Part shown: positions 1 to 64,000 of the stretch, in pieces
How positions within the stretch are numbered: the first letter of the stretch is position 1
Layout of the letters: each line of letters begins with the position of its first letter
Virus record (IMG/VR): IMGVR_UViG_3300022225_001767
Origin: a virus
Length of the DNA stretch: 64,000 nt
Strand: one strand, 5' to 3'
The notes under the pieces: model-generated
Seen by the model: the letters and a program-made list of their open reading frames with translations, nothing else
Told to the model about the DNA's origin: nothing
Databases searched by the model: none
Position numbers and translations under genes: made by a program

Positions 1-102
1 CTAAATCCGGAAGTGAAAGATATCTTCAGTTTCACCTATGACGATTTTGAATTGGTTAATTATCAATGCCACCCTGCTATACAAGCGCCTATCGCAGTAT
101 AG
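1..102 (+). CDS. thyA: Thymidylate synthase, 3' end (partial)
   Basis: Frame 1 reads [33 protein letters not shown], the typical ThyA C-terminus. Confidence 0.9.
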
Positions 103-121
103 AAACTGACATAACTAAGTA

Positions 122-150
122 AAAAGCAGAGCGCTTGGCGCTCTGCTTTT
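122..150. terminator. Bidirectional intrinsic terminator
   Basis: AAAAGCAGAGCGC-TTG-GCGCTCTGCTTTT between convergent genes. Confidence 0.85.
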
Positions 151-153
151 CTT

Positions 154-780
154 TTACGCGGCTTTTTGAAGCTCAGCAAGACGCTGTTTAAGGTGATGGA
201 CCTGACCCTCCGCATTCCCGAAAATGCGCATTCCCATATGTTCTTTTAACACTGTACGATACGCTTGTATCTGCGCTTCAGTCATCACGGTAGACAAGAA
301 ATCTATTTTGACATGGGCGTGATTTCTCTCTCTATAACCACTGCAAACGGCCTCTGCATGGCAAATGAAGGTTGCTTCAGAGCATGTTACAAACTTACTA
401 TCACCGCTCTCCATCTTCTCAATAAATGCCATATACGCAGCGCTCGCTTGTGTTTCATCTCGCATCAGCACAACCCGCTCTGCTTGCTCATGCTGACCTA
501 GGTCAAACAATGCATTTGCTGCAAACATTAACGTTGATTCGTACTGAACTCTGTTGTCACGAAACCATCCACCTTTATGGCTGTTTGACGTGAGCGCATC
601 TGGATTTAAATTGAGTTCTTTTTCTGTTCGCATGTTGAGAGATTGGACTAACATGTTATATTGATTAAATAAGCGGCTAAATCTATTCACGGCCACCAGC
701 GAAAATAAATCTCTATAATGAAGTTCCATATTACACCTTTTGCATTGCGGTGCCCTATCGGCACTTCTTGATGTTATCAC
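154..780 (-). CDS. Hypothetical protein (N-terminal CxxC)
   Basis: 208-aa ORF ending at the terminator; start uncertain. Confidence 0.6.
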   Translation of the reverse strand: MITSRSADRAPQCKRCNMELHYRDLFSLVAVNRFSRLFNQYNMLVQSLNMRTEKELNLNPDALTSNSHKGGWFRDNRVQYESTLMFAANALFDLGQHEQAERVVLMRDETQASAAYMAFIEKMESGDSKFVTCSEATFICHAEAVCSGYRERNHAHVKIDFLSTVMTEAQIQAYRTVLKEHMGMRIFGNAEGQVHHLKQRLAELQKAA

Positions 781-812
781 AAAAAAACACCTTGGTTTAA
801 CCTCTTTTTTGG

Positions 813-855
813 TTGCCTTGAGTTGTTCATGATGTTAATATAACTTCGTCAACAC
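813..855 (+). promoter_or_regulatory. sigma70 promoter with GTCAACAC leader motif
   Basis: TTGCCT-17-TAATAT-6-GTCAACAC(848-855), then AGAGG RBS and ATG 868. Confidence 0.75.
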
Positions 856-867
856 AGAGGAATTTAT

Positions 868-1347
868 ATGTCATCTTTTATCTATAATGCATTTACATCT
901 AAAGCACTTATTGATATTGCCAATCGCGAGCTTAAAGCAATAGGCGCACGTACTCGTGTAAGCCGTGTGGTTAAATCTCATAGCGACGTGCTACCTGGCC
1001 TTATTCAAGTTAAAACGAACCGTGGTGCGGACGCGTTGTTACACGTATGGAACTATGGAAATCGCCTTGAAACATTGTGTGTACGAGGCATACATCGTAT
1101 CACAGACAAGTACGGCAAGTTCGGTTTGTTACCTAACGGACAGCCTACCAGAGGACTTCGCACTTACATCTTCAACGGCGAAATGGGCGACGCTTACGTT
1201 GCCAGCGAGGAAGACATCGCTCAGTTTGTCACGCTTACCTTTGACGGCGTTGATACTGACGTTGTAAATAAGCGCATTGCTGATTCCATTGATTTTGCAA
1301 ACCGCGCGCTAAATGGCCCTCTTGAAGCCATTCGCATTGCTGCATAA
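868..1347 (+). CDS. Hypothetical protein
   Basis: 159-aa ORF with good RBS; first gene of an apparent operon with the methyltransferase. Confidence 0.75.
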   Translation: MSSFIYNAFTSKALIDIANRELKAIGARTRVSRVVKSHSDVLPGLIQVKTNRGADALLHVWNYGNRLETLCVRGIHRITDKYGKFGLLPNGQPTRGLRTYIFNGEMGDAYVASEEDIAQFVTLTFDGVDTDVVNKRIADSIDFANRALNGPLEAIRIAA

Positions 1348-1358
1348 GGGGATATTTT

Positions 1359-2753
1359 ATGCTTAACCGCTTCATTACGCGCATTCAGAACTACGCCGTC
1401 AAGCATCTTAAAAATGGTGCAGCTCGCGTATACATCAAAAACACCGAAGCGCTGCAAGCAGCAGGGTTTTTGAAAAACACCAACATCCGCATTACATACC
1501 TTAAAAATGGCATCGACATTCATGTTGATCAGAACGGTAGCAATAAGGTGATGGACACCGGGCGCGGTGAACTGGTTGAGCTTAAAAATAAAGACACAGG
1601 CAAAGCACTGGCTAACACAGCAAAAGTGTCGGTTACTTTCCGAAAGGGCGTTTTACGTATACGTGTGCATGGCCTCGACGCCGCACAGCAATCGCGTGTA
1701 TCTCGCGTCATTAACACCCTGAAACAAGGCAAACCGCTGCGTACCGCGTGCTTTTTCTCAGGTTTAGGCATGCTTAGCTACCATGTAAAAGAAGGGCTTA
1801 AACGTGCAGGTGTGGCTACTGAAATTACGTTTGCCAATGATGTTGATGAACTGGCCATGAGTTGCAACCTTGAAGGCAACCCTATGTGGTTAAACGCCAG
1901 TGAAGATGCATTGGCTGTCACCGACTCATTGGATGCACTTCATTTATATGATCTTCCACAGGTTGACGTGGCGACTATTGGCTATCCTTGTGTTGGTCAA
2001 TCCATCTTAGCGGATAAAGAAAAGCGTGATCTAATGCACCCCTTAGTAGGCACGCTATTCATGCCACTTTTCACTGCACTGCGAAAAATGAATCCCGCGA
2101 TAATCGTCATTGAAAACACGCCACGTTTTGCGGCATCGCAAACCCTTGACTTGTTAATGCGCGCACTTCCTGATTATCAATTTGAGCAACGTGTTATGGA
2201 CGGTCACGATTACAATGAGATTGAATCGCGCAAACGCGTAGCGATTGTTGCCACTACAAAGGGCTTGCCTGCATTGAAACTAGACAATGTTCCGTCGTTA
2301 TTTAATGACGCTCCTGTGCGCACGCTTCGCGATATTCAGGACGACATCCCTTTGGATGCACCTTGTTGGCGTGAAATGCAGCACGTCAAAGCCCGTGACA
2401 ATATGGCACATTTAGGTTATCGAAATGCGCTGTATTTTGGTGATGAAACCACAATGACTACGTTGCCAGCCTCTTATGGGCCACCTAAAGCAGGCGTACC
2501 TATGTTTGCTCACCCTGTCAACGACAAGCTTCAGCGACAGGTCATGCCAAATGAGCATGCAGTACTACGAGAACTACCAGATAGCTTAAAGAAATGCATT
2601 GATGATGTGTGGAATGGCATTCACGCATTGGTTAGTAAGCGAGGCTCATTCAGTGCTGCACACCGTTTATGTGGCAATGGCGTATCTAAACGTATATGGC
2701 AAAGCGTAGGCGCATCATTAGGCCAACAAATGAAAGCTTGGCGTTACGCATAA
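1359..2753 (+). CDS. C5 cytosine DNA methyltransferase with N-terminal extension (IncC Dcm-like)
   Basis: Motifs FFSGLG (I), GYPC (IV), ENT (VI), RKRV (VIII), GNGV (X); about 120-aa N-terminal extra domain. Confidence 0.85.
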   Translation: MLNRFITRIQNYAVKHLKNGAARVYIKNTEALQAAGFLKNTNIRITYLKNGIDIHVDQNGSNKVMDTGRGELVELKNKDTGKALANTAKVSVTFRKGVLRIRVHGLDAAQQSRVSRVINTLKQGKPLRTACFFSGLGMLSYHVKEGLKRAGVATEITFANDVDELAMSCNLEGNPMWLNASEDALAVTDSLDALHLYDLPQVDVATIGYPCVGQSILADKEKRDLMHPLVGTLFMPLFTALRKMNPAIIVIENTPRFAASQTLDLLMRALPDYQFEQRVMDGHDYNEIESRKRVAIVATTKGLPALKLDNVPSLFNDAPVRTLRDIQDDIPLDAPCWREMQHVKARDNMAHLGYRNALYFGDETTMTTLPASYGPPKAGVPMFAHPVNDKLQRQVMPNEHAVLRELPDSLKKCIDDVWNGIHALVSKRGSFSAAHRLCGNGVSKRIWQSVGASLGQQMKAWRYA

Positions 2754-2773
2754 TTATTAACGAGGATAAGTAC

Positions 2774-2995
2774 ATGCAAACAATTATATGCAAACACGAT
2801 GATCGAGGTGGATTCGAAGTGCTTGGCACCGATGGGCAACCTGTTAGGATCATTCTTGTCGAAGATGATCACATGGATGCTGCCAACATTACGGTCAATG
2901 GCGACAGACACCTAATTGCCAACGAATTTGTTGCAGAAAGCAAACCTGACATGGTGGCGAACGCTATGCTCACCTACACGCCATTCGAAGGCTAA
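2774..2995 (+). CDS. Hypothetical protein
   Basis: GAGGA RBS before ATG 2774. Confidence 0.55.
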   Translation: MQTIICKHDDRGGFEVLGTDGQPVRIILVEDDHMDAANITVNGDRHLIANEFVAESKPDMVANAMLTYTPFEG

Positions 2996-3160
2996 AAAAT
3001 GGCATCAACATGAAAGTCGACTTTTTTGCATAGCAATTACGAAACACCACCAAAGATGAAGATGTGTGTCGTTGCCCCAAGTCAATCTTGGTGATAGAAT
3101 GTTGTAAGCGAACTGTCATAATACGTGGCAGCAATACTTATGGTGAAAACAGTCACTTTT

Positions 3161-3583
3161 ATGTTGAATATTACTTTTTACGCTTTACTTTCAATCGGGA
3201 TGTTGTTTTATAGTACAAGTGTGTACTGCTTGACGCTCATAGCACACCCCGACACCCCCAGCACGCTAAATGCGCAACAAGTTAAGCGCATCTTCACGGG
3301 CAAGCAGCGTCAATTCGATGATGGCAGCAGCGTCACCCCTGTCAACCAACCGGAAGGCTCTGTTGCAAGGGCACAATTTGACTCATCAGTACTCGGTCGC
3401 TCAACCTCTCAAATTACAGCGTATTGGTCTAAGCGTGTATTTACGGGCAAAGGCAAACCACCTATCGTCGTTGCTTCTGATGCTGAAATGCTGTCCTATG
3501 TGCAATCAACCCCAGGTGCAGTCGGCTATGTTTCTGACAATGAGGAGCCCAAAAAGGTCAGAGTAATAACGTTAACAAACTAG
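3161..3583 (+). CDS. Stand-alone small periplasmic-binding-fold protein (short 'phosphate ABC substrate-binding-like' family)
   Basis: Signal peptide; VKRIFTGK...YWSKRVFTGKGKPP...PGAVGYV family pattern; start uncertain. Confidence 0.7.
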   Translation: MLNITFYALLSIGMLFYSTSVYCLTLIAHPDTPSTLNAQQVKRIFTGKQRQFDDGSSVTPVNQPEGSVARAQFDSSVLGRSTSQITAYWSKRVFTGKGKPPIVVASDAEMLSYVQSTPGAVGYVSDNEEPKKVRVITLTN

Positions 3584-3652
3584 TTTTTTGTTGCATTTTC
3601 CCTCTACCGTGGTATTATTAACCTATCGAGTTAACCTACTTATTGGCCGAGA

Positions 3653-4915
3653 ATGAACACCCCAATCCAGCGATCTCTTTTATTAGACACCGTGCTTGAT
3701 GCTTATCATGAGGTAGGTGTCGCGGCTGACAACCTGACAATATACGCAAAGGTTGCCCGTGTTATTGGCATCAACACGCAAGACTATGTCGCTAAGATTG
3801 GACGAGCTAAATCCAGCCGAAACACTTACCATCGCGCCATACGCTACGCGCAACAAACACTAAAAGAAAAAGGGCTTGTTGAGCGTTTGGAGCGAGGGCT
3901 TTGGGGCATTACAAAAAAAGGTAAGCAGACACTCACCGAAATAGACGCAGAACGCCACATGATTGCTTTTTCTAGTGACTTAGGTGTTGCGGTATGGGGA
4001 AATGCATTGCACGTATTCGGCGATACCAAAGCGCAGAAAGATGATATCCATTTATGTCTGACCTCCCCACCTTATCTTGGAATAACCAGAAGCTATGGCA
4101 CTCATCACGATGAGCAAGCATATATTGACTTTTTGCTTTCTGTGCTATTGCCTATTAGAGAGAGAATGGCACCGGGCGCAAACCTTGTGCTTAACATGAG
4201 CAATGACAGCGTATTGAAAGAGCAGTTTGGTGAGCGCTCGCTTTATCTTGAAAAGCTGATTTTGGCGGTTGGCGAAAAACTCGATCTCGCGCTTATGGAC
4301 AGACTTGTTTGGCATGCGCCAGACAAGCCGCCTAAAGGCTACCAAGTGACACACAAAAGAACGCATCTAACCAGTCGATATGAACCCGTATTATGGTTTT
4401 GCAATGATCCTAAACGGTGTCTTGCCGATAACCGCAGAGTTTTATCGTCGTACTCGCCGCAGATGCAAAGACTCGTCAATAACAATGGCGAGTCTACTAT
4501 GCGTAGAGAAAGTGACTATCAGAGCAATACGCGAAAAGGTGGCTTTGGGCGTGACAATGGGGGCAGCATACCCAGTAACGTGCTCACGTTCCCCACACGA
4601 TGCAACAGCAATCGCCTTGTTATAAATGCAGCGCGCGCTCAACAGCTTCCTGTTCACGGTGCACTATACCCTGTAGCACTTGCAGAACACATCATCTCAT
4701 GGCAATGCCCAGAAGGCGGTCTTGTTGTGGACCCTTTTGGAGGCTATGCAACGACAGCATGGGCCGCAGAAAAGTTGGAAAGACGATGGTTAACGTGCGA
4801 GCTCCATTGGGAATACCTGCGCCCCGCTTTATCCAGATTCATCCATCAAGATGGTTTTTTAGTTAACCCTGCTTTCACACAGTTGGACAACTCCGTGCTT
4901 AGAGATTGCGCGTAA
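3653..4915 (+). CDS. Beta-class N4-C/N6-A DNA methyltransferase with N-terminal Mrr_N-like winged helix
   Basis: TSPPY (motif IV) precedes DPFGG (motif I); N-terminus has AQQTLKEKGLVERLERGLWGITKKG. Confidence 0.85.
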   Translation: MNTPIQRSLLLDTVLDAYHEVGVAADNLTIYAKVARVIGINTQDYVAKIGRAKSSRNTYHRAIRYAQQTLKEKGLVERLERGLWGITKKGKQTLTEIDAERHMIAFSSDLGVAVWGNALHVFGDTKAQKDDIHLCLTSPPYLGITRSYGTHHDEQAYIDFLLSVLLPIRERMAPGANLVLNMSNDSVLKEQFGERSLYLEKLILAVGEKLDLALMDRLVWHAPDKPPKGYQVTHKRTHLTSRYEPVLWFCNDPKRCLADNRRVLSSYSPQMQRLVNNNGESTMRRESDYQSNTRKGGFGRDNGGSIPSNVLTFPTRCNSNRLVINAARAQQLPVHGALYPVALAEHIISWQCPEGGLVVDPFGGYATTAWAAEKLERRWLTCELHWEYLRPALSRFIHQDGFLVNPAFTQLDNSVLRDCA

Positions 4916-4950
4916 ACGTAAAATACACAAATAGAAATAAGGAATGTAAA

Positions 4951-5439
4951 ATGCCTGTTATCAAAACACAAAACAAGATCTTTATGCTGTATCGTGGCGT
5001 CACTATTTTTCATAGCTACAAAGAAGATGACTATGATGTTGACTCGCCTATGACGTACTTTTACTCACTCAATGAGTTTGGTGAAGGCGATTTTGATGTT
5101 CGAGATTTAACTTGTCCGGAATCCATAAATGAAAAAGACCATAAGGCCATCATTGCCGCCGCTATCGACAGTGGTGAGCTTAAGGTCGACTACTTCCAGG
5201 TGCTGGACGAAGAGAGCGAGAACGCATTATCACAAGGCCAAATCTGGCTGCTCACGCACCTCCACAATGTCACTGAGCCAACACACATTGGTGACGTCCC
5301 GAACCTTAGCAACATTGACATGGCCATCTTTGTCGCAGCAAAAGATTGCGATACACCGGAAGAGGTGCTAAATAAAAAATCGGATATTTTAGCATCTGTT
5401 GATAACGCATTTGATGCTATAAACAAAGCATCTCTATAA
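4951..5439 (+). CDS. Hypothetical acidic protein
   Basis: AAGGA RBS before ATG 4951. Confidence 0.65.
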   Translation: MPVIKTQNKIFMLYRGVTIFHSYKEDDYDVDSPMTYFYSLNEFGEGDFDVRDLTCPESINEKDHKAIIAAAIDSGELKVDYFQVLDEESENALSQGQIWLLTHLHNVTEPTHIGDVPNLSNIDMAIFVAAKDCDTPEEVLNKKSDILASVDNAFDAINKASL

Positions 5440-5522
5440 TATATTGATACTGGCTGCTGGTTGCTTTTTGTTCTGATTTTAATAATATTAAATTCAATCG
5501 ACCAAAAAGCAACAAAAAAACA

Positions 5523-5552
5523 TTGACTATCAAATATAACTGTTCTATGATG
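5523..5552 (+). promoter_or_regulatory. sigma70 promoter of csrA
   Basis: TTGACT-17-TATGAT; the leader has two AAGGA sites and no GTCAACAC. Confidence 0.6.
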
Positions 5553-5581
5553 AAACTACATCAAGGATAAGGAATAAGATT

Positions 5582-5767
5582 ATGTTAATTTTAACTCGAC
5601 GTGTAGGTGAAACTTTAATGGTTGGTGATGACGTTACCATTTCCGTATTGGGCGTCAAAGGCAATCAGGTTCGCATTGGCGTTAACGCGCCAAAAGAAGT
5701 CAGTGTGCACCGTGAAGAAATTTACATGCGCATTCAAAATGAAAAATCCAATCAAAAAGTGTCATAA
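5582..5767 (+). CDS. csrA: Carbon storage regulator (RNA-binding translational regulator)
   Basis: [48 protein letters not shown], near-canonical CsrA/RsmA. Confidence 0.97.
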
Positions 5768-5779
5768 GGTACTTTTTGG

Positions 5780-5823
5780 TTGAACCACCACTCTCCTTGT
5801 GTTATCATTAAAAGTGTCAACAC
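5780..5823 (+). promoter_or_regulatory. sigma70 promoter with GTCAACAC leader motif
   Basis: TTGAAC-17-TATCAT-7-GTCAACAC(5816-5823), AAGGAG, ATG 5835. Confidence 0.7.
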
Positions 5824-5834
5824 AAGGAGTAATT

Positions 5835-6371
5835 ATGTCCCTCAAAATATCTACACCTTTCACAGTTATCTCTGGCGGTCAGACTGGCGCTGATGTCGCG
5901 GGGCTTGCTGCTGCACATAAACTAGGTATCCCTACCACAGGTTGGGCCCCAAAAGGCTTTAAAACCGAAAAAGGCCCCAAGAAAATATTGCAGTCGCGTT
6001 ATGGCTTAATTGAAGATGAGAGTAGAGACTACGGCCCTCGAACCGTAAAAAATGCACACGCAGCAGACATTACATTTATCTTTTCCCCTCAGCAAAAGTC
6101 CAGCGGAACGGTAAAAACAATAAACGCCTGCATTGAGTCAGGGTGCGCTTACGTGGTTTACACTGAATGTAATGATGCAACGACGCGGTCTATCTTAAAT
6201 TACTTGATGCTTATGAAACCTATGGTTGTGAATATTGCAGGTAATCGTGAGTCAAAATGTCGTGGGTTGTCAAAGCAGGTTGTTGGGTGTTTAACACCTG
6301 CACTAAAAAGCTACCTAAACGACGTTACGCGGAACGGAATAATCCCCGTTTACCGCCACGCTAAAAAATAA
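5835..6371 (+). CDS. SLOG-superfamily protein (putative molybdenum-carrier-like family)
   Basis: ISGGQTGADVAGL...GWAPKG...RTVKN...NIAGNRES. Confidence 0.8.
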   Translation: MSLKISTPFTVISGGQTGADVAGLAAAHKLGIPTTGWAPKGFKTEKGPKKILQSRYGLIEDESRDYGPRTVKNAHAADITFIFSPQQKSSGTVKTINACIESGCAYVVYTECNDATTRSILNYLMLMKPMVVNIAGNRESKCRGLSKQVVGCLTPALKSYLNDVTRNGIIPVYRHAKK

Positions 6372-6432
6372 CAACTAATTTAGGATATTCGGAATAACGT
6401 GTGGAAATTAGATATACGGTAAGGGTGAATTC

Positions 6433-7704
6433 ATGAACGTACAAGACAAAATCAAATTCACATCTGAACTCGCAAACCCTGAAGGTTTTTGCATTTCACT
6501 GCGAGAAACCAATGCAAATAAGCATTTTGGTTACGCTTTAGAGGACGTGATTTTGAATGAGACGCCTCTTGCAAAAGTGCACTACGCTGATTTGTTTACA
6601 TATATGCACAGAAGGTTCGGACTGCCGAATATGCCAGGTAATCCGTACAAAGATTTGTCCGCACCTTGGTTTTTAACCACACCACATGATGACGTTTTCT
6701 TAAAAGTTTCGCCAAGCGTTAGTGGTGTTGGATACTGCTTTAATCCTTACATTCTTGTTGAAGATGAATTTCTAAGCAGGGACAAAATTGATGAAAGCAA
6801 TATCCCTGAATATATCGCGGCTTATAAAGATACGCTGAATGATTTGCTCAGACCCGTTTGCGTTCGTGATAGTTATATCAATGCTTTGGGTAAGCTGGAT
6901 TATGACAGCCCATACATGGAATATATAGAAGAGTCCGACGAACATGAAGGCGGTCATGTTTACGTTGTTAAACATGCTGAATCTTCGGGTTGTTGCGACC
7001 CGTTTAGATTATTTGGAAGCGATGATTATTTTGATCTAAACATCATTTTTGATGCATTGGGTGCTGGTGATGCCAAAACAGGTATAAAGCAAGGAGTTAA
7101 AGCCTTACAAGAGAAAATCATAATACGTATTTCAGCCGAGAGTGAAGATGTGGTTGTAACCATATTGGCGTGGCTACTTTTCTTATCTGATGAGAAAGCA
7201 ACACTTGTAGCAAGTCAGATCTTAGGTCTATTCGACAAAAAAACTTCAGAAGCGTTGCACAATAAGGCGACGTTGCTTGCAGAATCTCTAAAAGGAGGGT
7301 CGGAGTTCGACTTTTATCGTTTACGAGAAGAATCAGTAACCAAAGCTGCTAGGTTGCTATCAATAATTGGTTTTGAAAACAACCTCAAGGACACGCTTGA
7401 AAATGCGCATCAAAACCAGCGCTACAAACATTATTCAGCTGAATTGAACTTGATTCTTGGCAATTTGGAAGATTCAGAAGAAAACCAAAAAATCATTCCT
7501 ACAGTTGATGAAGATGACATGTTTTTCCAGAACGTCAATAAAGATTGGTTGGCAGCACTTGACCCAACTAACCATGCTGCTCTTATTGATTGGTATAATA
7601 AAGTAGCTAGCACTCCTAATGGTGTTGAGTATGTACTGCACATTCTTCTGGATTGGCATGAAAGAAACAAAAAAGGCGTGTGCAACGATGCTGTGATATC
7701 GTGA
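6433..7704 (+). CDS. Hypothetical protein
   Basis: 423-aa ORF, no motif recognised. Confidence 0.75.
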   Translation: MNVQDKIKFTSELANPEGFCISLRETNANKHFGYALEDVILNETPLAKVHYADLFTYMHRRFGLPNMPGNPYKDLSAPWFLTTPHDDVFLKVSPSVSGVGYCFNPYILVEDEFLSRDKIDESNIPEYIAAYKDTLNDLLRPVCVRDSYINALGKLDYDSPYMEYIEESDEHEGGHVYVVKHAESSGCCDPFRLFGSDDYFDLNIIFDALGAGDAKTGIKQGVKALQEKIIIRISAESEDVVVTILAWLLFLSDEKATLVASQILGLFDKKTSEALHNKATLLAESLKGGSEFDFYRLREESVTKAARLLSIIGFENNLKDTLENAHQNQRYKHYSAELNLILGNLEDSEENQKIIPTVDEDDMFFQNVNKDWLAALDPTNHAALIDWYNKVASTPNGVEYVLHILLDWHERNKKGVCNDAVIS

Positions 7705-7738
7705 TTCCACACACTATTCCGAATACCCCTAATTTATT

Positions 7739-7987
7739 TTGGAGAAAAAAGTGAACAGGACCACTCCCAGTTTTTTCGACTTTCTTTTAGATGTCGGTAT
7801 CAGCGCACGCATCCGATACATTGATGCCGCTACACTGACGGTCGGCTTTTTGTGTGCATGGGGAGCGATCCAGTTTGACGCTAGCCCGCTTCTTGTTGCC
7901 GCGTCATTTGTCGTCCCTTACGTGACAACGTGGCTCTCACTATTCACCTACTTTAGCCTTCATTGGCGCCGCACGTTTGCGTCGTAG
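7739..7987 (+). CDS. Small membrane protein
   Basis: 82 aa, two hydrophobic segments. Confidence 0.45.
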   Translation: MEKKVNRTTPSFFDFLLDVGISARIRYIDAATLTVGFLCAWGAIQFDASPLLVAASFVVPYVTTWLSLFTYFSLHWRRTFAS

Positions 7988-8474
7988 CGTCATCATCATT
8001 ACTTAACAAGTCATCTAGCACCATAAGGGCACCTGCTCTCAGCAAATCAAGCTCCCTTACACGTTGCGCAATCTGGTCGGCCAGGACTTCAATCATGAGT
8101 GTTGTTAGAGCGTCTTCACGTGAAGGCAGCGCACACCCCTTAACCTCAAGCACATCGACCGGGGTAATTCCGTCTTGCTCTCGCTGCCAAACTACGGAAA
8201 TGGTCTCTTCGTCAAACTCTCGTAATCCTGCCACCTGCTCAAAGTAAAAAAACAAGCCGCCAGCACACACGCCTTTTGAAATCATCACATTACTCTCTTC
8301 AGAACCAGGTATAACCCCCATACTAGACGGCATTCCAATAGGTAGCGTTTTAACAGTATGCTTCAGTCGGCTTTCAAAATCGCCGTCGCTTCGGTAGCAA
8401 AGCGACACCTCTGATAATGTATTGCACTCGATACCATCGACGGTAAGTGTGCTTCTATGCGAGTTACTTTCCAT
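7953..8474 (-). CDS. Hypothetical protein
   Basis: 173-aa ORF with RBS. Confidence 0.65.
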   Translation of the reverse strand: MESNSHRSTLTVDGIECNTLSEVSLCYRSDGDFESRLKHTVKTLPIGMPSSMGVIPGSEESNVMISKGVCAGGLFFYFEQVAGLREFDEETISVVWQREQDGITPVDVLEVKGCALPSREDALTTLMIEVLADQIAQRVRELDLLRAGALMVLDDLLSNDDDATTQTCGANEG

Positions 8475-8600
8475 ATATATATCCCTATTTTGCCCTTGCC
8501 AGAAAGTTATGCTATATTTATTCCAATTGTGGCAGATGCGCCCAATGAAATAAGGAGCCTGACGCTTGTTTTACAGTGGGTTGAAATTTAACCTTTGTTG

Positions 8601-8750
8601 TGTAAAATAAGCTGACATGTTGTTTTGTGATGCATTTATGCTGAATAAATTTACAGTTAAATCACCTTGAATAAGCTTCCTTATAGGGGGAGTTTTAAAT
8701 GTAAGCCGATGATGACATTATACTTTTGTCGTAACTGGCCTACACCTTGC
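8601..8750 (+). promoter_or_regulatory. Putative sigma54 promoter with upstream TGT-N11-ACA site
   Basis: TGTAAAATAAGCTGACA (8601-8617) and TGGCCTACACCTTGC (8736-8750; GG-N10-GC). Confidence 0.5.
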
Positions 8751-8809
8751 GATAGTGGACATTGCATAAAATATGCGTTTTTATTCACTCAAATCGGAAG
8801 GTATTTACA

Positions 8810-8998
8810 ATGAAAAAGGTAGCTCTTTTTGCTGTAGCAACAGCATTCGCTCTAGGGACATCAAGCGCAATGGCTAAACCAGTTGACGCAGAAGAACAAA
8901 AATTAGACAACGTTAGCCCAGTGGAAACCGTGGTTTTACTGAAATCAACACCACCGACAAAACCAAAAACTGGTAATGGTGGCACAGTGGTCTTCTAA
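8810..8998 (+). CDS. Small secreted protein (62 aa)
   Basis: GGAAGG RBS, signal peptide MKKVALFAVATAFALGTSSAMA, followed by a terminator. Confidence 0.7.
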   Translation: MKKVALFAVATAFALGTSSAMAKPVDAEEQKLDNVSPVETVVLLKSTPPTKPKTGNGGTVVF

Positions 8999-9012
8999 GC
9001 CACCTCACACAA

Positions 9013-9040
9013 AAAAAAGCCTGTCATGACAGGCTTTTTT
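9013..9040. terminator. Bidirectional intrinsic terminator
   Basis: AAAAAAGCCTGTC-AT-GACAGGCTTTTTT. Confidence 0.85.
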
Positions 9041-9059
9041 GTTTTATGCTAAATGCAAA

Positions 9060-10838
9060 TTACTTCTTTCTACGCCATACGCAGGCGCCCGCTAGCAACA
9101 CAGCCATCCACCCCATGCTACCACCGCCAGAGCTTCCACCGGCATTGCCGGCATTGCCGCCATTGTTGCCGCCGCCATTATTACCACCATCATTTCCACC
9201 ACCGCTATTATCCGTGGTGTCATTGATGTTGATGACCACTTCATCCACATCTACATTAATATTGTCATTAACAATACGTAGCGTAAAGCTTTCATCATCT
9301 TCCGTAGCGTCTGTCATTGTCGCAATCGCAATGCGCTTTGACGTTTCGCCAGGCTCGAAATTCACTGTGGTGTCTATTGCAGTGTAATCCTCTCCCGCTA
9401 CTGCGGTTCCATTAAATGACTTCACATTCACGGCCACAGCACCATCGCTACCGTTTTCACGAATGATGTCTACAAACGACGAGCTGCCCTCATTAACGGT
9501 TTTGCTCGCTTGCGAGAAAGAGAAAGTACCAGCATTACCTACATCATCCGACCCGATCGTGTAAGTTACAGACTTCACATCATTGTTAATCTCTACCCCG
9601 TTCGGGTTCATAACACGCAACACAAGCGTCTCACTCACTTCAAACTCGTCGTCATTAACAAGCTCAATGGAAAAAGTCGTTCGGCCTGTGCCATCATAAG
9701 TTAAAGGGATAATACCATCACCAACAATATCGTCTTTACTGATGGTGCTTGCATCATAGTCCACCACCAATTCAAAAGAACCGTGTGGCACGCCGTCTTG
9801 ACTTGCGTTAGCGGCATCGAATCGAGACCACAGTACGCTACCAGTCAATGCACCTGTACTTTCGTCCACAAATGCGCTGCCGACATCGATAGTGGCCAAG
9901 CCGTTAATATCGTTCATATCAACAATATTTCTCAACGCCCAACTAAAATCGGTTGGCGTCTCCGCGCGTTTTTCTTCAATTTTTGCAACGCCTTCTCGAT
10001 AGGCTGCGGCAGCATCTGCAACTTGCAACTCACCACAGGCTTCTCCAGTGTCTATGTCAGAGTGTGCAGGATCTGAAAAGAAGTGCTCGTCGGTATAGCT
10101 AAAACCGCGACTATCCATAATGGAATAGTTTGTGTCGCAGCGATCGCCTACAGCATAGGTCGCCAACATATAAGGCGTTGTTGTATCAGACTCTCGATTG
10201 TGTCGAAGACCATCATTGTGACCTAACTCGTGAGCCATGATGGTCACAGAGTGTTGTGTATTTTCATAAGGCGTCACTACCGCAGAATCACCACCTAGCG
10301 TGGCCTTCCCGACAAACGCATTAACATCATCAGTGTCGCGTTTAGCAATCATTACATAATAAGATGCGCCATATTGACCAAACGCGTTACTCATTGCCGC
10401 ACTGCCAGGCTCACCAGATGCGATTTCTGTAAAATAGCGAACAACAGATGACTCTGTCGTGTATAGCTCCGCGTCAACAAAATCATCTGAAATTGGCAGT
10501 ACGCCGACTGATGTTCGCGATAGGCCGATGCCTCCGCGTGCCAGTGTTTCATTATTGACGGCGATACTTTCGTCAATGAAGTTGTATAGCGCAATAGGAT
10601 CGCCATCAAAATAATCACGAAGCACGGCCTCAGAATAGAAAAACAGTATACCCGTCTCCGTTACCGTTGAGGGTGCTGGGTAATCGTAAAATGCCACTTG
10701 AGTAGGTTGTTTATTCTGTGATTCACCTACAAGCACTTTAGGTTCAAAGTATGAACTTGTAGCATGGACAGAACCTGCCGCAGTCGCAAACAAGCCCGCG
10801 ATAATCGCTGATGTTATTTTCTTTTGGTGTTGACGCAT
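9060..10838 (-). CDS. Secreted metzincin (reprolysin/M12B-like) protease with Calx-beta domain(s) and GlyGly-CTERM anchor
   Basis: Signal peptide; HELGHNDGLRH zinc motif plus Met-turn (YSIM); NGTAVAGEDY...TVNFEPGETSK Calx-beta; C-terminal GGGSMGWMAVLLAGACVWRRKK. Confidence 0.85.
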   Translation of the reverse strand: MRQHQKKITSAIIAGLFATAAGSVHATSSYFEPKVLVGESQNKQPTQVAFYDYPAPSTVTETGILFFYSEAVLRDYFDGDPIALYNFIDESIAVNNETLARGGIGLSRTSVGVLPISDDFVDAELYTTESSVVRYFTEIASGEPGSAAMSNAFGQYGASYYVMIAKRDTDDVNAFVGKATLGGDSAVVTPYENTQHSVTIMAHELGHNDGLRHNRESDTTTPYMLATYAVGDRCDTNYSIMDSRGFSYTDEHFFSDPAHSDIDTGEACGELQVADAAAAYREGVAKIEEKRAETPTDFSWALRNIVDMNDINGLATIDVGSAFVDESTGALTGSVLWSRFDAANASQDGVPHGSFELVVDYDASTISKDDIVGDGIIPLTYDGTGRTTFSIELVNDDEFEVSETLVLRVMNPNGVEINNDVKSVTYTIGSDDVGNAGTFSFSQASKTVNEGSSSFVDIIRENGSDGAVAVNVKSFNGTAVAGEDYTAIDTTVNFEPGETSKRIAIATMTDATEDDESFTLRIVNDNINVDVDEVVININDTTDNSGGGNDGGNNGGGNNGGNAGNAGGSSGGGSMGWMAVLLAGACVWRRKK

Positions 10839-10974
10839 TGTGATATCCTCATCTTCAATCCCGTATTACACGGTATGGCTCCCACGCACGCTGCATGGAT
10901 TTACCTTACAATATCAAACTTTAAATATTTTTTCAACTTTTATTCAGATTTTTGGCATGCTGTTCAGCCGCCAT

Positions 10975-11946
10975 TCATTTTCCAATGGCAGGTAAACGTA
11001 ACACCTCTCCCACCCTGATTATCCCTGACTCTCCAATCCCATTCACGTTCGCAACTTGTTCGACAGGGATGCCCGTTCGATGAGAAATTTGATACAAACT
11101 CATTCCCCGTTTTACAACCATCCTTGTCATCCCTGCTGCATCCGGTAAAGACAGAACGGTATCTGCACGCAAATCTTGGTCACTGGTCACGCCAAGGTTT
11201 CCTCTTAAGATCGCGCTCACAGGAACATTCGTCCTCTTGCTTATCGATGCCAAAGAGTCTCCTCTTTTCACCCACACCGCTTTTCTTTTCACCAAGTTCT
11301 CTATTGTGATAACGTAGCGAATGGTTTCGTAAAAAGTGGGAATGCGAATACCGCGCCTACCCTTCACCCTTGTGTGACCGGCGTTATAGGCCGCCAACAC
11401 ATGGCGAAGTTGCTCCCAGTCAGAAGGTTCAGATGCGTCACCATAAAGCAAATAAGACAACCACAGCATATATCTTGCAGCTGCATCTGCTGACGCGTAA
11501 AGGTTTGTGCGGTAGTCCTCGTTTTCTTTAATTAGACTAAAATCTTGTGCAGTTGCGGCCATAAATTGAAAACATCCTACTGCCCCGGCGTGACTGATAC
11601 TGCCCTCACACCGCCCACTCGACTCGACTTTGCTTTGGTAAAATAGCAAGTCATCGGGCAATCCATAGTAACGACTTATCGTATTTAACTTAACTCTGCT
11701 CAATTCGCCATGGCTAATGGACTGATAATATTGACGATGTTCCGCAGGTGGTATCTTTAAAAGAGAAGGGTTAGACTGGTATGCTTTCAGTCTTGGGTTC
11801 ACATAATGCTGATAGGGTATCGCAGACATGGTCGCCCCCGTTTTAGCATCGATAAATAAAGTAAGACCTTGATTGCTGTGTTCCTCATACCAAAAGAACA
11901 CGCCTAACGCGCTGCATAGCAGAACCCCGATTATTCTCTGTATCAC
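10975..11946 (-). CDS. Lytic transglycosylase (SLT) with two LysM domains
   Basis: VESSG catalytic Glu, GAVGCFQFM, LAAYNAG; two C-terminal LysM repeats; N-terminal TM segment; GTG start after GGGGAG. Confidence 0.88.
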   Translation of the reverse strand: MIQRIIGVLLCSALGVFFWYEEHSNQGLTLFIDAKTGATMSAIPYQHYVNPRLKAYQSNPSLLKIPPAEHRQYYQSISHGELSRVKLNTISRYYGLPDDLLFYQSKVESSGRCEGSISHAGAVGCFQFMAATAQDFSLIKENEDYRTNLYASADAAARYMLWLSYLLYGDASEPSDWEQLRHVLAAYNAGHTRVKGRRGIRIPTFYETIRYVITIENLVKRKAVWVKRGDSLASISKRTNVPVSAILRGNLGVTSDQDLRADTVLSLPDAAGMTRMVVKRGMSLYQISHRTGIPVEQVANVNGIGESGIIRVGEVLRLPAIGK

Positions 11947-12075
11947 TCTATCTCCCCGCTTTTTATTTTTTGTTATTATACCACTCAACACCCACAAGTT
12001 CAATAAAATAACAGGCCGTCAGTTTTAGTGCTAATGTGATAACATCAATACACAATCTATCATCTGGGATGAAAT

Positions 12076-12540
12076 ATGTCTAACCTCAAACTTTGCTTAT
12101 CATGCGGCAAGCCTCTCACCGAAAAATCATCTAGGGCCGCAGGTATGGGGCCGGTGTGTCGAGCTGAATCTTACGCTATGGCAAGGCAATCTCACGCAAA
12201 AATGGACGACCTTTTCTCATCGCCCCGGGCTGACTTTGATGTTACTAAAATTAAACGTTACTTGCTGATTGAAGATAAAGTTAAGGGTAATGCCACCGTT
12301 GAGCAAGACATTGATCATGTGCTTGATGCCTGTTTTAAAACGCACAGTATTTCCTCATGCTCCGGCGTACTGATACTCTCTCATTCAGGTGTTATCGATG
12401 CCGTTGAAATCGACAATTTAGGGAAATTCGTTGCTTTTATCCCTCTCTCTGCGCTCTCTGTTGATAGCGCTATACAGACAGCCAGCGCCATATCACTAAA
12501 ACAAACCGGCGAGCATTCAGGCTATCTCTCCATGCCTTGA
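12076..12540 (+). CDS. DUF6011-like zinc-binding domain protein
   Basis: CLSCGKPLTEKSSRAAGMGPVC. Confidence 0.7.
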   Translation: MSNLKLCLSCGKPLTEKSSRAAGMGPVCRAESYAMARQSHAKMDDLFSSPRADFDVTKIKRYLLIEDKVKGNATVEQDIDHVLDACFKTHSISSCSGVLILSHSGVIDAVEIDNLGKFVAFIPLSALSVDSAIQTASAISLKQTGEHSGYLSMP

Positions 12541-12547
12541 TGCTTAA

Positions 12548-12919
12548 TCATCGCAACGAGGCCTCATCAATGATCCCTTGCTTAATCAATCTCGGGCCAG
12601 TGATATTCTCCCAACTTTTCATTAACGCCAAAAGTCCATTGTTGCCGCCGCTATACTCAACTCGTGAAAATAGCGCAAGCAGCGATTTGACATGATACGC
12701 ATCCTGTTGGCAGGCGGCCTTTTCAGAGAACATGAGCGCTGCCCCCTTGAAGCATCTTTTTTCCATATCGATAATGGTTTTTTGAAGATGCCTAAACACC
12801 TGAGTCTCCACGAGCGTAGCTGATCGTTTTGGCACCGGGGGCTTTGTTGCCTCAGCAGAAGCGCCAAATGCCGCTGCATAAATTATTATGGCTATCAGTG
12901 ATTTCATAACAGTCCTCAT
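12548..12919 (-). CDS. Secreted hypothetical protein
   Basis: Signal peptide, paired Cys. Confidence 0.6.
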   Translation of the reverse strand: MRTVMKSLIAIIIYAAAFGASAEATKPPVPKRSATLVETQVFRHLQKTIIDMEKRCFKGAALMFSEKAACQQDAYHVKSLLALFSRVEYSGGNNGLLALMKSWENITGPRLIKQGIIDEASLR

Positions 12920-12966
12920 TTACGAGGTTTACAATATCACTACAGCAACATTTAAGCAACTATAAT

Positions 12967-13272
12967 CTACTCTCTGAATTGCGGTGGGATGACAAAAGGC
13001 AACGCCGGTGCCTCTATGTTTTCACCTTCGACACATAACTTTCCTTTGTACCGATAACGCACCACACCGTCCCCAGGCATTTTTTTCCCTACAACAACAC
13101 AACCATCATTAAGAAACACCGAAGCGTAGCCCTGATAATGCGTGACTTTCTTTATGTCACTTGCCACGATTTGTTGCACTGGCCCCGTGCTGGCTAGTGC
13201 GCCTTGACTAAAAAGCCCTGCAAAAATAAAACCTAAGATTGCTTTCATTGGATTTGGATTCCCTGCCATCAC
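12967..13272 (-). CDS. Secreted hypothetical protein
   Basis: Signal peptide, paired Cys. Confidence 0.6.
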   Translation of the reverse strand: MMAGNPNPMKAILGFIFAGLFSQGALASTGPVQQIVASDIKKVTHYQGYASVFLNDGCVVVGKKMPGDGVVRYRYKGKLCVEGENIEAPALPFVIPPQFRE

Positions 13273-13384
13273 ACACCTGCATCCTTAAATGCAATGCATG
13301 TGCCATCGAAATGATGGAATATTAATTGCATTGCTCTATTTCATATACACACTTTGCAAATTCATTTTTATTAGGGGTTTTACA

Positions 13385-14062
13385 ATGAATGTAAAAGCGG
13401 CTTTTTTTGCACTATTTGCCTTTTCCGGCATGGCGCAAGCAGACCTCGTAGCAACGGACTGGAAAACAAGCGGTGACGCTCTTGCCACACTGCATGAAGA
13501 AACGGGCATTGAGTGGCTCGACCTGACTCAAACCGACGGCATGTCTATTCAGGAAGTCATCAACCAAACTGCCCAGGGCGGTACATTCGAAGGGTGGCGC
13601 TTGCCAACTTTTGATGAAATCGACACGTTTGCTCGCTATGCGTTCAACGGAAAGCTTCCGGCCAACTCAACGCAAATACAAGGCGGAAATATTAACGAAC
13701 CTGTTTACCGTAAATTTACGGACATAATGGGCCTGACACATACGGCAAACAATAGGCGCCACGCATTCGGCTTAGGCGCAGACGATAATGGTGACATTTA
13801 TTCCTTTGGTGTATTGGGCTATACCTCAGGCGGGACATCCACGTTTTTTCGAAGTGGGTACAGTGAGGGATCTTATACCCTTGACACGGCAAGACCAGAG
13901 GCGGGCATTTATCTCGTTTCTGACGGCGGGGTGACGTACTCTTCAATCAACGATCCTACACTCAATGCGAGAAACCCAAATGCACCAATTAACAACGTGC
14001 CAGCGATGGGTTTAGCAGGCCTTGCTCTTGCAGGACTGGCGTTTAGGCGAAAAAAACAGTAG
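13385..14062 (+). CDS. PEP-CTERM-like surface protein
   Basis: Signal peptide; TGIEWLDLT motif; C-terminal NNVPAMGLAGLALAGLAFRRKKQ; sigma54-like TGGAATATTAATTGC at 13315-13329. Confidence 0.75.
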   Translation: MNVKAAFFALFAFSGMAQADLVATDWKTSGDALATLHEETGIEWLDLTQTDGMSIQEVINQTAQGGTFEGWRLPTFDEIDTFARYAFNGKLPANSTQIQGGNINEPVYRKFTDIMGLTHTANNRRHAFGLGADDNGDIYSFGVLGYTSGGTSTFFRSGYSEGSYTLDTARPEAGIYLVSDGGVTYSSINDPTLNARNPNAPINNVPAMGLAGLALAGLAFRRKKQ

Positions 14063-14078
14063 ACACACCACCAGAACT

Positions 14079-14106
14079 AAAAAGCCTTGCATTAGCAAGG
14101 CTTTTT
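14079..14106. terminator. Bidirectional intrinsic terminator
   Basis: AAAAAGCCTTGC-ATTA-GCAAGGCTTTTT. Confidence 0.85.
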
Positions 14107-14355
14107 GCTTTCTTTACTTAGTATCGCGCTAGCCTTCAGCACATCATTGTGTAATTTCTCAAAACGCTTTACCGCTCTGAATATAGAGTCTCTATTCACA
14201 CGCGTTGTCGCGTAGCTGGCCATGGAACCTCCATTAATGAGATAATTTTCAAGGCATGTCGCCACATCTTTGCTTTTACACCCAACGTGGGGAAGAACGC
14301 ACCTGATATAAGCAGGGTCAAACATTCCCTTTAGCACCTTTTTTCCATTTACCAT
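14092..14355 (-). CDS. Small HTH protein, PapB/FocB-like
   Basis: KSKDVATCLENYLINGGS...VNRDSIFRAVKRF resembles the PapB pattern; overlaps the dndC-like stop. Confidence 0.5.
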   Translation of the reverse strand: MVNGKKVLKGMFDPAYIRCVLPHVGCKSKDVATCLENYLINGGSMASYATTRVNRDSIFRAVKRFEKLHNDVLKASAILSKESKKPC

Positions 14356-17300
14356 TGCACACCCCCTTGTGCCACACTGACATCATTTAGTTTAAACGTG
14401 TTGCGGATCACACATGCTGCATTATCTTTTTTCTCCCATAATGCAGCACGAGCATCCAACGCCTCAAGCATCGCTTCTCTTGTGCCATCATTTTGATGCT
14501 TAGCCCAGCACATAAGCGTATTTAAGAACGCACCTTCGTTAAGCGCATCTTTCACATACGACACGGCACTTCGTTGCATGTCGGCCATTTTTTCGTGCAT
14601 CATTAGCGCGTGGTTGTTTACCGTTAGACGCGCCAGAGGGTTCTCCTCAAAATACTTCACCGCATCACGGTCGAGTAGCTTATACCAACCTTCAGGAGAA
14701 GAAAAATAGTCCATAAAGTGTGTCATTGCACCGTGGTATAGTAGCCAGTCACGAGGCACATTGATGTGGTCAAAATGCTTAAGCTCACCTTTCACGGCAT
14801 CCAGCATCACGAAGTAATTAGTGATTTCCTTAAAGCCTTCAATGTGATTGTTGTACAAACGCGTCAACTGCTGGCATACACCGTCAGAAAGATCTGACCA
14901 ATACTGATTGTAACGCTCTTTAAGCGCACGTCGCATTTCGTTGCGTGGTGCTCTTACGTTATCAAGTAAATATCTCGCTTTGTAGCTTCGATACGCTTTC
15001 ATATCCATCACGTCATCAATAGCAAGACCGATAGTGGCTTTTATTTCAGGTCGATATGTGCTCAGTTTAATCGGAATTCCAGCAGCACCGTCAAGCGCCA
15101 TTTGACGTAGCATGTCATCATCCAACATATACAGCCCCATCGACGCAAAATATTCCGTGCGCTTGATGATCCTTGCAGCATGACGCTTACTGTCTTGTGT
15201 TAGGTCAAAAATACCAAATCGCATCATCTGTTCAAAGGCGCGGGTACCGCTGTACTGATAAATACTTTCGCCTCGGCTTTCGCGGCGTTCCACAGTCTCG
15301 TCGTGTAACTGTAGCGCGCGCTCTATCCCATCCACCTCCATCCAATCTGCGGTACGAATATGGTCAAGCTGGTATCCACCCGTTACCGTTGACTCGAAGT
15401 AGTCCATTGTCCAATGTTGATAATTCAACTCAGGAACATATACAGGCACTGACTGCGTCACAGCCTCTTTATAAAGTGGAACCGGAGAACGCTCTTTAAA
15501 AGAGTATGTATTAAGGCTGGTGCGACCACGCTCGGTGATACGCATAACTCCACCTTTACGGCTCACTTTCTTCTTGGCACGGCGTGATGCCTGTATTTTC
15601 CTTTCCACATTTCGAGGTGATGACAAAAAGCGCTCAACCCCTTCAATGGCTGAAATAAAGTTAATATCCAGCGTTTCAGATGGGCGAAGGTGCGCATACT
15701 TTTCTCTGTCTTTAGGACTAAGAAAGTAATTGGCGTCACGCATTGGCATACGTGAGCTCATTGGCACTGGCTGCCACTCACAGTTTTCTGCTTTTTCATT
15801 GCCTAGGGTTAAAGGCATTGTGGCTGTTGGTCGCTGTGACACCGCGCCCGCCGTTGGCACCACCATAATGGCATCAGGGATATCATCAACCGTCGCACCT
15901 ACCGGGTCAACATCAGGGTAAGGGATGCGTTCACCGTTATATGTTTTGTCCCACACCGCCATCGCACGGTAGTGAGGCAGACGAACACCATCACGTGAGT
16001 GTATAAGGCTTAAAAACAACGAAATATCGGCTGACATCGGTTTTATCAAGTGACGCTGCGCATATTGCTTGTATACCGCTGCAAACTCTTCGCGATCTTC
16101 TTCACTGAGCAAAGGATCATTAATAATGTCGGCATAACCTTCATCGTCCATTTCTCGCCCATCAGCCACTAGCTGCTTAAAGCGTTCTGCACGGATGCGG
16201 TCGTCGTGTGTCGCCTGGCAAAGCAACCAGATGATTTTATCAATCGTTTTGGCGTTTAATACATTTGGCTGTAATGCCACTGCACCTGTTGTTTCATCAA
16301 CCGCTCTTGCATGCCATGTACGATTATTAATATCTTGGGCAACGTGCATGATGTAGTTTCTAACTTTAAGAATGTTGCCGCTGATAGCACGGTGACGTTT
16401 TTGCATCGCTTGCGCTTCACCAGACTTATCGGTAATACTTTTTGCACACAGGTAGCAACCAGTTCGCGCACTACCGCCACAACCACCCGCTTTTTGAGAG
16501 TCGCCTTTTAGGCGTTTTGATGATGTTGGGCAAGTGCCATCTTTTGAGTCGCTGTAAATCATATGAAGCAAACGATGGTTCTTCGCAAATGATGGAATGG
16601 GGGCGTTGCCCGAGTAGCTGTCAACCAGTGGCTTAGTGCCGGCTCGACGTAGAATAATCCACACTTCATCTGTGGTCATGCTAACAATAGGCGCAAATAC
16701 ACGTTCGTTATTTTGGTCGCACTCCACCAAGTCATCTGCTGTTAGGGTATCTTGCCCACGTTTTTTCAAAGAGGCGGCACGTTTAGCAGACTCTTCTGAG
16801 CGAGAACCAAGCAGGGTAACAACACGGTTACCATAATCTTTTGCCACTTGACGCTCAATGATCTCAGCATTGTCCACTTTCATGATTTGACTACAGTCAT
16901 TGTTAACGCGTGCCGTAGAGATTATTTTAAGACCACTAAGGAAAAGAGACGCCCACTGCTTAGCAAGAGGAGGTAGACCCACTCGCATATCGATGTTAAG
17001 CCCTTGCTTTTTACCAAAAGCGACAAGGCGATCTCGTTCATAAAGCGACAAAATTTGAACCAAGTGATTCTCTACGCCGGTATCAATGTTCGTGAACACT
17101 AAAGGGTGGTCCGCAGGCACTTTCCCTTCTTCAATGAGTTCTCTTAGCGCCTGAATAGCTGCCAGCATAACAACGGTACTGTCTTTACCAAAACTCGTCG
17201 CACACACGCACACATAGGATGTCATGATGACCTTAATGCTGTCTACGGCCTCTCTGAATAGCGCATAAGCTCTATTTTCAGCCGCAGCCGCCTCGACGCG

Positions 17301-17369
17301 ACCTGATGTTGCAGAACCTAAATCTATTCCCGCGATAAGATCTTGTGGTCGAATTGTGTTTACTGACAT
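14349..17369 (-). CDS. DndC-like PAPS-reductase-family Fe-S protein with long C-terminal extension
   Basis: PP-loop SFGKDS, CSQIMK, LLGSRSEESAKR, APIVSMTTDEVW, CP...CGGSARTGCYLC...DKS; total length 1006 aa. Confidence 0.82.
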   Translation of the reverse strand: MSVNTIRPQDLIAGIDLGSATSGRVEAAAAENRAYALFREAVDSIKVIMTSYVCVCATSFGKDSTVVMLAAIQALRELIEEGKVPADHPLVFTNIDTGVENHLVQILSLYERDRLVAFGKKQGLNIDMRVGLPPLAKQWASLFLSGLKIISTARVNNDCSQIMKVDNAEIIERQVAKDYGNRVVTLLGSRSEESAKRAASLKKRGQDTLTADDLVECDQNNERVFAPIVSMTTDEVWIILRRAGTKPLVDSYSGNAPIPSFAKNHRLLHMIYSDSKDGTCPTSSKRLKGDSQKAGGCGGSARTGCYLCAKSITDKSGEAQAMQKRHRAISGNILKVRNYIMHVAQDINNRTWHARAVDETTGAVALQPNVLNAKTIDKIIWLLCQATHDDRIRAERFKQLVADGREMDDEGYADIINDPLLSEEDREEFAAVYKQYAQRHLIKPMSADISLFLSLIHSRDGVRLPHYRAMAVWDKTYNGERIPYPDVDPVGATVDDIPDAIMVVPTAGAVSQRPTATMPLTLGNEKAENCEWQPVPMSSRMPMRDANYFLSPKDREKYAHLRPSETLDINFISAIEGVERFLSSPRNVERKIQASRRAKKKVSRKGGVMRITERGRTSLNTYSFKERSPVPLYKEAVTQSVPVYVPELNYQHWTMDYFESTVTGGYQLDHIRTADWMEVDGIERALQLHDETVERRESRGESIYQYSGTRAFEQMMRFGIFDLTQDSKRHAARIIKRTEYFASMGLYMLDDDMLRQMALDGAAGIPIKLSTYRPEIKATIGLAIDDVMDMKAYRSYKARYLLDNVRAPRNEMRRALKERYNQYWSDLSDGVCQQLTRLYNNHIEGFKEITNYFVMLDAVKGELKHFDHINVPRDWLLYHGAMTHFMDYFSSPEGWYKLLDRDAVKYFEENPLARLTVNNHALMMHEKMADMQRSAVSYVKDALNEGAFLNTLMCWAKHQNDGTREAMLEALDARAALWEKKDNAACVIRNTFKLNDVSVAQGGVQW

Positions 17370-17382
17370 GGGTATTCCTAGC

Positions 17383-17431
17383 GTGTTGACGTATTAAGCA
17401 TATCATAACAAACGTTGACCCTAGAGTCAAC
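17383..17431 (-). promoter_or_regulatory. sigma70 promoter with GTCAACAC motif and GTTGAC-N6-GTCAAC palindrome
   Basis: TTGACT-17-TATGAT-11-GTCAACAC(17390-17383); palindrome 17414-17431 over the -35. Confidence 0.75.
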
Positions 17432-17492
17432 GCCTGTATTCCATTCTATTGATGTTATCGACATCACGCCAAAGTGAACGACGGGTTTAGAG

Positions 17493-17792
17493 CTAGGCTG
17501 AACAGAGTGCGTTTTCTTTCGCAAAAGCAATAGCCTCTTTCGAATGGTAGATGATCAGCGAATGAACACCTGCCTGCAAAGGCCCGTCGCTTCCCACCTC
17601 CCACTCACGCGCGCTGGCACTTGCGGTTAGTCTGGTTACAGCCTCTTTTCGTTCACTATCAGGGAACAGCACAACCGTATAATCATGCTCACTTTTCCCA
17701 ATAATACTCATAACGGGCATGGTCAATCCGGGGCACCGTAATTCCATGGCATTGACCACGCCTCGGGACAAGTCGGATAATGCAATCGCCAT
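17493..17792 (-). CDS. Hypothetical protein
   Basis: 99 aa, starts 3 nt after the dndB-like stop. Confidence 0.6.
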   Translation of the reverse strand: MAIALSDLSRGVVNAMELRCPGLTMPVMSIIGKSEHDYTVVLFPDSERKEAVTRLTASASAREWEVGSDGPLQAGVHSLIIYHSKEAIAFAKENALCSA

Positions 17793-17795
17793 AGC

Positions 17796-19013
17796 TTAGC
17801 CCTCCTTCGCTTCTTGCTTCCACTGCTCACGGAACATCTTCACTTCACGCTCGATGTCATCAAGCTCCGGTGGCGCAGGAATGTTCATTTCTTTTAACAG
17901 ATAAGACGCGACCGCTTTATGGTTCCAAGGACGGTCTTCGTAACCACCACGGAAGTTCTTACAACGCCCCACCCACTCTTTGTTGTTATGAGTAAGGTCG
18001 ATAGTCGACCACTTGTCTAAAAGCCCCCAGTCTGCTTTACCGGGACCTTTCGCCTCCAAGTTCATCTTCACAACCTTGGCAACAATGGCCAGCGACTTGA
18101 AGAATGTGGCGGTACCAATGACCGTCTTCTCTCTTACATCAGGCGCTGACATGTCTTTGTTCATTGCGCGACCAAAGGTAGGATTTCGGCATAGTTCAGA
18201 AAAGAACTTGCTTGTAAACCCTGCGATATAAGCACGATCCTCTGGCTTTTCCAATAGGTTCTGAGCGGTGGCTTTCGTGGTGCCCGTCAGCTTCAGGATG
18301 AATGCCCCTATTTGATTGAGTGTCCATAAATACGGCGACTCTGAGCTTGATGTAACGGATGCCTTTGTGTAGCTCACATTGCCCATGAGGGGGTATTGCT
18401 GAGATAGTTCTCGGCTAAACACAGACACTACCTTTCGCGAATCCATGGCCGCTTTTTGGCTCTGATTAAAGGCCTTCGAGCTTGTGTTGATGTCCACGCA
18501 GATTTGGTTGTCTTTTGTGGCACCCATTGAGCGAATAAACTTAACGTCAAAGTGCTGTTCCGACAAATCAATGCCATCAAATTTCGATTGCATTAAGATT
18601 TCAATGCCACCACGTCGACCTTGCCCATCTACTAAATAGCGAAAGCTTTCAGCAGGTATTGTTAGGGCATACACATTCCCGACGACCGGCGTTAATGTGA
18701 AATCCTCTACAATAGCCATCAGTCCCGGAAAAATAAACACGGCGGTATTATCTTTCACATAATTTGCCACGCCATTTGCGCGTGAATGGTCTAAGTCTCG
18801 CTGGATCATGATGTGAGACGGCATATCAATATCCTGAGGCACCCGAGGGAATCCCTCAATCAAGGTGTCCATTGGCACCTTACCCACATAAGTAAGTCGC
18901 TCCCCTTCACGCCCTTCTGTGACGTAGAAAGTTAAATCTTTCTTTACACGAAGCGCATTGTAAAGCGCATTCAGTTTTTCGTTATCTTCGAATGTAAGTT
19001 GTACTGGTAGCAT
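17796..19013 (-). CDS. DndB-like (DGQHR-family) protein
   Basis: IQRDLDHSRANGVANYV...FPGL...YLVDGQGRRGGIE...DINTSSK...LWTLNQI matches the DndB layout; DGQHR reads DGQGR. Confidence 0.82.
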   Translation of the reverse strand: MLPVQLTFEDNEKLNALYNALRVKKDLTFYVTEGREGERLTYVGKVPMDTLIEGFPRVPQDIDMPSHIMIQRDLDHSRANGVANYVKDNTAVFIFPGLMAIVEDFTLTPVVGNVYALTIPAESFRYLVDGQGRRGGIEILMQSKFDGIDLSEQHFDVKFIRSMGATKDNQICVDINTSSKAFNQSQKAAMDSRKVVSVFSRELSQQYPLMGNVSYTKASVTSSSESPYLWTLNQIGAFILKLTGTTKATAQNLLEKPEDRAYIAGFTSKFFSELCRNPTFGRAMNKDMSAPDVREKTVIGTATFFKSLAIVAKVVKMNLEAKGPGKADWGLLDKWSTIDLTHNNKEWVGRCKNFRGGYEDRPWNHKAVASYLLKEMNIPAPPELDDIEREVKMFREQWKQEAKEG

Positions 19014-19032
19014 AAGTGCCTCTAAACTGGTT

Positions 19033-19081
19033 GTGTTGACTGCATAATCAACAATCTACCTGAGAGTGTTGCCATTGTCAA
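19033..19081 (-). promoter_or_regulatory. sigma70 promoter with GTCAACAC leader motif
   Basis: TTGACA-17-TAGATT-12-GTCAACAC(19040-19033); imperfect palindrome GTTGAC-N6-ATCAAC at 19035-19052. Confidence 0.7.
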
Positions 19082-19139
19082 TGTTTTTATTAATCTAAGT
19101 TTCGGTTAAGGCCTGCAACGCACGCAGGCCTCATAGAGG

Positions 19140-19850
19140 TTAATCTAATAGCGTTGGTAGATAGCTATCTTTGAGAGCCTTGATGCTTTCATTGCTTCCA
19201 TTAATCCACAAATCTGCACTCGTTTTACCTTGACGCATCTTGTCGATGACTTTTCTCGATGCGGTATCAGAACCATCTGCATCTAAAAGGCGGAGATATA
19301 CGCTCCATTCCTCAAAATTATTGACTCTTTGGGCCACTTCAGAAAAAGGGATGCAAAGCAATGTCAGGTAATGTCCCAGGCCTTCATCTTCGTCATCATA
19401 TTCGGGTTCATCAGAGTAAGCAATGAATCCGCCTAGGTTTTCGGACATCGCCTGTAAGGCGAGGGCCTCTTCTTTGTGTAACGCCAGCGCTTGCGGTTTT
19501 TGTGGCAAAAACGCATAGCCTTCTTCATAGTACACTTCATGCGCCAACGCAATAAACTTCTTGTTGTCGATCAATACACTATAACCTGTCATTACGTTAA
19601 GCTTATCACTTGCCGTACCGATAAGGACATTATCCTCTGCAATGTAAGAGGATTCCTCTTCACTTAAAGGATAAAAGACATAATGACCGTCTTCAATTGT
19701 ATTTGAAAAATCGAGATTGTTGGCTTCCATATAATACTGACTGACGTTTTCAGCATTTTCACAGCAGCTGCTAGTAAGATACACCACCTGCTTTAACGGC
19801 AATCGCCCTCCAGGTTTAATGTCAAAAGGCAACACGTTTGCTGTCTTCAT
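19140..19850 (-). CDS. Hypothetical acidic protein
   Basis: 236-aa ORF. Confidence 0.7.
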   Translation of the reverse strand: MKTANVLPFDIKPGGRLPLKQVVYLTSSCCENAENVSQYYMEANNLDFSNTIEDGHYVFYPLSEEESSYIAEDNVLIGTASDKLNVMTGYSVLIDNKKFIALAHEVYYEEGYAFLPQKPQALALHKEEALALQAMSENLGGFIAYSDEPEYDDEDEGLGHYLTLLCIPFSEVAQRVNNFEEWSVYLRLLDADGSDTASRKVIDKMRQGKTSADLWINGSNESIKALKDSYLPTLLD

Positions 19851-19863
19851 GTGGCCTACACGA

Positions 19864-19884
19864 GTGTTGACCTCATGAATATTA
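19864..19884 (-). promoter_or_regulatory. -10 box plus GTCAACAC motif (no clear -35)
   Basis: TAATAT-7-GTCAACAC(19871-19864); TnpB-associated hairpin lies about 20 nt upstream. Confidence 0.55.
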
Positions 19885-19905
19885 TTAAACCGCTCAAATT
19901 AATGC

Positions 19906-20041
19906 GTTCAAACCTGATCATCAGTTTTGAACCAACGCTTTCGCGCCTGACGTGAGCAGCTACGCCAGTGAAACACACTGCAATTTATGTTCGTTCACCG
20001 TGAGAATAACCGGTGGACCGGTTTTCTCGGGCTGTTTGAAC
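19906..20041 (-). ncRNA. Candidate omegaRNA/right-end structure of the TnpB element
   Basis: Hairpin GTTCAAAC-CTGA-TCA-TCAG-TTTTGAAC (19906-19932) and hairpin GAGAAT-AACCGG-TGGA-CCGGTT-TTCTC (20002-20028) overlapping the ORF 3' end. Confidence 0.5.
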
Positions 20042-21621
20042 AAAGCAGTGTGTTTCTTCACAATTGCTTTCACTTTCCCCCAACGTTGCAGCGGGCCGCC
20101 GTCAATACTCACGGTCTTTGAGCGGGCACTGCAAAGTTGTGTACCAACATTATGTGGCACGGAAAAACGAATGCGATCATGTTTGAGTCCCAGCGTCCGG
20201 CGCGCAATGACTTGCGCGGCGGCCTGATGGGTCGTATTTTGGGTGGAATGGTATTTAAACATTCCGATAATCGATGTCATGGCCGGGTTGACGGCTTTGC
20301 AGGGTAAGCCCTCGCGGTAGCACCGGCGTTCAATCAGCGACAGCGCCATATCGTACGCAAAGGCGGACAGCATCGCTCTGTGATGCTTATTTGCGGTTTC
20401 CTTCATGGCTTGCTTCTTCCTGCTGAAGTCTAGTTTTTCAATCCCGACGCCGACATGGTGTTGCTTGGCAACCTCCACGACACGTTTCACGGCATCGCCG
20501 ATCATCGCCATGCGTTGCCCAGTTGTCAGTCCTTTGGCGGATGCCGGGCAGGGGATATCTTCGACATGTTTTTTGTTACCATCCTGAGTGACGACGCACA
20601 CGGCTAGGTGGTCAGCATTAACATCGACGCCTAAGCAGCCATTTTCGTAGCTTCCTGCTATCTCTTCAGGGGCCGGCTCTTCGACGGTCATCGCCAGTGT
20701 CCAGCCGAATTTATGGCGCATGAAGCGCATGGTTAAGGGTTGACCATACGAAGACAACACTTCATTTTTGGTTTGCGGACGCAACTCACCGGTTTTCCGA
20801 TCTTTCACCCAAGGTGACGAACGGGTCAGCGCTTTCACGTTAGCTGCCCGACGACGCTCATTCTCCGCACAGGCCGCTAATATATTGGACTTTCCGTAGT
20901 TAAAATCGAAACCTGACAGCTCAACTTTACCGCCACCCAGAGCATCTGGTAGGCGCAAAGACAACCTGAACTCACCGTCGTTATCAACGTACAGTTGCGC
21001 GCCCTGATTGCCGCAGGTTTCATCCTTCGAGCCCAGCACCATGAACTGTGATGAACGGGAGCTTTGCCACTCGTCAAGCCATTCAGCATGGTTGTTCAGG
21101 TTATTTTCTTTGAGAAAAAATTGCTTGTTAAACAACTTTTTCGATCCAAAACACATGGCGGGGATCTTGCCGATGTTATCCGCAATTTTCTCAATTTGAG
21201 TAGATAGCCGGGCCCGATACCGGGGTTTTTGGTGCGCTTTGAAACGGACTTTTTGAATTTCAGACGGTACGCCGCCTGTTTTTGACAGCATATTCGCTTG
21301 GTCACGAAGCCGCTCAATGGTTTTTGAGACCGCTTCGATACGCTCTTTTTTATCAACCTGATAAAGCTTATCTAGTTCGCGTTTTGAATCCAGCTTGCCG
21401 GTTAACGTGCGCAGCACCGCATTATATTGCCTAGCGCTGATCTGATATGTGCTGATAAAGTGACGTTTTCGCTCATTGGCCGTCATTTTATCCGCGCAAA
21501 GGCTTGCGTAAAGCTTGCGTTCCACACGCCCGAACAACGCCGCATACGCAGAAAGTGAACTCTCTGTTTCGGCATCAATATCGGCTGACTTGATCAGCGT
21601 GGTGTATGTGGACGTCTGCAT
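19960..21621 (-). mobile_element. tnpB: Solo TnpB-related RuvC protein (IS200/IS605 or IS607 accessory type), no TnpA adjacent
   Basis: RuvC-I GVDVNADH, RuvC-II IEKLDF, VNPAMTS...HQAAAQVIARR; no zinc finger; sequence appears GC-richer than its flanks. Confidence 0.78.
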
Positions 21622-21865
21622 AGTTCAGACTATACACCACAACGTTTTTGATGTGAACGTCTACCGTATAATTTCGCAGAAAAAACCGCCATCAATGTCA
21701 TCACATCACGGCACAGTGTCTGTTCAAAAGTGGTTTCATCGTCGCCATCAAGACGATATCGCCGGTGACCACCGAGCGTCTACGAAAAGATTACCAAAAG
21801 TTCACATTAAAGTTAATTTTTTTTGTTGATTTCTCACACCTACAGTGTCTTATTTTATATTTTTG

Positions 21866-21908
21866 TTGACCGCACCGTCACCACTTGATATTCTGTACAC
21901 GTCAACAC
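21866..21908 (+). promoter_or_regulatory. sigma70 promoter with GTCAACAC leader motif
   Basis: TTGACC-17-TATTCT-6-GTCAACAC(21901-21908), GAGGA, ATG 21924. Confidence 0.75.
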
Positions 21909-21923
21909 GATGAGGATAACAGC

Positions 21924-23345
21924 ATGTACTTCGGCAACAACGTTAGCTACCACAACTTAGGCAAAAAAGACGGTAATCGCCGCATCTGGCTTGAAGGAAT
22001 GGCCTTGCTTCGTGCCGGATTTGCGCCTGGCTCATTTTATGAGGTGTCGCTTGACCCTAGCACTCTTAACGTAGACATGCGCCTCGTTGAAGACAACGAA
22101 GAGAATCGTAAACGTTACGCCAATAAAGAGCTAAGAAAAGTGTCTCGCCGTCAAATGAGCGGGTGGGTAAAACCTATCGTTGACGTATGTAATGCCAGCA
22201 TTACAGCATTATTTGGAGAGCACAGTCGATTTCGTGCATTAAGCTCACCTGGTCTGGTTTCATTTGGCATTCACCCTGACGATTTAAAGAAAGCGCAGCG
22301 CGAAGCACGCCTGATGAAACACCTTAAAGAAAATCGCGTAACGAAAGGTGATGCATTCCTAGGATTTGGCATTTCTCGCCACAGCAACACCGAGGGATTT
22401 CTTCAAGAAGGGGTTAAAACCGAGCAAAAGTGGGCCATTGAAATGGAAGCGCGCTATTTGGATATCGCCACATTGAACGATCCTGCTGCTTATAATGGGA
22501 CGACGCTGTTTTGCGGTACCGTAGAAGAAGTTGAAAAGACGTTACTTGACCCTGTAGATGTGTTTTCATTCTCTATAGCATGCACCAATCACTCCGCACA
22601 AGGCAAAGCAAAAAAACAGATTAAAACCGCTGAGCAAGCGGATGAAGTCACCTCTTTATTCGGCGTAGTATCCATCATTGAGGCTACCAATCCCGCTATA
22701 CTGATCAGCGAAAATGTACCTGATGCGCAGCACTCCGCTACGTATGAACTACTACGAAAAGAGCTTAAGCGTCGAGGCTACCTGTTTAAAGAATACCAAC
22801 TTGCCCAAGCGCAAAGTGGTGCCATTGATATGCGAAAGCGTTACTGGATGGTCGCGTACAGCGAAGGTCTCGCTGTCGACCCCGACGAATTGGTTCCTAT
22901 GGACACGCCACGTATCCATAATACACTTGGTGACATTATGGAACCGGCTGACGATTCAGCGTGGTTTGACAAAGCGCCACTGCTTAAGCGTGACCAACTC
23001 AACAAAGAAAATGGCCGTAACTTTTCGGTGTATTGGGTGGACGAAAATACTGAAAACATGCGCTCTATACTTCGCAATTACACGAAGCATCAGACGTCGC
23101 AACCTCACATTGAAGGCGCACCGAGCGACAAAGAAGGAAAAGGGTATTACCGCCGCTTATCAAAGAGCGAGCATGCGAAAAGCAAGCGTATTCCATCACA
23201 CTTAGCAGATCACTGCTCTGAAACAGTGGCACATGAAGGAATGGGTCAATCCATTGTTTATTTTCATGGTGTTAATGTGGCCAGAATGATGATTCGAAGT
23301 GTCAAGCACGCCATGAACGCGCAGATATCTATGGCATTTAGTTAA
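21924..23345 (+). CDS. C5 cytosine DNA methyltransferase (IncC Dcm-like), atypical motif IV
   Basis: N-terminal GNRRIWLEG domain; FLGFG, IACT (PC reads AC), ENVP, RKRYW, GQS. Confidence 0.8.
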   Translation: MYFGNNVSYHNLGKKDGNRRIWLEGMALLRAGFAPGSFYEVSLDPSTLNVDMRLVEDNEENRKRYANKELRKVSRRQMSGWVKPIVDVCNASITALFGEHSRFRALSSPGLVSFGIHPDDLKKAQREARLMKHLKENRVTKGDAFLGFGISRHSNTEGFLQEGVKTEQKWAIEMEARYLDIATLNDPAAYNGTTLFCGTVEEVEKTLLDPVDVFSFSIACTNHSAQGKAKKQIKTAEQADEVTSLFGVVSIIEATNPAILISENVPDAQHSATYELLRKELKRRGYLFKEYQLAQAQSGAIDMRKRYWMVAYSEGLAVDPDELVPMDTPRIHNTLGDIMEPADDSAWFDKAPLLKRDQLNKENGRNFSVYWVDENTENMRSILRNYTKHQTSQPHIEGAPSDKEGKGYYRRLSKSEHAKSKRIPSHLADHCSETVAHEGMGQSIVYFHGVNVARMMIRSVKHAMNAQISMAFS

Positions 23346-23359
23346 CAAAGAGGTGCACC

Positions 23360-23653
23360 ATGAGATTTATCCTTGCAGGCTTTTTCATTACTTCGCTACT
23401 TTCGCCATCGTTGGTGTCCAGTGAGGCAATTAAACCTATCTCTACTGCATCATTAACCAACATTAAGAAAGAAAGACGCTGTGGGGGGCATGTTGCACAA
23501 AACAAGCTGTTGTGCCTCCATCGTCACGGCAAGCTGGATGCCGTCATCGCACCCACTGATAAAGGCAAACGAGCAATGGTGCTCTATAAAACGGCAACAG
23601 TGCATCTACTTCATGGGGCGTCACTGCCTTCGCCTTATCACGACGACAAATAA
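23360..23653 (+). CDS. Secreted hypothetical protein
   Basis: GAGG RBS, signal-peptide-like N-terminus. Confidence 0.55.
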   Translation: MRFILAGFFITSLLSPSLVSSEAIKPISTASLTNIKKERRCGGHVAQNKLLCLHRHGKLDAVIAPTDKGKRAMVLYKTATVHLLHGASLPSPYHDDK

Positions 23654-23656
23654 ATG

Positions 23657-23700
23657 TTGTTTTTATAGGTTAAGTCTGAGATAATAATTCCCGTCAACAC
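23657..23700 (+). promoter_or_regulatory. sigma70 promoter with GTCAACAC leader motif
   Basis: TTGTTT-17-GATAAT-7-GTCAACAC(23693-23700). Confidence 0.7.
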
Positions 23701-23710
23701 AACTTGGGGA

Positions 23711-24901
23711 ATGATTATGAATATGCTTTCACATCGGCCGATGAACCGTCACCTTGAATTTTTCGCAGGCCATGGCGGTACAGGGTTTGGTCTTTCAGGA
23801 AACTGGCAAACCATTTGGGCCAATGATATCGATCCTGTTAAGGCTGAAGCGTTCTCGTTAAATCACCGTGTAAGCATGCTGTGCAAGTCTATCAGCGACG
23901 TTAGCGCAAACGACATCCCTGATGGCGATCTCATGTCAGCGACGTTTCCATGCACTAACACATCCGCTGCTGGCGATAGAACTGGATTGCTTGGCATCAA
24001 GTCTGGTGTGGTTTATCAGTGGCTGCAACGTCTCACTGAGCGAGGTGGTGCGGCACACTACCCAATGGCAATGCTTGAGAATCCAATGGGGCTCGTGTCT
24101 CGAAATCAGGGCAATGATCTTGCTGATCTTATTCAACGTTTAAATGCACTAGGGTACGCGGTAAACCTTTCTGTCGTTGACGGCAAACATTTTGTCCCAC
24201 AATCTCGACCGCGCATTTTCATTAGTGCTATCGCACATGATGCCGCAGAGAATGTGTACAATCGCATAACAAGCGCGTCTCTACCCTTACATAACAAAGA
24301 ATTGTACCCTAACCCTTTACAGAACTGGATGGCACGTTTCGCTAATGCGCTTTTGCTCGTTGCACCAAGCGACACACCATCGCTTCCTGAACGTCACCTA
24401 CAGTTGGTTGACTGTCTCTCGTTGGATGATAAAAATGATGGCTCGTGGGCGAGTGAAGAAGAAACCAAGAACATCATAGACAACCTTGTTGGGCCTCATC
24501 TGGAGCGCTTTAATAAGATGCTCTGTAGCCCTCATACCATGGTTGCCACTATTGCAAGGCGAGGACGCCAAAAAGCAGATGGGACGCGATTTAACGCGGC
24601 GGAAATTTCTCTCAGTGGGTTATGCCCCGCGCTTCGTCCTTACAAAGGTGGTTCGAGTCGCACATGGGTGCTTGTGGCAGGTCAAGGCCAGTATGCTGTT
24701 AAAGTTATCACGCCTCGTGAAACCGCGAGAATAATGGGGTACCCTGACAGTTACCAATTACCTAAAGATAAAAAAGCCGCCTATCAGTGCACGGGTGATT
24801 CGGTAGTGCCTCAGGCTGTGGCATGGGTTGACGCCAATATACTGCAACCTGTCATCAAGGCGCATTGCAGTCATGGTGATCAGCTTGGCATGCCATTATA
24901 A
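23711..24901 (+). CDS. C5 cytosine DNA methyltransferase
   Basis: FFAGHGG, TFPC, ENP, QSRPRIF, TGDSV. Confidence 0.9.
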   Translation: MIMNMLSHRPMNRHLEFFAGHGGTGFGLSGNWQTIWANDIDPVKAEAFSLNHRVSMLCKSISDVSANDIPDGDLMSATFPCTNTSAAGDRTGLLGIKSGVVYQWLQRLTERGGAAHYPMAMLENPMGLVSRNQGNDLADLIQRLNALGYAVNLSVVDGKHFVPQSRPRIFISAIAHDAAENVYNRITSASLPLHNKELYPNPLQNWMARFANALLLVAPSDTPSLPERHLQLVDCLSLDDKNDGSWASEEETKNIIDNLVGPHLERFNKMLCSPHTMVATIARRGRQKADGTRFNAAEISLSGLCPALRPYKGGSSRTWVLVAGQGQYAVKVITPRETARIMGYPDSYQLPKDKKAAYQCTGDSVVPQAVAWVDANILQPVIKAHCSHGDQLGMPL

Positions 24902-24908
24902 CTTGGCC

Positions 24909-25547
24909 TTACCGGTAACTTTCAACATCGCGTTTTGCTATCATGCGAAACGCGGTTCTCCCCCATAAGGAAAACCATCTTAAACTAATAAAAATGGACA
25001 GCGTTGATAATGCTATCAATGTAAGCCTAACATTACCCTCGTGAACTAAAACTTCATGTGATATAGCCCCCATGCCGCTCAACATATTGGTCGTACTCAA
25101 TAGAATCAACACAAATCTTCCTCTTGCTCTACGTGAAAGAGCAACACATCCTGAACGATATGATTTCTCAGAAAGCGTATTGTTTACCGTGTCCTCGTTG
25201 CCGCCTGTTGAACGGAATGCTTCAAGTACAGATACCCATCGATTCTTCATGGCACGCTCTCCTTTCGACCATCGAAAAGTGTCTGCTAAAGCGGGTGCAA
25301 TAAGTGCGGCGATCATCCAAGAGAAAGTATTGCCCAGGTCTGGCCATTGCGTTAATTCATGATCTAATAAATGAAGGGAAAGCATGGTCGCCGTCATGAT
25401 TAGTATCACGGACATGCCGACACATCTTCGCTCCAGAGACATTCGCTGGTGAAGACGGTTAACTAAACTTGACGGAGAAACTTCAAAGTGTGATTCGTAA
25501 TGTGTCATCGGGCTGTCATCCTTTACAGCATTTCTATGGAGCATCAT
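24909..25547 (-). CDS. Membrane hypothetical protein
   Basis: About four hydrophobic segments. Confidence 0.6.
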   Translation of the reverse strand: MMLHRNAVKDDSPMTHYESHFEVSPSSLVNRLHQRMSLERRCVGMSVILIMTATMLSLHLLDHELTQWPDLGNTFSWMIAALIAPALADTFRWSKGERAMKNRWVSVLEAFRSTGGNEDTVNNTLSEKSYRSGCVALSRRARGRFVLILLSTTNMLSGMGAISHEVLVHEGNVRLTLIALSTLSIFISLRWFSLWGRTAFRMIAKRDVESYR

Positions 25548-25612
25548 GCTCCTGTTATGCTAACAATATAAGCGTAGGTCTTTATACTACTGTTTGCAAT
25601 AGGTGTTCCAAT

Positions 25613-26971
25613 TTAGGCTGCTCTTGCTAGCGGATCAACCAAACTAAATCGTCGCTTATCACTATCACGACGTGACAAGGCTTTCATTGATTCTTGATAC
25701 GTGAAATCCGTTGCTTTTTTGCAGGTTTGTATATCTTTCACTTTCAACGGGGTTGTCAGCTTTAATTTATCTAACGTTTTTATGCGACTCAAGGTTACAT
25801 AAGACAGGCCGGCTTCGTTATAATTCCCACTCAGATCGATTTCAGCTTCATTTAAAGTCATGCCTTGGCTTTTATGCGCAGTGATGGCGTAGCCTAACCT
25901 AACAGGTAATTGCTTAAAGGTTCCTACGGCTTGTTTGGCTAATCCATCGCCATTCGTATTGTATGCAAAATTCTCCCACGTATGGGGAGTAACATGCACC
26001 ACACCACCCCTATCCAACCTAACGTTAATTCCTTTAGGTGTGACACCGACAAGGACACCCAAGTCGCCGTTCTGGAATCGGCGATCGGGGTCGTTCACCA
26101 TCAATAACAAGCGACAGCCACGCTTCAGCACAATGTTATCTTCAACCATTTTTAATTTATTCGGGAAACGCCCTTTTACTTTTCCATGCGCAGTGAAGGC
26201 AGGTGCTTTAACTTTAGCCATAGCACTCGCGTTAATCGCGGACACTTTCTTGTTTGTTTTACATATTTTCAAGGCATCTTCAGACACGAGCCCCAATGCG
26301 CGCGTATTGAAGAAACGAACCACTTTATCTAAATTGTGCCCCATTCTCAGAGACCGCATTACGCGTCGGGTCAGCGGATCGGATTGGCGCACGTATTCAT
26401 TTAGTACATAGGACGTAAAACCGCCCCTTGTATAGGACGATGACTCAAACAAATAGCGTCTATTTTCGTACTGTCGTTTAAACCATCCCTGTTGAGTATC
26501 GCCAGCCAGAACAGGCGGTAATTGGCAAAAATCACCAACTAAGATAACTTGCACACCACCGAAGTATCGACTATTTCCTTTAGCCGCCCGAAACCGTGCT
26601 TCCATTTGCTCAAAAAGATCTATGCGGACCATGCTATCTTCATCAATGAGAATGGCCTTACAGGCAGCCAACCTTTCTCTTGTTGCACGGTTCATGTTGC
26701 GCGCATCTTCAAGGTTTTTTACATCCTTCCCAAACCCCATAAAGCTGGCAAGTGTTTGGCCTTGAATAGGTATGCTGGCAATACCTGTGCTCGCCGTTAT
26801 AACCAGTTCAGGTAAGATTTTTGATAGGAAGTTAATCATGTGCGATTTGCCTACACCACCACCTCCCATGATCAACATGTTTTCACCCGTTAAAGCAGCA
26901 AGCGCGCAAATCTTTTGACCTTCATTTAAGGTCTTGAATTCAGGCAGTCTTTTTACTTCAAATGGCGTCAT
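25613..26971 (-). CDS. PIF1/RecD-like SF1B DNA helicase
   Basis: GGGGVGKS, DEDSM, GDFCQLPPV, VRQ, AITAHKSQGMTL, YVTLSR. Confidence 0.9.
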   Translation of the reverse strand: MTPFEVKRLPEFKTLNEGQKICALAALTGENMLIMGGGGVGKSHMINFLSKILPELVITASTGIASIPIQGQTLASFMGFGKDVKNLEDARNMNRATRERLAACKAILIDEDSMVRIDLFEQMEARFRAAKGNSRYFGGVQVILVGDFCQLPPVLAGDTQQGWFKRQYENRRYLFESSSYTRGGFTSYVLNEYVRQSDPLTRRVMRSLRMGHNLDKVVRFFNTRALGLVSEDALKICKTNKKVSAINASAMAKVKAPAFTAHGKVKGRFPNKLKMVEDNIVLKRGCRLLLMVNDPDRRFQNGDLGVLVGVTPKGINVRLDRGGVVHVTPHTWENFAYNTNGDGLAKQAVGTFKQLPVRLGYAITAHKSQGMTLNEAEIDLSGNYNEAGLSYVTLSRIKTLDKLKLTTPLKVKDIQTCKKATDFTYQESMKALSRRDSDKRRFSLVDPLARAA

Positions 26972-26985
26972 GGTGGTCTCTTGCT

Positions 26986-27028
26986 GTGTTGACCACACAA
27001 CTATACCAAAAAACGCGAGATTTTGAAA
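26986..27028 (-). promoter_or_regulatory. Promoter with GTCAACAC leader motif
   Basis: TTTCAA-17-TATAGT-6-GTCAACAC(26993-26986), ATG 26971. Confidence 0.65.
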
Positions 27029-27034
27029 CAAAAA

Positions 27035-27056
27035 AAGCACCGAAGGTGCTTCTTTT
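27035..27056. terminator. Intrinsic terminator
   Basis: AAGCACC-GAA-GGTGCTT with A/T flanks. Confidence 0.7.
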
Positions 27057-27081
27057 ATTTTATTTCATTTTGTTTTATTGT

Positions 27082-27831
27082 TTAGCACTTTTTGCGACGA
27101 AAAGCGCCTGCCATCATCATCAGTAACCCTGCCGCACCTAATGTTGCCGGAGAAGAAACGTCTGTTGTCGCATCGCTAGGATCATCAATTACATCGTCTG
27201 GCTGATAGGTGTAATACAATGACATCTCGATATTTAAATCTGGCGACTCAAAAAAACCACGTGCACCCGGCGCATTAACTTCCAAAATAGAATATGAACT
27301 GAAATCAATATCAAATGAGCCTGAGTCGATAAAATTATTGTTAAGCGCTGTATTTACCTGAACGTTACTTACGCCACCTGAGAAACGATCCCCGTTCATT
27401 ACATAAGTGTCTGGGCCGTTTCCCCCTACAGACAATGTGGGATCTGCCGCAAGTGTAAAGCTCTCTTGCTTTTCACCCGATACGGTATTAAATATATCGT
27501 TAAAGTTTTCGTCCAAAAAAGGCATATCTGCATCAAGAAATGCGCCGCCACCCAAACGCATAGTGCCTTGCACCTCTTTGTTCGTTTGATTATCGGCACC
27601 GATAAAGCCACCTAAAATTTCAATATTGTAACTAACAAAAACACCTGTCAGTGTACCTAGGTTGATATCAAAGTAGTCAAACGTGAATGGGTCTATGCTG
27701 GCTGACGCTGAGTTGTTACCCGCAGAGCCACTGTAGTTATGCGATTGTACGCCAGTTTGCTCGTCTGCATATGCAGTGCTCGCCAAAAGGGCTGTCGCTA
27801 AAATAAGAGGACGTACTTTACTGTTACGCAT
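27082..27831 (-). CDS. PEP-CTERM-like surface protein (choice-of-anchor-E-like N-terminus)
   Basis: Signal peptide; FDINLGTLTGV; C-terminal DVSSPATLGAAGLLMMMAGAFRRKKC. Confidence 0.75.
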   Translation of the reverse strand: MRNSKVRPLILATALLASTAYADEQTGVQSHNYSGSAGNNSASASIDPFTFDYFDINLGTLTGVFVSYNIEILGGFIGADNQTNKEVQGTMRLGGGAFLDADMPFLDENFNDIFNTVSGEKQESFTLAADPTLSVGGNGPDTYVMNGDRFSGGVSNVQVNTALNNNFIDSGSFDIDFSSYSILEVNAPGARGFFESPDLNIEMSLYYTYQPDDVIDDPSDATTDVSSPATLGAAGLLMMMAGAFRRKKC

Positions 27832-27881
27832 TTTTTATCCTTGGGTTAATTTGTTAATTATCTTGCTATAGGAAGATTTAT

Positions 27882-27951
27882 CCAATAGTCGTGCCAAAAT
27901 TAAACCCCTTCATTTCGTTAACTTACCCAAATAGTGTCAGGTTTTTTTACA
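27882..27951 (-). promoter_or_regulatory. Putative sigma54 promoter with upstream TGT-N11-ACA site
   Basis: Minus-strand TGGCACGACTATTGG (27896-27882) and TGTAAAAAAACCTGACA (27951-27935). Confidence 0.5.
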
Positions 27952-28175
27952 CACACTCACTCACACTACAAAAAAGTGTAAAAACTTATCTTGCTATTGA
28001 AACTTCTATTTTTCAGTGTTATTGTTTCTACAGTGCACCTTTTATCATTCCTCTGATTTTTTGGGTGCACCCCAACGTATTGTGCTTGGACACGCAATAC
28101 TCTCGCCTCTCTTTTTAGGGAGGCTTTTTTTTATCTTCCTATTGCTTTTATATCAATATACCCTATTATTACTAT

Positions 28176-28282
28176 AAGGTAGCCATCCACGGTTACCCAG
28201 CTCCCTCACCAACGTTTCCCCTCGGTGTTCTCTGGTATGTGTTGACAGCTATCATAAAGCATAAGGAAACGGAGGGAGCGCA
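28176..28282 (+). ncRNA. Candidate structured sRNA or leader RNA 1 carrying the anti-GTCAACAC seed
   Basis: TTGCTT-16-TATTAT promoter; 5' hairpin 28178-28197; long stem 28200-28219/28265-28279; loop holds ATGTGTTGAC 28237-28246. Confidence 0.55.
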
Positions 28283-28391
28283 CCTCTTCTATTGAAATCT
28301 CTTCCTATTTATGCCATAATTCATCTTGTCATCACATTGCATCAAGTAGCCCCCTTTATAACAATGAAAGCTGCTTGCCACAGGAGAATTC

Positions 28392-28796
28392 ATGCAGGAC
28401 TGTTTTTCTTTTCTGTCTCATCGTGTAGCGTTGAGGTCAGACGGTACTATATTATTAGAAAATCAATTAACGGGATCGACAATACCTCTGACTCAAGAGT
28501 CGATTGCGACGTGGACCTGCCCCCTTTACCCTGCTCAACGTGAGCGAAAAATCGGGGGGAATATTACGGTAACACATGAGAGCGATAATTATTGCACCCT
28601 GCGAATTGGCGCGCGTTACTATGTTATGCCTTATACACTATTTTGCATACTCAACAAGGCGCTTCTTATTATAAAAGTTTACCCGCTGAGTACACTCAAC
28701 CTAACGTTAAGTAACTTGTTGTATCGACTATCAAAAGGCGCATCGACGTCATCGTTGATACAGACCTCTTCACACGCGCTACCGATAGCCGTATAA
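28392..28796 (+). CDS. Hypothetical protein
   Basis: CAGGAG RBS, 134 aa. Confidence 0.55.
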   Translation: MQDCFSFLSHRVALRSDGTILLENQLTGSTIPLTQESIATWTCPLYPAQRERKIGGNITVTHESDNYCTLRIGARYYVMPYTLFCILNKALLIIKVYPLSTLNLTLSNLLYRLSKGASTSSLIQTSSHALPIAV

Positions 28797-28810
28797 TTTA
28801 AGGAAAATCC

Positions 28811-29089
28811 ATGAGACGTCTACATCACACGCTATTTATATCTTTATCAATGCTCGCATTGTCAGCCTGTCAATCTGTAGCCGATGACGTGAGAAACGAA
28901 GAGCCTACATGCAATAACATCCAGGCTCAATGCCTGATTGCTTGGGACCGTTACTTAAACCTAACTGAGTCAGCATATCAAACATGCATGTCCCACAGCG
29001 GTCGCTGCGAAGAGCTTGAAACATTATTAAGCCAAGGGCGAGAAAACATGGTGTCGCTGGTAGAAAGACGTACGCGTTCTGAGCAGTAA
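28811..29089 (+). CDS. Small lipoprotein
   Basis: Lipobox LSAC; paired Cys. Confidence 0.7.
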   Translation: MRRLHHTLFISLSMLALSACQSVADDVRNEEPTCNNIQAQCLIAWDRYLNLTESAYQTCMSHSGRCEELETLLSQGRENMVSLVERRTRSEQ

Positions 29090-29186
29090 CGTCGCGCTAG
29101 GCATAATCTTTAACAAAAACATTGCGGAATTCCGCGACTCTATTCTTCGAATGAGTCGTCGGAGGTTTAAATTAACTAGCATCAAT

Positions 29187-29214
29187 AAAAAAGGCCACCT
29201 GTGTGACCTTTTTT
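29187..29214. terminator. Bidirectional terminator
   Basis: AAAAAAGG-CCAC...GTGA-CCTTTTTT between convergent genes. Confidence 0.65.
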
Positions 29215-29234
29215 TATTTAGCCTTGGAGTAGCA

Positions 29235-32200
29235 TTAGAAGCTGCTACCACCACTTCCGCCACACACTCCAGTGCGGTTCGTATTAGGCACTAATGCCTT
29301 GAACACCCCATTAAAGCTACTTGACGTTGTGGTTTTATACGGCGTTGAGCTACGTTGTAGCACACGACCTGACTGGTACGTATCCCAATAGTAGTACTTC
29401 GTCACAATCGTCGTCTCGCTCCATGTGTATTCGTCAGAGCGATAGAAGCCAATCGGGTTACGCGCACAGAACTCAGCTTCCGTATATTTCGCTTCAGGTG
29501 ACACTAAGCGTCGTCTTACGTTAGCGCTAGATTGAGACTGTGTTGTTCTCGTTTCCGTACTCACAACACTATCCTGCTTTGTCCCCGAACGGCGTCGCGT
29601 TGGGTTCGTGACCACAGTGTCATACTGGTAAGTGACGTTCGTTGTCGGAGCACTGCCATCACTGTAGTTCGTCGTAGTGGTAATCGCACGCTTCCTATTC
29701 TCTGTACAGCGCTGCGTCTGCGTTTTCGTTTCAAACGTGTAATATGAAGACTGCGCAGGTGTCCATGATGTACATGAATAACCTGTACGCTGCCATGCAC
29801 CGGTTGACTGCTGCGTCGTTAGTGTACGACTTTGGGTGTAGCTTCGCGAACCATTCTTAGTTTGCGTATGCACCGTATTTCCGTTTATCTTATGCACATA
29901 CGTAACTTGTTGCGGTTGCGTACAAGAACGAGTCTGCGTACTACCTCCCGTCCAGCTTCCACAGGTTGGACTGCCAACATCCTGCCACCCATTGTGAGTT
30001 ACAGCAACCGTACGGCTTTGCGTCTGATCCCATGTCGTGTTCTCAGGGCGCGTTGTTAACGTGTTAGAACCGGCTTTATACGTCCACGTTCTTGTCACAT
30101 CACGCTTGTAAGGACGTGTCTGGGTGTAGTTTGCTGTCTGGTTACCGTACGCTGGCGTAAACGTTCCATGGCTGTGTGTTCTTACCGTTGACCAACCACT
30201 GACTGATACCGATATTGTTCGAGATTGCGTACTACCCACATTCTGCGTATCTGTTTCTGTGTTTCGATACGTGTTGCTGCTGTAATCCCACGTGTAGTAG
30301 GTCGCACGGGTGCGCTTCTGAGGTTGATTACAGCTACGCGTTTGCGTGAAGTTAGACGTTTGCGTGCTTGGCGCTGGTGAATAGCCGCCACAGCTGAGCG
30401 AACCGTTATTGCTCCATCCAGACCAGCTACCGTACGCAATACCTTTCATGCGATTGGTTCGGCTCTGGCTCTGGTTTGTGGTACGCGTGTCATCACGCGT
30501 ACTTAACGTGGTCGAGCCCACTTTGTATGTCCACGTACGCTTCTGATCTTGTTTGTAGGTGCGCGTCTGGGTGTAGCTTGATGTGCGCGTACCAGGCTCA
30601 GGTGTCCAACTTGAGAATGAGTGGTTTCTAACATAGGTCCACCCCCCTCCCGTTACATCAACCGTTCGCGACTGCGTACTGCTTACATTCTGCGTGCCTG
30701 TTTCCGTGTTACGGTACGTGTTGCTGCTGTAATCCCATGTGTAATAGGTCGCACGCGTACGCTTCTGTGGCTGACTACAGCTGCGTGTTTGTGTGAAGTC
30801 AGACGTTTGCGTGCTTGGCGCTGGTGAATAGCCACCACAGCTGAGTGAACCGTTATTACTCCAACCTGACCAACCACCGTAAGCAATGCCTTTCATGCTG
30901 TTAGTACGGCTTTGGTTCATATCTACAGTGCGAGTTTCATCGCGTGTATCAAGTGTCGTCGTGCCAGCTTTATATGTCCACGTACGCTTTTGATCTTGCT
31001 TATAGGTGCGAGATTGCGTGTAATTTGATGTGCGCGAACCAGGCTCAGGTGTCCAACCAGTAAAGGTATGATTTCTTACATAGCTCCAGCCGCCTACTGA
31101 CACAGCCACTGTTCGAGACTGCGTGCTGCCTACCGTTTGCGTGTCTGTTTCTGTGTTGCGATATGTGTTGTCGCTATAAGCCCAACCATAATACGTTGCT
31201 CGCGTGCGTTTTTGCGGTTGACCACAACTTCTTGTTTGGGTGAAGTTGGATGTTTGCGTGCTTGGTGCTGGTGAGTAATTTCCACAACTCAAAGAACCAT
31301 TGTTGCTCCAACCAGACCAATTGCCATAAACGATGCCTGTCATAGAGTTGGTTCTGTTTTGGCTTTTGTTGACAGTGCGCGTTTCATCACGGGTATCTAG
31401 CGTAGTTGACCCCACCTTATACGCCCAAGTGCGCTTCTGGTCTTGCTTGTAGGTGCGAGATTGCGTGTAATTTGATGTGCGCGTGCCAGGCTCCGGCGTG
31501 TACGCTGAGTACGTATGATTTCTTACAGCACTCCAACCACCTACTGTTACATCAACCGTTCGCGACTGCGTGCTGCTTACATTCTGCGTGTCTGTTTCCG
31601 TGTTACGATACGTGTTGCTGCTGTAATCCCATGTGTAATAGGTCGCGCGCGTACGTTTCTGCGGCTGACTACAGCTGCGTGTTTGTGTGAAGTCAGACGT
31701 TTGCGTGCTTGGCGCTGGTGAATAACCACCACAATCTAATGAGCCGTTGTTACTCCAACCTGACCAACCACCGTAAGCAATGCCTTTCATGCTGTTAGTA
31801 CGGTTTTGGCTTTGGTCTACAGTGCGCGTTTCATCACGTGTATCAATCGTGGTTGTTCCCACCTTATATGTCCACGTACGCTTTTGATCTTGCTTGTAGG
31901 TGCGAGATTGCGTGTAATTTGATGTGCGCGAACCAGGCTCTGGCGTCCATCCCGAGTACGTGTGGTCTTTCACAGCACTCCAACCACCGACTGATACGTC
32001 AACGGTGCGAGATTGCGTCGAACCATTAGTGCGTGTTTCAGCATCCTTTTCTTTGAAAGTATCGCTGCTGTGCGCCCACGTGTAAAAAATGTCTCTTTCG
32101 CGTTTTTGTGGTGTGCCGCAGCTTCGCGTTTGAGAAAAGTCAGCCGTTTGCGTCGATGGTGTTGGCCCCCAGTTTCCACATGAAATGGAACCGGTGTTAG

Positions 32201-35180
32201 TCCATCCACCCCATGAGCCTTCTTTCAGACCATTCATGGTGTTGGTGCGATTTTGCGTCCGATCAATCGTTCTAGACTCACTTCGCGTACTCAATGTTTC
32301 AGCGCCCGCTTTGTATGTCCATGTACGAGTCTGATCTGTCTTATACGTGCGAGATTGCGTATAGCTCGACGTGCGCGTGCCAGGCTCTGGCGTATAGGCT
32401 GAATACGTATGGTTACGCACATTTGACCAGTTGCCTGCTGCAACATCAACCGTGCGAGATTGTGTGCTTGGTACGCTTTGCGTACCTGTCTCGTTACTTC
32501 TAAATGTATTACTGCTATATGTCCACTTATAATACGTTGCGCGTGTGCGCTTTTGTGGCTGCTGGCAGCTTCGTGTTTGCGTGAAGTCCGCTGTTTGTGT
32601 ACTTGGCGCAGGTGAGTAACCGCCGCAATTTAATGCGCCGTCATTGCTCCATGAAGACCAGCTTCCGTAAGCAATGCCTTCCATCTTATTAGTTCGCGTC
32701 TGCGTCACAGGAACACGTTTCGTCTCTTCAAAAGAGGCAATCTCTGTCCCGCCTACACTGTAAACACGCTCACGCTTTTGAGGCTGCTGACAATCTCTTG
32801 ACTGCGTGTAATCAGCCGTTTTAGTGCCAGGTTCACCACCCCAAGCGTCACAGCTTTCAACTGAACCATAATTTACCCAGTTAGTATAGCTTACTTTAAC
32901 AGCACGTGACTGCGTTGAACCGTCAGTGCGCGTTTCCGTTTCAGTCTCTTTAAACGTATCTGAGCTGTGCGCCCATGTGTAAAAAGTGTCACGCTCACGC
33001 TTCTGAGGTGTACCACAATCTCTTGATTGCTGGTAGTTTGCTGTTTGCGAAGCAGGCTCAGGCCCCCATGCGCCGCAGCTAATAGGACCTGTGTTTGTCC
33101 AGCCACTCCACGCATCATTTTTAACGCCATTCATCGAATTGGTACGTGTTTCACTCTTGTCGAGTGTTCGCGTTTCTTGTCGAGTGCTTAGCGTTGTTGT
33201 ACCGTCAGCATAGCTCCATGTTCTTACCTCGTCTTGCTTGAATGTGCGCGACTGCGTGTAGCTTGATGTACGTGCACCGGGTGCTGGCGTCCATCCGCTG
33301 TACGTATTTTTATCCACTAGCGACCACGACGATGGTGTAACAGTTACCGTACGAGAATCCGTTCTTGATGCCGTACCCGTATCAGTCTGCGTTTCTTTAA
33401 AGGTGTTGTCACCGTAAGTCCAGCTGTAGTGGACGTCTCTGGTTCGCTCTTGTGGACGGGTGCATGTTCTTGATTGGCTAAAGTTGGCTGTTTGCGCGCC
33501 TACTGCTGGTGAGAATGTGCCGCAGGTTTCTGCACCACTGTCAGCAAAAGGTGACCATGCGCCATAAACAAGGCCATCCATCTTATTAAGACGAGATTGT
33601 GATACGCGAACCGTTTGCGATTCTTCTACGCGTTTCAGCTCACTGCCTGATGCAGCATAAATGCGTTCTCTTACTTGAAGTTGATCGCACTCTCTTGATT
33701 GTGTGTAGTCAGAGGTATTGCTGCCAGGCTCTGGCGACCATGCAGAACAATTTTGCACACCGTTCTTGTTTGTCCACGATGTCCAGTCTACGGTTACTGT
33801 ACGCGATTCCGTTGTCGGATCGGTTCGCGTTTCCGTTTCTTCAGCTTTAAACGTATTGTCACTGTGCGTCCACGTATAGAAAGTGTCACGCTTTCGCTCT
33901 TGAGCCGTGCCGCAGTCGCGCGTTTGTGTAAATGCGCTGGTTTGCGCATCAGGCGCAGCGCCCCATGCGCCACACACAGTGGCCGCAGTGTCAGTCCATG
34001 AAGACCAACTATCAGCTACGACACCTTCCATGACGTTTTTACGCGTCTGCGTTACATCAATATTTTTACTTTCTTTAACCGTGCTTAATGTCTCTCCACC
34101 CGCGGTGTAAATACGATCTCGCGTTTGAGGCTGTTCACAGCTTCGTGTCTGGTCATAACTGGCAACTCTTCCCTGAGGCTCTGTTCCCCACACACTACAA
34201 CTAACTACATCACCCTCGTTAGTCCATGGTGTAAATGTCACGCCTACCGTTCTGTTTTCCGTACGCGTCACTGTTTGCTCATGGGTTTCAGTTCGGTTGA
34301 GCGTTTCTTTACCTGACACCCATACATCGAAGAAGTCCTGTGTTCTCTCCTGATCGCGCGAACAATCTCTCTCCTGACCAAAATCAGCCAATTGCCCGCC
34401 GACAGACGGAGACCAAACGGCACAGTCATAATTTCCGGTTACATCTACCCATGGAGATGGCGTGTCTGGACGAATTCCGTCAATCTCATCACGCTGCCCA
34501 ATCTCTGGTCGCGTTTGCTCAACCGTTATGGTTTGTTCCTCACTGTCAATGCGCTTTGGTGTCTCAGCACCCGATGCCCATACATTGTAAACGTTTCTGC
34601 TTCGAGTCTGATCTTGCGAGCAATCGCGCGCTTGCGTGAAGGGTTCATAAAGTCTTACGTCTGATGTCGATGGATCCCACACAGAGCAGTCGTAAGGGGC
34701 ACCGCTATTAGACCACTCAGGCCATGCATCTGCACGCTCACCATCAATGAAGTCACGCGTACCAATATTATTTTGATAATCGCCAACAGAGATGGAACGG
34801 GTATCTTCGAAAGTGTCACCTAATTTTGTGCGTTGTGAAACAGGGTTGAAGAGAATAGGTGTCGCATTTCTTACTTGTGGCTGCTGGCACACACGCGACT
34901 GTTGAAAAGATTCACCCCAATCCTTTGTGTTTGGATCAGGTTGCCAACCCGAACAAGAGCTAAACCCACCTGAATTCACCCAAGGTGTGTAGTTGTAATT
35001 GATGACAATCCACTCAGGAACGTTCACTTTGTTTTCTATGTTCATTTTGAAGCGATAAATAGGTTTGTCATTACTCGCTTCTTGAGCAAAGGCATCTGCT
35101 GATAATGCCAGCCCCCCCGTAAGGGCGGAAAGTAACATAATCGCCGTATTCTTTTTCCTGACCGTGAATTGACTTTTCAT
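29235..35180 (-). CDS. Giant secreted repeat protein with thrombospondin-type-1-like repeats (putative adhesin)
   Basis: Signal peptide; about 149-aa units with WSGWS..C..TQTRSC..PQKRTR; Thr/Ser/Trp/Arg-rich. Confidence 0.85.
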   Translation of the reverse strand: MKSQFTVRKKNTAIMLLSALTGGLALSADAFAQEASNDKPIYRFKMNIENKVNVPEWIVINYNYTPWVNSGGFSSCSGWQPDPNTKDWGESFQQSRVCQQPQVRNATPILFNPVSQRTKLGDTFEDTRSISVGDYQNNIGTRDFIDGERADAWPEWSNSGAPYDCSVWDPSTSDVRLYEPFTQARDCSQDQTRSRNVYNVWASGAETPKRIDSEEQTITVEQTRPEIGQRDEIDGIRPDTPSPWVDVTGNYDCAVWSPSVGGQLADFGQERDCSRDQERTQDFFDVWVSGKETLNRTETHEQTVTRTENRTVGVTFTPWTNEGDVVSCSVWGTEPQGRVASYDQTRSCEQPQTRDRIYTAGGETLSTVKESKNIDVTQTRKNVMEGVVADSWSSWTDTAATVCGAWGAAPDAQTSAFTQTRDCGTAQERKRDTFYTWTHSDNTFKAEETETRTDPTTESRTVTVDWTSWTNKNGVQNCSAWSPEPGSNTSDYTQSRECDQLQVRERIYAASGSELKRVEESQTVRVSQSRLNKMDGLVYGAWSPFADSGAETCGTFSPAVGAQTANFSQSRTCTRPQERTRDVHYSWTYGDNTFKETQTDTGTASRTDSRTVTVTPSSWSLVDKNTYSGWTPAPGARTSSYTQSRTFKQDEVRTWSYADGTTTLSTRQETRTLDKSETRTNSMNGVKNDAWSGWTNTGPISCGAWGPEPASQTANYQQSRDCGTPQKRERDTFYTWAHSSDTFKETETETRTDGSTQSRAVKVSYTNWVNYGSVESCDAWGGEPGTKTADYTQSRDCQQPQKRERVYSVGGTEIASFEETKRVPVTQTRTNKMEGIAYGSWSSWSNDGALNCGGYSPAPSTQTADFTQTRSCQQPQKRTRATYYKWTYSSNTFRSNETGTQSVPSTQSRTVDVAAGNWSNVRNHTYSAYTPEPGTRTSSYTQSRTYKTDQTRTWTYKAGAETLSTRSESRTIDRTQNRTNTMNGLKEGSWGGWTNTGSISCGNWGPTPSTQTADFSQTRSCGTPQKRERDIFYTWAHSSDTFKEKDAETRTNGSTQSRTVDVSVGGWSAVKDHTYSGWTPEPGSRTSNYTQSRTYKQDQKRTWTYKVGTTTIDTRDETRTVDQSQNRTNSMKGIAYGGWSGWSNNGSLDCGGYSPAPSTQTSDFTQTRSCSQPQKRTRATYYTWDYSSNTYRNTETDTQNVSSTQSRTVDVTVGGWSAVRNHTYSAYTPEPGTRTSNYTQSRTYKQDQKRTWAYKVGSTTLDTRDETRTVNKSQNRTNSMTGIVYGNWSGWSNNGSLSCGNYSPAPSTQTSNFTQTRSCGQPQKRTRATYYGWAYSDNTYRNTETDTQTVGSTQSRTVAVSVGGWSYVRNHTFTGWTPEPGSRTSNYTQSRTYKQDQKRTWTYKAGTTTLDTRDETRTVDMNQSRTNSMKGIAYGGWSGWSNNGSLSCGGYSPAPSTQTSDFTQTRSCSQPQKRTRATYYTWDYSSNTYRNTETGTQNVSSTQSRTVDVTGGGWTYVRNHSFSSWTPEPGTRTSSYTQTRTYKQDQKRTWTYKVGSTTLSTRDDTRTTNQSQSRTNRMKGIAYGSWSGWSNNGSLSCGGYSPAPSTQTSNFTQTRSCNQPQKRTRATYYTWDYSSNTYRNTETDTQNVGSTQSRTISVSVSGWSTVRTHSHGTFTPAYGNQTANYTQTRPYKRDVTRTWTYKAGSNTLTTRPENTTWDQTQSRTVAVTHNGWQDVGSPTCGSWTGGSTQTRSCTQPQQVTYVHKINGNTVHTQTKNGSRSYTQSRTLTTQQSTGAWQRTGYSCTSWTPAQSSYYTFETKTQTQRCTENRKRAITTTTNYSDGSAPTTNVTYQYDTVVTNPTRRRSGTKQDSVVSTETRTTQSQSSANVRRRLVSPEAKYTEAEFCARNPIGFYRSDEYTWSETTIVTKYYYWDTYQSGRVLQRSSTPYKTTTSSSFNGVFKALVPNTNRTGVCGGSGGSSF
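30000..34800 (-). repeat. In-frame tandem repeats, period about 447-450 bp
   Basis: M[KTNED]G[IVL] unit starts recur at about 30450, 30895, 31340, 31790, 32235, 32680, 33135, 33580 and 34030. Confidence 0.85.
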
Positions 35181-35399
35181 AATTTTCTCTCTCTTGTTTA
35201 TTCGCCGCAGCAGCGCAACATAAGCAAACAGTTCAAAGTGTGTCTCTTTTTATCCACAGTAAGGTATCACTTTTCTGAAAAAACGACGGGATAAATGTGT
35301 TTTTTTTAAATATTTATACCTTTTTGTCGCTAATTCACCCATATAACAAATTGCTGTAAAAAATCTTGACACCTAAAGCGAAGTGTGAGAATCTTCTAA

Positions 35400-35546
35400 G
35401 CATAGATTTTATGAGCAGGTGCAACAGTGCCTGCCACAGCTCCGCCACCCCGACCTCTGTGATGTGTTGACGCTATTCACGCTAAAAAAATGGGGTGGCA
35501 CCCTCTCACTAGTGGTGGTGAACTGGCCGGCGAAAGCCGGCCTTTT
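35400..35546 (+). ncRNA. Candidate sRNA 2 carrying the anti-GTCAACAC seed
   Basis: TTGACA at 35366; 5' hairpin 35415-35434; stem GCCACCCC/GGGGTGGC 35444-35451/35492-35499; seed ATGTGTTGAC 35462-35471; terminator 35525-35546; no ORF. Confidence 0.65.
35525..35546 (+). terminator. Intrinsic terminator
   Basis: GGCCGGC-GAAA-GCCGGCC-TTTT; T-tract only on the + side. Confidence 0.8.
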
Positions 35547-35777
35547 ACTATCCAAATCAATACCAATCTAATTTCTTGCCCTCTCTAACGTTAACCTCAA
35601 CTTAACCACTTCAATCACACTTGTTGCATTTTTGTTTAATTTTATGTGTTATCTAAATTTTACTGTTGACTTTGTGTTCAGTTCTGGTATTATTTAAACC
35701 GTCAAACAAACAGCAAGCCAATAACGCTTGTTAAACATGAATATATTATTCACATCAACCACCACAGGATATACATT

Positions 35778-36818
35778 ATGAAGAAAACATCTCTATTTGC
35801 ATCTGTTGCCCTAGCTTGCGCGATGCCATTTGCAGCATCAGCTGAACTCTCACTAATGGGTTATAATGTTGCGGATGTACCAAGCAACACAACACTAAGT
35901 GAAGTCAATGAAACAACAAGTTACATCGGAGACGTCACTTACCTCACCGCCATTCAAAAAACTGACGACAATAGCACTTACAGCGTGTCTTTGTCTGTTG
36001 ATTTTGACGGTGCTTATAATGCCGCTGCACGATGTACCACACTATCTAACTCTCTGTTTGAAAGCTACGCTGAAGAATATTCTGCAACGCAAGGCGACGA
36101 CAGTTCGGCTCTTACTTTCACTGATGAATATGGCGCAACGTTACGCCTAGAAGACGGCTGTTATACCAGCAACACGCTCTCTTTGACACTAAGCTCTCCG
36201 ACTGAAATCAGTGCGCCTTTAGGCGATACAGAAGAAGCGCTGCTTTACATCATCACCACCGATGCCCCACTGTCTTCAGACGGCGACGTTGAGCAAGGTG
36301 AGCCTGAAGATGGCGACCATAAATATTACGGCCCCGGCCCAACGCCGGTTGACGTTGAAGCGACTGGATCGATTCGTCCTATTGGCAAGGTAACCCAAAA
36401 ACCTGCCAAAGAAGGCAACCACAAGTTCTACGGCCCGGGCCCTGTACAGCCTATCTACAAGACCGCTGAAGCAGGCATTAGTAAACTTCGTCCTGTTGGC
36501 AAGGTAACCCAAAAACCTGCTAAAGAAGGCAACCACAAGTTTTACGGCCCAGGTCCTGTACAACCTATCTACAAGACCGCTGAAGCAGGCATTAGTAAAC
36601 TTCGTCCTGTTGGCAAGGTAACCCAAAAACCTGCTAAAGAAGGCAATCATAAGCGCTTCGGTCCGGGCCCTGTACAGCCCATCTACAAGACCGCTGAAGC
36701 AGGTGTTAGCAGCTTGCGCCCTGTTGGCAAGGTAACCCAAAAACCTGCCAAAGAAGGCAACCACAAGTTCTACGGCCCGGGCCCTGTAAAACCAGTTAAC
36801 CCCTTTGGACTTCGCTAA
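35778..36818 (+). CDS. Secreted protein with acidic N-domain and basic 38-aa tandem repeats
   Basis: Signal peptide; unit RPVGKVTQKPAKEGNHKFYGPGPVQPIYKTAEAGISKL. Confidence 0.85.
   Translation: MKKTSLFASVALACAMPFAASAELSLMGYNVADVPSNTTLSEVNETTSYIGDVTYLTAIQKTDDNSTYSVSLSVDFDGAYNAAARCTTLSNSLFESYAEEYSATQGDDSSALTFTDEYGATLRLEDGCYTSNTLSLTLSSPTEISAPLGDTEEALLYIITTDAPLSSDGDVEQGEPEDGDHKYYGPGPTPVDVEATGSIRPIGKVTQKPAKEGNHKFYGPGPVQPIYKTAEAGISKLRPVGKVTQKPAKEGNHKFYGPGPVQPIYKTAEAGISKLRPVGKVTQKPAKEGNHKRFGPGPVQPIYKTAEAGVSSLRPVGKVTQKPAKEGNHKFYGPGPVKPVNPFGLR
36370..36790 (+). repeat. 114-bp in-frame tandem repeat (about 3.7 copies)
   Basis: GGCAAGGTAACCCAAAAACCTG recurs every 114 bp. Confidence 0.9.
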
Positions 36819-36838
36819 TATTTAGTTAATCCAACACA

Positions 36839-36866
36839 AAAAAAAGGCGCGCTTCGCGCCTTTTTT
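36839..36866. terminator. Intrinsic terminator
   Basis: AAAAAAAGGCGCG-CTT-CGCGCCTTTTTT. Confidence 0.85.
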
Positions 36867-36867
36867 A

Positions 36868-36910
36868 TTGATTTCTCACCCCTGTTTTGAGATAATAACC
36901 ATGTCAACAC
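36868..36910 (+). promoter_or_regulatory. sigma70 promoter with GTCAACAC leader motif
   Basis: TTGATT-17-GATAAT-6-GTCAACAC(36903-36910). Confidence 0.7.
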
Positions 36911-36927
36911 AACAGGGTAAAACCACA

Positions 36928-38769
36928 ATGCATAACACACCATTAGCTTCTTTTAGCTCTATCGATGATCCTCAACTTCCAGTCGAGGTTATCCGTGTAA
37001 TCAAAGATCGTTTAGGTGACATACCATCATCAGGCATTGCCGCAGGCCAAGCGGTTGCCAGTGCCATCTTTTATCTTCTAGGTCTCCATGATGGCGTTTT
37101 CAACGACATTGACGTATTTCTCCCCAAATCAAGCGATATCGCTAAGCTCATGGGTGAGTCTTGGAACCCCAAACTTCGCGCAGACAATGACCTTGTTACA
37201 CTCACACACGGTTATCGAGAGACGGGTTTTTCTTCACCCGTTTTCAAAAAAGGTCATTATTACATCATTGGCTCATGCTATTTAGGCAACGTCAATATTG
37301 TTGTTGTCGACAATTTTAATCACTCCCAAATTGGCGCTCAGGATATCATTGGCGGTTTCGACATCAACGCATGTGAAGCAGCGATTGATCTTGAGTCTAT
37401 GACGCTTACGGTATCAGATGCCTTTCGAGACTTCATTAAACACTGGGTACTTGATATCACCACCTATCACACACCAGCACACACCGCGCTTCGCATTGCA
37501 AGAAAGTCACGAGCATTGAACGCTCGCGTCAACAGCACCGCCATGCTTCGTTTGCAAACCATGCTCGCCATCGCAGAAGCCGAAGAGCGACATTATTCGC
37601 TCAATTACACGCGCGGCATGCTAATGGCAGAAAATAACGCGGAAAAAGCAGCTAATGAGCCTCTGGTATGCGAGCACTTCACTTTCCGTGATGTAACCAT
37701 TCAAATTCCGATGGAAGAGGAAGAGGAAGCGTTCATGACGCTAATGCAGCTTTCACCAAAAGCCTGTCACGATGGCGTGGTGGACGCTTACATGTCAGTC
37801 ATTTCCTTTTTAGGGGCACCCGACTTTAGTGTTGCCGCCGCGATTTTTCCTTATCTATGGGATCGTGTCGCCAATAAAGGTGATGATAGCGCCGTGAAGT
37901 GGTTAATAGAAGAAGCGACCGCGCGCGACGCGATGAAACGGGATTGGTTGAGTCGCCCTCAGAGTGAAGAAGAAGAAGCGCTTTATGCAGAAGCATGCGA
38001 AAGGGGCGAGCGTCGTGATGCGCTACTGATGATCTTTATTTGCGCCTTAAGACACCATAACCCTCGTGTATTCAAGTCTCAATCAACATGCATTAACCGC
38101 GCGCTAAAAATGGCAGAGAAACACCCTTTAGCGTTCAGTAAAAATGAAAAGCACCTGACATCTCTAGATGATGCTATCTTGTTTGGGAAAAACCTAAACT
38201 GGTTAGAGAAAAAGCGACTTCATTTAGTGATAGGGATGTATGAAGATAACACGACCTTACTTCCCGCGCTGTCCAACAGACAGTATAAAGCAGCGTTAAT
38301 GCCAATTCTTGACGCCATTTTCTCTAGGATGGAGAACGAACGCGTGACGCCCATTGGAGAAAAGCTAGTCAATGCTCTTAACGCAACAGGCAAAATAAAA
38401 GTGACAGAGTTGACCTCAGAGCTAGAAATGCTTGAGCAAGGTTATGCACAAAAGCATTGTGTTGGTGGTTATTTTCATCAGGTAAAATCAAGGCAGTGTA
38501 TTATTCTTGATGTAGTAACACCTGAAGAGAAAAAATACACCGTGGAATACCGTGTAGTCACACGCGACGGCGAATTTGGTTTTACCAAAAACCAATGCAA
38601 AGGCGTCAACAACCGCCCCATGCCACAAGAGATTAAAAAGCTACTTCCTGAATTCTTCAGCGACAATGGGCACGAGAAAGAGTGGTTCCTAAAAAACACT
38701 TACGCTTCACAGCGAGGTCTACAAGGGAACGAGATAGATTTTGATTATGACGATGATATACCTTTTTAG
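36928..38769 (+). CDS. Class-II nucleotidyltransferase-like / PcfJ-domain fusion with SSB-like acidic tail
   Basis: AGQAVAS...NDIDVF, FDINACEAA, TPAHTALR; LTSELEMLEQGYAQKHCVGGY (PcfJ); ends DFDYDDDIPF. Confidence 0.7.
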   Translation: MHNTPLASFSSIDDPQLPVEVIRVIKDRLGDIPSSGIAAGQAVASAIFYLLGLHDGVFNDIDVFLPKSSDIAKLMGESWNPKLRADNDLVTLTHGYRETGFSSPVFKKGHYYIIGSCYLGNVNIVVVDNFNHSQIGAQDIIGGFDINACEAAIDLESMTLTVSDAFRDFIKHWVLDITTYHTPAHTALRIARKSRALNARVNSTAMLRLQTMLAIAEAEERHYSLNYTRGMLMAENNAEKAANEPLVCEHFTFRDVTIQIPMEEEEEAFMTLMQLSPKACHDGVVDAYMSVISFLGAPDFSVAAAIFPYLWDRVANKGDDSAVKWLIEEATARDAMKRDWLSRPQSEEEEALYAEACERGERRDALLMIFICALRHHNPRVFKSQSTCINRALKMAEKHPLAFSKNEKHLTSLDDAILFGKNLNWLEKKRLHLVIGMYEDNTTLLPALSNRQYKAALMPILDAIFSRMENERVTPIGEKLVNALNATGKIKVTELTSELEMLEQGYAQKHCVGGYFHQVKSRQCIILDVVTPEEKKYTVEYRVVTRDGEFGFTKNQCKGVNNRPMPQEIKKLLPEFFSDNGHEKEWFLKNTYASQRGLQGNEIDFDYDDDIPF

Positions 38770-38868
38770 AAAACGTAAGCTGCTGTTTTAAATGGTTTTT
38801 TATCTTAAGCGTATCATTTTTCAGCAGCGCCATCATTCTGAAACCCTGCATTAATCTCATGAAAAAAC

Positions 38869-38898
38869 GTTGACTTTGAGGTCAACATTTGAGATTAT
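38869..38898 (+). promoter_or_regulatory. sigma70 promoter with GTTGAC-N6-GTCAAC palindrome
   Basis: Palindrome 38869-38886; TTGACT-17-GATTAT. Confidence 0.65.
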
Positions 38899-38925
38899 GC
38901 TATTGTTAAACAAAGAGAGGAAACT

Positions 38926-39285
38926 ATGTCATTATCTGTTGTCGTGTCTCGAAACTCAATGAGCGAAAGCACCTATGCCAAAATTGAATTTGAACCACAA
39001 GGACACGTTTGTGATGCTGAAAGCCTAAAGGCGGGTATTACACGGGCTGTATCTCGCTGGATCAGTGAAACGGATATTGGCATGCAGGTTTGGTCAGCCA
39101 ATTGCCAAGACTTCAATATTGGCGACCTAGCTCTTCAAGACATTTCCGAAAACAGCGATTTAGGTCGACGGTTACGAGAGGAAGACGTGGTTATTGTCAA
39201 TCTTGAAGTAGACTCATGCGACAATACCTCATGGGCATTTGACGCGCCTCTTTTTGATGATGATGACATAAGCGAGCGTGTTTAA
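38926..39285 (+). CDS. Hypothetical acidic protein
   Basis: GAGAGG RBS. Confidence 0.7.
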   Translation: MSLSVVVSRNSMSESTYAKIEFEPQGHVCDAESLKAGITRAVSRWISETDIGMQVWSANCQDFNIGDLALQDISENSDLGRRLREEDVVIVNLEVDSCDNTSWAFDAPLFDDDDISERV

Positions 39286-39553
39286 TATGCCGAGTCAGGA
39301 TCCCCTTACCACCATTTTTGCAGAACAAGTTAAATCAGGCATGATGCTGGATTTGGAAAATGACGCTTATGCCGACCCCAAGGGCGACAATAATGCCTTT
39401 AAGGATAGCTATGTGACTGTAGATAGCGTTGAAATCGAAACTGAAGGGTGTGTTCGGATTGATTTCATTGATGCGGACAGCGTAGGCTTTCCGTTAAAAC
39501 ACAAACTCTATTTACATAACAATAGTGAGCTGGAACTCAGTGAAAGCCTGTAA
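39278..39553 (+). CDS. Hypothetical acidic protein
   Basis: Overlaps the previous stop (coupled). Confidence 0.6.
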   Translation: MFNMPSQDPLTTIFAEQVKSGMMLDLENDAYADPKGDNNAFKDSYVTVDSVEIETEGCVRIDFIDADSVGFPLKHKLYLHNNSELELSESL

Positions 39554-39868
39554 CCCTGTTGGGCATTTCATAGAGGGAGGTAACGCTTTTTTGTTACCAC
39601 AAACGCTGTCTTTTCACCATGAAAAGTGCGACTTTGACATCAATACATCAACAGGGGTGCTCTACACAAGCATCCCCTTGACACAAGAGAAGCAAAGGGT
39701 AGCATTAACACGCATCTTGTCTCACTTAAGGGCGTCGCGCAGCACTGTTCCTAAGTGTCACCACCGCACGTTACTCCAACTTAACCTTCGTATCATGAAG
39801 GCTAATCGACATGCTTGGCTCAATAAAAACAACACTTTTGCAAACAATATAACCAATTCGGTTAACTT

Positions 39869-40177
39869 ATGATTATCAACGAAATATCTGAACGGAAAAT
39901 AAGTGTCACTTGCGATGATGGCACTGAAATGGCGCTTCGCACAACACCTCAGCTAGGACACATTGCGTTTCCTAGTGAGCTATCGCATCATGCAAAAAGA
40001 CGGATAGCAAGCGCGGTAATCTCTCATTGGCGAAAAGCATCTCAAAAAACACTGAAGCGTATCACGCCATCAACCTCTCGAACATTGCGCAAGCGCTACA
40101 GTCAAAAACATCGCCACCAGCAAAATATAGCGAACGCTTTCCTTGATACCTATTCTCGCTACTGGTTAGGCCCGTAG
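39869..40177 (+). CDS. Hypothetical basic protein
   Basis: 102 aa, adjacent to the next gene. Confidence 0.5.
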   Translation: MIINEISERKISVTCDDGTEMALRTTPQLGHIAFPSELSHHAKRRIASAVISHWRKASQKTLKRITPSTSRTLRKRYSQKHRHQQNIANAFLDTYSRYWLGP

Positions 40178-40179
40178 CG

Positions 40180-40938
40180 ATGTTGCGCCTCTTACTATGC
40201 CTGTTTTCTTCACTTGTTGTAGTGGGTTGCACAACCACGCCAGTGAATGTAAACGAAGAGACAACGCCAGAACGTTGCACTGCATCCCCCCTTACCAATA
40301 CAGCACCCCAAAAAGGATGGTACCGTAACCCCTTTGTGCCAGATGCCTGTTTCTACTTATATCGTCAAGCAGAAGATTTTTTTGCGATAACTAAAACCAA
40401 GCTCTTCAACGACGCTCATGTCCACGAGGTTTTTGTTGACAAAATTGTCACCTCTCGTAACAGCCAGCCTCAAGCATGGCTTTTATACTACCCTAAACGC
40501 AATCGTTATCACGGTATTGTACTGGTAGACACAAAATCATCCGCGTTTACAACGTACCGAGACTTGACCAAAAAATTTCCATTGCTGCTTCAGCATCATC
40601 AGCTATTCGCCTATCTTCATGAACTCACACACCTTTCACCGCTCCTAACGTACAGTAAAACACCTGATTCAACGCAAGAGAGCATCGCCGATATTGTTGC
40701 GATAACAATGCTGTCGAATGTTATGCGCTTTAATGAAGTTCAACGCGAGCAACTAGCGAACGAAGTGCTTGCATTTCGCACGCTGTCTGTTGAGCTAGGT
40801 TACGCCATGCCCGAGCGAATAAATGTTGAGACGTTAAAATCATTCACGCTGACACTTCCCGTTATAAAGGGAAATGTAGACTACAACGGACTCATTGACG
40901 TTATGCTTGAGAGTGCTATAAATGTTGACTTAAAATGA
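40180..40938 (+). CDS. Lipoprotein with HExxH metallopeptidase-like motif
   Basis: Lipobox VVGC; LHELTH...QESIAD. Confidence 0.65.
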   Translation: MLRLLLCLFSSLVVVGCTTTPVNVNEETTPERCTASPLTNTAPQKGWYRNPFVPDACFYLYRQAEDFFAITKTKLFNDAHVHEVFVDKIVTSRNSQPQAWLLYYPKRNRYHGIVLVDTKSSAFTTYRDLTKKFPLLLQHHQLFAYLHELTHLSPLLTYSKTPDSTQESIADIVAITMLSNVMRFNEVQREQLANEVLAFRTLSVELGYAMPERINVETLKSFTLTLPVIKGNVDYNGLIDVMLESAINVDLK

Positions 40939-40967
40939 TTTTTTTGAGATAATTTATACGTCAACAC
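40925..40967 (+). promoter_or_regulatory. sigma70 promoter with GTCAACAC leader motif
   Basis: TTGACT-17-GATAAT-6-GTCAACAC(40960-40967), GAGGA, ATG 40982. Confidence 0.8.
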
Positions 40968-40981
40968 AATGAGGATTTAAC

Positions 40982-41992
40982 ATGCAATACGGCACCATCA
41001 CATCGCTTATTATTCAGCAATTCAACACGACTCACCCTGATGCAGAAAATCTGAATGACGAAGAGAGAGACGGCGTTCGTTTGATCATGAATCTCATTAA
41101 AGAAAGACAGGGATTTGATGCCGTGTTTTCTTTTTTTCCTAATTCACAGCTCTCGCGCGCTATCACCTATATCGATATGCTCAAAGAGCACCGTCAGAAA
41201 ATTGGACGTGTACGTATCTTCGGTGTGTTCGGCACAGACTACCGCTCTCAATGGTTTACCGACCGTAAAGAAGCCAATGATGCTTTTTTAGCAGAGGCGA
41301 AAAAGTCCGTGGAAGGCGATACGTTCACCTCAGGCCGAGACATTTCACTGTCACCCTCAATGGTAGATATCAGTGACCTGCATGAATATTTCGATGAAAA
41401 GGCAGTCGCTTCGTTTAAGCCAAATGAAGTCACACCTTTGACGTACCCAACCGACGATAGTGGCGAAGAAGACGCCCCTGTCTTATGGGAGCTTTTCACA
41501 GAAGAAGAGCGCGGCGAAATTTCAGAACAGATTGAATACATCAAGCGACGCACAAACAATACCACTGGCGAAGAACGCGCGCGCTTCGAAGCGCTACTCA
41601 ACGGTCATAATGCCGTGGTCAATTTCCTTAAGTCGCATTCAATAAATGATGACGTCATTAGGCTTTACCTTGATGAACTGACTGAAGATCAAATCCCCAA
41701 TGCACAAAGATGCGCACGGGAAGCGCTTAAAGTAAAGACATCACGAGGCATGATGACGCTCTACGTCGTTAAAGACGACTGCAAAAACTACTACATTAAG
41801 AAAGAAGATGCGATGCAAGATTACCTTGCCAGCGCAGCTAAACTTGCTAAAGCCGCGTCAGGAAGCCTCTATCTTGAAGCCTATGAAGAGGATTTTTTCA
41901 TCGAAGATGTTGGCGCACTTACTGGTCATGACAGCAGTTTGATTAACGACCACCTCGACGCCAACCCCGAACTCATCAAACCGGCCAGATAG
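40982..41992 (+). CDS. Hypothetical protein
   Basis: 336-aa ORF, good RBS. Confidence 0.75.
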   Translation: MQYGTITSLIIQQFNTTHPDAENLNDEERDGVRLIMNLIKERQGFDAVFSFFPNSQLSRAITYIDMLKEHRQKIGRVRIFGVFGTDYRSQWFTDRKEANDAFLAEAKKSVEGDTFTSGRDISLSPSMVDISDLHEYFDEKAVASFKPNEVTPLTYPTDDSGEEDAPVLWELFTEEERGEISEQIEYIKRRTNNTTGEERARFEALLNGHNAVVNFLKSHSINDDVIRLYLDELTEDQIPNAQRCAREALKVKTSRGMMTLYVVKDDCKNYYIKKEDAMQDYLASAAKLAKAASGSLYLEAYEEDFFIEDVGALTGHDSSLINDHLDANPELIKPAR

Positions 41993-42008
41993 CATCACGA
42001 TGCGCATA

Positions 42009-42347
42009 TCATCGGAATACCTTAAGAGGTATCAGTGTTATGCGCTCTTGCGTCTTCTTCAATATCGCTGGAGATGCTTCTATGGCGGCACTTAAGAACA
42101 AGTTGAGGTTCTTCTCATCTACCACGCAAGGCGAAGAAACCTTGTCTACAGGGGTAAGCAGCGTGACTTTATGAGGTGTCATGAAAGCATAGGTGTCAAT
42201 AAGCCTCATCATGGCATGATGACCTATTTCGTTCTCAACGGCGTCCACTATGCGAGAGAGCACGTGTTTGTCGGCCATAGCAAAAAACTCCGCGTCATCC
42301 TCTGTTATTGTCATGGCAGGATGAAACCGCACAACAACCTTGCTCAT
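42009..42347 (-). CDS. Hypothetical protein
   Basis: 112-aa ORF with RBS. Confidence 0.55.
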   Translation of the reverse strand: MSKVVVRFHPAMTITEDDAEFFAMADKHVLSRIVDAVENEIGHHAMMRLIDTYAFMTPHKVTLLTPVDKVSSPCVVDEKNLNLFLSAAIEASPAILKKTQERITLIPLKVFR

Positions 42348-42417
42348 ACACTTTTCCTCACTCGTTTCCGTCTTAACTATTATTTTAACACATAAGACAA
42401 TAATGCTATCAACAAAA

Positions 42418-42460
42418 TTGACACCCCAAGCTATTTTTGAGATAATAAGATGGTCAACAC
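42418..42460 (+). promoter_or_regulatory. sigma70 promoter with GTCAACAC leader motif
   Basis: TTGACA-17-GATAAT-6-GTCAACAC(42453-42460), AGAGG, ATG 42474. Confidence 0.8.
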
Positions 42461-42473
42461 AAGAGGATTCAAC

Positions 42474-43217
42474 ATGTCACGCTCTGAACGAAACAGAAAA
42501 AAACAAAACACGCAATCCACCATCAACACATTTATTCTTGCAGTGCAGGAAATTGAAACACGCTTTTACGTCTATTCCGATGTTACACTTTCTGCCCCTG
42601 TTCAAAAGCACAATCATTATAGCGTGACATTTTCACACGATGCGGATGCGTGCACCATTACCGTCACTGCAACAATTAACAATAACGCACCTGCAATCAA
42701 AATTCATGTCAGTGACGCCCCCGTAGATAAGATTGAAACCATCACGGGCCTACTGGTCGACTTAGCAAAAAAATATGGTGGTACGTGCGAAGCCGAAGAA
42801 GAGCAAAACGCGATAACACTCACCGCACCAGCGCTTTTTCCTGAATTATACATTACAGTCTGCCTTTGCTTAACCGGAAAACTCAACTTTGAGCCGCCAG
42901 CGATTGACGGCCCGGTCGTTAAATTGTCTACTCTTAATCGCCCCTCTTGGTTTAAAGACCCACGCTTCGTCGCGTGGTTAGATGACAGTCGTGGCATTAT
43001 GACGTTCCACAACAAGGGCGAAACGCTAGGCGAATGGTCAGACATCGTAGTATGGGTGGATTCAGACTTGACAGGCGAAGGTGACGCTAGCGATATGCCC
43101 GAGCCATTCTGGCGCGAGGTTGTTCGCACTGCGGCCGCTGCTAATAGCGGTGTGACTTCATCGGAAACCGGGCATTTTCCTGTTCGTATCACCAACATTG
43201 ACAGTGGAGCACAGTAA
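42474..43217 (+). CDS. Hypothetical protein
   Basis: First gene of a three-gene operon. Confidence 0.7.
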   Translation: MSRSERNRKKQNTQSTINTFILAVQEIETRFYVYSDVTLSAPVQKHNHYSVTFSHDADACTITVTATINNNAPAIKIHVSDAPVDKIETITGLLVDLAKKYGGTCEAEEEQNAITLTAPALFPELYITVCLCLTGKLNFEPPAIDGPVVKLSTLNRPSWFKDPRFVAWLDDSRGIMTFHNKGETLGEWSDIVVWVDSDLTGEGDASDMPEPFWREVVRTAAAANSGVTSSETGHFPVRITNIDSGAQ

Positions 43218-43753
43218 TGACGCAAACCAACTCACTTACGCATGGTGTTTTTGTCGCTTACTATCATAAGTCTATTATCCTTGTTGCAGAAGGTAAGCTT
43301 CACACCGCGCTCACCACTCCGTCTAATGAAAAGCTAACAGAAATGCTTGTTAATGCGACTAAAATCGCAGCTGAGAAAAACACGTTTGTTGATACAGTTA
43401 TTTTGCCTCACGTTGCTCAAAGCGATGAACCTGAGGACATACTCGCTCTCTTCCTCATGTTAATGCCACAAGGCGATAAGAGCTTTTGGTATATTATGAG
43501 CAAGCACCCTGATGATGTTTGGATTAATGATGAACCCGTATCGTCACACATGACAGTGACATCGAAATACCACGTTGATACGATGCCAGAGGCGCCTTTA
43601 TGGGACTTTGTTGTCGATGACCGTGTAACTGAAATAACGGTAAATGACTTTAATAAGGCAACCTTCGATAGCGAGTTCAACACGTGGGTATGCAACAGCT
43701 CTCGCGGCACGCTTCATATTGAAATGGAAGAGCCTCGCTTTGAAGACTGGTAA
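43217..43753 (+). CDS. Hypothetical protein
   Basis: TAATG stop/start overlap. Confidence 0.7.
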   Translation: MTQTNSLTHGVFVAYYHKSIILVAEGKLHTALTTPSNEKLTEMLVNATKIAAEKNTFVDTVILPHVAQSDEPEDILALFLMLMPQGDKSFWYIMSKHPDDVWINDEPVSSHMTVTSKYHVDTMPEAPLWDFVVDDRVTEITVNDFNKATFDSEFNTWVCNSSRGTLHIEMEEPRFEDW

Positions 43754-43779
43754 GCCACACTAATACACAATAAGGTTAC

Positions 43780-45054
43780 ATGATGAGCCGAACAGAGCCG
43801 CTTGATTACATGGGTGTACTATCCCTTAAGCATATCTCACCACCTTCTCCGATGGCATGCTTTGGCTCGCCTGAGCCTGCGCATCACTTGGTGGAACTTA
43901 CTTTCCATGAAGCCACATGGAAAGCCGAAACACGCCAGTCTATTGCGGGAAAACCAATAGCGCGGGTGGTGATGAGTAGCGCTCAGTTTGGTCACTTCAT
44001 CATGTTCCCGAGTGAACATGAGGGTTCGCCTGTTACATTAACGCACCGGGAAGGATTCTCATTAAGGGATTACGACCCTCAAGACGATGCAATCAAACAG
44101 ACGCTCAAAGATACCATCAATGCCGCCATTGGCGATTCTCCACAAGCCATAGAGTTTTTTGAACGCATCAACATCACACTTATCCAAGCGTTGGAAAATG
44201 GTCGCCTGAAAAAGCAAGAACAAGATGATGTCGCTCAAACGCTATCGCTAATAGCGTCTTATTTAAAGAGCAGTGAAGATTACTATATGCAGCAGGCTGA
44301 AGCTGCAATGAAACTACGCGCACAACGACTCTTTGCTGATTTATGTGGGATGATTAACGGCAGTCATGCATCAGTTCCATCACTGCCACTAGACAACAGC
44401 GCAGGCGAGACGTGCGACCCAGGTGCGCTTCTTTATGGCTGTGTTACCCATGGAGAAACACGACTTTTTGGCGACACGATGAGTAATGGTCGCTACTTCA
44501 ACTTGACGCTCTCTACAGCAACGGCCTCCTTGCTTACTGATCGCACCCGTTATCGCTATACCGCAGACAGAGAATTTTTGTCTGTCGGCGTAAGCCTTGA
44601 CTCGTATGCGCTTCTTATACAAGGTAGAATTAAACATATACCGGCGACTATCATGCGTCGAGAGAAAAAAGTTATCGAACGTGTTGATGTATCGCACACT
44701 CAAGAGCCAAGAGCGCGCGTTTCCGACGCAACAGGTAGCAGTAAACGCGATGAACTCATAGTGGCCTTAACTCAGTTTAGCGAGAGCATTCAACATCGTG
44801 GTGGCGGCAAAAAAGCAATAGCAGCATTAAAGGCGGACGTCGACGATATCTTCCAGCTATTTAAGCAGTACGGTGAGTTTGCCAACCCTATAAAACACAG
44901 GACTCTTGAAAAGGCCCTTCGAGATATCGAAGTGGAGACGGCGGCACAGCTTGATGATGAGATTGACGCGCTACCTGAGCAGGTTCGAGAACAGAAGGCG
45001 AACCAGGTGAAAGCGATTCTTTTAAGCGTCAAGCAAATTACAGACTCGCGGTAA
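43780..45054 (+). CDS. Hypothetical protein with internal two-fold duplication
   Basis: Two similar LT..A...R....MS/VS...P.T..R.E segments, each followed by a helical region. Confidence 0.7.
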   Translation: MMSRTEPLDYMGVLSLKHISPPSPMACFGSPEPAHHLVELTFHEATWKAETRQSIAGKPIARVVMSSAQFGHFIMFPSEHEGSPVTLTHREGFSLRDYDPQDDAIKQTLKDTINAAIGDSPQAIEFFERINITLIQALENGRLKKQEQDDVAQTLSLIASYLKSSEDYYMQQAEAAMKLRAQRLFADLCGMINGSHASVPSLPLDNSAGETCDPGALLYGCVTHGETRLFGDTMSNGRYFNLTLSTATASLLTDRTRYRYTADREFLSVGVSLDSYALLIQGRIKHIPATIMRREKKVIERVDVSHTQEPRARVSDATGSSKRDELIVALTQFSESIQHRGGGKKAIAALKADVDDIFQLFKQYGEFANPIKHRTLEKALRDIEVETAAQLDDEIDALPEQVREQKANQVKAILLSVKQITDSR

Positions 45055-45153
45055 ATTGTGAATATTTAGTTACAAAAGATGCATACCTATTGACAAAACG
45101 CTGTGTTTGTTGCTAATATAGCACTCGTTAACCACCACAAAAGGAATAACGCG

Positions 45154-45345
45154 ATGTCTATGACCCATACAATGAAACGCAAATGGCGATCAGCGGTTTT
45201 AAACACCTTGCGTAAGAAAAAGCAATTGACAGACACCTGTAAGGTGACGGCAATTAAAGGCTGCGGTACCGTTAAAACAGCATGCGGTAAAACACTGTCT
45301 TCCGGCATTACAGCGACGCAATTTGAAGCTATTCATAGTTTCTAA
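45154..45345 (+). CDS. Small basic hypothetical protein
   Basis: Own promoter TTGACA..TAATAT with variant motif GTTAACCAC, AGGA RBS, downstream hairpin 45363-45386. Confidence 0.55.
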   Translation: MSMTHTMKRKWRSAVLNTLRKKKQLTDTCKVTAIKGCGTVKTACGKTLSSGITATQFEAIHSF

Positions 45346-45532
45346 CACAACACCCACACCTCAATGCGCTTCAATAGGAGCGCATTCGCAATCCCCTAAA
45401 CTGCAAATAAACCTCCCTATAGCGACATTTTCACCAATTAAGGCTTTACAGCTGCCTCATCTCAAGCTACCCTGAACAAATAATAGGCGGATTAACCTCT
45501 CGCAGCACCATTAACCAAATTGAGTTCACATT

Positions 45533-46168
45533 ATGATAAAGCACGCAGTGACATTTTTTACAGCAGCACTTCTTTCCTTGCCAGTGGCCGCAGATCTACT
45601 CGTCAACGGGAGCTTTGAGGATGAGAATGTCGCTAATAACAGCTGGAAAGCATTTTCTCCTGATCAGGTTGATGGCTGGGATGGCTCTTGGATAGAAGTG
45701 TGGGATGGGCTTTTCGGTCGCGTGGCCGCCGATGGTGAACAGTTTGCCGAATTAAACTCAGTCAATAAAGGAAATTATTCGCCTTTTACACTGTATCAAA
45801 GTGTTGGTGTTGAAGCCGGTGGCCTATACAACGTTAACTTTGCTTACCAGGCTCGACAAAACACCGAAGAAGCATTTACTTTTTCTCTTCTCGACAGCAC
45901 GGGCAATGCTTTTTTCTCGCAAGATATCATTCATAACGACACCTCAACATGGACACGTTTTGATTACAATTTTGCCGCGCCGGATGAAATGGTCACCGTG
46001 TCATTCTCCAGTATCACGACAGGTACATTAGGCAACCTTATTGATGATGTCTCGCTTTCTCAATCTAACGACAATATCAGTACGGATGTTACTTGGTCAG
46101 GCAGTGCCGTCATCGCCCTATTACCGATTGCCTTTATCGCATTACGACGAAGAACACATCGACGTTAA
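45533..46168 (+). CDS. Secreted DUF642/CBM-like protein with PEP-CTERM-like tail
   Basis: LLVNGSFED; C-terminal TM segment plus RRRTHRR. Confidence 0.7.
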   Translation: MIKHAVTFFTAALLSLPVAADLLVNGSFEDENVANNSWKAFSPDQVDGWDGSWIEVWDGLFGRVAADGEQFAELNSVNKGNYSPFTLYQSVGVEAGGLYNVNFAYQARQNTEEAFTFSLLDSTGNAFFSQDIIHNDTSTWTRFDYNFAAPDEMVTVSFSSITTGTLGNLIDDVSLSQSNDNISTDVTWSGSAVIALLPIAFIALRRRTHRR

Positions 46169-46172
46169 GAAC

Positions 46173-46199
46173 AAAAAAACCAGCATAAGCTGGTTTTTT
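46173..46199. terminator. Bidirectional terminator
   Basis: AAAAAAACCAGC-ATAA-GCTGGTTTTTT. Confidence 0.85.
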
Positions 46200-46227
46200 A
46201 TGATTTTTCATCTTACAAAATGGCGCA

Positions 46228-46377
46228 CTAGTCGGCTTCGTAATCGTCACCGGGGAATTGCGCCAGGTTACGCCAACCTCTATACTTTTTCATGTAAATT
46301 GGATCATCTGGCATCGTTGGTTCTTTGCAATCCAGGCAATCTTGATAGGCCTGTGAGTTCTTCTGATCGTCTGTCAT
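46228..46377 (-). CDS. Small protein (49 aa), not in the ORF track
   Basis: GGGGAG RBS; MTDDQKNSQAYQDCLDCKEP...DDYEAD*. Confidence 0.45.
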   Translation of the reverse strand: MTDDQKNSQAYQDCLDCKEPTMPDDPIYMKKYRGWRNLAQFPGDDYEAD

Positions 46378-46401
46378 TGGCGTTATTCTCCCCGTGTGCT
46401 T

Positions 46402-46554
46402 TTACACTGCATTGCGCTTTGTAGACAGCTTTACAGCCTGACGAAGGCTGGTTTTGGTTCCTTTGCGGCTTTTAGCACGTTTAGGCACCTTGCTGTCTTT
46501 TGAGCGGTTAAAACAGTGATTTCTACCATGGGTGTCTGATGTGTATGGCTTCAT
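46402..46554 (-). CDS. Small basic protein (50 aa), not in the ORF track
   Basis: AGAGG RBS; MKPYTSDTHGRNHCFNRSKDSKVPKRAKSRK... Confidence 0.5.
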   Translation of the reverse strand: MKPYTSDTHGRNHCFNRSKDSKVPKRAKSRKGTKTSLRQAVKLSTKRNAV

Positions 46555-46620
46555 AACTTCCTCTTTATTTTTTTCTGCTTTGTTTTTGTTTTAATTATAA
46601 TACCACAAGCTCAACCTAAA

Positions 46621-47082
46621 TCAACTTATTTTCTTTCTTGCTAAAGCATAAAGTAAAGCGTGTTCTGATTTCTCGCAAGGGCGATGTGCGAATTCTCTCC
46701 ACTCATTGTCTTGTGCTGCATGAAAGTTTGGCCACCAATTTCCTAATGGCCCATGACGCATGGTGATACTTCTCCCTTTATACTCAAGTAACCCCCACCC
46801 CTTAGGCAGGTCTTCCTCTTGCAACAACCCTTCAGGCGCCAAATAAAAACGGTAGGTACCAACGCCCCCCTCTGCCCTTTCTGGTTTGCGCTGGTCTGCC
46901 ATAAAGTCAGCGCGACTCACTTTGACCTCAACAAGCACTGCGCACTGCTGTCTGAAGCCAATTGCATCAACACGCTCTCGACACCCTGCACCGGAGACAT
47001 TTTTGTCGGAGACCGGGAACCCATTTCGCTTTAGCCAGGCTACGGCCTTCGCGCATAACTTCTCGTGTAATTCGCTTGGCAT
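46621..47082 (-). CDS. PD-(D/E)xK (MmcB-like) nuclease-fold protein
   Basis: VDAIGF...LVEVKVSRADFMAD..K...G..RFYLAPEGLL..EDLPKGWGLL. Confidence 0.7.
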   Translation of the reverse strand: MPSELHEKLCAKAVAWLKRNGFPVSDKNVSGAGCRERVDAIGFRQQCAVLVEVKVSRADFMADQRKPERAEGGVGTYRFYLAPEGLLQEEDLPKGWGLLEYKGRSITMRHGPLGNWWPNFHAAQDNEWREFAHRPCEKSEHALLYALARKKIS

Positions 47083-47100
47083 AACACTTCCCAATAAACG

Positions 47101-47460
47101 TTAAATGAATTCAAATACATCAGTGAAAGGAACAACGTGACGTATTCTCCGCCAAGGCTTTAATGTCCTTGTCGCGTTATCTATAGGTTTACAATGAAGG
47201 CTCAGGTCCGTTCGTATTACGTTTCGCTTCAGATTGAAGGTGGGTGTTGAACTTTTGGCTTTCACTTCAATAAAGAGGCGGTCACTGAAAGCCTTAATAG
47301 AGCACCGCAAATCTTTATTGCTCTGACTGACAATGTGAACTCGTTTGAATTTTAGGTTCGTGGTGTCCAACTTAGCCCAGTATGCCATTGATACATTGGG
47401 TGAAGCTGCGCAGAGCATGAATGCGACAAGCCGAAGGGTAATGCTAATGCTAATGCTCAT
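47101..47460 (-). CDS. Secreted hypothetical protein
   Basis: Signal-like N-terminus; ATGA overlap. Confidence 0.5.
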   Translation of the reverse strand: MSISISITLRLVAFMLCAASPNVSMAYWAKLDTTNLKFKRVHIVSQSNKDLRCSIKAFSDRLFIEVKAKSSTPTFNLKRNVIRTDLSLHCKPIDNATRTLKPWRRIRHVVPFTDVFEFI

Positions 47461-47786
47461 GCATTACCTTCCGCTGTTGATTTTCCGCCTTTCTCACCCA
47501 ACATGCTATTCACATTGTTGAGAAATCCAGTTAAATCTTTCGTCAATATGTCGCTACCAATGGTAGGCGATAGCGCTTTTCTAATGTTCACGTATTGCGT
47601 CAGCATACCTTTCAGTTCATAAAGACACTCACGGTTCACCGGCTCGTTGTCAATCGCTTTCACTTTCACCATGACCGCGTGGTAATATTTCGCCAAAGAT
47701 TTACCTTCGACAAATAGCTTTTGGCGAAGCATTTGATTCGATTTAGTCACTTCCTGACGGGCTGTTTTTCTTAGATAAGGGTCCAT
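47457..47786 (-). CDS. Hypothetical protein
   Basis: First gene after a motif promoter. Confidence 0.6.
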   Translation of the reverse strand: MDPYLRKTARQEVTKSNQMLRQKLFVEGKSLAKYYHAVMVKVKAIDNEPVNRECLYELKGMLTQYVNIRKALSPTIGSDILTKDLTGFLNNVNSMLGEKGGKSTAEGNA

Positions 47787-47806
47787 TTTCAAACTCTTTC
47801 CCACTT

Positions 47807-47851
47807 GTGTTGACGTGTATTAATAATAGCAAAAATACGCACGAGAATCAA
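47807..47851 (-). promoter_or_regulatory. sigma70 promoter with GTCAACAC leader motif
   Basis: TTGATT-17-TATTAT-8-GTCAACAC(47814-47807). Confidence 0.7.
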
Positions 47852-47863
47852 CTTTTTATGGTT

Positions 47864-47890
47864 AGGCAGCCAACTAAGGCTGCCTTTTTT
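47864..47890. terminator. Intrinsic terminator
   Basis: AGGCAGCC-AACTAA-GGCTGCCT-TTTTT. Confidence 0.75.
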
Positions 47891-47893
47891 TTG

Positions 47894-48979
47894 CTATATG
47901 TTAGGTACGCTATGTTCCTGTGCCCACTCTATTGCACGATGGCAAATCCAATCTGCGTAGCTTAATTTTGTGTCACCATTAGCCACTTCGGTTGACCAAT
48001 CCGAACGAGACCAATACAAGTGCTCAGCAGGGCTTTCTCCCTTCCCGAGCGCATGAACCATATCCGACACTTTAACTTCTACCTGCGCGGCGGTTAATGA
48101 TGACGCCAACATGGACAGTATACGGTAAAGTCCTGGGGACACGTCTTTAAGCGACTTGATTTCAACATCATCTAACGCTGGCAGATCACGCACACCTATA
48201 AGTCTAGGCAACCCTTTTTGTTCCGCTACCGCGTATGCATCCTGTCGGCGCAAGGTCAATGCTTCATGAATATGGTTTTCCCAATGCTCGGGACCATAAG
48301 GCGAACCCGAATAAAACGCGCCACCACGATGTTTTACGATAAACATGGCGTCAAGATATTGCTCAGTAGCATGCGGCACGTGAAATCCATATTGATTCAC
48401 GTCACACCATGACTCTGAGACCTCATCAAACACACTGCTTTTCTTGTTATCCTTAGGCGGCTCATTTATTGAAAACGTACTGTTTTTCTCAATATCAAAT
48501 AACGTCGCGGTAAACACATTGTCTTCGACATTCAAGGTCAACGCATAACCACCGTAGTAAAGAGAAACGTTGCTTGGTGAACGGTATTGAACAGAAGGTG
48601 GCGACATGTGACTAGGATCTACATCGCAAATCATCAATGTCGGTTCATTCTCCCGCATAACACGCAACTGGTAACGTGCTTCTTCAAACTCATCTTCAAG
48701 ATAAATCTCAACATGAACATTTTGGCTTACGCCACTATCGGTCAGCGATAACGTAGAACTTGTCATCTTGTACCACGCATCATCTAAACGATTCGCTAAC
48801 TGCTCCGAACCTGACAACATAAATACATCAGCTAAACGGTGTTCGGCTTTTCTGCCCTTCAATGGCGGGAAATTGTAATTCGCGTGTAAGTTTTTGTGGT
48901 GGGCGTGTAGCGCTGCTGTTAGCCCGCTCGGGGTGAAAATTTGATAAATATTCATCATTGCTCCAATCTGTGAGATCAT
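47894..48979 (-). CDS. Hypothetical protein
   Basis: 361-aa ORF; start uncertain. Confidence 0.7.
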   Translation of the reverse strand: MISQIGAMMNIYQIFTPSGLTAALHAHHKNLHANYNFPPLKGRKAEHRLADVFMLSGSEQLANRLDDAWYKMTSSTLSLTDSGVSQNVHVEIYLEDEFEEARYQLRVMRENEPTLMICDVDPSHMSPPSVQYRSPSNVSLYYGGYALTLNVEDNVFTATLFDIEKNSTFSINEPPKDNKKSSVFDEVSESWCDVNQYGFHVPHATEQYLDAMFIVKHRGGAFYSGSPYGPEHWENHIHEALTLRRQDAYAVAEQKGLPRLIGVRDLPALDDVEIKSLKDVSPGLYRILSMLASSLTAAQVEVKVSDMVHALGKGESPAEHLYWSRSDWSTEVANGDTKLSYADWICHRAIEWAQEHSVPNI

Positions 48980-49190
48980 AACATTGTGTGTGCTGGTTCA
49001 CATTCGATCCCACTAATCAGTTAATGATGTTTGGAATGTTCAGTGTTTTTGTATTACTCGGCTATGACCGCAAAATATCTGCGCAGCACCATGGGTAGCC
49101 ACCCCCCTCGCGTTGACTGTCTTTCAAATCGAACGCTTTACAGGATGACTACATATTAACACACACTGACAAAAAAACAACTATATTTTA

Positions 49191-50297
49191 TCATTCTGCC
49201 ACAGTGACATTGTCGACATGCCCCATGAAATCACAATTGTAATTAGGCTTGATAATTTTGTTCACATACCCCCCTTTACGATCACTTAATAAGAGATCTT
49301 CATAAACCTCTGTTGGCACATTGTGGTACATATAAACACGATCTTTAAGCAGCAAGTATAAGTTCGCATTGTCATATCGGTACCCATGCACCCAACCCGA
49401 GTCAGTAATTGGCAAGAAGTCTGCTGGCAACTCTGGTTTCTTGACCACCAAGTCTAATAATGCAAGCAGCACTTCTCTTGGTGGGCGATTTTGGGGAAGG
49501 TTACCAAAACCTTGCGCTTCTAGAATGGTGTATCGGCTAAACTCAATGCCATAGCGCGGTTTCCCGTTTTCAAAAAGCCCTATGACTGAGCTTTCACTGT
49601 TCGCTACTTTTCGTGAGTACGAGCCGTTACCAATACAAAAGCTTAGCGCCTCACCAAGATCAATCATATCATAGTGCGTTTCAGGCACCCTTATGACCAA
49701 GCCCTCAGTGAGTTCTTTTTTATCTAACTGAACAACGTCCTCTCTTTGATTAAGAGGGAAGTTTTCTTGGCTCACCTTAGGCAGGGTCCTCACAGCAGCA
49801 TCATGGACCATGGTTAATGACTTAGGCTTTTTCGGCAAATACTTGATATCAGACCGGCGTTCGTAAATGTTAAACATCATATCCATTGTGTCACGAAGGC
49901 TGACTAACGGTGCCTCTGTAAGCAGTTTGAATATACGATCATCATTGTAATAGCGACGTAAAAGGGTGATGTCTTTTACTCGTAATGACTTTGCTTCATC
50001 CAGGGGTATGTCGCATTTACACAGTGTATGCAGCTGAATGAGTTTATCGATGCTAAACTTTGCTCGGTAAAGCGGTGTCGCTATCAATAGGTGGCTTAGA
50101 GTATGAGGGTTATTTGTTACACTCCGAACAAAACGACGCATGCCTTTCGTGATATTGTCCACACCAGGGAACACCATATCCACGATGCTATCAATTACTT
50201 CTTCTCCTTTTTCATCCAGCAAAGTAAGCTGAGTTATCCATTTGCTAGACAGGTCAAGATAATGTTCCGATATGTAATCACGCAATGCACTTTTCAT
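49191..50297 (-). CDS. PcfJ-domain protein with C-terminal KTSC domain
   Basis: PETHYDMIDLGEALSFCIG..Y (PcfJ); DSGWVHGYRYD...YMYHNVPTEVYEDLLLSDRKGGYVNKIIKPNY (KTSC). Confidence 0.75.
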   Translation of the reverse strand: MKSALRDYISEHYLDLSSKWITQLTLLDEKGEEVIDSIVDMVFPGVDNITKGMRRFVRSVTNNPHTLSHLLIATPLYRAKFSIDKLIQLHTLCKCDIPLDEAKSLRVKDITLLRRYYNDDRIFKLLTEAPLVSLRDTMDMMFNIYERRSDIKYLPKKPKSLTMVHDAAVRTLPKVSQENFPLNQREDVVQLDKKELTEGLVIRVPETHYDMIDLGEALSFCIGNGSYSRKVANSESSVIGLFENGKPRYGIEFSRYTILEAQGFGNLPQNRPPREVLLALLDLVVKKPELPADFLPITDSGWVHGYRYDNANLYLLLKDRVYMYHNVPTEVYEDLLLSDRKGGYVNKIIKPNYNCDFMGHVDNVTVAE

Positions 50298-50453
50298 AAA
50301 ACGACGCCCTCTTTTTGCATGACTTATTTTAACATTGCTAACCCACATTCTCAACAAAATATCACCACTAGTAAGGAATATTTATTCTGTTTTTTTATTG
50401 TATTTTGTGCAGGGTTAGGTATAATGAAACAACTCTAATTTAGGAGATTAAAC

Positions 50454-50996
50454 ATGCACCAACCTAAGCTTCTCATCATAGGTGAGGCACGACATGGCAA
50501 AGACGAATTAATGCAATATCTTGCCAAAAACTACGGCTACCTTGGATGGTCAAGCTCTTATTTTGCAGCCTGCCATTTTATGGTGGAGAGGATGAGAGAA
50601 CGCACTGGCATCATTTATGACAGCGTTGAAGACTGTTATGCTGATCGCCAGTCGCCAGAGCATCGTCAAATATGGTTTGAAGAAATTGAGCGCTTTAATG
50701 ACCCAGACAGAACGAAAATGGCGAATACAATGCTAAGTCAGCGTCCGGTTTACAATGGCATGCGTTCTGACAAAGAGTTTTACGCCAACCAAGCGGCAGG
50801 TACGTTTGATTTTGTCCTTTACATTGATGCAAAAGAGCGACTTATTCGTGAAGGTACATACGTGCCAGATAAAACGCTTAAAATCCCAAAATCAGCAGCG
50901 GATGGTGTTTTGTACAATAATGGCACGCTTGCGGAATTTCACCGCAAAGGGGATGCATTGATGAGAATGATGGGGATACCTCGAATCACGAGCTAG
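50454..50996 (+). CDS. Deoxynucleoside monophosphate kinase-like P-loop protein (phage type)
   Basis: IIGEARHGKD, GMRSDKE, YNNGTLAEF. Confidence 0.6.
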   Translation: MHQPKLLIIGEARHGKDELMQYLAKNYGYLGWSSSYFAACHFMVERMRERTGIIYDSVEDCYADRQSPEHRQIWFEEIERFNDPDRTKMANTMLSQRPVYNGMRSDKEFYANQAAGTFDFVLYIDAKERLIREGTYVPDKTLKIPKSAADGVLYNNGTLAEFHRKGDALMRMMGIPRITS

Positions 50997-51156
50997 CCTC
51001 ACCAACAGGAACATTCATTTTCTTGTTATTAGATGGCGTCACATCGTTTAGCACTATCAGCTCAATGATATCGACGCCATGATCTCGTGCGGCGTCCAGC
51101 AAAGATGCTCCGCCTCTTACGCTGCGCAGAGCTATTTCCAACTGTTCCATAAACAT
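50986..51156 (-). CDS. Small HTH-like protein
   Basis: ALRSVRGGASLLDAARDHGV. Confidence 0.45.
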   Translation of the reverse strand: MFMEQLEIALRSVRGGASLLDAARDHGVDIIELIVLNDVTPSNNKKMNVPVGEASS

Positions 51157-51229
51157 GTCCTTGTAATATGATTTCACTATGTTGCCTAAAATGTTATCAC
51201 ATTTTCACCAACACCCTATAACAAAAATA

Positions 51230-51272
51230 TTGACAACCCTCACAAAAAGCGAGATAATAACATTGTCAACAC
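51230..51272 (+). promoter_or_regulatory. sigma70 promoter with GTCAACAC leader motif
   Basis: TTGACA-17-GATAAT-6-GTCAACAC(51265-51272). Confidence 0.8.
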
Positions 51273-51288
51273 ACACCAAGGTGAAACT

Positions 51289-51540
51289 ATGCCAAACACA
51301 ACACCAAACCAACCTGAAAACGATGGTCAAAACGCATTTATTACTGCAATGGGGCGTGACGTAGAATCAGAAACTGATGTAGGTGAGATAGAAAACCAAA
51401 TGATCAGCGCGGTTCAATCTATTGACCAGCCAACGATTGTTGCTGCTCTGCGAAAGGCTGGGCTCAATCGCGACGCAGAGCTTATCGAGCTTTTGCACTC
51501 ACTGTCGAACGCTCACGACTATGCCGTTTCCAACACGTAA
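51289..51540 (+). CDS. Hypothetical protein
   Basis: 83 aa, RBS. Confidence 0.6.
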   Translation: MPNTTPNQPENDGQNAFITAMGRDVESETDVGEIENQMISAVQSIDQPTIVAALRKAGLNRDAELIELLHSLSNAHDYAVSNT

Positions 51541-51545
51541 CATCT

Positions 51546-51591
51546 TTGACTCCCTGATCACAAATTACTATCATCTCTACAACGTCAACAC
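51546..51591 (+). promoter_or_regulatory. sigma70 promoter with GTCAACAC leader motif
   Basis: TTGACT-17-TATCAT-9-GTCAACAC(51584-51591), AAGGAG. Confidence 0.8.
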
Positions 51592-51605
51592 CAAAGGAGC
51601 TTGAC

Positions 51606-51803
51606 ATGGACAAGAGCAAACACGTAAACATCACCGCCATTGAGCGACGCACCGGTCTAAAATTAGCCTCAACCACCGTATTTCATCCTGATTTTATTGA
51701 ACAAAAGAAAACCTTCTTGATCGAGGAAGTTGCGAATAATTTCCAACTACGCGCGGATCAGATCACACTTAGCACAGATGAAACTATGGATCTTGCTGCA
51801 TAA
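51606..51803 (+). CDS. Hypothetical protein
   Basis: 65 aa, strong RBS. Confidence 0.6.
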   Translation: MDKSKHVNITAIERRTGLKLASTTVFHPDFIEQKKTFLIEEVANNFQLRADQITLSTDETMDLAA

Positions 51804-51892
51804 TCGTTACACGACAGTCACTATACGGTTATTAACGAAAGAAGGAGACTTAAGTTATATAGTCTCCTTCTTTCTGTCACTCTCTATACCGC

Positions 51893-52384
51893 TTACGTTC
51901 GGCGTACGGAGTCGTGCAGCGTGATAAATCCCATCACTTTACAGCCTTCCTTTGCGAGCACCTTAATGTCGAACGTACGTTCAACGCCTGACTCTTCCTC
52001 TCGCACGTCAACGACCCTCTCGTCATCATCATAACTGGACACGCGAAAAGCGTCTCCGTCAACAATGAGAACCGCAGCATCAGGCATAATGTCACCTAAG
52101 TGTTTTTCATTCAACCGTTGTTCTGCAAGCAGCGCCATATCATCAAAACTGACATCGTCGCCAGCGACGCCGATCGCATGCATTATCTCTTCACTGCTTA
52201 ACTCCATCACCACCGGTGACTTTCCACTTGATGATGCAAGTCTATTGACGACCTCATCAAATGCCTCTCTGTCCATCATAGCACCATCATCAGGGTCCGT
52301 GGTCGCAACAATGACGCCATTAATCATCACAACGCTAGCATTGTCATAGTGAACGACGATGGGAGTGTATGTGTTATTTTGCAT
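51893..52384 (-). CDS. Hypothetical acidic protein
   Basis: Leader has variant motif GTCAACAT (52409-52402) then AGAGG. Confidence 0.7.
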   Translation of the reverse strand: MQNNTYTPIVVHYDNASVVMINGVIVATTDPDDGAMMDREAFDEVVNRLASSSGKSPVVMELSSEEIMHAIGVAGDDVSFDDMALLAEQRLNEKHLGDIMPDAAVLIVDGDAFRVSSYDDDERVVDVREEESGVERTFDIKVLAKEGCKVMGFITLHDSVRRT

Positions 52385-52471
52385 TTTCTGTTTCCTCTTT
52401 TATGTTGACGGAAACAATAATACTAAATCACATCATGACAGACTACAGACTATAAGTAGCATTTTACTTTT

Positions 52472-52774
52472 TTACTGATGCTCACCGGCCTGCCATTTGC
52501 CGCCCTCAAAAGTCACGAGGTAACGATAGGCAACATCGTCGATATTATGTGGCAACATCTCGTATTCGTGAAGTCTATCCCCAGGTGTGTACGTTATCCC
52601 TAGAAAACGTGCCACAAAAAGTCCTATCTCAGAGCCAGACCATAAAATATTTGCTTCGCAAACAGCCCTGTCTAAATCTTTCATCACGGTATCGGGATCA
52701 CCATCATGACCACGACGCAAGTAAAACACAACACCGTTCTCATCTTTTATCTCAACAACTGCACTCGTACTCAT
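52472..52774 (-). CDS. Hypothetical protein
   Basis: MST.A......HDGDP pattern, RBS. Confidence 0.65.
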   Translation of the reverse strand: MSTSAVVEIKDENGVVFYLRRGHDGDPDTVMKDLDRAVCEANILWSGSEIGLFVARFLGITYTPGDRLHEYEMLPHNIDDVAYRYLVTFEGGKWQAGEHQ

Positions 52775-52851
52775 AATCCCTCGCTACAAATAGCATTTAC
52801 AAAATGTGATAACATCCATTCGATTCTATCACAATAAATCACGAGCTACCT

Positions 52852-54750
52852 ATGCGCCTTCTAAAAAATGCTCTTTTATCATCAGCGCTCGCGCTATCCA
52901 TGGCTAATGCCGATGGCGCCGAGCTAAACCATGCAGCCATGTCTCTTTCAGAACCTGCTCACGGCATCGTTTTGTCTGGTGGCACCTCACTCCCACCACT
53001 ACCAGACGATGTTACATCCTATGCCAGTATCAACAATCCTGATACACCACTGACATTTGAGCAAATTAAAAACAATCTGCCGGGGGTGTTTTTCAATATG
53101 GCAGATGGTGAACCTCGACCGGAAACGCTGGTTATCATTCACAAACAGGAAGACCTTCCTGTGACGGGAGGCGCGGGAGATGCTGACAAAATACGCGATT
53201 TTCTTTGGGAACAACCAGGGTTAAAAGCGCTGATGGGGTCACGAACTGCATTACGTGATTATATTGACAACACTACGTCAGTTATTAAACCTAAAGGAAG
53301 CTACTCTGAATTCAACCCTATCATCGCCATACCCTACTCCGCAGCTCGTCTAAGAATCCCTGAGACGGGCAATGTTATTAATATGATGAACTTGTCTAAT
53401 GAGTCAGGCCTTCATCATCATGTCGCTGGGGTACCAAGCTATACCTCTTTGTCGTCGCCAGCACAATCATACCACCGACATTTCAGGCACGCTCACGAGT
53501 TTGCACATACGCATCTCAACACAGAAAAAAACCTTACCCGTGGATTTAACCCTCTTGCAAGCCTTGAACTTGAAAACTATGCGGATGGCTATGGCTTATT
53601 AGACACGCTGTGCAAAATGTACAGCAACGGCATATCAAAGAAGGAGAGGGATGACCTCACCACATCCATTATTGAGCTTCGTAATACGGGAGGCTTAATA
53701 ACGTTGCGCAGCGACAGCGAAAACGCATATCATACACACGATGCGGATATCACTATTCTCGCGACCACCACGTTGTTTAATGACAACCCAGATGTATTTG
53801 TTGCAATGAGTGACAAAGCGCGTATGTCAGTGGCTGATGACCTCGCTCAAGAAGTGGTTAACATAGCAAGGCAAGACTACAAAAAAGGCAATCGCACCGC
53901 ATTTTTAAGCCTCACTGCCAGTGAGCGTGAAGACTTGGCTAAACAGGCGGTGGCGACGATAGCGGAAAAATATAACCTTGTCATCACCTCCACACCGACA
54001 ATGCCTGATATTATGCAAGAATCGATTGTCACACTCGACAACCTCGGTTTCACACATTTGACGTCACATAACCCTAACAATCCTGCCGATCCGGGGCGGG
54101 TTCACTATCGAAAAGGCGACCAGGAGCAGCCCTATATGCTGGTGGAAAATCACCTGATTAATGACAGTGGCAACGTTATGACATCATTGGAGATTGCCCA
54201 CGATAGCCAAACCCTGCATAACACTATTGTTGATGCCAATGCGGGCGGTGAGTTACCTAAAGAAAGAAAGGCGTTCGAGAAGCACATTCGAGATGCATTT
54301 GTCGCACAAGGGCTCGCCGCACCCTCAATTATGATTGATAAATCTATTGAAGGTCATGTTCATGCAACGCTCACTATGCCGGCCACATTTGATGACGCTT
54401 CCGCATTACCCCGTATGGCTGAGGCGCTTAAACATATCAGCAAACATCCTGATATCACCCCCTCAATATCCCCCACTGCAAGCCCGTTAACGATGCGCTT
54501 ATTGGATAATGGAAGGCATATTGATAGCAGTATACTTAATGACCCCGAATTGCTATCAGAAGCAGCCCGCGTTCTTTTCCCTGACGATAAACAAATCACC
54601 TTCGTGCAACCCGACAAAGGTGCGCCAGAGCCCGCGTCAAGTCGTATGCCTGGGCCTCCATTGTTTTTGATTAATGAGGCGAAAGAGCTACGCAATGAAT
54701 GGCTTGATGAGAAACGAGAGCTTATTGACAAGATGCGCCCGCGACCCTAG
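52852..54750 (+). CDS. Secreted HExxH metallopeptidase-like protein
   Basis: Signal peptide; HEFAH...ELENYAD; similar to 62183-64000. Confidence 0.7.
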   Translation: MRLLKNALLSSALALSMANADGAELNHAAMSLSEPAHGIVLSGGTSLPPLPDDVTSYASINNPDTPLTFEQIKNNLPGVFFNMADGEPRPETLVIIHKQEDLPVTGGAGDADKIRDFLWEQPGLKALMGSRTALRDYIDNTTSVIKPKGSYSEFNPIIAIPYSAARLRIPETGNVINMMNLSNESGLHHHVAGVPSYTSLSSPAQSYHRHFRHAHEFAHTHLNTEKNLTRGFNPLASLELENYADGYGLLDTLCKMYSNGISKKERDDLTTSIIELRNTGGLITLRSDSENAYHTHDADITILATTTLFNDNPDVFVAMSDKARMSVADDLAQEVVNIARQDYKKGNRTAFLSLTASEREDLAKQAVATIAEKYNLVITSTPTMPDIMQESIVTLDNLGFTHLTSHNPNNPADPGRVHYRKGDQEQPYMLVENHLINDSGNVMTSLEIAHDSQTLHNTIVDANAGGELPKERKAFEKHIRDAFVAQGLAAPSIMIDKSIEGHVHATLTMPATFDDASALPRMAEALKHISKHPDITPSISPTASPLTMRLLDNGRHIDSSILNDPELLSEAARVLFPDDKQITFVQPDKGAPEPASSRMPGPPLFLINEAKELRNEWLDEKRELIDKMRPRP

Positions 54751-54820
54751 TTTAATCATTGTCAACCAAAGCAAATATTGATACAATTTAATCTTGGTTT
54801 AGTGTATTGATTATGAGTAA

Positions 54821-55462
54821 ATGACATTCACCGAAAAGGCCATCTCTGCTTTTGCATCACAACGCTTTCAGTGCTTGTGGTGTGACCAACATACACTCCG
54901 CCTTATCAATGACGATTCAGCGCTGGTGGGAATATTGAGAGTGCACACCTCTACAGAGTACATGGAGGTGGTTAACGCAGCGACGATCGGGGGAAGGGCC
55001 GGACTCGGACACATTCTTTACGCCGCCGCTCTTGTTGTCGCCAAACAACACGGCAAAAAACTTCGCGCAGACAGCGAAACTGTTATTGGCCACAGCGTCT
55101 CATTATGGCGAAAAATATGGGACGATGCAGCCATACCACGACAACCACTGCCGTTTGAAATGCAGCAGCACGAATACAACCTTGAGCTCTATGAGGATTT
55201 ACTGTGGACCAACCCCTCACTGTCTTTGAGTGACGATTGGTTAGATTGGGACAACGATAAGATTAACAATAAAATCTCATCACAACACCTCACGCCTCAC
55301 GTGTTTAACATTGGCTTTGAAGCTTCATCGCAACTTTTAGGCGCCTTTTCAAGTGTTATAGAGGAGAGTGCTATGAGTGCAGAAGATCAAGAGTTGGTGC
55401 GTGCGTTCTGGGAGCATCGGTTTGGCGTGGGAGAGTATCACGAGGAAAGTGTGTCTGAATAA
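54821..55462 (+). CDS. GNAT-fold acetyltransferase-like protein
   Basis: GRAGLGHILYAAAL...LRADSET....VSLWRKI resembles GNAT motif A/B. Confidence 0.5.
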   Translation: MTFTEKAISAFASQRFQCLWCDQHTLRLINDDSALVGILRVHTSTEYMEVVNAATIGGRAGLGHILYAAALVVAKQHGKKLRADSETVIGHSVSLWRKIWDDAAIPRQPLPFEMQQHEYNLELYEDLLWTNPSLSLSDDWLDWDNDKINNKISSQHLTPHVFNIGFEASSQLLGAFSSVIEESAMSAEDQELVRAFWEHRFGVGEYHEESVSE

Positions 55463-55867
55463 GGCAAGCGGCATCAGTATTATAAGAGTAGAAAGCAGAG
55501 TGAACTTTCCTCTGACTAAGTCAGCTCTTTTATCGTAATTGGGATAACCGAATGACTTAACAGCGTGTTGAAACTCACTTTTACCCAACTTTATTTTTTA
55601 CTCGACTTTTTCCTATGTCGACTTACGGCGTTTAGATAAATCGAGATCTGCAACTCTTTCGTACCTAAGTTGCCTCAACTCTACGTGTTCACTACAAATT
55701 TCCTGACATAGTGCATCTGCTAATTCAACGATTGAATTAATATCAACATCTAACCCCTTTTCACCTCTGGATAAAGCGCAAGCATAATCGTCCTGTCAGA
55801 CGAAAAGCCGTTTGGTGTCGCCTTTCAATAGTCGATTATGCGGGTTTTCAAACTCACCTGATTTTTC

Positions 55868-56059
55868 CTATTTAGCGTTTTTACTAGCTTTTAACCTTTT
55901 CGACTCGCATAATTCACCAATAAGTAACCCAGCGAATATCATCATCCCCAAAACCCAATTGTAAAACAGAGATTGGCTTCCCCCATGCGAATATTCAGCT
56001 ACGACTAACGACGCGAAAACACATGTAAACATGCCGTAAACTTCTTTTCTCCCAAACAT
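55868..56059 (-). CDS. Small membrane protein
   Basis: Two TM segments; AT-rich segment. Confidence 0.4.
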   Translation of the reverse strand: MFGRKEVYGMFTCVFASLVVAEYSHGGSQSLFYNWVLGMMIFAGLLIGELCESKRLKASKNAK

Positions 56060-56067
56060 TATATTTC

Positions 56068-56361
56068 CTATACCTCAGAAAAACATTTATCTTCTATCCA
56101 CGCCCAAGCGTATAGGAGGGGGAGAAGAGTAATTATTAAAGCAAAGGACGCAGCTAAAAACACTCGAACTAATGCCACGAAGCGACTGGCTTCTAGTAAT
56201 TCGAATCCTAAGATCTTGTTGGTCGGTTGTAAGGGGAAGTAGTCGTACACTGCTATAAATGTTGATGCCAAAATGTATACTGATACGCTCACTACACATA
56301 ATCTAAGCGCATTTTGATATTTATTTTCTGTAACAATATTTCCCATCATATTTCCATGCAT
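56068..56361 (-). CDS. Small membrane protein
   Basis: Two TM segments; AT-rich segment. Confidence 0.45.
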   Translation of the reverse strand: MHGNMMGNIVTENKYQNALRLCVVSVSVYILASTFIAVYDYFPLQPTNKILGFELLEASRFVALVRVFLAASFALIITLLPLLYAWAWIEDKCFSEV

Positions 56362-56746
56362 GGCTATTATTCACTTCAATACACTTAAGAAATCAGAGAT
56401 TGCCCAATTATATTTTCTGTGTATTCGCCTATCAAATATGCCTGATTGGAATTTAACATATCATGATAGGAAAATCAATTTCCCATGGGGATGGCCAAAA
56501 AACCACCATCGCGTTGGAAACCTTATTTTTCAATCGGTAATAGGAAACGTTTGATGTGAGTGCGAATCTATATTACTCATTATGACACTTTAATACTTAG
56601 TATGAGACTTTATTACTCTCCGACATTTGGACGTTCAGAGTAGATGATGAACTTGCCCCTGCACACCATCTCGTGTAAAATTTAAACTAAGTGATGGTTA
56701 CCAACCCAACAATAGTGTTTATCTAAGCTCAAAAAAGGATTTTTGG

Positions 56747-57238
56747 ATGAAATATGTTATCTGCTCTACTCTCGCAACAATGCTTGCAATCACGCCTATG
56801 CTAACCCATGCAAAGAAACCTCCCGCTGTGCTGCCTATCATCGACACGCTTGGAGGTATAACGTTGGGTAAAGTCAACCCTGATGCGCGAGGATGGGTGA
56901 TGACCCCTGAAAATAACGGCGGCGTCCGTTACCAACAGGTTCCTCAGCGTTTCACTAGTGATGAAGAATATCACATTGTGCTTGCAGAATACCTCACTGA
57001 CGATAGCGATATTGCTGTTGAGTCTAGTATTACTGTGACGTTTTCGTCTACAACATATTGTCAATCTGAATTCTCAGCACTATACCGCCGCTACGCTAAA
57101 GTGCACAACGAGTCGCTCGCCCCAAAAAACTCAGAGACGACTTGGATTACATCTACCGACCATGTGTTGACATGGCGAGAGCATTGCGGCGATGAGACCC
57201 CCACGTTCTCTATGACGCTATCAAAAAACCCGCAATAA
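56747..57238 (+). CDS. Secreted hypothetical protein
   Basis: AAGGA RBS, signal peptide. Confidence 0.7.
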   Translation: MKYVICSTLATMLAITPMLTHAKKPPAVLPIIDTLGGITLGKVNPDARGWVMTPENNGGVRYQQVPQRFTSDEEYHIVLAEYLTDDSDIAVESSITVTFSSTTYCQSEFSALYRRYAKVHNESLAPKNSETTWITSTDHVLTWREHCGDETPTFSMTLSKNPQ

Positions 57239-57247
57239 GCGGGTTTT
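57223..57247. terminator. Bidirectional terminator
   Basis: AAAACCCGC-AATAA-GCGGGTTTT. Confidence 0.8.
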
Positions 57248-57269
57248 GTTTATCACGTAAAGCGCGTTC

Positions 57270-58439
57270 TTAATTTGCGTTGAACAAATCTCGACTATAG
57301 ACCTTATCTAACACATCACTGATTTCGTCCGTTACTCGGTTGGCAACAATCACATCAGATTGCGCCTTAAACACGGCCAGGTCATTTACCACGCGCGAAT
57401 TATAGAAGCTTTCTTCCTCCAACACAGGCTCATAGACAATCACTTCAATGCCTTTAGCCTTTATGCGCTTCATTATCCCCTGGATGGCGCTTGCTCGGAA
57501 ATTGTCCGACCCTGATTTCATGATAAGTCTATACACACCAACTACTCTGGGGGCACGACTTACAATTGAATCTGCAACAAAATCCTTACGGGTCCGATTT
57601 GCCTCCACAATGGCCTGAATCATGTTGTTAGGCACATCGCTGTAATTGGCCAACAGCTGTTTGGTATCTTTAGGCAGGCAATACCCGCCGTAACCGAAAC
57701 TCGGGTTGTTATAATGCTTGCCAATACGCGGGTCAAGCCCCACACCTTCGATGATCTGCTTTGTGTCTAATTGATTGCGTTCTGCGTAGCTGTCTAATTC
57801 ATTGAAGTAGGCTACCCGCATTGCCAAGTAGGTGTTAGCAAAAAGCTTAATAGCCTCTGCCTCTGTATTGTCAGTAAAGAGCACGTCGACATTTTGTTTT
57901 ACAGCACCTTGCTGTAGCAACCCCGCGAACACGGCAGCTCTCTCACTGCGCTCACCGACGATGATCCTACTTGGATGAAGATTGTCATACAGCGCACTCC
58001 CTTCACGTAAAAACTCAGGAGAGAAAATGAGGTTTTGGGTATTAAATCGCTCCCTTGCGTGCCTGGTAAAGCCAACGGGGACCGTTGACTTGATGATCAT
58101 TGTCGCATCAGGGTTAACAGCCATCACATCGTTGATAACGGCATCGACGCTGCTTGTATCAAAGTAATTGGTTGTCGGGTCATAATCCGTTGGCGTCGCA
58201 ATGATAACAAAATCGGCATCTTTGTAAGCGGATTTTGCATCGAGCGTGGCCTCAAAATGCAACGACTCTCTTTTTAGAAACGCACTAATCTCTTTATCTT
58301 CGATAGGCGACGTCTTTTGATTAAGCAATTCAACTTTACTGGCAACAATATCTACTGCTGTTACTACATTGTGCTGCGCGAGCAACATGGCGTTAGACAA
58401 CCCCACATAACCCGTACCTGCAACAGCGATATTAAACAT
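57270..58439 (-). CDS. ugd: UDP-glucose 6-dehydrogenase
   Basis: [57 protein letters not shown]. Confidence 0.95.
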
Positions 58440-58507
58440 ACCATCTTTACCACTCGGTAGGGTTTCAGATACCCTACCACAGCTTACATTTCCTTTTGTA
58501 TTCGTAC

Positions 58508-59005
58508 TCACTCTTCACCCTTTTGTTGATTATCCGCAGACTGCGATTTTTGTTCACACGCGGCATTATATGCCTCATTAATCACGTTTGCTCGCCATTT
58601 CTCGGCTTTTTCTGTTAACGATTGGATATCTTTTGCGTATATCCATGTCGATGTATATCTTCCCCAGGAGTAACCATAGCTGTGTCTATCGAGCTCGTCA
58701 GAGTTTAGCTTGGTCATAAAATCATTTGGCAGCGGCGTTTCCACTTGCGCCAACACACCACACACATTCATTTCGTTGGCAATAAGATAAATCAACTCAC
58801 TAGTGTCATCGTAGTCTTCGACACCTTTCACCCCCATTTGATCTAATGCAGGCTTTATTTCGTCAATGTCATACAACGCGTCTTTTAAAGACTGCGGCGC
58901 CGTTTCTTCGGAGGTCACTAAATCCATAATTATAACGTTACTGAACCGCAATTCACTTTCAAATAACGTTTCTCTGTTAACATTGAAACCTGTTTGTGTT
59001 GACAT
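58508..59005 (-). CDS. Hypothetical acidic protein
   Basis: Promoter TTGATT-17-TAGATT-6-GTCAAAAC; an exact GTCAACAC overlaps its start codon. Confidence 0.7.
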
Positions 59006-59201
59006 TATTCACCTATTTAAGTTTGTTGTTTTGACGTGTCTAATCTACTACAAACATAACCTTTAATCAAATTTAAATTGATATTCACACCTCCTTCTGA
59101 TGTTGTTAAAAAAGAAAAAGCGGCACACAACGGCAGCGTAAAAGAACGTGCCGAATGTCGAACTTACCATACCCAAACTTATCTTGCTTAACTCATGAGT
59201 C

Positions 59202-59245
59202 TTGACAACCCTCTTAACTTTTGGGACAATACTTCATGTCAACAC
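59202..59245 (+). promoter_or_regulatory. sigma70 promoter with GTCAACAC leader motif
   Basis: TTGACA-17-GACAAT-7-GTCAACAC(59238-59245). Confidence 0.75.
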
Positions 59246-59293
59246 AATGCACTTTCGTTATCCACACGAGAGCGCTCGAAAAGAGGAACGCTA

Positions 59294-59650
59294 ATGTCTA
59301 TCGATACTACATACCCTGCTGATGTCCAACGTGATTTGGATGACGGCTTTTTCCTTACTGACCCAGACACCGGCTTTCAGCGTGCAAAGCGGATAGAGGG
59401 CTCGTTGGCGTGGATCTTCAAGACGGGCTACGAGGGATATGGTGCCATTGTTGAGGGGAACGATATAGATGTTGGTGAAACGGTCGCCGAGGTTAACTTT
59501 AGCCACCTAAACGCTGATGAAATCAGCGACACGGCCGAATCATTTTACGAGTCTGAAAAAGCACTGATGGATGAGTGTCGTAATGATATTGAAGAATTTG
59601 CTTTTTTAATCTGCGAGGCTTACTACGAAATTAACTTCGAGGGCCAATAA
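59294..59650 (+). CDS. Hypothetical acidic protein
   Basis: AGAGG RBS. Confidence 0.65.
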   Translation: MSIDTTYPADVQRDLDDGFFLTDPDTGFQRAKRIEGSLAWIFKTGYEGYGAIVEGNDIDVGETVAEVNFSHLNADEISDTAESFYESEKALMDECRNDIEEFAFLICEAYYEINFEGQ

Positions 59651-59907
59651 TGGAATATAACACCTATGATGATTTAGTCACTGCCCTCGCCAGGACTAAT
59701 GATGATATTGAGAAAACGCAAGGTGCATCAAAGCGCACCCACCTCATCGATGAGAAGCGCGCTATTGTCTCCGCTATGGAGACATACCCTCTTGCGGATG
59801 ACGACCTCTTTCGTTGTGAGAGATGTCAACAAGTGTTTGATATTGAAGAGTCAATAAAAGACGACCATCAACTCACTTGTTCGCTCTGTCACTCAGACAA
59901 TCAATAA
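59650..59907 (+). CDS. Small protein with C-terminal CxxC...CxxC
   Basis: CERC...CSLC; TAATG overlap. Confidence 0.6.
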   Translation: MEYNTYDDLVTALARTNDDIEKTQGASKRTHLIDEKRAIVSAMETYPLADDDLFRCERCQQVFDIEESIKDDHQLTCSLCHSDNQ

Positions 59908-59924
59908 TTTATATGAGGTACTTT

Positions 59925-60215
59925 ATGAACACAACCCCAGATAAACTTGACTCAGGCAAAGCGATGGCCGATGCTGCGCGTATCGAAGCAGAAAAGATCA
60001 ATCCTAATCTCAGCGATAGCTGGATGGCGTATGATTTCAGACATGTCGCTAATGGCATCATGGCAATAGGTTCGGATACACGTCCATTAAAGTCAGGCCC
60101 CAATAAAGGTATGCCCACGGCGCTTAACACCAACCGGTTAGAGGTATTTATTAGCCGTGAAATGATTGATGCGCAGCTCGAAAAACAGCAATCAGATGAC
60201 AGCGTGTCAGTGTAA
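59925..60215 (+). CDS. Hypothetical protein
   Basis: GAGG RBS. Confidence 0.6.
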   Translation: MNTTPDKLDSGKAMADAARIEAEKINPNLSDSWMAYDFRHVANGIMAIGSDTRPLKSGPNKGMPTALNTNRLEVFISREMIDAQLEKQQSDDSVSV

Positions 60216-60280
60216 TTGTGATATTATCTGATACGTAGATAAATCAATGCAAAAACATTAAGAAGACACAATTTCGTATT

Positions 60281-60661
60281 ATGATAGGATATACATTTAA
60301 ACTCTGCGCCATCTTACTCTTTGCAGTAGGGTGCACGCGGCTCTTTAAGGGCTTAGTAACATCACCCCCCTTTGGACTTCGCGTTAAATGGAAATGGCTT
60401 TCTCACCTTATTGATGTCGTCTTTTTTGGGAGCGTGCTAGGCGCTGTGCTTCTCGCGTTTAAATGGGAGCCTATTTACTCGGCAATCATCGCTGCCACCG
60501 CCATATTCACCATGCGCGTTGCCTATAAGATGGTCGATCATGACAATGAGGCATCTGGCTTTGTTCGCTGGGGCGCTTTTTCACTGATGACATTTGCGCT
60601 ATCTTTCGTCATCGCACTCATTTTCACCTACGGCATTAGATGGGTAGACTTACCTTACTAA
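60281..60661 (+). CDS. Membrane protein
   Basis: About four TM segments. Confidence 0.6.
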   Translation: MIGYTFKLCAILLFAVGCTRLFKGLVTSPPFGLRVKWKWLSHLIDVVFFGSVLGAVLLAFKWEPIYSAIIAATAIFTMRVAYKMVDHDNEASGFVRWGAFSLMTFALSFVIALIFTYGIRWVDLPY

Positions 60662-60693
60662 TACTCAAAACAAACAACTCAAAGGTAAAAAAT

Positions 60694-61014
60694 ATGCTTC
60701 AACGCGCCATTTACATATACACTAAAGGCAAACGCCCCGAGACGCGCTTATGCCACGCGCCTAACCTTCTGACTAAATCAGCGCTGGATGATACCACATC
60801 TGTCAACTGTAAAGCGGTTGCCGACTTCGAATCTGAAACTTTAATGAGTGACGTTAACTTAACGCTAAACTCAGAGTGGAAGTACATAAATACCGAGTAT
60901 TTCCTGAATCGCTGGGTTCATCACTACTGCAAAGTGCTGGACAACGTACCTGTTGAACACCTATGGGTCGAGGCGCAAGATATTGATAAAATTATCGCTC
61001 GACAGGTCTCATGA
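60694..61014 (+). CDS. Hypothetical protein
   Basis: AAGG RBS. Confidence 0.55.
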   Translation: MLQRAIYIYTKGKRPETRLCHAPNLLTKSALDDTTSVNCKAVADFESETLMSDVNLTLNSEWKYINTEYFLNRWVHHYCKVLDNVPVEHLWVEAQDIDKIIARQVS

Positions 61015-61022
61015 TGTGACAC

Positions 61023-61613
61023 ATGATTACGGACAGCAAGGAAACTATGATGGATGTAATAACAGAAAATGATATTCAGCAATTCCCCCCGCATGCCGCA
61101 GGACGAAATGCGCTTTTTCTCGCATTAGAAAAAGCCGCTTTTTTTCTGCGCGATGCAGAAGGAAGCATCTTGCGGGTCGCACTATCAACCCCCTTTGATG
61201 AAGAAAAGAAAACCCACAGCGTTTACATTATTGATCGCGGGGTTGAATTTCGTCAAGGCGACTTCACTGCCTCCCTCTTTGTCCCGCAAATGGATGTTGA
61301 AACGACGTTACTTCGTGCTTCGATTAATGATGAAGCATTACAAAGCTCACCTTGTCACGCTTACGTCCACAGTTACAACATGGTAATTTGCCAATTTTTA
61401 AACGCAAAATACATGTTTAAGGTGAACTACCAACCTGATATTACGAGCGCGTGGCTGGAATTAACCTTGACGCGTTATTTATGTGAAGGAAGAACATGGG
61501 CGCTTAATGTCGATGATCACACAACTCGGCCTGATGTTCCTCGCGCCGTTAAAGTAATGTGCAAAATGGCCTATCATGAGCACATCAAACGCATGCTGTC
61601 GATGACAAACTAA
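61023..61613 (+). CDS. Hypothetical protein
   Basis: 196-aa ORF. Confidence 0.6.
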   Translation: MITDSKETMMDVITENDIQQFPPHAAGRNALFLALEKAAFFLRDAEGSILRVALSTPFDEEKKTHSVYIIDRGVEFRQGDFTASLFVPQMDVETTLLRASINDEALQSSPCHAYVHSYNMVICQFLNAKYMFKVNYQPDITSAWLELTLTRYLCEGRTWALNVDDHTTRPDVPRAVKVMCKMAYHEHIKRMLSMTN

Positions 61614-61665
61614 GGCATGCTACTTGCTTTTCAGGCTAGAGCAAAACAACAGAAAAAGGAATGTT

Positions 61666-62124
61666 ATGTTTCATTATTATATCGAGGCGCTATCTAAATA
61701 TTTCACTTTCTCTGGGCGTTCCAGGAGAAAAGAATACTGGTCCTTCATGGCCGTAAACTTCATCTTTGGCTTAGTGATTGGTTTCTTAGATGCCCTTACG
61801 GGCGTAACCGCCTTAGGGTATATTGCGGTGGGATATCAGCTGTTGATCTTAATCCCCAGCATCACCCTCTTCGTAAGACGCCTTCACGACACCGGCCGTT
61901 CAGGATGGCATTTTTTCATCCCGCTGGGTTTGTCTGTAATGATGCTAGGCATAACAGGCTTTGCCTACTACGCAAGCACATCCTTTGACCAAGGTGTTTA
62001 CTGGTCCGGACTTTATATCGTGAGTGTCGCACTTTATATTGCCGCCTTGTGTTACCCTATTTACATTGGCGTCATTGACTCCAAGGACACTAATCGGTGG
62101 GGAGCGCCGGCCAACCAATTCTAA
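61666..62124 (+). CDS. DUF805 (YhaH/YhaI-like) membrane protein
   Basis: KYFTFSGRSRRKEYW...VRRLHDTGRSGW...N.WG. Confidence 0.9.
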   Translation: MFHYYIEALSKYFTFSGRSRRKEYWSFMAVNFIFGLVIGFLDALTGVTALGYIAVGYQLLILIPSITLFVRRLHDTGRSGWHFFIPLGLSVMMLGITGFAYYASTSFDQGVYWSGLYIVSVALYIAALCYPIYIGVIDSKDTNRWGAPANQF

Positions 62125-62153
62125 TCCATTAAAATCACATCCATGTGATATCA

Positions 62154-62182
62154 TAAAGCCATGAAAAAAAGGTCATGGCTTT
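62154..62182. terminator. Inverted repeat, terminator-like
   Basis: AAAGCCATGA-N8-TCATGGCTTT. Confidence 0.45.
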
Positions 62183-64000
62183 ATGAAAACCCTCTCCAAC
62201 AAAATCATTACTTCTGCACTCATCGCCAGTATGTTGCTGCCCAATGCAGCTGTCGCCTCCATGCATGAGCCTACAACGATGGACAACCTTGATGAGATTG
62301 TCACGATGGCTCAATCACATAGCGAAGGTGTGCCCACACCTTACGCTGACATTAGCAACCCAGGCAAAAAGCTCACCACCGCTGATATTGAAAAAAACAA
62401 CGGCGGGGTATTTATCGACTCCAGGCTTCCTAAAAACGAGTGGCTCTCTAATGTCATTGTCGTCCACCAAAATGAACACATTGGAAATTTGGACGTAACC
62501 AGCTATAAAGAAAATATCCCCTCCCTATTTTCTGATTACCCAGGATGGGACGTTATGTCAAATGACAAAGTTACTCTGGGTAAAGCCTCTTTGCAGCTAA
62601 GCTCTATGCTAAAAAAATCTCTCGACAACGATATAGACATGTCAGCTGATACAATGAAAAATCACAAGAGCCAGATTGTAAACGCAATGGTATCAAAGTC
62701 TCGCATTACGGCAAAATGGACAGCGGAACAGATATCACAAATGCCAACTAAAGATGGAAACGTGGTTAACATTAATGAGGACAAAAGCATCACCGTTAAT
62801 GAGCTTCTAAATTTCACCTCACCAGAGCACTACGAAGGCGTTGCGCGTTATCTTCGTGCAGGCTGGTTAATCCATGAGATAGGACACAGTGATCCTCACC
62901 AAGATGACATCCATGACGGTCTTGTTCACTCCACTATAGATGGAACGTCCTCCTACCAAGCGATGAGCATGGGTCTCATCAACCAAGAGGTCCATAGTGA
63001 TGCACAAATGCTGCTTGCTGTACAAACAACAATGCTTAAAAATAATGAGCCTAGCACGCTTATTGATGCTTATTTTGATACCATTGTTCGTATGAGAGAG
63101 TCCAATATTGCCAAGTATAACCTTGACCAAATAAAATCAACCTCCTATGCGCTACCCATAGAGGTAGACATATCTACCCATGACATCACATTGGAAGACC
63201 CCTCCATGCGAGGTGCTGATGCAGCCCTGCTCACCAGGCCTAATCATGATACAACACTAGGGCTGTATGCTATCAAAAGTCTACTGGACGCAAATCCAGA
63301 GCAGGCGAAGAAATGGGATGATGCCATGCGGGACAATGTTATGTCTGCGTTCGTACATGCGTTAGACGATTCTGATGTTGTGCAGGACATTATCAAGAGT
63401 GAGCGCGAACTCACGTTTTTCTCGAAAATGAACAATGCTGAGTTTACCGCTACAGCACTTGCTATTTCGAAGTCCATGGCAGCGACGCTGCACTTAAACG
63501 CACCCTCCGATATCTCGCTAACGGCCCCCCTCAAAAATGATGTCGAAATGCATTTAAAAAATGGTTTCAAAGAGGTTGAGGGCAGCTCTTTGTTTCACCC
63601 CCGCGCGCCGGTGAAAAATGCATTGGTTTTTGATGGCGGAGAAGGTCCTATAAAGACAGCAATGATAACGCCAACATCAGCAACAAGAAAACATGAAAGG
63701 CTTCTTATCCCCTTATCTAATAACGACGCTACTTTAGAGGAAGCAACTCGCGTTCGTAGCGCATTAGACACTAAGCTAAAGGAAAACGGCATAACAGCAA
63801 TACACATGTCGACGCCTATGGAATCAGAACATGACCCGTCATCTAGCTTACTATTGATAACACTGAGAACCCCCGAAAAAGCAAGTGTTGCGATGACGGT
63901 TGTTAGCGAATGGTTAAATGACATGTCAACATCACCATCCCCGGCTTATGAAGGGGGGCATTTTGCATTAAATAAAAGAACAGCAAGTGTGTTCGATCAT
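62183..64000 (+). CDS. Secreted HExxH metallopeptidase-like protein, runs off the window (not in the ORF track)
   Basis: Open frame MKTLSNKIITSALIASMLLPNAAVA...LIHEIGHS...NQEVHSD...; paralog of 52852-54750. Confidence 0.75.
   Translation, partial: MKTLSNKIITSALIASMLLPNAAVASMHEPTTMDNLDEIVTMAQSHSEGVPTPYADISNPGKKLTTADIEKNNGGVFIDSRLPKNEWLSNVIVVHQNEHIGNLDVTSYKENIPSLFSDYPGWDVMSNDKVTLGKASLQLSSMLKKSLDNDIDMSADTMKNHKSQIVNAMVSKSRITAKWTAEQISQMPTKDGNVVNINEDKSITVNELLNFTSPEHYEGVARYLRAGWLIHEIGHSDPHQDDIHDGLVHSTIDGTSSYQAMSMGLINQEVHSDAQMLLAVQTTMLKNNEPSTLIDAYFDTIVRMRESNIAKYNLDQIKSTSYALPIEVDISTHDITLEDPSMRGADAALLTRPNHDTTLGLYAIKSLLDANPEQAKKWDDAMRDNVMSAFVHALDDSDVVQDIIKSERELTFFSKMNNAEFTATALAISKSMAATLHLNAPSDISLTAPLKNDVEMHLKNGFKEVEGSSLFHPRAPVKNALVFDGGEGPIKTAMITPTSATRKHERLLIPLSNNDATLEEATRVRSALDTKLKENGITAIHMSTPMESEHDPSSSLLLITLRTPEKASVAMTVVSEWLNDMSTSPSPAYEGGHFALNKRTASVFDH

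Follow-up and report, generated by a model that had tools for sequence, protein, structure and literature searches.

Several described systems resemble parts of what we report here. The c4 antisense RNA of phages P1 and P7 and the CI RNA of satellite phage P4 silence genes in trans, after the mobile element has become resident, through loops that pair near the ribosome-binding site. FinP, which acts on traJ with FinO in F-like plasmids, CopA and Sok are cis-encoded antisense RNAs, each fully complementary to a single target. Multi-target families are known among the sRNAs with CU-rich loops (LhrC, RsaE and RoxS), while ArdK/KorA of R388 and the CUP repeats of pKM101 belong to protein-based plasmid regulons. 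The Qrr1-5 sRNAs of Vibrio are multi-target paralogs with repeated seed loops (PMC3730234), and Reg576 of pLS20 stands for a protein-based establishment and backbone regulon (PMC6294495, PMC8708921).

The 64,000-nucleotide stretch of DNA analysed here (the window) belongs to a very abundant, megaplasmid-like marine element. Its nearest known relative is an Alteromonas chromid, that is, a chromid-type megaplasmid; no conjugation genes or oriT were seen in the ~100 kb examined. We consider it moderately likely that many transcripts of this element bear one shared 5' label, the octamer GTCAACAC (the tag), which is read by a family of small base-pairing RNAs. As with c4 and CI, structured RNAs of a mobile element expose loops complementary to short boxes near the ribosome-binding site, and one of the RNAs, the third, carries two copies of the recognition sequence, as c4 does. 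However, c4 and CI serve one operon with boxes inside a single leader, whereas here the box lies within ~6 nt of the predicted 5' ends of at least 29 separate transcription units and the RNA genes are three and dispersed; no sequence or Rfam similarity to c4 or CI was found in the anti-tag RNAs. With FinP, CopA and Sok they share an element-encoded stem-loop, a loop with a YUNR-type turn (here UUGA) and, as proposed here, translation-blocking pairing with leaders beside the Shine-Dalgarno (SD) sequence, but unlike these RNAs they are trans-encoded, match over 9-16 nt and would have many targets. Paralogous RNAs with one single-stranded seed, a divergent remainder and many candidate targets at translation initiation recall Qrr, LhrC, RsaE and RoxS. 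The targets of those RNAs are diverse, independently evolved sites or generic SD sequences, whereas here there is one identical, promoter-tied tag, and the system is private to a mobile replicon. In the pLS20, R388 and pKM101 regulons, too, one short motif recurs at numerous scattered promoters that drive anti-restriction and establishment-type genes, and these promoters are co-repressed by an element-encoded factor. Their reader is a DNA-binding protein and their motif a dyad or repeat in promoter DNA; here a single asymmetric 8-9-mer lies at the predicted transcript start, and no complementary reader other than RNA was found.

The octamer occurs in 20 exact copies in the window against 2.66 expected, a number reached by none of 100 shuffled windows, while GTCAACAT, the AA and AG forms and other variants occur 1-7 times each. 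Sixteen of the 20 lie in promoter context and, together with one GTCAACAT (52402, minus strand), make 17 tagged units (Table 1), which upholds the claim of an earlier note on this DNA that at least 15 promoters place the tag at the predicted mRNA 5' end. Positions were scored with a sigma-70 model in which the transcription start site (TSS) is predicted as the seventh nucleotide after the -10 box. On this numbering the tag starts at +1 (seven copies), +2 (three), +3 (one), +4 (two), +6 (one) or +7 (one), and is ambiguous in the copy at 58996. Tagged promoters often read TTGACA-17-TGnGATAAT, followed by GTCAACAC(A) at or near the predicted transcript start. An SD sequence lies 1-10 nt downstream of the tag, and the start codon follows after 11-20 nt in 15 of the 16 copies. 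The base 3' of the octamer is A in 12/16 window copies (17/21 with relatives included) and the base 5' of it C or T in 12/16, about as counted before. The tag is always in sense orientation, always promoter-linked and never found before internal operon genes. When the motif search was carried past the window, the pattern continued to the right, with 13 further tags in the next ~27 kb (at least 29 units in total over ~90 kb) and a third RNA carrying the anti-tag, while the 9 kb to the left held none. Tagged units thus occupy a domain beginning near window position 848.

Table 1. Positions of tags, anti-tag RNAs and associated features in the window
Feature	Position	Strand	Context
Tag	848..855	+	Before 159-aa gene + C5 methyltransferase operon (868-2753), Pfam DNA_methylase; TAATAT, 6-nt gap, tag at predicted +1
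Tag	5816..5823	+	Before cpYpsA (SLOG) gene, Pfam cpYpsA; TATCAT, 7-nt gap, tag +2
Octamer	10827..10834	-	Directly after ATG of Calx-beta metalloprotease gene, ATGCGTCAACACC; conserved in L152, L153
Tag	17383..17390	-	Before DndC-like 1006-aa gene; TTGACT-17-TATGAT, tag +6
Palindrome	17414-17431		Covers -35 box and spacer of DndC-like gene promoter
Tag	19033..19040	-	Before DndB-like gene, Pfam DndB; TTGACA-17-TAGATT, tag +7
Tag	19864..19871	-	Before 236-aa gene; weaker promoter (score 8), tag +4
Tag	21901..21908	+	Before C5 methyltransferase (473 aa), Pfam; TTGACC-17-TATTCT, tag +1
Tag	23693..23700	+	Before C5 methyltransferase (394 aa), Pfam; TGaGATAAT, 7-nt gap
Tag	26986..26993	-	Before PIF1-like helicase, Pfam PIF1; TATAGT, 6-nt gap, tag +1
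Anti-tag RNA 1	28178..28290 (ends uncertain)	+	z -3.5 on +, -0.2 on -
RNA 1 outer stem	28200-07/28272-79 + 28214-19/28265-70
RNA 1 CUCU	28230-33
RNA 1 inner stem	28233-37/28250-54
RNA 1 seed	28238-28246
Putative RNA 2 promoter	35366..35392	+	TTGACA, 15 nt, TGtGAGAAT (extended -10)
Anti-tag RNA 2	35399..35547 (~149 nt)	+	z -3.3; 5' hairpin
RNA 2 outer stem	35444-35451/35492-35499
RNA 2 CUCU	35455-35458
RNA 2 inner stem	35459-62/35477-80
RNA 2 seed	35463-35471		UGUGUUGAC
RNA 2 terminator	35525-35542
Tag	36903..36910	+	Before NTase-PcfJ fusion gene; TGaGATAAT, 6-nt gap
Tag	40960..40967	+	Before 336-aa gene; TTGACT-17-TGaGATAAT, 6-nt gap; tag invariant among variants
Tag	42453..42460	+	Before 247/178/424-aa operon; near-consensus TTGACA-17-TGaGATAAT
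Tag	47807..47814	-	Before 109/119/153-aa operon; TTGATT-17-TATTAT, tag +3
Tag	51265..51272	+	Before 83-aa gene; TTGACA-17-GATAAT, 6-nt gap
Tag	51584..51591	+	Before 65-aa gene; TTGACT-17-TATCAT, tag +4
Variant tag GTCAACAT	52402..52409	-	Before 163-aa gene; TATTAT, 7-nt gap
Tag	58996..59003	-	Before 158-aa gene and, via overlapping stop/start, ugd
Tag	59238..59245	+	Before 118-aa gene; TTGACA-17-TGgGACAAT, 7-nt gap

The gene identities proposed earlier were confirmed by Pfam. Two statements on untagged genes have to be revised. No tag had been seen on surface cargo, but an octamer follows the ATG of the Calx-beta protease gene; it is possibly an extra target or a chance copy and lies within chance expectation. 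None had been seen on ugd either, but its start overlaps the stop codon of the tagged upstream gene (GTGA), and therefore it is probably tagged by operon. The leader at 58996 may hold two tags, because the variant GTCAAAAC at 59028, upstream of the exact copy, follows TAGATT after 6 nt. In the GTCAACAT at 52402 the C-to-U change still allows a G-U pair with the seed. The octamer at 57164 (minus strand) is antisense inside a coding sequence and fits chance expectation.

Among strains, none of 56 tag positions (7 promoters) varies, compared to 36/363 positions upstream and 17/280 downstream; variation reaches the gap between the -10 box and the tag, with the tag itself unchanged. The flanks of tags and of RNA 2 vary by 5-10%. 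The body of RNA 2 varies at 1/149 positions vs. 33/448 in the rest of the spacer, and is invariant in variants at 94-96% identity save for one A-run indel in L136. These counts show purifying selection on the tag and RNA 2. No relative found shows any change in tag or seed, and the layout of tag and promoter is kept in L142, L143 and L146. In these, the protein encoded beside the tag is 42% identical to that of the window element, and coding DNA ~65% identical; the L142 homolog of the NTase-PcfJ fusion gene (42% identical) has the identical promoter-tag layout upstream. In the L142 ortholog of RNA 2, extended -10 box, inner hairpin and seed are all preserved, and the 38-nt 3' module is identical. 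A compensated A-U to G-C change occurs in its outer stem, and the fold is the same in MFE and centroid predictions. Nowhere else are the two elements as well conserved as in this RNA 2 core (82% over 115 nt). Covariation in the outer stem amounts to one double compensatory change only, and RNAalifold gives an alternative helix. Across the three aligned RNA loci, the sole invariant block is ATGTGTTGAC. The combination of tag and RNA put forward in the earlier note is the best-supported reading, and gains from being conserved at 42% protein identity with a compensated stem, but the term "element-wide" was too strong in view of the tag-free 9 kb to the left of the domain start.

The earlier description of two unlinked non-coding loci with one fold and the complement in a loop was borne out by folding and z-scores. 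In both window loci a GC-rich outer stem encloses a hairpin with UGUGUUGAC in its loop; the stem sequences are unrelated and differ at every one of the three loci. RNA 2 and RNA 1 reach fold z-scores of -3.3 and -3.5 on the + strand vs. -1.8 and -0.2 on the minus strand. Structured RNAs made from the + strand are the best reading of the loci, because folding is better on that strand and the minus strands have neither promoter elements nor a conserved ORF. A minus-strand promoter or ORF was considered and rejected: minus-strand promoter scores are 5.5-7 compared to 8-12.5 for tagged promoters, the T of the -10-like hexamer is missing in L142, and conservation of the ORF is lacking. As had been proposed, a pyrimidine tract that could face the SD sequence lies just 5' of the seed: CUCU is found 4-5 nt upstream, and its first three bases, though less so the last, are predicted to be unpaired in each of the three RNAs tested. 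The UUGA core of UGUGUUGAC is predicted to be accessible in all three.

RNA 2 has a strong + strand terminator without a + strand gene upstream. Its putative promoter does not pass a standard consensus scan, and the proposed sRNA promoters in general are weak or oddly spaced and fail it; a TGnGAGnnT-type -10 also precedes the L142 ortholog and the third RNA. For RNA 1 no terminator of its own was found; it sits upstream of the promoter of gene 28392, which has the variant GTCATCAC, and its transcript may read into that gene. The third RNA (L160:19956-20212, z -5.9), ~17 kb past the right edge of the window, presents the anti-tag on a 10-bp stem of unrelated sequence, with a terminator downstream. 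Of its two anti-tags, the second pairs with a sense tag inside the RNA. A variant with 2.4% divergence elsewhere has the RNA unchanged. The loop of this third RNA is also complementary to the +9 to +13 consensus of the leaders (extra contiguous pairing of 2.8 nt; control ~1.0), reaching 16 contiguous nt with the NTase-PcfJ leader (36903).

In three metatranscriptomes, whose contigs are unstranded, word depth was 0-11 for tagged genes with near-consensus promoters and 11-686 for untagged neighbours. Contigs near the 42453 tag start at 42468 and 42477, 15-24 nt downstream of it. At the RNA 2 locus, a stretch lacking coverage precedes a contig of run X1 that begins at 35417, the RNA is not covered by any contig of run X5, and coverage in run X6 extends from 35320, upstream of the predicted RNA start.

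Could the octamer instead be read in DNA, as the +1 operator of an element-encoded repressor or as a methylation site gating initiation? We consider this unlikely. Repressors classically sit at positions +1 to +7, but the tag is asymmetric and always in sense. Its core GTCAAC is a half-site of an operator-like palindrome, GTTGAC-N6-GTCAAC, which covers the -35 box and spacer of three promoters, occurs in two exact and three one-mismatch copies vs. 0.2 expected, and has half-sites that are invariant among strains with a variable spacer. However, GTCAACAC is specifically enriched, yet the palindrome's seventh base varies, and therefore tag and palindrome are not read alike. In the distant relative pAMCP48-600 a palindromic operator (AAATCA-N4-TGATTT) governs many promoters, and the present element encodes several DNA methyltransferases (Pfam), but the window yielded no HTH or RHH protein. 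The low RNA of tagged genes would be equally compatible with transcriptional repression. On this view, copies within the RNA genes would be either additional binding sites or unrelated, which leaves unexplained why all non-promoter intergenic copies lie, on the opposite strand, in hairpin loops, with unrelated closing stems and in conserved, terminator-ended units.

That the 5' tag is read in RNA by a factor other than an sRNA, such as an RNA-binding protein, a nuclease or a stability or translation enhancer, appears less probable still. The anti-tag RNAs would then be competitors or activators, for example protecting the 5' end, rather than silencers, and the internal sense tag of the third RNA could mimic a target. 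The restriction of tags to promoters, with none before internal operon genes, suggests that the 5' end matters. The element has its own CsrA gene, but CsrA recognises GGA motifs, a specificity that differs from the octamer, and no candidate tag-binding protein was found. A 346-aa neighbour protein with a faint KH signal was discarded, having a signal peptide and being secreted. CUCU beside the seed and the low steady-state level of tagged genes fit repression better. It is highly improbable that the tag is a functionless passenger of a duplicated promoter cassette and the RNA loci decayed inverted promoter copies. Several promoters do have a longer block in common, TTTTGAGATAAT-N6-tag, but in most tagged promoters the -35, spacer, -10 and gap differ while the octamer is kept 8/8. 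It is free of variation (0/56) although neighbouring gap bases vary, and is conserved between elements at ~65% DNA identity; the RNA loci show no -10 or -35 remnants, but conserved hairpins and terminators.

In the favoured reading, control by small base-pairing RNAs, the loop would nucleate on the single-stranded 5' tag with 9 bp (-11.6 kcal/mol); the net pairing energy is only ~-8 to -9 kcal/mol, as the 8-9-nt seed is partly closed by a 3-bp mini-helix. With the third RNA the pairing would extend to 11-16 bp. No FinO/ProQ gene was seen in the window. Tag pairing together with a CUCU-SD contact would occlude the ribosome-binding region or expose the mRNA to decay, so that tagged genes would stay at a low level after accumulation of the RNAs. 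The suggestion of the earlier note that, on entry into a naive recipient, they would be translated until then gained no support. The genes kept low would include three C5 methyltransferases, the DndB/DndC-like genes, the PIF1 helicase, the NTase-PcfJ fusion and many small ORFs. Because at least 29 transcripts share the tag and three RNAs show its exact complement, one small-RNA family probably controls a block of DNA-modification and other accessory genes jointly.

The 64-kb window contains 20 copies of the octamer GTCAACAC, which we call the tag; dinucleotide-preserving shuffles predict 2.66 copies, and none of them reaches 20. All copies were extracted with their flanks, and the upstream DNA was scored with a sigma-70 model. 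A -35/-10 pair precedes 16 exact copies and one GTCAACAT at 52402, which bears out the earlier estimate of at least 15 tagged promoters; these often read TTGACA-17-TGnGATAAT, that is, an extended -10 promoter. Two more copies, at 10827 (right behind an ATG) and 57164 (antisense within a coding sequence), correspond to chance expectation, and the remaining two belong to the RNA loci 1 and 2. With the transcription start predicted as the seventh base past the -10 hexamer, the tag begins at +1 in seven promoters; in six others it begins at +2 to +4, and in two at +6 or +7. Its position at 58996 is ambiguous, since an additional variant tag, 32 nt further upstream, has a -10 box in a better position. 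The Shine-Dalgarno sequence follows the tag after 1-10 nt and the start codon after 11-20 nt. According to a profile of 21 promoters, the conserved unit is the octamer together with an A at +9 (17/21); A at +10 and C at -1 are favoured less strongly, and the promoter hexamers and the Shine-Dalgarno sequence are the only other conserved parts.

By Pfam, the tagged genes encode three C5 methyltransferases, a DndB-like and a DndC-like protein, a PIF1 helicase, an NTase-PcfJ fusion, cpYpsA and many orphans, in agreement with the earlier note for the methyltransferases, the DndB/DndC-like proteins, the helicase and the fusion. That note saw no tag on csrA or ugd. For csrA this is correct, as its promoter is separate and carries no tag; ugd has to be taken off the list, since the gene preceding it is tagged and has a stop codon that overlaps the ugd start, so that the two are probably co-transcribed. 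The csrA gene encodes the element's own CsrA homolog (Pfam E 3e-25) and adjoins the tagged cpYpsA gene on the upstream side. Variants of the tag were also observed: the promoter of a secreted 346-aa repeat protein has a conserved GTCAAACAA at the tag position (window 35703-35712), the promoter of the same protein in a divergent relative (contig L142, ~8515) has GTCAAACGA, and gene 28392 has GTCATCAC. Pairing with the RNAs might be weaker at such variants, or avoided altogether. The 346-aa protein was considered as a KH-type RNA chaperone and rejected because of its signal peptide.

The two non-coding loci that had been proposed to present the complement of the tag in a loop both have significantly stable folds on the + strand, with z-scores against shuffles of -3.3 and -3.5, compared to -1.8 and -0.2 on the minus strand (loci 2 and 1, in this order). 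In each, an outer GC-rich stem surrounds an inner hairpin whose 12-14-nt loop opens with UGUGUUGAC, and the pyrimidine tract reported just 5' of the seed is found as CUCU 4-5 nt 5' of the loop anti-tag. The stems of locus 1 and locus 2 have no common sequence. Locus 2 ends in a + strand terminator with a 7-bp all-GC stem and has no + strand gene upstream; RNA 1 has no terminator. Neither locus has a relevant Rfam match at E <= 1, and a scan of the window with Rfam 15 (P1/P7 C4 antisense RNA, IsrB, FinP and others) gave no match at gathering score. Just upstream of RNA 1 lies a further sRNA candidate with three hairpins including a terminator (z -6.6), which has the anti-SD-like CAUUCCUCUGA in its first loop and GGA in the second; it has neither a homolog in L142 nor an Rfam match.

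The tagged region extends beyond the window to one side. No tag in promoter context was found in the 9 kb to the left (thyA, S30AE factor, phosphoglucomutase), while ~27 kb to the right hold 13 more tagged promoters and, ~17 kb past the edge, a third putative RNA. This RNA has a predicted length of 257 nt and a z-score of -5.9; the ~20-nt loop in which it presents CUGUUGUGUUGACGCC is closed by a 10-bp stem that again differs in sequence. The other anti-tag of this RNA pairs with a tag in sense orientation inside the RNA itself, an arrangement that may serve self-masking or target mimicry. Strong terminators are present in RNA 2 and in the third RNA, and both are preceded by a TGnGAGnnT extended -10 box; their putative promoters fail the standard scan. 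Across the ~100 kb, all intergenic octamer copies found outside promoters sit within predicted + strand units that are structured and terminator-linked.

Coordinates of the RNA loci, palindromes and other features (window positions unless a contig is named)
Feature	Position	Strand	Remarks
CsrA homolog	5582-5767	+	
TnpB-related gene	19960-21621	-	553 aa
Candidate sRNA	28035-28135	+	
RNA 1	28178-28290	+	ends approximate
Genes 28392 and 28811	28392-29089		
1981-aa repeat protein gene	29235-35180	-	start of transcription ~35238-35241
RNA 2	35399-35547	+	
Third RNA	L160 (contig covering the right flank) 19956-20212	+	non-coding; preceded by TTGACA-17-TGaGAGGAT; terminator at end
GTTGAC-N6-GTCAAC	17414-17431		exact
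GTTGAC-N6-GTCAAC	38869-38886		exact
GTTGAC-N6-GTCAAC	21865-21882		one mismatch
GTTGAC-N6-GTCAAC	19035-19052		one mismatch
GTTGAC-N6-GTCAAC	40435-40452		one mismatch

In an alignment of three RNA loci ATGTGTTGAC is the sole invariant block; the core GTGTTGAC is present twice in the third RNA, and four unrelated stems close the anti-tag loops. In all three RNAs tested, the seed's UUGA core, which fits the YUNR loop motif of antisense RNAs, has a probability of 0.8-1.0 of being unpaired, so that a conserved accessible seed lies inside a conserved structure, as expected of an sRNA regulon. Opening the 9-nt seed costs 2.6-3.5 kcal/mol, compared to -11.6 for the seed duplex. On the target side, at least 29 leaders are predicted in silico to contain a 9-nt seed match 11-20 nt upstream of the start codon, which grows to 11-16 nt with the third RNA, whose loop complements the extended leader consensus GGCGUCAACACAACAG. 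Contiguous pairing past the octamer with this RNA has a mean of 2.8 nt versus ~1.0 nt in the control, and the leader of the PcfJ fusion reaches 16 nt in total. Complementarity to the seed at the translation-initiation region of several unlinked mRNAs, here computed in silico, is likewise expected of an sRNA regulon. RNAduplex over-extends the duplexes when run on whole leaders and was left out of the evidence.

Hundreds of public seawater assemblies contain a near-identical element, on contigs of up to 486 kb. Among 13 variant loci of 94-99% identity, the body of RNA 2 varies at 1 of 149 positions (an indel in an A-run), the rest of its spacer at 33 of 448, and most of the neighbouring genes at 5-9%. 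The third RNA is identical in three variant contigs, and it is unchanged in a variant with 2.4% divergence across the 16.6 kb around it. In seven tagged promoters none of the 56 octamer positions is variable, whereas 36 of 363 positions vary on the upstream side and 17 of 280 on the downstream side; the strain substitutions even reach the few bases that separate the -10 box from the tag. The genes 28392 and 28811 are hypervariable among strains (134/698 positions) next to the invariant RNA loci, and one metatranscriptome contig has 28423-28648 swapped for a diverged segment of equal length.

Motif searches in relatives had been proposed in the earlier note. Tags and an ortholog of RNA 2 are present in a divergent relative (contigs L142, L143 and L146), whose PcfJ-fusion protein is 42% identical and whose coding DNA is ~65% identical. 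Exact tags in the same layout precede its PcfJ homolog and the neighbouring gene, and GTCAACAT precedes another operon. The RNA 2 ortholog has the extended -10 box TGcGAGACT (TGtGAGAAT in the window), keeps the inner hairpin and the seed, and ends in an identical 38-nt 3' module with the terminator; no other stretch is as well conserved between the two elements as this 115-nt core. The outer stem GCCACCCC/GGGGUGGC is replaced by GCCGCCC/GGGCGGC with the same fold in both MFE and centroid structures. RNAalifold on a MAFFT alignment favours an alternative outer helix with an invariant GUGGUGG, and the exact outer pairing is therefore provisional. Directly behind the PcfJ-fusion gene (window ~38.8 kb), the strain variants L002, L003 and L006 and, at the same spot, L142 carry an insertion that begins with a pair of tyrosine-recombinase genes, after which comes a large gene (~690-750 aa); the proteins have 447/535/747 aa in the window-type variants and 393/496/689 aa in L142, where a RecD2-like helicase and an Eco47II-type restriction-modification pair are also present.

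The element is present in many seawater metatranscriptomes. In three of them, word depth is 0-11 for tagged genes despite their near-consensus promoters and 11-686 for untagged neighbours, which fits steady-state silencing, contig depth being a poor measure that does not separate transcriptional from post-transcriptional control. By far the highest depth, up to ~686, belongs to the 1981-aa repeat protein gene, which has its own untagged promoter and a 57-nt leader; its version in the relative L136 has 2280 aa, so the repeat number varies. For RNA 2, the unstranded contigs of run X1 show no coverage at 35239-35416 and are then covered rightwards from 35417, which is 18 nt past the predicted start, an offset equal to that at other predicted starts; of the other runs, one is covered from 35320 and a third shows none, again in unstranded contigs.

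Could the octamer be read at the DNA level instead? This is the main alternative to pairing between the tag and the loops, and it draws on the GTCAAC that the octamer has in common with the palindrome GTTGAC-N6-GTCAAC, five copies of which (0.2 expected) were found and which overlies three promoters (DndC-like gene, a C5 methyltransferase gene and gene 38926), where it covers the -35 box and the spacer. At 38869 strains differ in the palindrome's spacer and in the base past the right half-site but in neither half-site. This palindrome is a dyad and probably the operator of a dimeric DNA-binding protein, distinct from the tag: the latter is a single asymmetric octamer in fixed orientation, and GTCAACAC is the only enriched word among the GTCAACNN words. 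Moreover, Pfam finds no HTH or RHH protein within the window, which is part of a replicon of >400 kb that may encode a regulator elsewhere, and a DNA model leaves the loop-presented complements unexplained. A general restriction or methylation site was rejected because GTCAAC outside the tags is near chance frequency. An RNA-guided repressor of the TldR type would require a TAM and a contiguous guide match at every target, and a guide located 3' in a scaffold RNA beside the tnpB-like gene. The octamer does not fit this, as its flanks vary among targets and the anti-tag lies in hairpin loops of RNAs far from that gene. The 553-aa TnpB-related protein has no Pfam match and is hit weakly, in its C-terminal part only, by NF040570 (E 1e-11, below the curated cut-off); strain variants L004, L163 and L164 have extra IS605/TnpB insertions near this gene. 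An octamer match in a paper on Aca is merely the -35 box of an oligo.

Because the minus strands of loci 1 and 2 read 'tag, then AGAG', the loci themselves were tested as further tagged promoters. They score 5.5 and 7 without -35 similarity, compared to 8-12.5 for real tagged promoters; at locus 2 there is no -35 box, and the -10-like hexamer is GTGAAG in L142, with the final T lost. A tagged minus-strand promoter with a small ORF, or a type I toxin, was rejected for both loci. The loss of the final T of the hexamer and of the ORF in the L142 ortholog removes the promoter reading as well as that of a type I toxin-antitoxin system at locus 2, since the 37-codon minus-strand ORF is not kept. The tag at 35471 as promoter of the giant 1981-aa gene, and that at 28246 as promoter of gene 27082, were rejected because metatranscriptome contigs end at 35237/8 (three independent runs) and near 27855, respectively. 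With moderate confidence, we favour RNA-RNA pairing between tag and anti-tag.

How widespread is this arrangement? A protein of pAMCP48-600, the 604-kb conjugative chromid of Alteromonas mediterranea, shares 52.5% identity with the PIF1 helicase; this chromid is also reported to encode its own CsrA (PMC5217437). Since pAMCP48-600 shows neither tag enrichment (17 copies versus 12 in the control) nor an RNA homolog, the tag/anti-tag system is confined to the lineage that comprises the window and L142. Many promoters of the chromid carry a palindrome, AAATCA-N4-TGATTT, which is absent from the window and probably marks an operator regulon; in NZ_CP018025.1 201988-243316 they include those of dnaN, a methyltransferase and an exoribonuclease. 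The consulted passages of the chromid's description (PMC5217437) make no mention of it. In HMMER searches with the PcfJ fusion, identity falls from 43% to ~30%, and two sampled relatives at 30%, on short contigs, have no tags. The 336-aa protein encoded downstream of the tag at 40960 has relatives only at 95-100%, and no relative in viral contigs. The pattern GAGATAAT-N6-tag gave single chance matches in unrelated taxa among the matches listed from 596 Gb of genome contigs, for which its 16 specified bases are too few, and chance matches in viral contigs, which also contain no copy of the RNA 3' module. In metagenome contigs a variant-excluding pattern found no match, and the generic 3' module one unrelated terminator and one 94% variant. 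PLSDB DNA searches in near and distant modes were without match. No conjugation genes or oriT were seen in the stretch examined, and establishment on entry is therefore a model that we infer.

Among known systems, the element comes closest in mechanism to immunity RNAs that act loop-to-box, namely c4 (P1/P7) and CI (P4), to antisense RNAs of plasmids, for example FinP, and to the Qrr multi-copy seed families; in logic, it comes closest to the protein-based establishment regulons Reg576 of pLS20 (PMC6294495), ArdK and the CUP repeats. It differs from these in that at least 29 independent transcripts bear one and the same tag at, or adjacent to, their predicted 5' ends, in the coupling of this tag to one promoter class, and in its three dispersed putative reader RNAs. 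Our wider proposal is tentative and on balance doubtful: the main silencing circuit of the element would be an RNA 'address label', a 9-nt tag written by dozens of strong promoters and read by a family of loop-presenting RNAs, one of which may be self-masked by its internal tag. Like a phage repressor acting at the RNA level, it would leave the tagged DNA-modification, anti-defence and accessory genes on when the RNAs are absent or titrated (in a new cell or upon copy-number change) and off afterwards.

Confirmation would make this the largest set of bacterial transcripts known to share one identical 5'-terminal sequence under dedicated small RNAs, and a post-transcriptional counterpart to the protein-based establishment and backbone regulons of plasmids. 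The design is portable, as one 9-nt tag and one seed could be reprogrammed via compensatory changes. The host replicon is extremely abundant in seawater metagenomes and transcribed in many metatranscriptomes; confirmation would place methyltransferases and DNA-modification genes that shape marine bacterial gene flow under RNA control.

Follow-up and report, generated by a model that had tools for sequence, protein, structure and literature searches.

A conserved octamer at the promoters of an uncultured marine mobile element, and candidate hairpin RNAs that carry its complement

Why does one octamer recur just past the -10 boxes of a mobile element, pointing at the downstream gene? The question comes from a sequence-only reading of 64,000 nucleotides of DNA (the whole stretch is called the window here), which listed the octamer GTCAACAC at 15 promoters and took it for a regulon tag that would be an RNA target site or else an operator at +1. 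The bearer is a large uncultured marine mobile element. No phage hallmark was detected in it, and it is absent from INPHARED and IMG/VR.

Occurrence and position of the tag

The window contains 20 exact copies of GTCAACAC, against 2.66 ± 1.82 expected from dinucleotide shuffles; the shuffle maximum was 8 copies, and none of the 100 shuffles reached 20. With low-complexity sequences set aside, it is the top-ranking 8-mer of the window. Seventeen of the 20 copies are located in non-coding DNA or 5' UTRs, which make up roughly 10% of the window according to a crude ORF map, and two further copies overlap a start codon in the sense direction. The 15 listed copies were all found in place and on the right strand (Table 1), as was the extra copy reported over the start codon of ORF 58508-59005; the list had missed four more, at 10827, 28239, 35464 and 57164, all on the minus strand. 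The copies at 28239 and 35464 are intergenic, each within a hairpin, and that at 57164 probably arose by chance.

A -10-like hexamer is located 6-12 nt upstream of the tag at each of the 15 listed promoters (median 7), and every tag faces an ORF. The -35 box at 17 bp, which had been claimed for 14 of them, is clear in 12 and weak at 23693 (TTGTTT) and 26986 (TTTCAA). The promoter at 19864 has none, as had been noted; where its -35 region would be, an indel cassette of 1.9 kb (19889-21780) ends. One metatranscriptome contig ends at 19869, and such RNA-library assemblies may contain DNA. Among the near variants proposed before, those at 52402, 59028 and about 45127 (GTTAACCAC) are in promoter context, whereas that at 35701 is a loose resemblance only. 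The variant at 52402 changes C8 to U, so that pairing with G would persist in RNA. The counterpart of the degenerate tag at 28328 in the related contig L066 is GTCTTCAC.

Table 1. Tags, palindromes and candidate RNAs in the window (distances in nt from the end of the -10 box to the tag).
Feature	Position	Strand	Context	Downstream gene and remarks
Tag	848-855	+	6 past TAATAT	ORF 868-1347, ATG 12 nt on; operon runs on into C5 methylase 1359-2753
Tag	5816-5823	+	7 past TATCAT	cpYpsA-family gene 5835-6371; CsrA homologue 5582-5767 just 5' of the tag
Tag	10827-10834	-	At start codon (ATGcGTCAACAC)	Calx-beta protein 9060-10838; arrangement kept in L064
Tag	17383-17390	-	11 past TATGAT	PAPS-reductase/DndC-like gene 14349-17369 (1006 aa); kept in L064
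Tag	19033-19040	-	12 past TAGATT	DndB-like gene 17796-19013
Tag	19864-19871	-	7 past TAATAT	ORF 19140-19850
Tag	21901-21908	+		C5 methylase ending at 23345, ATG 15 nt on; kept in L064
Tag	23693-23700	+	7 past GATAAT	C5 methylase 23711-24901; kept in L064
Tag	26986-26993	-	6 past TGgTATAGT	PIF1-type helicase 25613-26971
Degenerate tag GTCATCAC	28328-28335	+	7 past conserved TTGAAA-17-CATAAT	ORF 28392-28796
Tag	36903-36910	+	Full cassette TTGATT-17-GATAAT-6-tag, immediately 3' of a terminator hairpin	PcfJ-domain gene 36928-38769
Tag	40960-40967	+	Full cassette TTGACT-17-GATAAT-6-tag	ORF 40982-41992
Tag	42453-42460	+	Full cassette TTGACA-17-GATAAT-6-tag	42474-43217, 43217-43753, 43780-45054
Tag	47807-47814	-	8 past TATTAT	47457-47786, 47101-47460, 46621-47094
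Tag	51265-51272	+	Cassette TTGACA-17-GATAAT-6-tag	83-aa ORF 51289-51540
Tag	51584-51591	+	9 past TATCAT	65-aa ORF 51606-51803
Variant GTCAACAT	52402-52409	-	7 past TATTAT	ORF 51893-52384
Exact copy	57164-57171	-	No promoter or hairpin context	Antisense within ORF 56747-57238
Tag	58996-59003	-	Overlaps start codon (ATGTCAACAC)	ORF 58508-59005
Variant GTCAAAAC	59028-59035	-	6 past TAGATT	Promoter of 58508-59005
Tag	59238-59245	+	7 past GACAAT	ORF 59294-59650
Palindrome GTTGAC-N6-GTCAAC	17414-17431		Covers -35 of the promoter	DndC-like gene
Palindrome GTTGAC-N6-GTCAAC	38869-38886		Covers -35 and spacer	38926 operon
Candidate anti-tag RNA 1	35384-35546	+	Predicted promoter TTGACA at 35366, with TGtGAGAAT at 35384-35392 or TAGATT at 35403	Hairpin A 35415-35434; 8-bp stem (35444-35451 with 35492-35499) around GUGUUGAC at 35464-35471; intrinsic terminator 35525-35546
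Candidate anti-tag RNA 2	28142-28290	+	Promoter TTGCTT-16-TATTAT	Hairpin 1 28178-28197; bipartite long hairpin 28200-28279, GUGUUGAC at 28239-28246

The tagged promoters have near-consensus sigma-70 -35 and -10 boxes, and the cassette has a stereotyped order: TTGACA, 17 bp, TGnGATAMT, 6 nt, tag, ACA-rich spacer, Shine-Dalgarno sequence and ATG. Many promoters share a similarity of 50-55 bp, which extends to spacer bases not read by sigma-70. Several cassettes are immediately preceded by terminator hairpins, and terminators also stand between the genes of arrays. The distance from the tag end to the ATG is 10-20 nt in 14 of the 15 window promoters and 48 nt in the remaining one (59238). The consensus leader GUCAACACAACA has three ACA triplets immediately 5' of the Shine-Dalgarno sequence. 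In four genes the tag overlaps the start codon. Among the tagged genes are those for DNA methylases, DNA modification, a helicase and PcfJ-like proteins, as well as many small ORFans.

A tag-blind search of related metagenome contigs, which used only the -35 and extended -10 boxes, recovered 45 distinct promoters, and 43 of these have GTCA(A/G)CAC 6-7 nt past the -10 box. This form joins two alleles, GTCAACAC in the window element and GTCAGCAC in related DNA. The G of the tag is probably the first transcribed base, because its distance from the -10 box is so constant in these 43 promoters. About 72 copies are in promoter context, and 53 of them have this same spacing; moreover, where the spacing is 6 nt, a pyrimidine precedes the tag in 16 of 19 promoters, so that the start context would be Y-1/G+1.

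The tag is also conserved in diverged relatives. Five promoters have orthologues in L064, a diverged syntenic relative whose proteins are 77-85% identical; at these promoters all 40 of 40 tag positions agree (8 of 8 in each), whereas the flanks are 36-37% identical, close to random. For example, L064 retains both the tag at 19033 and its unusual -10 spacing. In the L066 helicase orthologue (the counterpart of 26986), the tag is 15 nt past the -10 box, yet 9 nt from the ATG. The tag is just as constant in window promoters that are otherwise unlike the cassette (848, 5816, 17383, 19033, 21901, 26986, 47807 and 51584). Gene content is mosaic between the contigs, with breaks near cassettes. A regulon tag is strongly supported by this invariance, which holds for over 40 promoters found independently and for the five diverged orthologous ones.

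Hairpins with the complement of the tag

The non-promoter copies of the tag are inverted and located within stems of at least 8 bp, for which the control rate is 1.7%. Their other strand has the exact complement, GUG(U/C)UGAC (the anti-tag), at hairpin tips with a YUGA apical loop, ahead of intrinsic terminators or in 3' UTRs. U-run terminators follow the anti-tag on the same strand in the window (35525-35546) and in the related contig L041 (232-262). In related contigs, three modules of GGTGATGTGCTGACACACTCACC plus a terminator are located past stop codons on the coding strand.

Two candidate anti-tag RNAs are predicted in the window (Table 1). The promoter of RNA 1 is weak: its -35 and -10 boxes are 15 bp apart, and in the related contig L068 the -10 box has C in place of its last T. 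Conservation in L068 is about 98% across the RNA 1 region, compared with about 80% for the following 140 nt. RNA-library contig starts are found at 35402 and 35419, near the predicted RNA 1 start, and one contig end is found at 28279, the base of the long hairpin of RNA 2; these assemblies may contain DNA. The RNA 2 hairpin is kept in L066, where the conserved 48-nt apex is about 95% identical and the stem changes are compensatory; the stem sequences of hairpin 1 are entirely different between the two. The hairpins thus appear to be under selection rather than in decay, because the apex is retained while the stems are replaced.

Of the two strands, folding favours the anti-tag strand. The fold z scores are -3.0 for the anti-tag strand vs -2.2 for the tag strand in one case, and -3.6 vs -0.5 in the other. 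Three unrelated helices rely on G.U pairs that are possible solely on the anti-tag strand (-9.3, -10.7 and -12.5 kcal/mol, vs -5.0, -5.4 and -8.1 on the other strand); in L041 both strands fold equally well. With the consensus leader GUCAACACAACAGRG, the L041 loops are perfectly complementary over 14-15 nt, whereas for the window leaders complementarity past the 8-9-mer is no better than with shuffled leaders. In the predicted folds a short stem pairs part of the anti-tag. The lone variable position of the tag (A/G at 5) mirrors that of the anti-tag (U/C at 4), a match that RNA pairing and a DNA site would share, as the anti-tag is the inverted tag on double-stranded DNA.

An RNA target site and its rivals

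We judge the chances to be about even that GTCA(A/G)CAC serves as a 5' tag on mRNAs, beside the ribosome site, to which anti-tag RNAs encoded by the element itself bind. Owing to the cassette, very short leaders would begin with the tag or have it no more than a few bases in, and the ribosome-binding site would follow directly. The RNAs that would present the complement on hairpin tips are the two stand-alone candidates of the window and others in 3' UTRs of related contigs, between stop codon and terminator. They may pair with the tag over 8-9 bp, and over up to 15 bp with consensus leaders. This pairing might govern translation and/or stability of the entire tagged gene set, and repression is the more likely direction of the effect. 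Of the two options raised by the sequence-only reading, the RNA target site is favoured because the inverted tags are at the apex of conserved hairpins near terminators or in 3' UTRs. It is also favoured because tags lie over start codons, and because one orthologue has its tag near the ATG and 15 nt off the -10 box. No RNA chaperone gene was identified besides the CsrA homologue, whose known GGA specificity misfits the tag. The shared tag and the hairpins with its exact complement suggest a single RNA-based switch for the whole gene block.

The other option, an operator, is unlikely in our judgement. A protein of the element or the host would bind double-stranded GTCARCAC at +1 to +8 and block RNA polymerase, in a plasmid-style global repression of strong consensus promoters, and the inverted copies would be extra sites. 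The fixed position just past the -10 box would fit, as would the near-consensus promoters, which resemble globally repressed plasmid backbones; methylases, a helicase and PcfJ are also typical establishment or anti-restriction functions. The two GTTGAC-N6-GTCAAC palindromes that cover -35 boxes might be sites of a DNA-binding dimer, and (T)GTTGAC, the inverse of the first six bases of the tag, occurs in about half of the -35 boxes. However, L064 has lost the palindrome of the DndC-like promoter and retained the tag, and a single asymmetric site would be unusual for a dimeric repressor. About 50 window proteins were scanned without a hit to HTH, RHH or other DNA-binding domains, except for a sub-threshold PapB match. 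Moreover, an operator leaves unexplained both the start-codon tags and the inverted copies at the apex of co-varying hairpins by terminators.

The tag might also be an RNA element that is read by a protein or the ribosome with no antisense RNA involved, which we consider less probable still. It could be an unstructured ACA-rich 5' enhancer, or a site for an RNA-binding protein of the element, for instance a translational repressor or a nuclease of the RegA/RegB (T4) kind, and the hairpin copies would be unrelated or decoys. ACA motifs directly upstream of the Shine-Dalgarno sequence enhance translation in enterobacteria (PMC3879156). The ACA triplets of the leader have this position, the tag is linked to the translation initiation region, and the window has a CsrA-family gene. 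However, an enhancer fails to account for the invariant GUC and for the whole exact 8-mer at more than 70 sites; CsrA recognises GGA motifs, which stand anywhere from 2 to 9 nt from the tag; decoys would need tag-strand RNA, whereas the G.U pairs and terminators favour the anti-tag strand. No exact complement of the tag was found in E. coli 16S, 23S or 5S rRNA, used as a proxy for the host. It is decidedly improbable that the tag is a functionless passenger of a promoter-terminator cassette that spreads and is homogenised by recombination, with the inverted copies as decayed cassettes; such spread has been proposed for the PeSL cassettes of T4-type phages. The shared 50-55 bp, the terminators right before several cassettes, the mosaic breaks near them, and hairpin loops that look like the cassette from the -10 box to the Shine-Dalgarno sequence are consistent with it. 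The invariance of the tag in the eight promoters unlike the cassette and in orthologous promoters with about 36% identical flanks argues against it, as does the selection on the hairpin apex. Finally, we give hardly any credence to an ops-like signal, which a specialised NusG/RfaH- or Q-type factor would read on the non-template DNA in the early transcription complex, so that RNA polymerase becomes termination-resistant. A strictly oriented, near-invariant signal does head many transcription units here, and terminators part the array genes; however, positions +1 to +8 are within the initial transcribing complex, before known loading sites, no NusG/KOW protein was found among the window proteins scanned, and the start-codon copies and hairpin anti-tags would be unexplained.

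Comparison with known systems

The ops/JUMPstart elements of RfaH are short, oriented and near-invariant leader signals of many operons, including plasmid ones, and a NusG paralogue reads ops on the non-template DNA. The position of ops is further downstream, whereas the present tag is linked to the ribosome-binding region and no such paralogue was found. KorA, KorB and KorC of IncP-1 and ArdK/KorA of IncN/IncW have palindromic operators around -35, -10 or +1 and identified dimeric repressors. The likeness is that a mobile element has one short sequence at many of its strong promoters, which would link backbone or establishment genes as one regulon; in contrast, the present tag lacks symmetry and has inverted copies inside RNA-like hairpins, and no repressor was found. 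CopA/CopT, Sok/hok and FinP/traJ are cis-encoded antisense RNAs with YUNR U-turn loops and one target, and DapZ is a 3'-UTR-derived sRNA. The anti-tag elements also have the target complement in an apical loop fitting YUNR (UUGA or CUGA), and they adjoin intrinsic terminators or sit within 3' UTRs; unlike the plasmid antisense RNAs, they would work in trans on dozens of mRNAs via a common tag.

GcvB pairs through a G/U-rich seed with a C/A-rich sequence that is common to many mRNAs, upstream of the Shine-Dalgarno sequence. It silences ACA-rich enhancer sequences just 5' of the Shine-Dalgarno sequence (PMC3879156). With its ACA-rich consensus leader (CAACACAACA), the present element resembles these targets. 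However, the target in the present element is an invariant 8-mer, placed by prediction at the transcription start, at more than 70 promoters of one mobile element, and the seed is at a hairpin apex rather than in a linear region, with several anti-tag copies and two alleles. No match of the anti-tag RNAs to GcvB or to an Rfam family was found in sequence or structure. The PeSL cassettes of T4-type phages consist of a stem-loop, a near-consensus sigma-70 promoter, a Shine-Dalgarno sequence and a start codon; they are found upstream of numerous small ORFans of hyperplastic regions and are linked to indels and gene swaps (PMC2839356, PMC4122927). The present element also has repeated composite cassettes in front of many small ORFans, whereas the PeSL description consulted mentions no invariant +1 element and no complementarity between stem-loop and leader. 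Such a tag/anti-tag arrangement has not been described before; it is closest to GcvB with its CA-rich targets and to the T4-type PeSL cassettes, and is a member of neither.

Tag copies, promoter cassettes and their setting

The 64-kb window has 20 copies of the octamer GTCAACAC, against 2.66 ± 1.82 in dinucleotide shuffles (maximum 8), and this is the most frequent 8-mer of the window once low-complexity words are set aside. The sequence-only reading had listed 15 promoter copies of this octamer, the tag, just after the -10 box. Every listed copy was found at its position, as was a further one reported over the start codon of 58508-59005; the list was incomplete, with four minus-strand copies (10827, 28239, 35464 and 57164) omitted. 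All 15 listed copies are directed at the gene and lie 6-12 nt past the -10 hexamer (median 7), as had been described. A -35 box at 17 bp had been claimed for 14 of the 15 promoters; the 17-bp spacer stands, but the box is clear only in 12, weak in two and absent in one. Just 3 of the 20 copies are within ORFs, two of these on first codons, on the sense strand. In the listed promoters the tag precedes the Shine-Dalgarno (SD) sequence by 2-9 nt and the ATG by 10-20 nt (48 nt at 59238). Four genes have the tag over the start codon, with one arrangement kept across relatives. A terminator hairpin directly adjoins the -35 box at 36903, 26986 and 47807, though not at every promoter.

JGI metagenomes were scanned with the pattern -35, N18, GATAAT, N6, tag, which gave contigs without overlap with the window and with 4-7 tags per 5-8 kb; further DNA of the element family was reached by walking from the proteins of those contigs. 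A tag-blind promoter search over all these loci, using the -35 and extended -10 only (TTGAY, N14-16, TGnGAnAnT), placed GTCA(A/G)CAC 6 or 7 nt downstream of the -10 in 43 of 45 distinct promoters. The tag has two alleles. Only GTCAACAC is present in the window; along 20 kb of a 290-kb contig, 15 of the 19 cassette promoters have the GTCAGCAC allele. The cassettes have the consensus TTGACAAC..ACACAG.TTTTG(A/C)GATACT AACCCT GTCA(A/G)CAC AACA..(SD)..ATG, with the core TTGACA-17-TGnGATAMT and with SD and ATG within ~30 nt. The G of the tag is likely to be the first transcribed base, because a pyrimidine precedes it in 16 of the 19 promoters with 6-nt spacing and because of the usual sigma-70 start rules; by this spacing, most promoters are predicted to have the tag at +1 to +8. 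The loci examined gave about 100 distinct tag contexts in all, and ~80 have an ORF start (at least 40 codons) within 30 nt.

The window DNA recurs on contigs from marine metagenomes, 124-290 kb long, including a 290-kb contig (Ga0208895_1000001) and a 187-kb contig (TARA_SAMEA2622305 scaffold_56), and a homolog with 98% identity is on a contig of 447 kb. The element turns up commonly in ocean metagenomes and also in metatranscriptome libraries of 12 studies; the system is therefore ecologically widespread. It was not found in GTDB representative genomes, INPHARED or IMG/VR, and is absent from PLSDB save two short patches; among database sequences, short stretches of Alteromonas plasmids come closest. 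The gene content is mostly ORFans. Neither phage hallmarks (Pfam and PHROG scans) nor conjugation genes were seen in the ~150 kb read, and therefore it is classed as a large element, mobile or extrachromosomal, with a marine gammaproteobacterium as host. Comparison of window 34500-39000 with the related locus L045, and of the related loci L001, L002 and L003 with the window, showed 100% blocks beside 60-90% blocks, with genes swapped whole; the breakpoints frequently coincide with cassettes or terminators, similar to the described PeSL-mediated shuffling.

Features of the window and of two related loci (L003, L041), with observations on each
Feature	Location	Strand	Observations
RNA 1	35384-35546	+	Candidate anti-tag RNA: promoter-like TTGACA/TGtGAGAAT, small hairpin, 8-bp stem around the anti-tag, terminator
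RNA 2	28142-28290	+	Candidate anti-tag RNA: small hairpin, then a long bipartite one whose 48-nt apex holds the anti-tag
RNA 2 region, other strand	28170-28300	-	Several GGA motifs, but poor folding
CsrA-family protein, 61 aa	5582-5767	+	Immediately 5' of a tagged promoter
Conserved module	14092-19013	-	DndB-like gene, 99-aa ORF, 1006-aa PAPS-reductase/DndC-like gene, small ORF (sub-threshold PapB match); also on Alteromonas, Shewanella, Pseudoalteromonas and Vibrio plasmids; no further dnd genes seen nearby
1.9-kb segment with 553-aa ORF	19889-21780	-	RNA-library contigs link both ends to at least four different flanks; behaves as a mobile cassette; its insertion took away the -35 of tagged promoter 19864
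3' part of this segment	19668-20334		Depth 10-50 times that of neighbours, as would be expected of an omega-RNA
1981-aa repeat protein	29235-35180	-	Repeat period 447 bp, recurring word GCGAGATTGC; by far the top contig depth in several metatranscriptome libraries; contig ends at 35217-35237 (no tag there) suggest a transcript 5' end ~40-55 nt upstream of the ATG
613-aa protein	36928-38769	+	Tagged; C-terminal PcfJ domain
Palindrome	17414-17431		Overlaps -35 and spacer of a promoter; kept in near-identical L003, lost in L064, which retains the tag
Palindrome	38869-38886		Overlaps -35 and spacer of a promoter
Alternative element flank	L003 4944-5345		Tag 4 nt after TAATAT, before an H-NS-like gene (weak Pfam match); MerR/HTH_17-like gene divergent to it
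Double anti-tag region	L041 232-425		Tag and anti-tag separated by 44 nt and predicted to form a long stem together; second anti-tag hairpin, then terminator; may be self-masked or sponge-like
Recognisable genes	Window DNA		Three C5 DNA methylases, one N6/N4 DNA methylase; DndB-like gene, 1006-aa PAPS-reductase/DndC-like gene; PIF1 helicase, two PcfJ-domain proteins, SLT/LysM protein, CsrA homolog, cpYpsA protein

A diverged syntenic relative from another sample (L064/L066) shares 77% protein identity in DndB and 85% in the helicase. All 40 tag bases are kept at the five orthologous promoters (5/5); the flanks anchored on the tag (45 nt before it and 25 nt after it) show 36-37% identity. The odd 11-12-nt spacing of the DndB and DndC-like promoters is likewise kept. 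At the helicase promoter of L066 the tag is 15 nt from the -10, yet 9 nt from the ATG. This pattern argues that the tag is under selection of its own and is not the passive passenger of a recombining cassette. Neither L065, a DndB relative, nor L067, a helicase relative, both at 55% identity, has the tag, and Alteromonas, Shewanella and Pseudoalteromonas plasmids with the DndB/DndC-like module show no tag enrichment (2-10 copies per 108-336 kb); it is therefore specific to the present lineage.

Hairpins with the tag complement

Both intergenic copies absent from the first list, and several copies in related contigs, have no promoter context. These non-promoter copies each lie within a perfect 8-10 bp stem, and such stems are found at 1.7% of random window positions. 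The opposite strand shows the complement GUGUUGAC at the apex, an anti-tag of the form GUG(U/C)UGAC. Two candidate anti-tag RNAs, RNA 1 and RNA 2, are located in the window. The intrinsic terminator of RNA 1 has its U-run on the + strand alone, the folding z of the anti-tag strand versus the tag strand is -3.0 vs -2.2 and -3.6 vs -0.5 in the candidates, and three unrelated helices need G.U pairs, which are mismatches on the opposite strand. RNA 2 is conserved in L066, where the apex is ~95% identical. In its outer and inner stems a C-G pair is flipped to G-C there and base pairs are gained and lost in a coordinated way, and hairpin 1 has the same loop on wholly different stem sequences; this comparison rests on individual folds, because MAFFT/RNAalifold misaligned the shifted stems. 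RNA 1 is ~98% identical in the related locus L068, against ~80% over the following 140 nt; it has a poor promoter, from which L068 differs at one base of the -10. The identity profile around RNA 1 relative to L045 was discarded as a sign of selective conservation, being that of a recombination mosaic. RNA-library contig starts at 35402 and 35419 and one end at 28279 coincide with the predicted RNA ends; these contigs are strandless, and the libraries may contain DNA. A search of the window against Rfam gave no family at the gathering threshold, and only chance-level matches at 35330-35600 and 28100-28400.

In related contigs the anti-tag is on the coding strand, with a stop codon 5' and an intrinsic terminator 3'. 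For example, the 3' UTR in L041 has two hairpins, one more anti-tag and one tag, and folds equally well on either strand. A module consisting of GGTGATGTGCTGACACACTCACC and a terminator occurs three times, in the related loci L051 and L060, and precedes cassettes; it bears GUGCUGAC, which is complementary to the tag's G allele. The predicted apical loops are UUGA in RNA 1 and CUGA in the 3'-UTR modules, within GUG-YUGA-C. YUNR is the U-turn motif of antisense RNA recognition loops, and both predicted loops fit it. Complementarity past 8-9 nt between window leaders and the anti-tag RNAs was no better than in shuffled controls; the L041 loops match the consensus leader over 14-15 nt.

Proposed control and alternative readings

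On the most economical reading, the tag would function at the RNA level. It would stand at the 5' end of ~20-30-nt leaders, inside or bordering the ribosome footprint. The consensus leader GUCAACACAACA is ACA-rich; ACA motifs just 5' of the SD enhance translation, and GcvB represses many mRNAs through them (PMC3879156). The start-codon copies, the shifted position at the L066 helicase and the ACA-rich leader connect the tag with the initiation region rather than with the promoter, and on this basis we propose that the anti-tag RNAs might pair with the tag, leading to translational repression and/or decay of the whole gene set. Coordinate control could result, such as a transient burst upon cell entry. 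Against GUGCUGAC, the G allele would be fully complementary and the A allele mismatched; pairing of the G allele with GUGUUGAC would involve a G.U wobble. Two graded channels may therefore be possible. We tentatively suggest, as a possibility that falls short of being probable, an element-wide mRNA addressing code. Most accessory and establishment mRNAs would begin with the 8-nt tag and be jointly governed by hairpin RNAs, some within intergenic terminator modules; the matched alleles GUCAACAC/GUGUUGAC and GUCAGCAC/GUGCUGAC would form graded or separate channels, and such a regulon, post-transcriptional and self-contained, would have no described plasmid or phage counterpart.

A DNA-binding protein might instead recognise the tag as an operator, which we consider rather unlikely: GTTGAC-N6-GTCAAC palindromes overlap the -35 boxes at two promoters and half of the -35 boxes have the sequence GTTGAC, but one of the two palindromes is lost in L064, and no DNA-binding Pfam domain was seen in the window proteins scanned (mostly ORFans, the window being part of a 187-290-kb or larger element). 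The matching tag and anti-tag alleles fail to discriminate RNA pairing from a protein site, because the anti-tag is the inverted tag on duplex DNA. The other readings are less likely. Recognition of the RNA tag by a protein or by the ribosome is quite improbable; the 16S, 23S and 5S rRNA of E. coli contain no exact tag complement, and the best duplexes are 6-7 bp. Passive hitch-hiking with the cassette is very improbable, as the tag is kept at orthologous promoters amid diverged flanks. An ops-like signal is scarcely credible, and no NusG or KOW match was found in the proteins scanned.

Several more specific ideas were rejected. The tag is not a CsrA site, because the spacing between tag and GGA varies; the inverted tag does not serve as the -35 of an antisense promoter, the -10 being wanting at the right distance. 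A TnpB-like RNA-guided repressor, encoded by the 553-aa ORF (19960-21621) and targeting the tag, was also considered. For this ORF there was no match in Pfam or PHROG and no convincing one in PDB; the Atlas leads to TnpB clusters were weak, and a TAM-like flank in common was not observed. The ORF lies on the mobile cassette with at least four different flanks, and we conclude that it is not specifically linked to the tag. A literature search for the 8-mer returned primers and -35 boxes only.

If the proposed tag/anti-tag pairing is true, a portable cassette would solve the coordinate control of dozens of unrelated, often swapped genes. A gene inserted behind the cassette would enter the regulon automatically, which would explain regulated hyperplastic arrays. 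Moreover, the 8-nt tag and its cognate RNA would provide a compact orthogonal handle for synthetic multi-gene control, and plasmid and phage regulation would be widened past protein repressors and single-target antisense RNAs. The operator reading, too, would give a large new regulon with a cleanly testable binding site.

Comparison with known regulatory systems

KorA/KorB and the IncP-type Kor networks differ from the present system in that the 8-mer is asymmetric here, with a palindrome at only two promoters, and in that no repressor was identified in the window proteins scanned. The RfaH/ops signal lies beyond promoter escape; whereas the tag starts at the predicted +1 in most promoters. 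The PeSL of T4-type phages combines a stem-loop, an early promoter and an SD before ORFans, and has been tied to gene shuffling (PMC4122927). Here, too, an SD and a small gene's start codon come after a sigma-70-like early promoter, and at some promoters a stem-loop or terminator is directly 5' of the promoter. However, the description of PeSL has neither a +1 tag nor complementarity between stem-loop and leader (PMC4122927), and the part of the present element that was read is not recognisable as a T4-type phage.

The likeness to GcvB concerns the G/U-rich seed, GUG(U/C)UGAC, facing a shared C/A-rich GUCA(A/G)CAC beside the SD of many mRNAs; no GcvB homolog (Rfam RF00022) was found over the window. 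U-turn antisense RNAs are similar in that the target complement is here in a predicted YUNR apical loop. The proposed system is classed as a variation on two known kinds, multi-target antisense control and composite regulatory cassettes, and there is a real chance that it represents a new kind of element-wide mRNA addressing.

What the first reader, a model, noticed from the sequence alone, without database searches (positions are those of the whole stretch)
14092..19013. DndB-like plus a 1006-aa DndC-like protein without dndA/D/E: possible non-canonical DNA modification module
Seen: dndB-like (DGQGR), then a 99-aa ORF, a separate promoter, the DndC-like gene (PP-loop SFGKDS; CP..CG..R.GCxxC cluster in roughly the first 450 aa, then about 550 aa with no motif I recognise), and a coupled PapB-like ORF. 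No SMC-like DndD, DndE, cysteine desulfurase, Ssp or DndFGH genes are in the window. Known: DndC (like SspD and TdpC) is the PAPS-reductase-family enzyme of phosphorothioation, DndB represses dnd transcription, and host IscS can replace DndA. Inference: the C-terminal extension may supply DNA targeting, giving a compact self-modification or anti-restriction enzyme, or a different adenylation/sulfur chemistry.
Basis: partly seen in the sequence, partly recalled or inferred. Interest (0 to 1): 0.75.

Follow-up and report, generated by a model that had tools for sequence, protein, structure and literature searches.

The report
Plasmid DndB–TusA–long-DndC sulfur module
A large marine plasmid-like element carries an intact four-gene cassette (a ParB-like DndB relative, a small TusA-like sulfur carrier, a 1006-residue DndC-like sulfur-inserting enzyme and a small regulator) that most likely puts sulfur on the element's own DNA without the usual Dnd helper proteins, a chemistry nobody has tested.

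Summary
In detail: the four minus-strand genes, their motifs and two separate promoters lie at the stated coordinates, and no dndA, dndD, dndE or P-loop partner is in the 64 kb.

New here: the unnamed 99-aa ORF is a divergent TusA-like sulfur carrier with a conserved Cys-Pro. Equivalent small ORFs precede the long DndC in 6 of 7 related contexts (not in Shewanella L001), and in an eighth TusA is fused to the enzyme. This points firmly to sulfur relay.

The 1006-aa protein has a DndC-type head: PP-loop SFGKDS and all canonical Fe-S cysteines. It scores far below the DndC cut-off. Its roughly 560-residue tail matches no known fold and is found only behind DndC-type heads.

Complete plasmids with the module (Shewanella, Alteromonas) lack dndD, dndE and any desulfurase, as do IncC and Pseudomonas plasmids carrying solitary shorter relatives. 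Shorter relatives occur on about 1,200 plasmids, mostly conjugative. Both promoters share the element's leader tag with orphan DNA methyltransferase genes.

Best reading (about 0.5): a self-modifying, anti-restriction DNA sulfur mark. The target is inferred. All proven phosphorothioation systems need an NTPase that is missing here.

This scan found the same module type before on other DNA (Aeromonas and IncHI plasmids). I found no published description.

The parts
19053..19081 (-). Sigma-70-like promoter of the DndB-like/TusA-like operon (TTGACA-17-TAGATT)
   Evidence: 10 of 12 matches; sequence read. A consensus match only.
19033..19040 (-). Leader tag GTCAACAC, 12 nt after the -10 and 20 nt before the DndB-like ATG
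   Evidence: 20 copies in the window against 2.7 expected. The tag also stands before the orphan methyltransferase genes.
17796..19013 (-). DndB-like DGQHR-domain protein (ParB/Srx fold), 405 aa, motif DGQGR
   Evidence: Pfam DndB 4.2e-31. TIGR03187 88.6 bits, above its cut-off. TIGR03233 DndB equivalog 70.8 bits, below its cut-off of 328. Q71, R72, R78, D129, G130, Q131 and R133 are invariant across plasmid homologs and a canonical DndB.
17493..17792 (-). TusA-like sulfur-carrier protein, 99 aa, Cys20-Pro21; starts 3 nt after the DndB-like stop
   Evidence: It has no Pfam hit alone. Profile-profile match to the syntenic small ORFs of relatives: 93.4%, E 2.5e-7. The joint profile hits E. coli TusA structures 1DCJ and 3LVJ at 7e-7, with the catalytic Cys aligned. 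TusA is fused to the enzyme in Alteromonas RG65.
17402..17430 (-). Sigma-70-like promoter of the long-DndC operon (TTGACT-17-TATGAT, TG extended)
   Evidence: A consensus match only.
17383..17390 (-). Leader tag GTCAACAC, 11 nt after the -10 and 14 nt before the ATG
16035..17369 (-). Long DndC, residues 1-445: DndC-type PP-loop ATP pyrophosphatase head. PP-loop S59-S64; invariant C159; Fe-S ligands C280, C297 and C305 (C308 nearly invariant)
   Evidence: Alignment to a canonical DndC. The two best NCBIfam models are both DndC-type.
15807..16034 (-). Long DndC, residues 446-521: conserved linker (S454, H457, R459, D460, G461, Y484, P485 invariant)
15354..15806 (-). Long DndC, residues 522-672: beta-rich domain with invariant C530 and a basic segment (residues 590-630, pI 12) holding the invariant motif RGRTS
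   Evidence: No fold match.
14352..15353 (-). Long DndC, residues 673-1006: helical domain. Conserved to about residue 813 (H689, G719, R737, T738, R794, R809, N810, R813); variable tail after that
   Evidence: Only generic helical matches, Z below 8. Weakly shared with shorter plasmid DndC-like proteins.
14092..14355 (-). 87-aa weakly PapB-like putative regulator, overlapping the long-DndC stop by 7 nt
   Evidence: Pfam PapB 0.043. PHROG 10566 regulator 4e-4. Conserved in the 77% relative L003.
14078..14107 (.). 13-bp hairpin with T-runs on both sides, between convergent genes; likely a two-way terminator
   Evidence: A poly(A) loose end at 14056 in an oligo-dT RNA run belongs to the convergent plus-strand gene.

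Best explanation
This is a self-contained sulfur-relay nucleic-acid modification cassette of a large marine plasmid-like element.

Shown: it has four genes in two tagged transcription units. They encode a DndB-like ParB-fold protein, a TusA-like carrier, a DndC-type PP-loop/4Fe-4S enzyme with a family-specific extension of about 560 residues, and a small regulator. No desulfurase, DndD, DndE or other P-loop partner is encoded nearby or on related whole plasmids.

Inferred mechanism:
1. Host IscS loads a persulfide on Cys20 of the TusA-like protein.
2. The carrier passes the sulfur to the long DndC. Acceptor candidates are invariant C159 or C530, beside the cluster held by C280, C297 and C305.
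3. The PP-loop spends ATP to adenylate an oxygen of the target, and sulfur replaces it.
4. The most likely target is the element's own DNA, as a backbone phosphorothioate or possibly a thio-base. The DndB-like NTP-binding protein and the basic C-terminal extension would do the DNA handling that DndD-DndE, SspB-SspC or BrxC do elsewhere.
5. The mark would protect the element from restriction in new hosts, alongside the co-regulated orphan methyltransferases.
For: Domain calls.

DndC-type head: PP-loop and all four Cys align with a canonical DndC. The two best NCBIfam models are both DndC models.

TusA link: small TusA-like ORFs lie just upstream of the enzyme in the window, L003, L004/L005, L010, L011 and L012. 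TusA is fused N-terminally in Alteromonas RG65 and in P0087.

Synteny: the order DndB, small ORF, long DndC is conserved from 31% to 77% enzyme identity.

Missing partners: whole plasmids W01 and W02, which carry the module, and W03 and W04, which carry solitary shorter relatives, lack DndD, DndE and class V aminotransferase, while the control W05 is positive.

Setting: the module sits among orphan C5 and N6/N4 methyltransferases here and in relatives. Both promoters carry the tag GTCAACAC that also precedes the methyltransferase genes.

Precedent: a phage PAPS-reductase-Dam fusion without DndDE gives anti-Dnd protection (bioRxiv 10.1101/2021.05.05.442762). Aca-regulated phage PAPS reductases have been proposed as anti-defence (PMC13551039).

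Presence in RNA libraries: the stretch is found in RNA libraries of four studies.
Against: Every experimentally established phosphorothioation system needs a P-loop NTPase (DndD, SspC or BrxC). Gut isolates with a PAPS-reductase gene but no such partner gave no PT dinucleotides (bioRxiv 10.1101/2024.06.03.597175).

The extension has no recognisable DNA-binding or any other known fold.

The DndB-like gene is missing beside some relatives (L012, IncC, pBM908).

The TusA assignment of the window's own ORF rests on profile comparison and synteny, not on a direct family hit.

No modification data exist. RNA-library contigs do not prove transcription.
Confidence: 0.5

Rival explanations
1. Counter-defence by interference rather than by an autonomous mark. 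The long DndC, with its TusA-like and DndB-like partners, plugs into or competes with a host's own Dnd/Ssp machinery. It might use host DndD-DndE to get plasmid DNA marked quickly after entry, or it might blunt DndFGH-type restriction.
For: A phage PAPS-reductase-domain protein without DndDE overcomes host Dnd defence. The module lacks the NTPase that all proven PT systems need. It has a plasmid and anti-restriction setting.
Against: The family sits on about 1,200 plasmids of many genera, whereas Dnd systems occur in only a few percent of genomes (4.3%). The intact PP-loop, cluster cysteines and dedicated sulfur carrier argue for real catalysis.
Confidence: 0.17
2. The enzyme thiolates something other than DNA, such as tRNA, another RNA, or a nucleotide or cofactor. 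TusA-fed PP-loop enzymes such as MnmA or TtcA-type enzymes do this. The plasmid setting would then be incidental.
For: In E. coli, TusA feeds tRNA thiolation and cofactor synthesis (family knowledge; structures 1DCJ and 3LVJ hit). PP-loop Fe-S thiolases of RNA share the chemistry (text). A 5'-deoxynucleotidase gene follows the long DndC in two plasmids.
Against: The best family models are both DndC models, with no hit to TtcA, MnmA, ThiI or CysD at comparable scores. It pairs with a DndB-type ParB-fold protein. It is embedded among DNA methyltransferases and shares their leader tag.
Confidence: 0.15
3. An IbrA/IbrB (YbdN/YbdM)-type regulatory pair. A PAPS-reductase-like ATP-using protein and a ParB-like DNA binder act together on gene expression, not on DNA chemistry.
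For: ParB-like plus PAPS-reductase-like pairs of that kind are common on phages and plasmids (earlier notes of this scan). There is a weak hit to PHROG 2302 (6.6e-7).
Against: The head is DndC-type with the full Fe-S cysteine set. A sulfur carrier is part of the cassette or fused to the enzyme. The stronger PHROG hit is 424.
Confidence: 0.06
4. The modification half of a restriction or defence system carried by the plasmid, whose killing component is an unrecognised neighbour or the DndB-like ParB/Srx protein itself acting as a nuclease.
For: ParB/Srx proteins can be nucleases or NTPases (PMC10853773). PADLOC models for DndB and DndC match.
Against: No conserved nuclease or other third partner accompanies the cassette across contexts. 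No DndFGH, SspE or other PADLOC hit appears among the neighbours tested. The adjacent TnpB-like gene is an insertion absent from 97%-identical copies.
Confidence: 0.07
5. An ordinary assimilatory PAPS reductase or other housekeeping sulfur enzyme.
For: Pfam PAPS_reduct hit.
Against: There is no C-terminal ECGLH-type motif. It has a DndC-type Fe-S cluster and a DndC-type best match. It is 1006 aa long, sits on a plasmid, and has a DndB-type partner.
Confidence: 0.02

Closest known systems
DndABCDE DNA phosphorothioation system (DndC sulfurtransferase, DndB regulator/ParB-fold protein)
   Same: The DndC-type PP-loop and all cluster cysteines align. DndC models are the best family hits. A DGQHR-domain DndB-type partner lies directly upstream with its active-site residues kept. 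A host desulfurase could substitute for DndA, as is known for IscS (text).
   Different: There is no DndD and no DndE in the window, nor on two whole plasmids carrying the module (Shewanella, Alteromonas) or two carrying solitary shorter relatives. Scores are far below both equivalog cut-offs (89.9 vs 290.4; 70.8 vs 328). The PP-loop reads SFGKDS, not SGGKDS. The enzyme carries an extra 560-residue extension. A TusA-like carrier is inserted in the relay.
SspABCD and BREX type 4 (BrxP-BrxC) phosphorothioation
   Same: Both use a PAPS-reductase-domain sulfur inserter with other DNA-handling partners in place of DndDE. BrxP is likewise a long fusion protein.
   Different: Those systems need the ATPase SspC or BrxC and the DUF4007/SspB module. 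None is present here, and the window has no P-loop protein except a PIF1 helicase. There were no PADLOC Ssp or Brx hits.
Phage PAPS-reductase-Dam fusion that overcomes Dnd defence in Vibrio crassostreae phages (Piel et al.; bioRxiv 10.1101/2021.05.05.442762)
   Same: A PAPS-reductase-domain protein encoded on a mobile element, without DndDE, tied to DNA methyltransferases, in marine gammaproteobacteria, with a demonstrated anti-defence effect.
   Different: That protein is 479 aa and fused to a methylase. Here the enzyme is 1006 aa and unfused, with a TusA-like carrier, a DndB-like partner and a unique extension. No function has been tested.
IscS-TusA sulfur relay of E. coli (structures 1DCJ, 3LVJ)
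   Same: The profile of the small ORF family matches TusA end to end, with the persulfide-carrying Cys-Pro aligned.
   Different: The window's copy is too diverged for a direct Pfam or NCBIfam hit. Its client is a DndC-type enzyme rather than TusBCD/MnmA.
Solitary long DndC-like proteins of IncC, IncHI and Pseudomonas megaplasmids (annotated 'PAPS reductase family protein', function untested)
   Same: The same DndC-type head occurs on about 1,200 plasmid records, 846 of them conjugative. The IncC copy lies next to dcm methyltransferase genes. Part of the helical tail is weakly shared.
   Different: They are 604-817 aa with no DndB-like neighbour. They lack the beta-rich basic domain of the roughly 1000-aa marine lineage.
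IbrA/IbrB and YbdN/YbdM pairs
   Same: A PAPS-reductase-fold protein paired with a ParB-fold protein on mobile DNA.
   Different: The head here is DndC-type with an Fe-S cluster and a sulfur carrier. It makes only a weak PHROG 2302 hit.

Membership tests
PAPS_reduct superfamily (Pfam PF01507) | Score at or above the gathering cut-off; PP-loop motif | tested here: met
   29.8 bits against a cut-off of 22.5. SFGKDS at residues 59-64, invariant S59, K62, D63 and S64 in 35 homologs.
DndC (TIGR03183 / NF005316 equivalogs) | Score above the curated equivalog cut-off | tested here: not met
   89.9 bits against 290.4, and 95.5 bits against 536. A canonical DndC scores 580.8 and 661.
DndC (TIGR03183 / NF005316 equivalogs) | Cysteines that hold the 4Fe-4S cluster, plus the conserved upstream Cys | tested here: met
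   C159, C280, C297 and C305 are invariant, and all four plus C308 align with the cysteines of a canonical DndC.
DndC (TIGR03183 / NF005316 equivalogs) | Operon partnership with the DndD ABC ATPase and DndE | tested here: not met
   None in the window. None on two whole plasmids carrying the module or two carrying solitary shorter relatives, while the control plasmid is positive. The rest of this replicon was not searchable.
DndB / DGQHR domain | Pfam DndB and TIGR03187 DGQHR domain above cut-off; DGQxR motif | tested here: met
   108.7 bits against 29.1, and 88.6 bits against 58.85. D129, G130, Q131 and R133 are invariant, including in a canonical DndB.
DndB equivalog (TIGR03233) | Score above the equivalog cut-off | tested here: not met
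   70.8 bits against 328.
TusA (Pfam PF01206) | Family hit with the conserved Cys-Pro persulfide site | tested here: inconclusive
   The window's ORF alone has no hit. With its syntenic equivalents it hits E. coli TusA at 7e-7, with the Cys aligned. Profile-profile comparison gives 93.4%. Relatives score 4.4e-5 as a free ORF and 7.9e-9 fused, the latter above the cut-off.
SspABCD | SspD together with the SspC ATPase and SspB | tested here: not met
   No P-loop protein other than PIF1 in the window. PADLOC gives only DndB and DndC models.
BREX type 4 | BrxP with BrxC, PglZ and BrxL | tested here: not met
   No PADLOC Brx hit among the six cassette and neighbour proteins. No P-loop partner. The remaining ORFs were not scanned with PADLOC.
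Assimilatory PAPS reductase (CysH) | C-terminal ECGLH catalytic motif | tested here: not met
   No ECGxH string in the protein.
Any DNA phosphorothioation system | Sulfur actually found in DNA | not testable with these tools
   Needs LC-MS/MS or iodine cleavage.

The most novel reading that the evidence does not exclude
A fourth route to sulfur-modified DNA that needs no DndD, SspC or BrxC-type NTPase. A TusA-like carrier feeds a long DndC whose own extension, helped by a ParB-fold NTP-binding partner, finds the DNA. Plasmids would carry it from host to host as a portable protective mark. The product could be a phosphorothioate with new sequence rules, or a thio-base not yet known in DNA.
Probability: 0.3. 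Interest if true: 0.85.

Novelty: new variant of a known kind. Interest (0 to 1): 0.6.

Why it matters
Relatives of this enzyme sit on about 1,200 sequenced plasmids, most of them conjugative, including IncC and other resistance plasmids. Their function has not been tested in any paper I could find.

If the cassette marks DNA with sulfur by itself, two things follow. It would show that phosphorothioation-type chemistry does not need the ATPase thought essential. It would also add a transferable anti-restriction mark to the known ways plasmids establish in new hosts.

The marine cassette is a convenient entry point. It is intact, compact at 4.9 kb, and carries its sulfur carrier and DNA-binding partner with it. 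It is abundant in ocean metagenomes: the exact protein is on record in 115 blocks of the collection, on contigs up to 486 kb.

Tried and rejected
- Near-identical DNA in phage and plasmid collections: none.
- Whole-genome search of the window's replicon: no genome is held. Metagenome records behind L013, L017 and L018 cannot be searched.
- Sequence profile of the extension against PDB: only noise, E at or above 0.08. The full-length profile gave nothing.
- Fold of residues 440-1006 (pLDDT 82): Foldseek against PDB gave nothing below E 0.27. VIA-align wide gave only generic helical bundles, Z at or below 7.9. AFDB clusters returned only other PAPS-reductase-domain proteins. The ESM Atlas gave TM at or below 0.23.
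- Fold of residues 522-672 alone (pLDDT 81): no PDB match, no VIA row with Z of 2 or more, and AFDB returned only the same family.
- Atlas feature search of residues 522-830: no usable hit.
- These blanks do not show that the fold is new.
- BLASTP of the 99-aa ORF against the fused TusA domain: no alignment. Its own small profile against PDB: nothing.
- The 107-aa ORF at the same position in the Shewanella plasmid shows no TusA features.
- Profile comparison of the extension with the IncC and Pseudomonas long DndC tails: only a 40-column weak match, E 0.028.
- Papers: no description of a DndB-TusA-long-DndC module was found. Maindola 2014 and Piel 2022 (journal version) are not held.
- RNA-library contigs cover the whole cassette in four studies, but contigs cannot show strand, ends or level, and DNA carry-over is possible. 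The contig ends near 19889 mark a structural difference (a TnpB-like insertion), not a transcript start.

Full report
OBSERVATION

- The 405-aa protein is a DGQHR-domain DndB relative. It hits Pfam DndB at 4.2e-31 and TIGR03187 at 88.6 bits, above its cut-off. It scores only 70.8 bits against the 328 needed for the DndB equivalog. It carries DGQGR.
- The 1006-aa protein passes Pfam PAPS_reduct (29.8 vs 22.5). It is best matched by two DndC models, TIGR03183 (89.9 bits) and NF005316 (95.5 bits). Both scores are far below their cut-offs.
- I checked that NF005316 is a DndC-type model: a canonical DndC from a Rhizobium dndBCDE-desulfurase operon scores 661 on it.
- PADLOC gives DndB and DndC models.
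- SFGKDS and the cysteine cluster are present.
- The two top-scoring promoter-like sites of the region lie in the two intergenic gaps.
- The 87-aa ORF overlaps the enzyme's stop codon. It is weakly PapB-like (Pfam 0.043; PHROG regulator 4e-4).

ABSENCE OF PARTNERS

- In the window, tblastn with canonical DndD, DndE and DndA finds nothing. Only one of 55 ORFs has a Walker A motif, a PIF1-type helicase.
- Pfam scans of 40 ORFs add no ABC/AAA partner, no class V aminotransferase and no DndE-like protein.
- No genome is held for this window, so the rest of the replicon is untested.
- As a proxy I searched four complete plasmids for DndD, DndE and Aminotran_5: two that carry the module (Shewanella xiamenensis, Alteromonas mediterranea RG65) and two that carry solitary shorter relatives (IncC pSN254, Pseudomonas pBM908). 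None has any of them. The Rhizobium control plasmid has all three.

WHAT THE ELEMENT IS

- The window has no tRNA genes.
- It holds four orphan DNA methyltransferases, a PIF1 helicase, an SLT-LysM transglycosylase, two PcfJ proteins and many unknowns.
- The exact 1006-aa protein is on record in 115 blocks of the collection, on contigs up to 486 kb. These come from Tara, JGI and ENA ocean metagenomes and marine MAGs.
- Named relatives are plasmids of Shewanella, Alteromonas, Pseudoalteromonas and Vibrio.
- One relative lies next to an RctB-type replication gene.
- I read it as a large marine gammaproteobacterial plasmid-like element.

THE FAMILY

- 47 proteins match end to end, mostly 950-1040 aa, down to 31% identity.
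- Conservation runs through residue about 813. Invariant residues are the PP-loop (S59, K62, D63, S64), C159, C280, C297, C305, then C530, R597, R616-T617-S618, R627, H689, G719, R737-T738, R794 and R809-N810-R813.
- The last roughly 190 residues vary.
- Aligned with a canonical DndC, all four cluster-related cysteines and C159 coincide. The PP-loop reads SFGKDS instead of SGGKDS.
- The head alone has relatives on 1,207 plasmid records: 846 conjugative; Klebsiella 250, Pseudomonas 167, Escherichia 136.
- The IncC copy is 817 aa and lies beside a dcm methyltransferase.

THE NEW POINT: THE 99-AA ORF IS A TusA-LIKE SULFUR CARRIER

- Aligning it with the small ORFs at the same place in relatives exposed a shared Cys-Pro motif, ELRCPGLTMPV here.
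- The 75-aa equivalent in L004 hits Pfam TusA at 4.4e-5 over the whole model.
- The precomputed annotation marks the equivalents in L011 and L012 as weak TusA.
- In the Alteromonas RG65 plasmid a TusA domain is fused to the N-terminus of the enzyme: Pfam 7.9e-9, above cut-off, and NCBIfam TusA 3.4e-8. The same holds in P0087.
- About five of 112 full-length family members have the PP-loop shifted by roughly 70 residues, as such a fusion would give.
- A profile of the small ORFs hits E. coli TusA structures 1DCJ and 3LVJ at 7e-7, with the catalytic Cys aligned.
- The window's own subgroup matches the rest at 93.4% probability, E 2.5e-7.
- Alone it is too diverged for a direct hit. The assignment is therefore strong for the family and good but indirect for this copy.
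- Six of seven contexts in relatives have the free carrier and an eighth has the fusion. The Shewanella plasmid (L001) does not show it.

THE EXTENSION

- AlphaFold2 with the family alignment gives confident models: pLDDT 82 for residues 440-1006 and 81 for 522-672.
- The model shows a beta-rich part and then a long helical part.
- No library gave a meaningful match.
- A profile search of 1.84 billion representatives finds the extension in only 113 clusters. It always lies behind a DndC-type head: 111 of 112 full-length hits carry the cysteine cluster. It is therefore not a portable targeting module.
- Its one suggestive feature is a conserved segment of pI 12 around the invariant RGRTS motif.
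- Part of the helical region is weakly shared with the shorter plasmid enzymes.

REGULATION AND EXPRESSION

- Both promoters are followed 11-12 nt after the -10 by GTCAACAC.
- This word occurs 20 times in the window against 2.7 expected. It also precedes the methyltransferase genes at 21885 and 23711 and the helicase.
- The cassette thus belongs to the same regulon as the element's orphan methyltransferases.
- RNA-library contigs of four studies cover the cassette. In one run, neighbouring contigs differ about 75-fold in depth, which DNA carry-over alone would not give. Contigs still cannot prove transcription of these genes.

MECHANISM

Shown: the gene set, the DndC-type catalytic residues, the sulfur-carrier link, and the lack of a desulfurase and of any P-loop partner.

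Inferred from family knowledge:
1. Host IscS passes sulfur to Cys20 of the carrier.
2. The carrier passes it to the long DndC.
3. ATP-dependent adenylation of the target oxygen is followed by sulfur substitution.

That the target is DNA is an inference. It rests on the DndC-type head, the DndB-type partner whose ParB/Srx active-site residues are invariant, and the methyltransferase neighbourhood and shared regulation. A published DndB-like protein binds ATP and GTP (bioRxiv 10.1101/2025.10.10.680097). It could therefore supply the nucleotide-driven DNA handling that is otherwise missing, but that is speculation.

A protective role is suggested by the phage PAPS-reductase-Dam fusion that defeats Dnd restriction.

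The main counter-argument is that Dnd, Ssp and BREX type 4 all need an NTPase, and PAPS-reductase genes without one gave no PT in gut isolates.

COMPARISON AND NOVELTY

- It works like the modification half of Dnd. It fails the DndC and DndB equivalog tests and the DndDE partnership test, so I do not file it as a Dnd system.
- The literature I could search reviews Dnd, Ssp and Brx machinery in depth (PMC10853773, PMC12839542, PMC12707154) without describing this cassette.
- This scan has met the same module type before on other DNA: Aeromonas conjugative plasmids with an 860-aa enzyme, and solitary 791-794-aa enzymes on IncHI plasmids.
- I reached the TusA assignment independently before reading those notes, and it agrees with them.
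- What this window adds is an intact copy of a separate marine lineage with the longest extension, the fusion evidence, the near-exclusive pairing of extension and head, and the link to the element's tagged regulon.

VERDICT

A real, conserved, untested variant of DNA-sulfur modification machinery. Interest is moderate to high. The mechanism is half shown and half inferred.

Noticed in passing
window, 20 sites (e.g. 848, 17383, 19033, 19864, 21901, 23693, 26986, 36903): The word GTCAACAC occurs 20 times against 2.7 expected. It sits in the 5' leaders of many genes, including both cassette operons, two orphan methyltransferases and the PIF1 helicase.
   Followed up: partly
window 19890-21880: The TnpB-like gene (19960-21621; NCBIfam TnpB 1e-11) is an insertion. 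Copies of the element 97% identical (L013) have other genes there, and contigs from other samples diverge from the window at 19889.
   Followed up: partly
window 13289-14062 (+): This convergent 257-aa gene (weak Lcl_C hit) lies on contigs of depth 14,000-55,000 in one metatranscriptome, against 732 for the long-DndC contig. An oligo-dT library shows a poly(A) loose end at 14056.
   Followed up: no
L006 9769-10374 and L002 13450-14031: A yfbR-type 5'-deoxynucleotidase gene lies shortly downstream of the long DndC in both IncC pSN254 and the Alteromonas RG65 plasmid. This hints at a link to the nucleotide pool. There is none in this window.
   Followed up: no
window 5799-6371 and 3653-4915: A circularly permuted YpsA SLOG-family protein (Pfam 3e-30) and an N6/N4 methyltransferase with an Mrr_N reader domain lie in the same accessory region.
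   Followed up: no
window 36868-38769 and 49191-50357: Two PcfJ-domain proteins, the second also with a KTSC domain.
   Followed up: no
window 9060-12003; L003, L013: A Calx-beta metalloprotease-like protein and an SLT-LysM transglycosylase keep their place next to the cassette in relatives from 77% to 97% identity.
   Followed up: no
P0036 (L004), around residue 310: In one sublineage the fourth cluster cysteine (C308 here) is replaced by His (GCSVH). This fits a cluster held by three cysteines.
   Followed up: no
window 42450-43217 (+): A weak tblastn match (E 0.013, 35 residues) of canonical DndB to this 255-aa ORF. It may be a second ParB-like protein or chance. There was no Pfam support.
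   Followed up: partly
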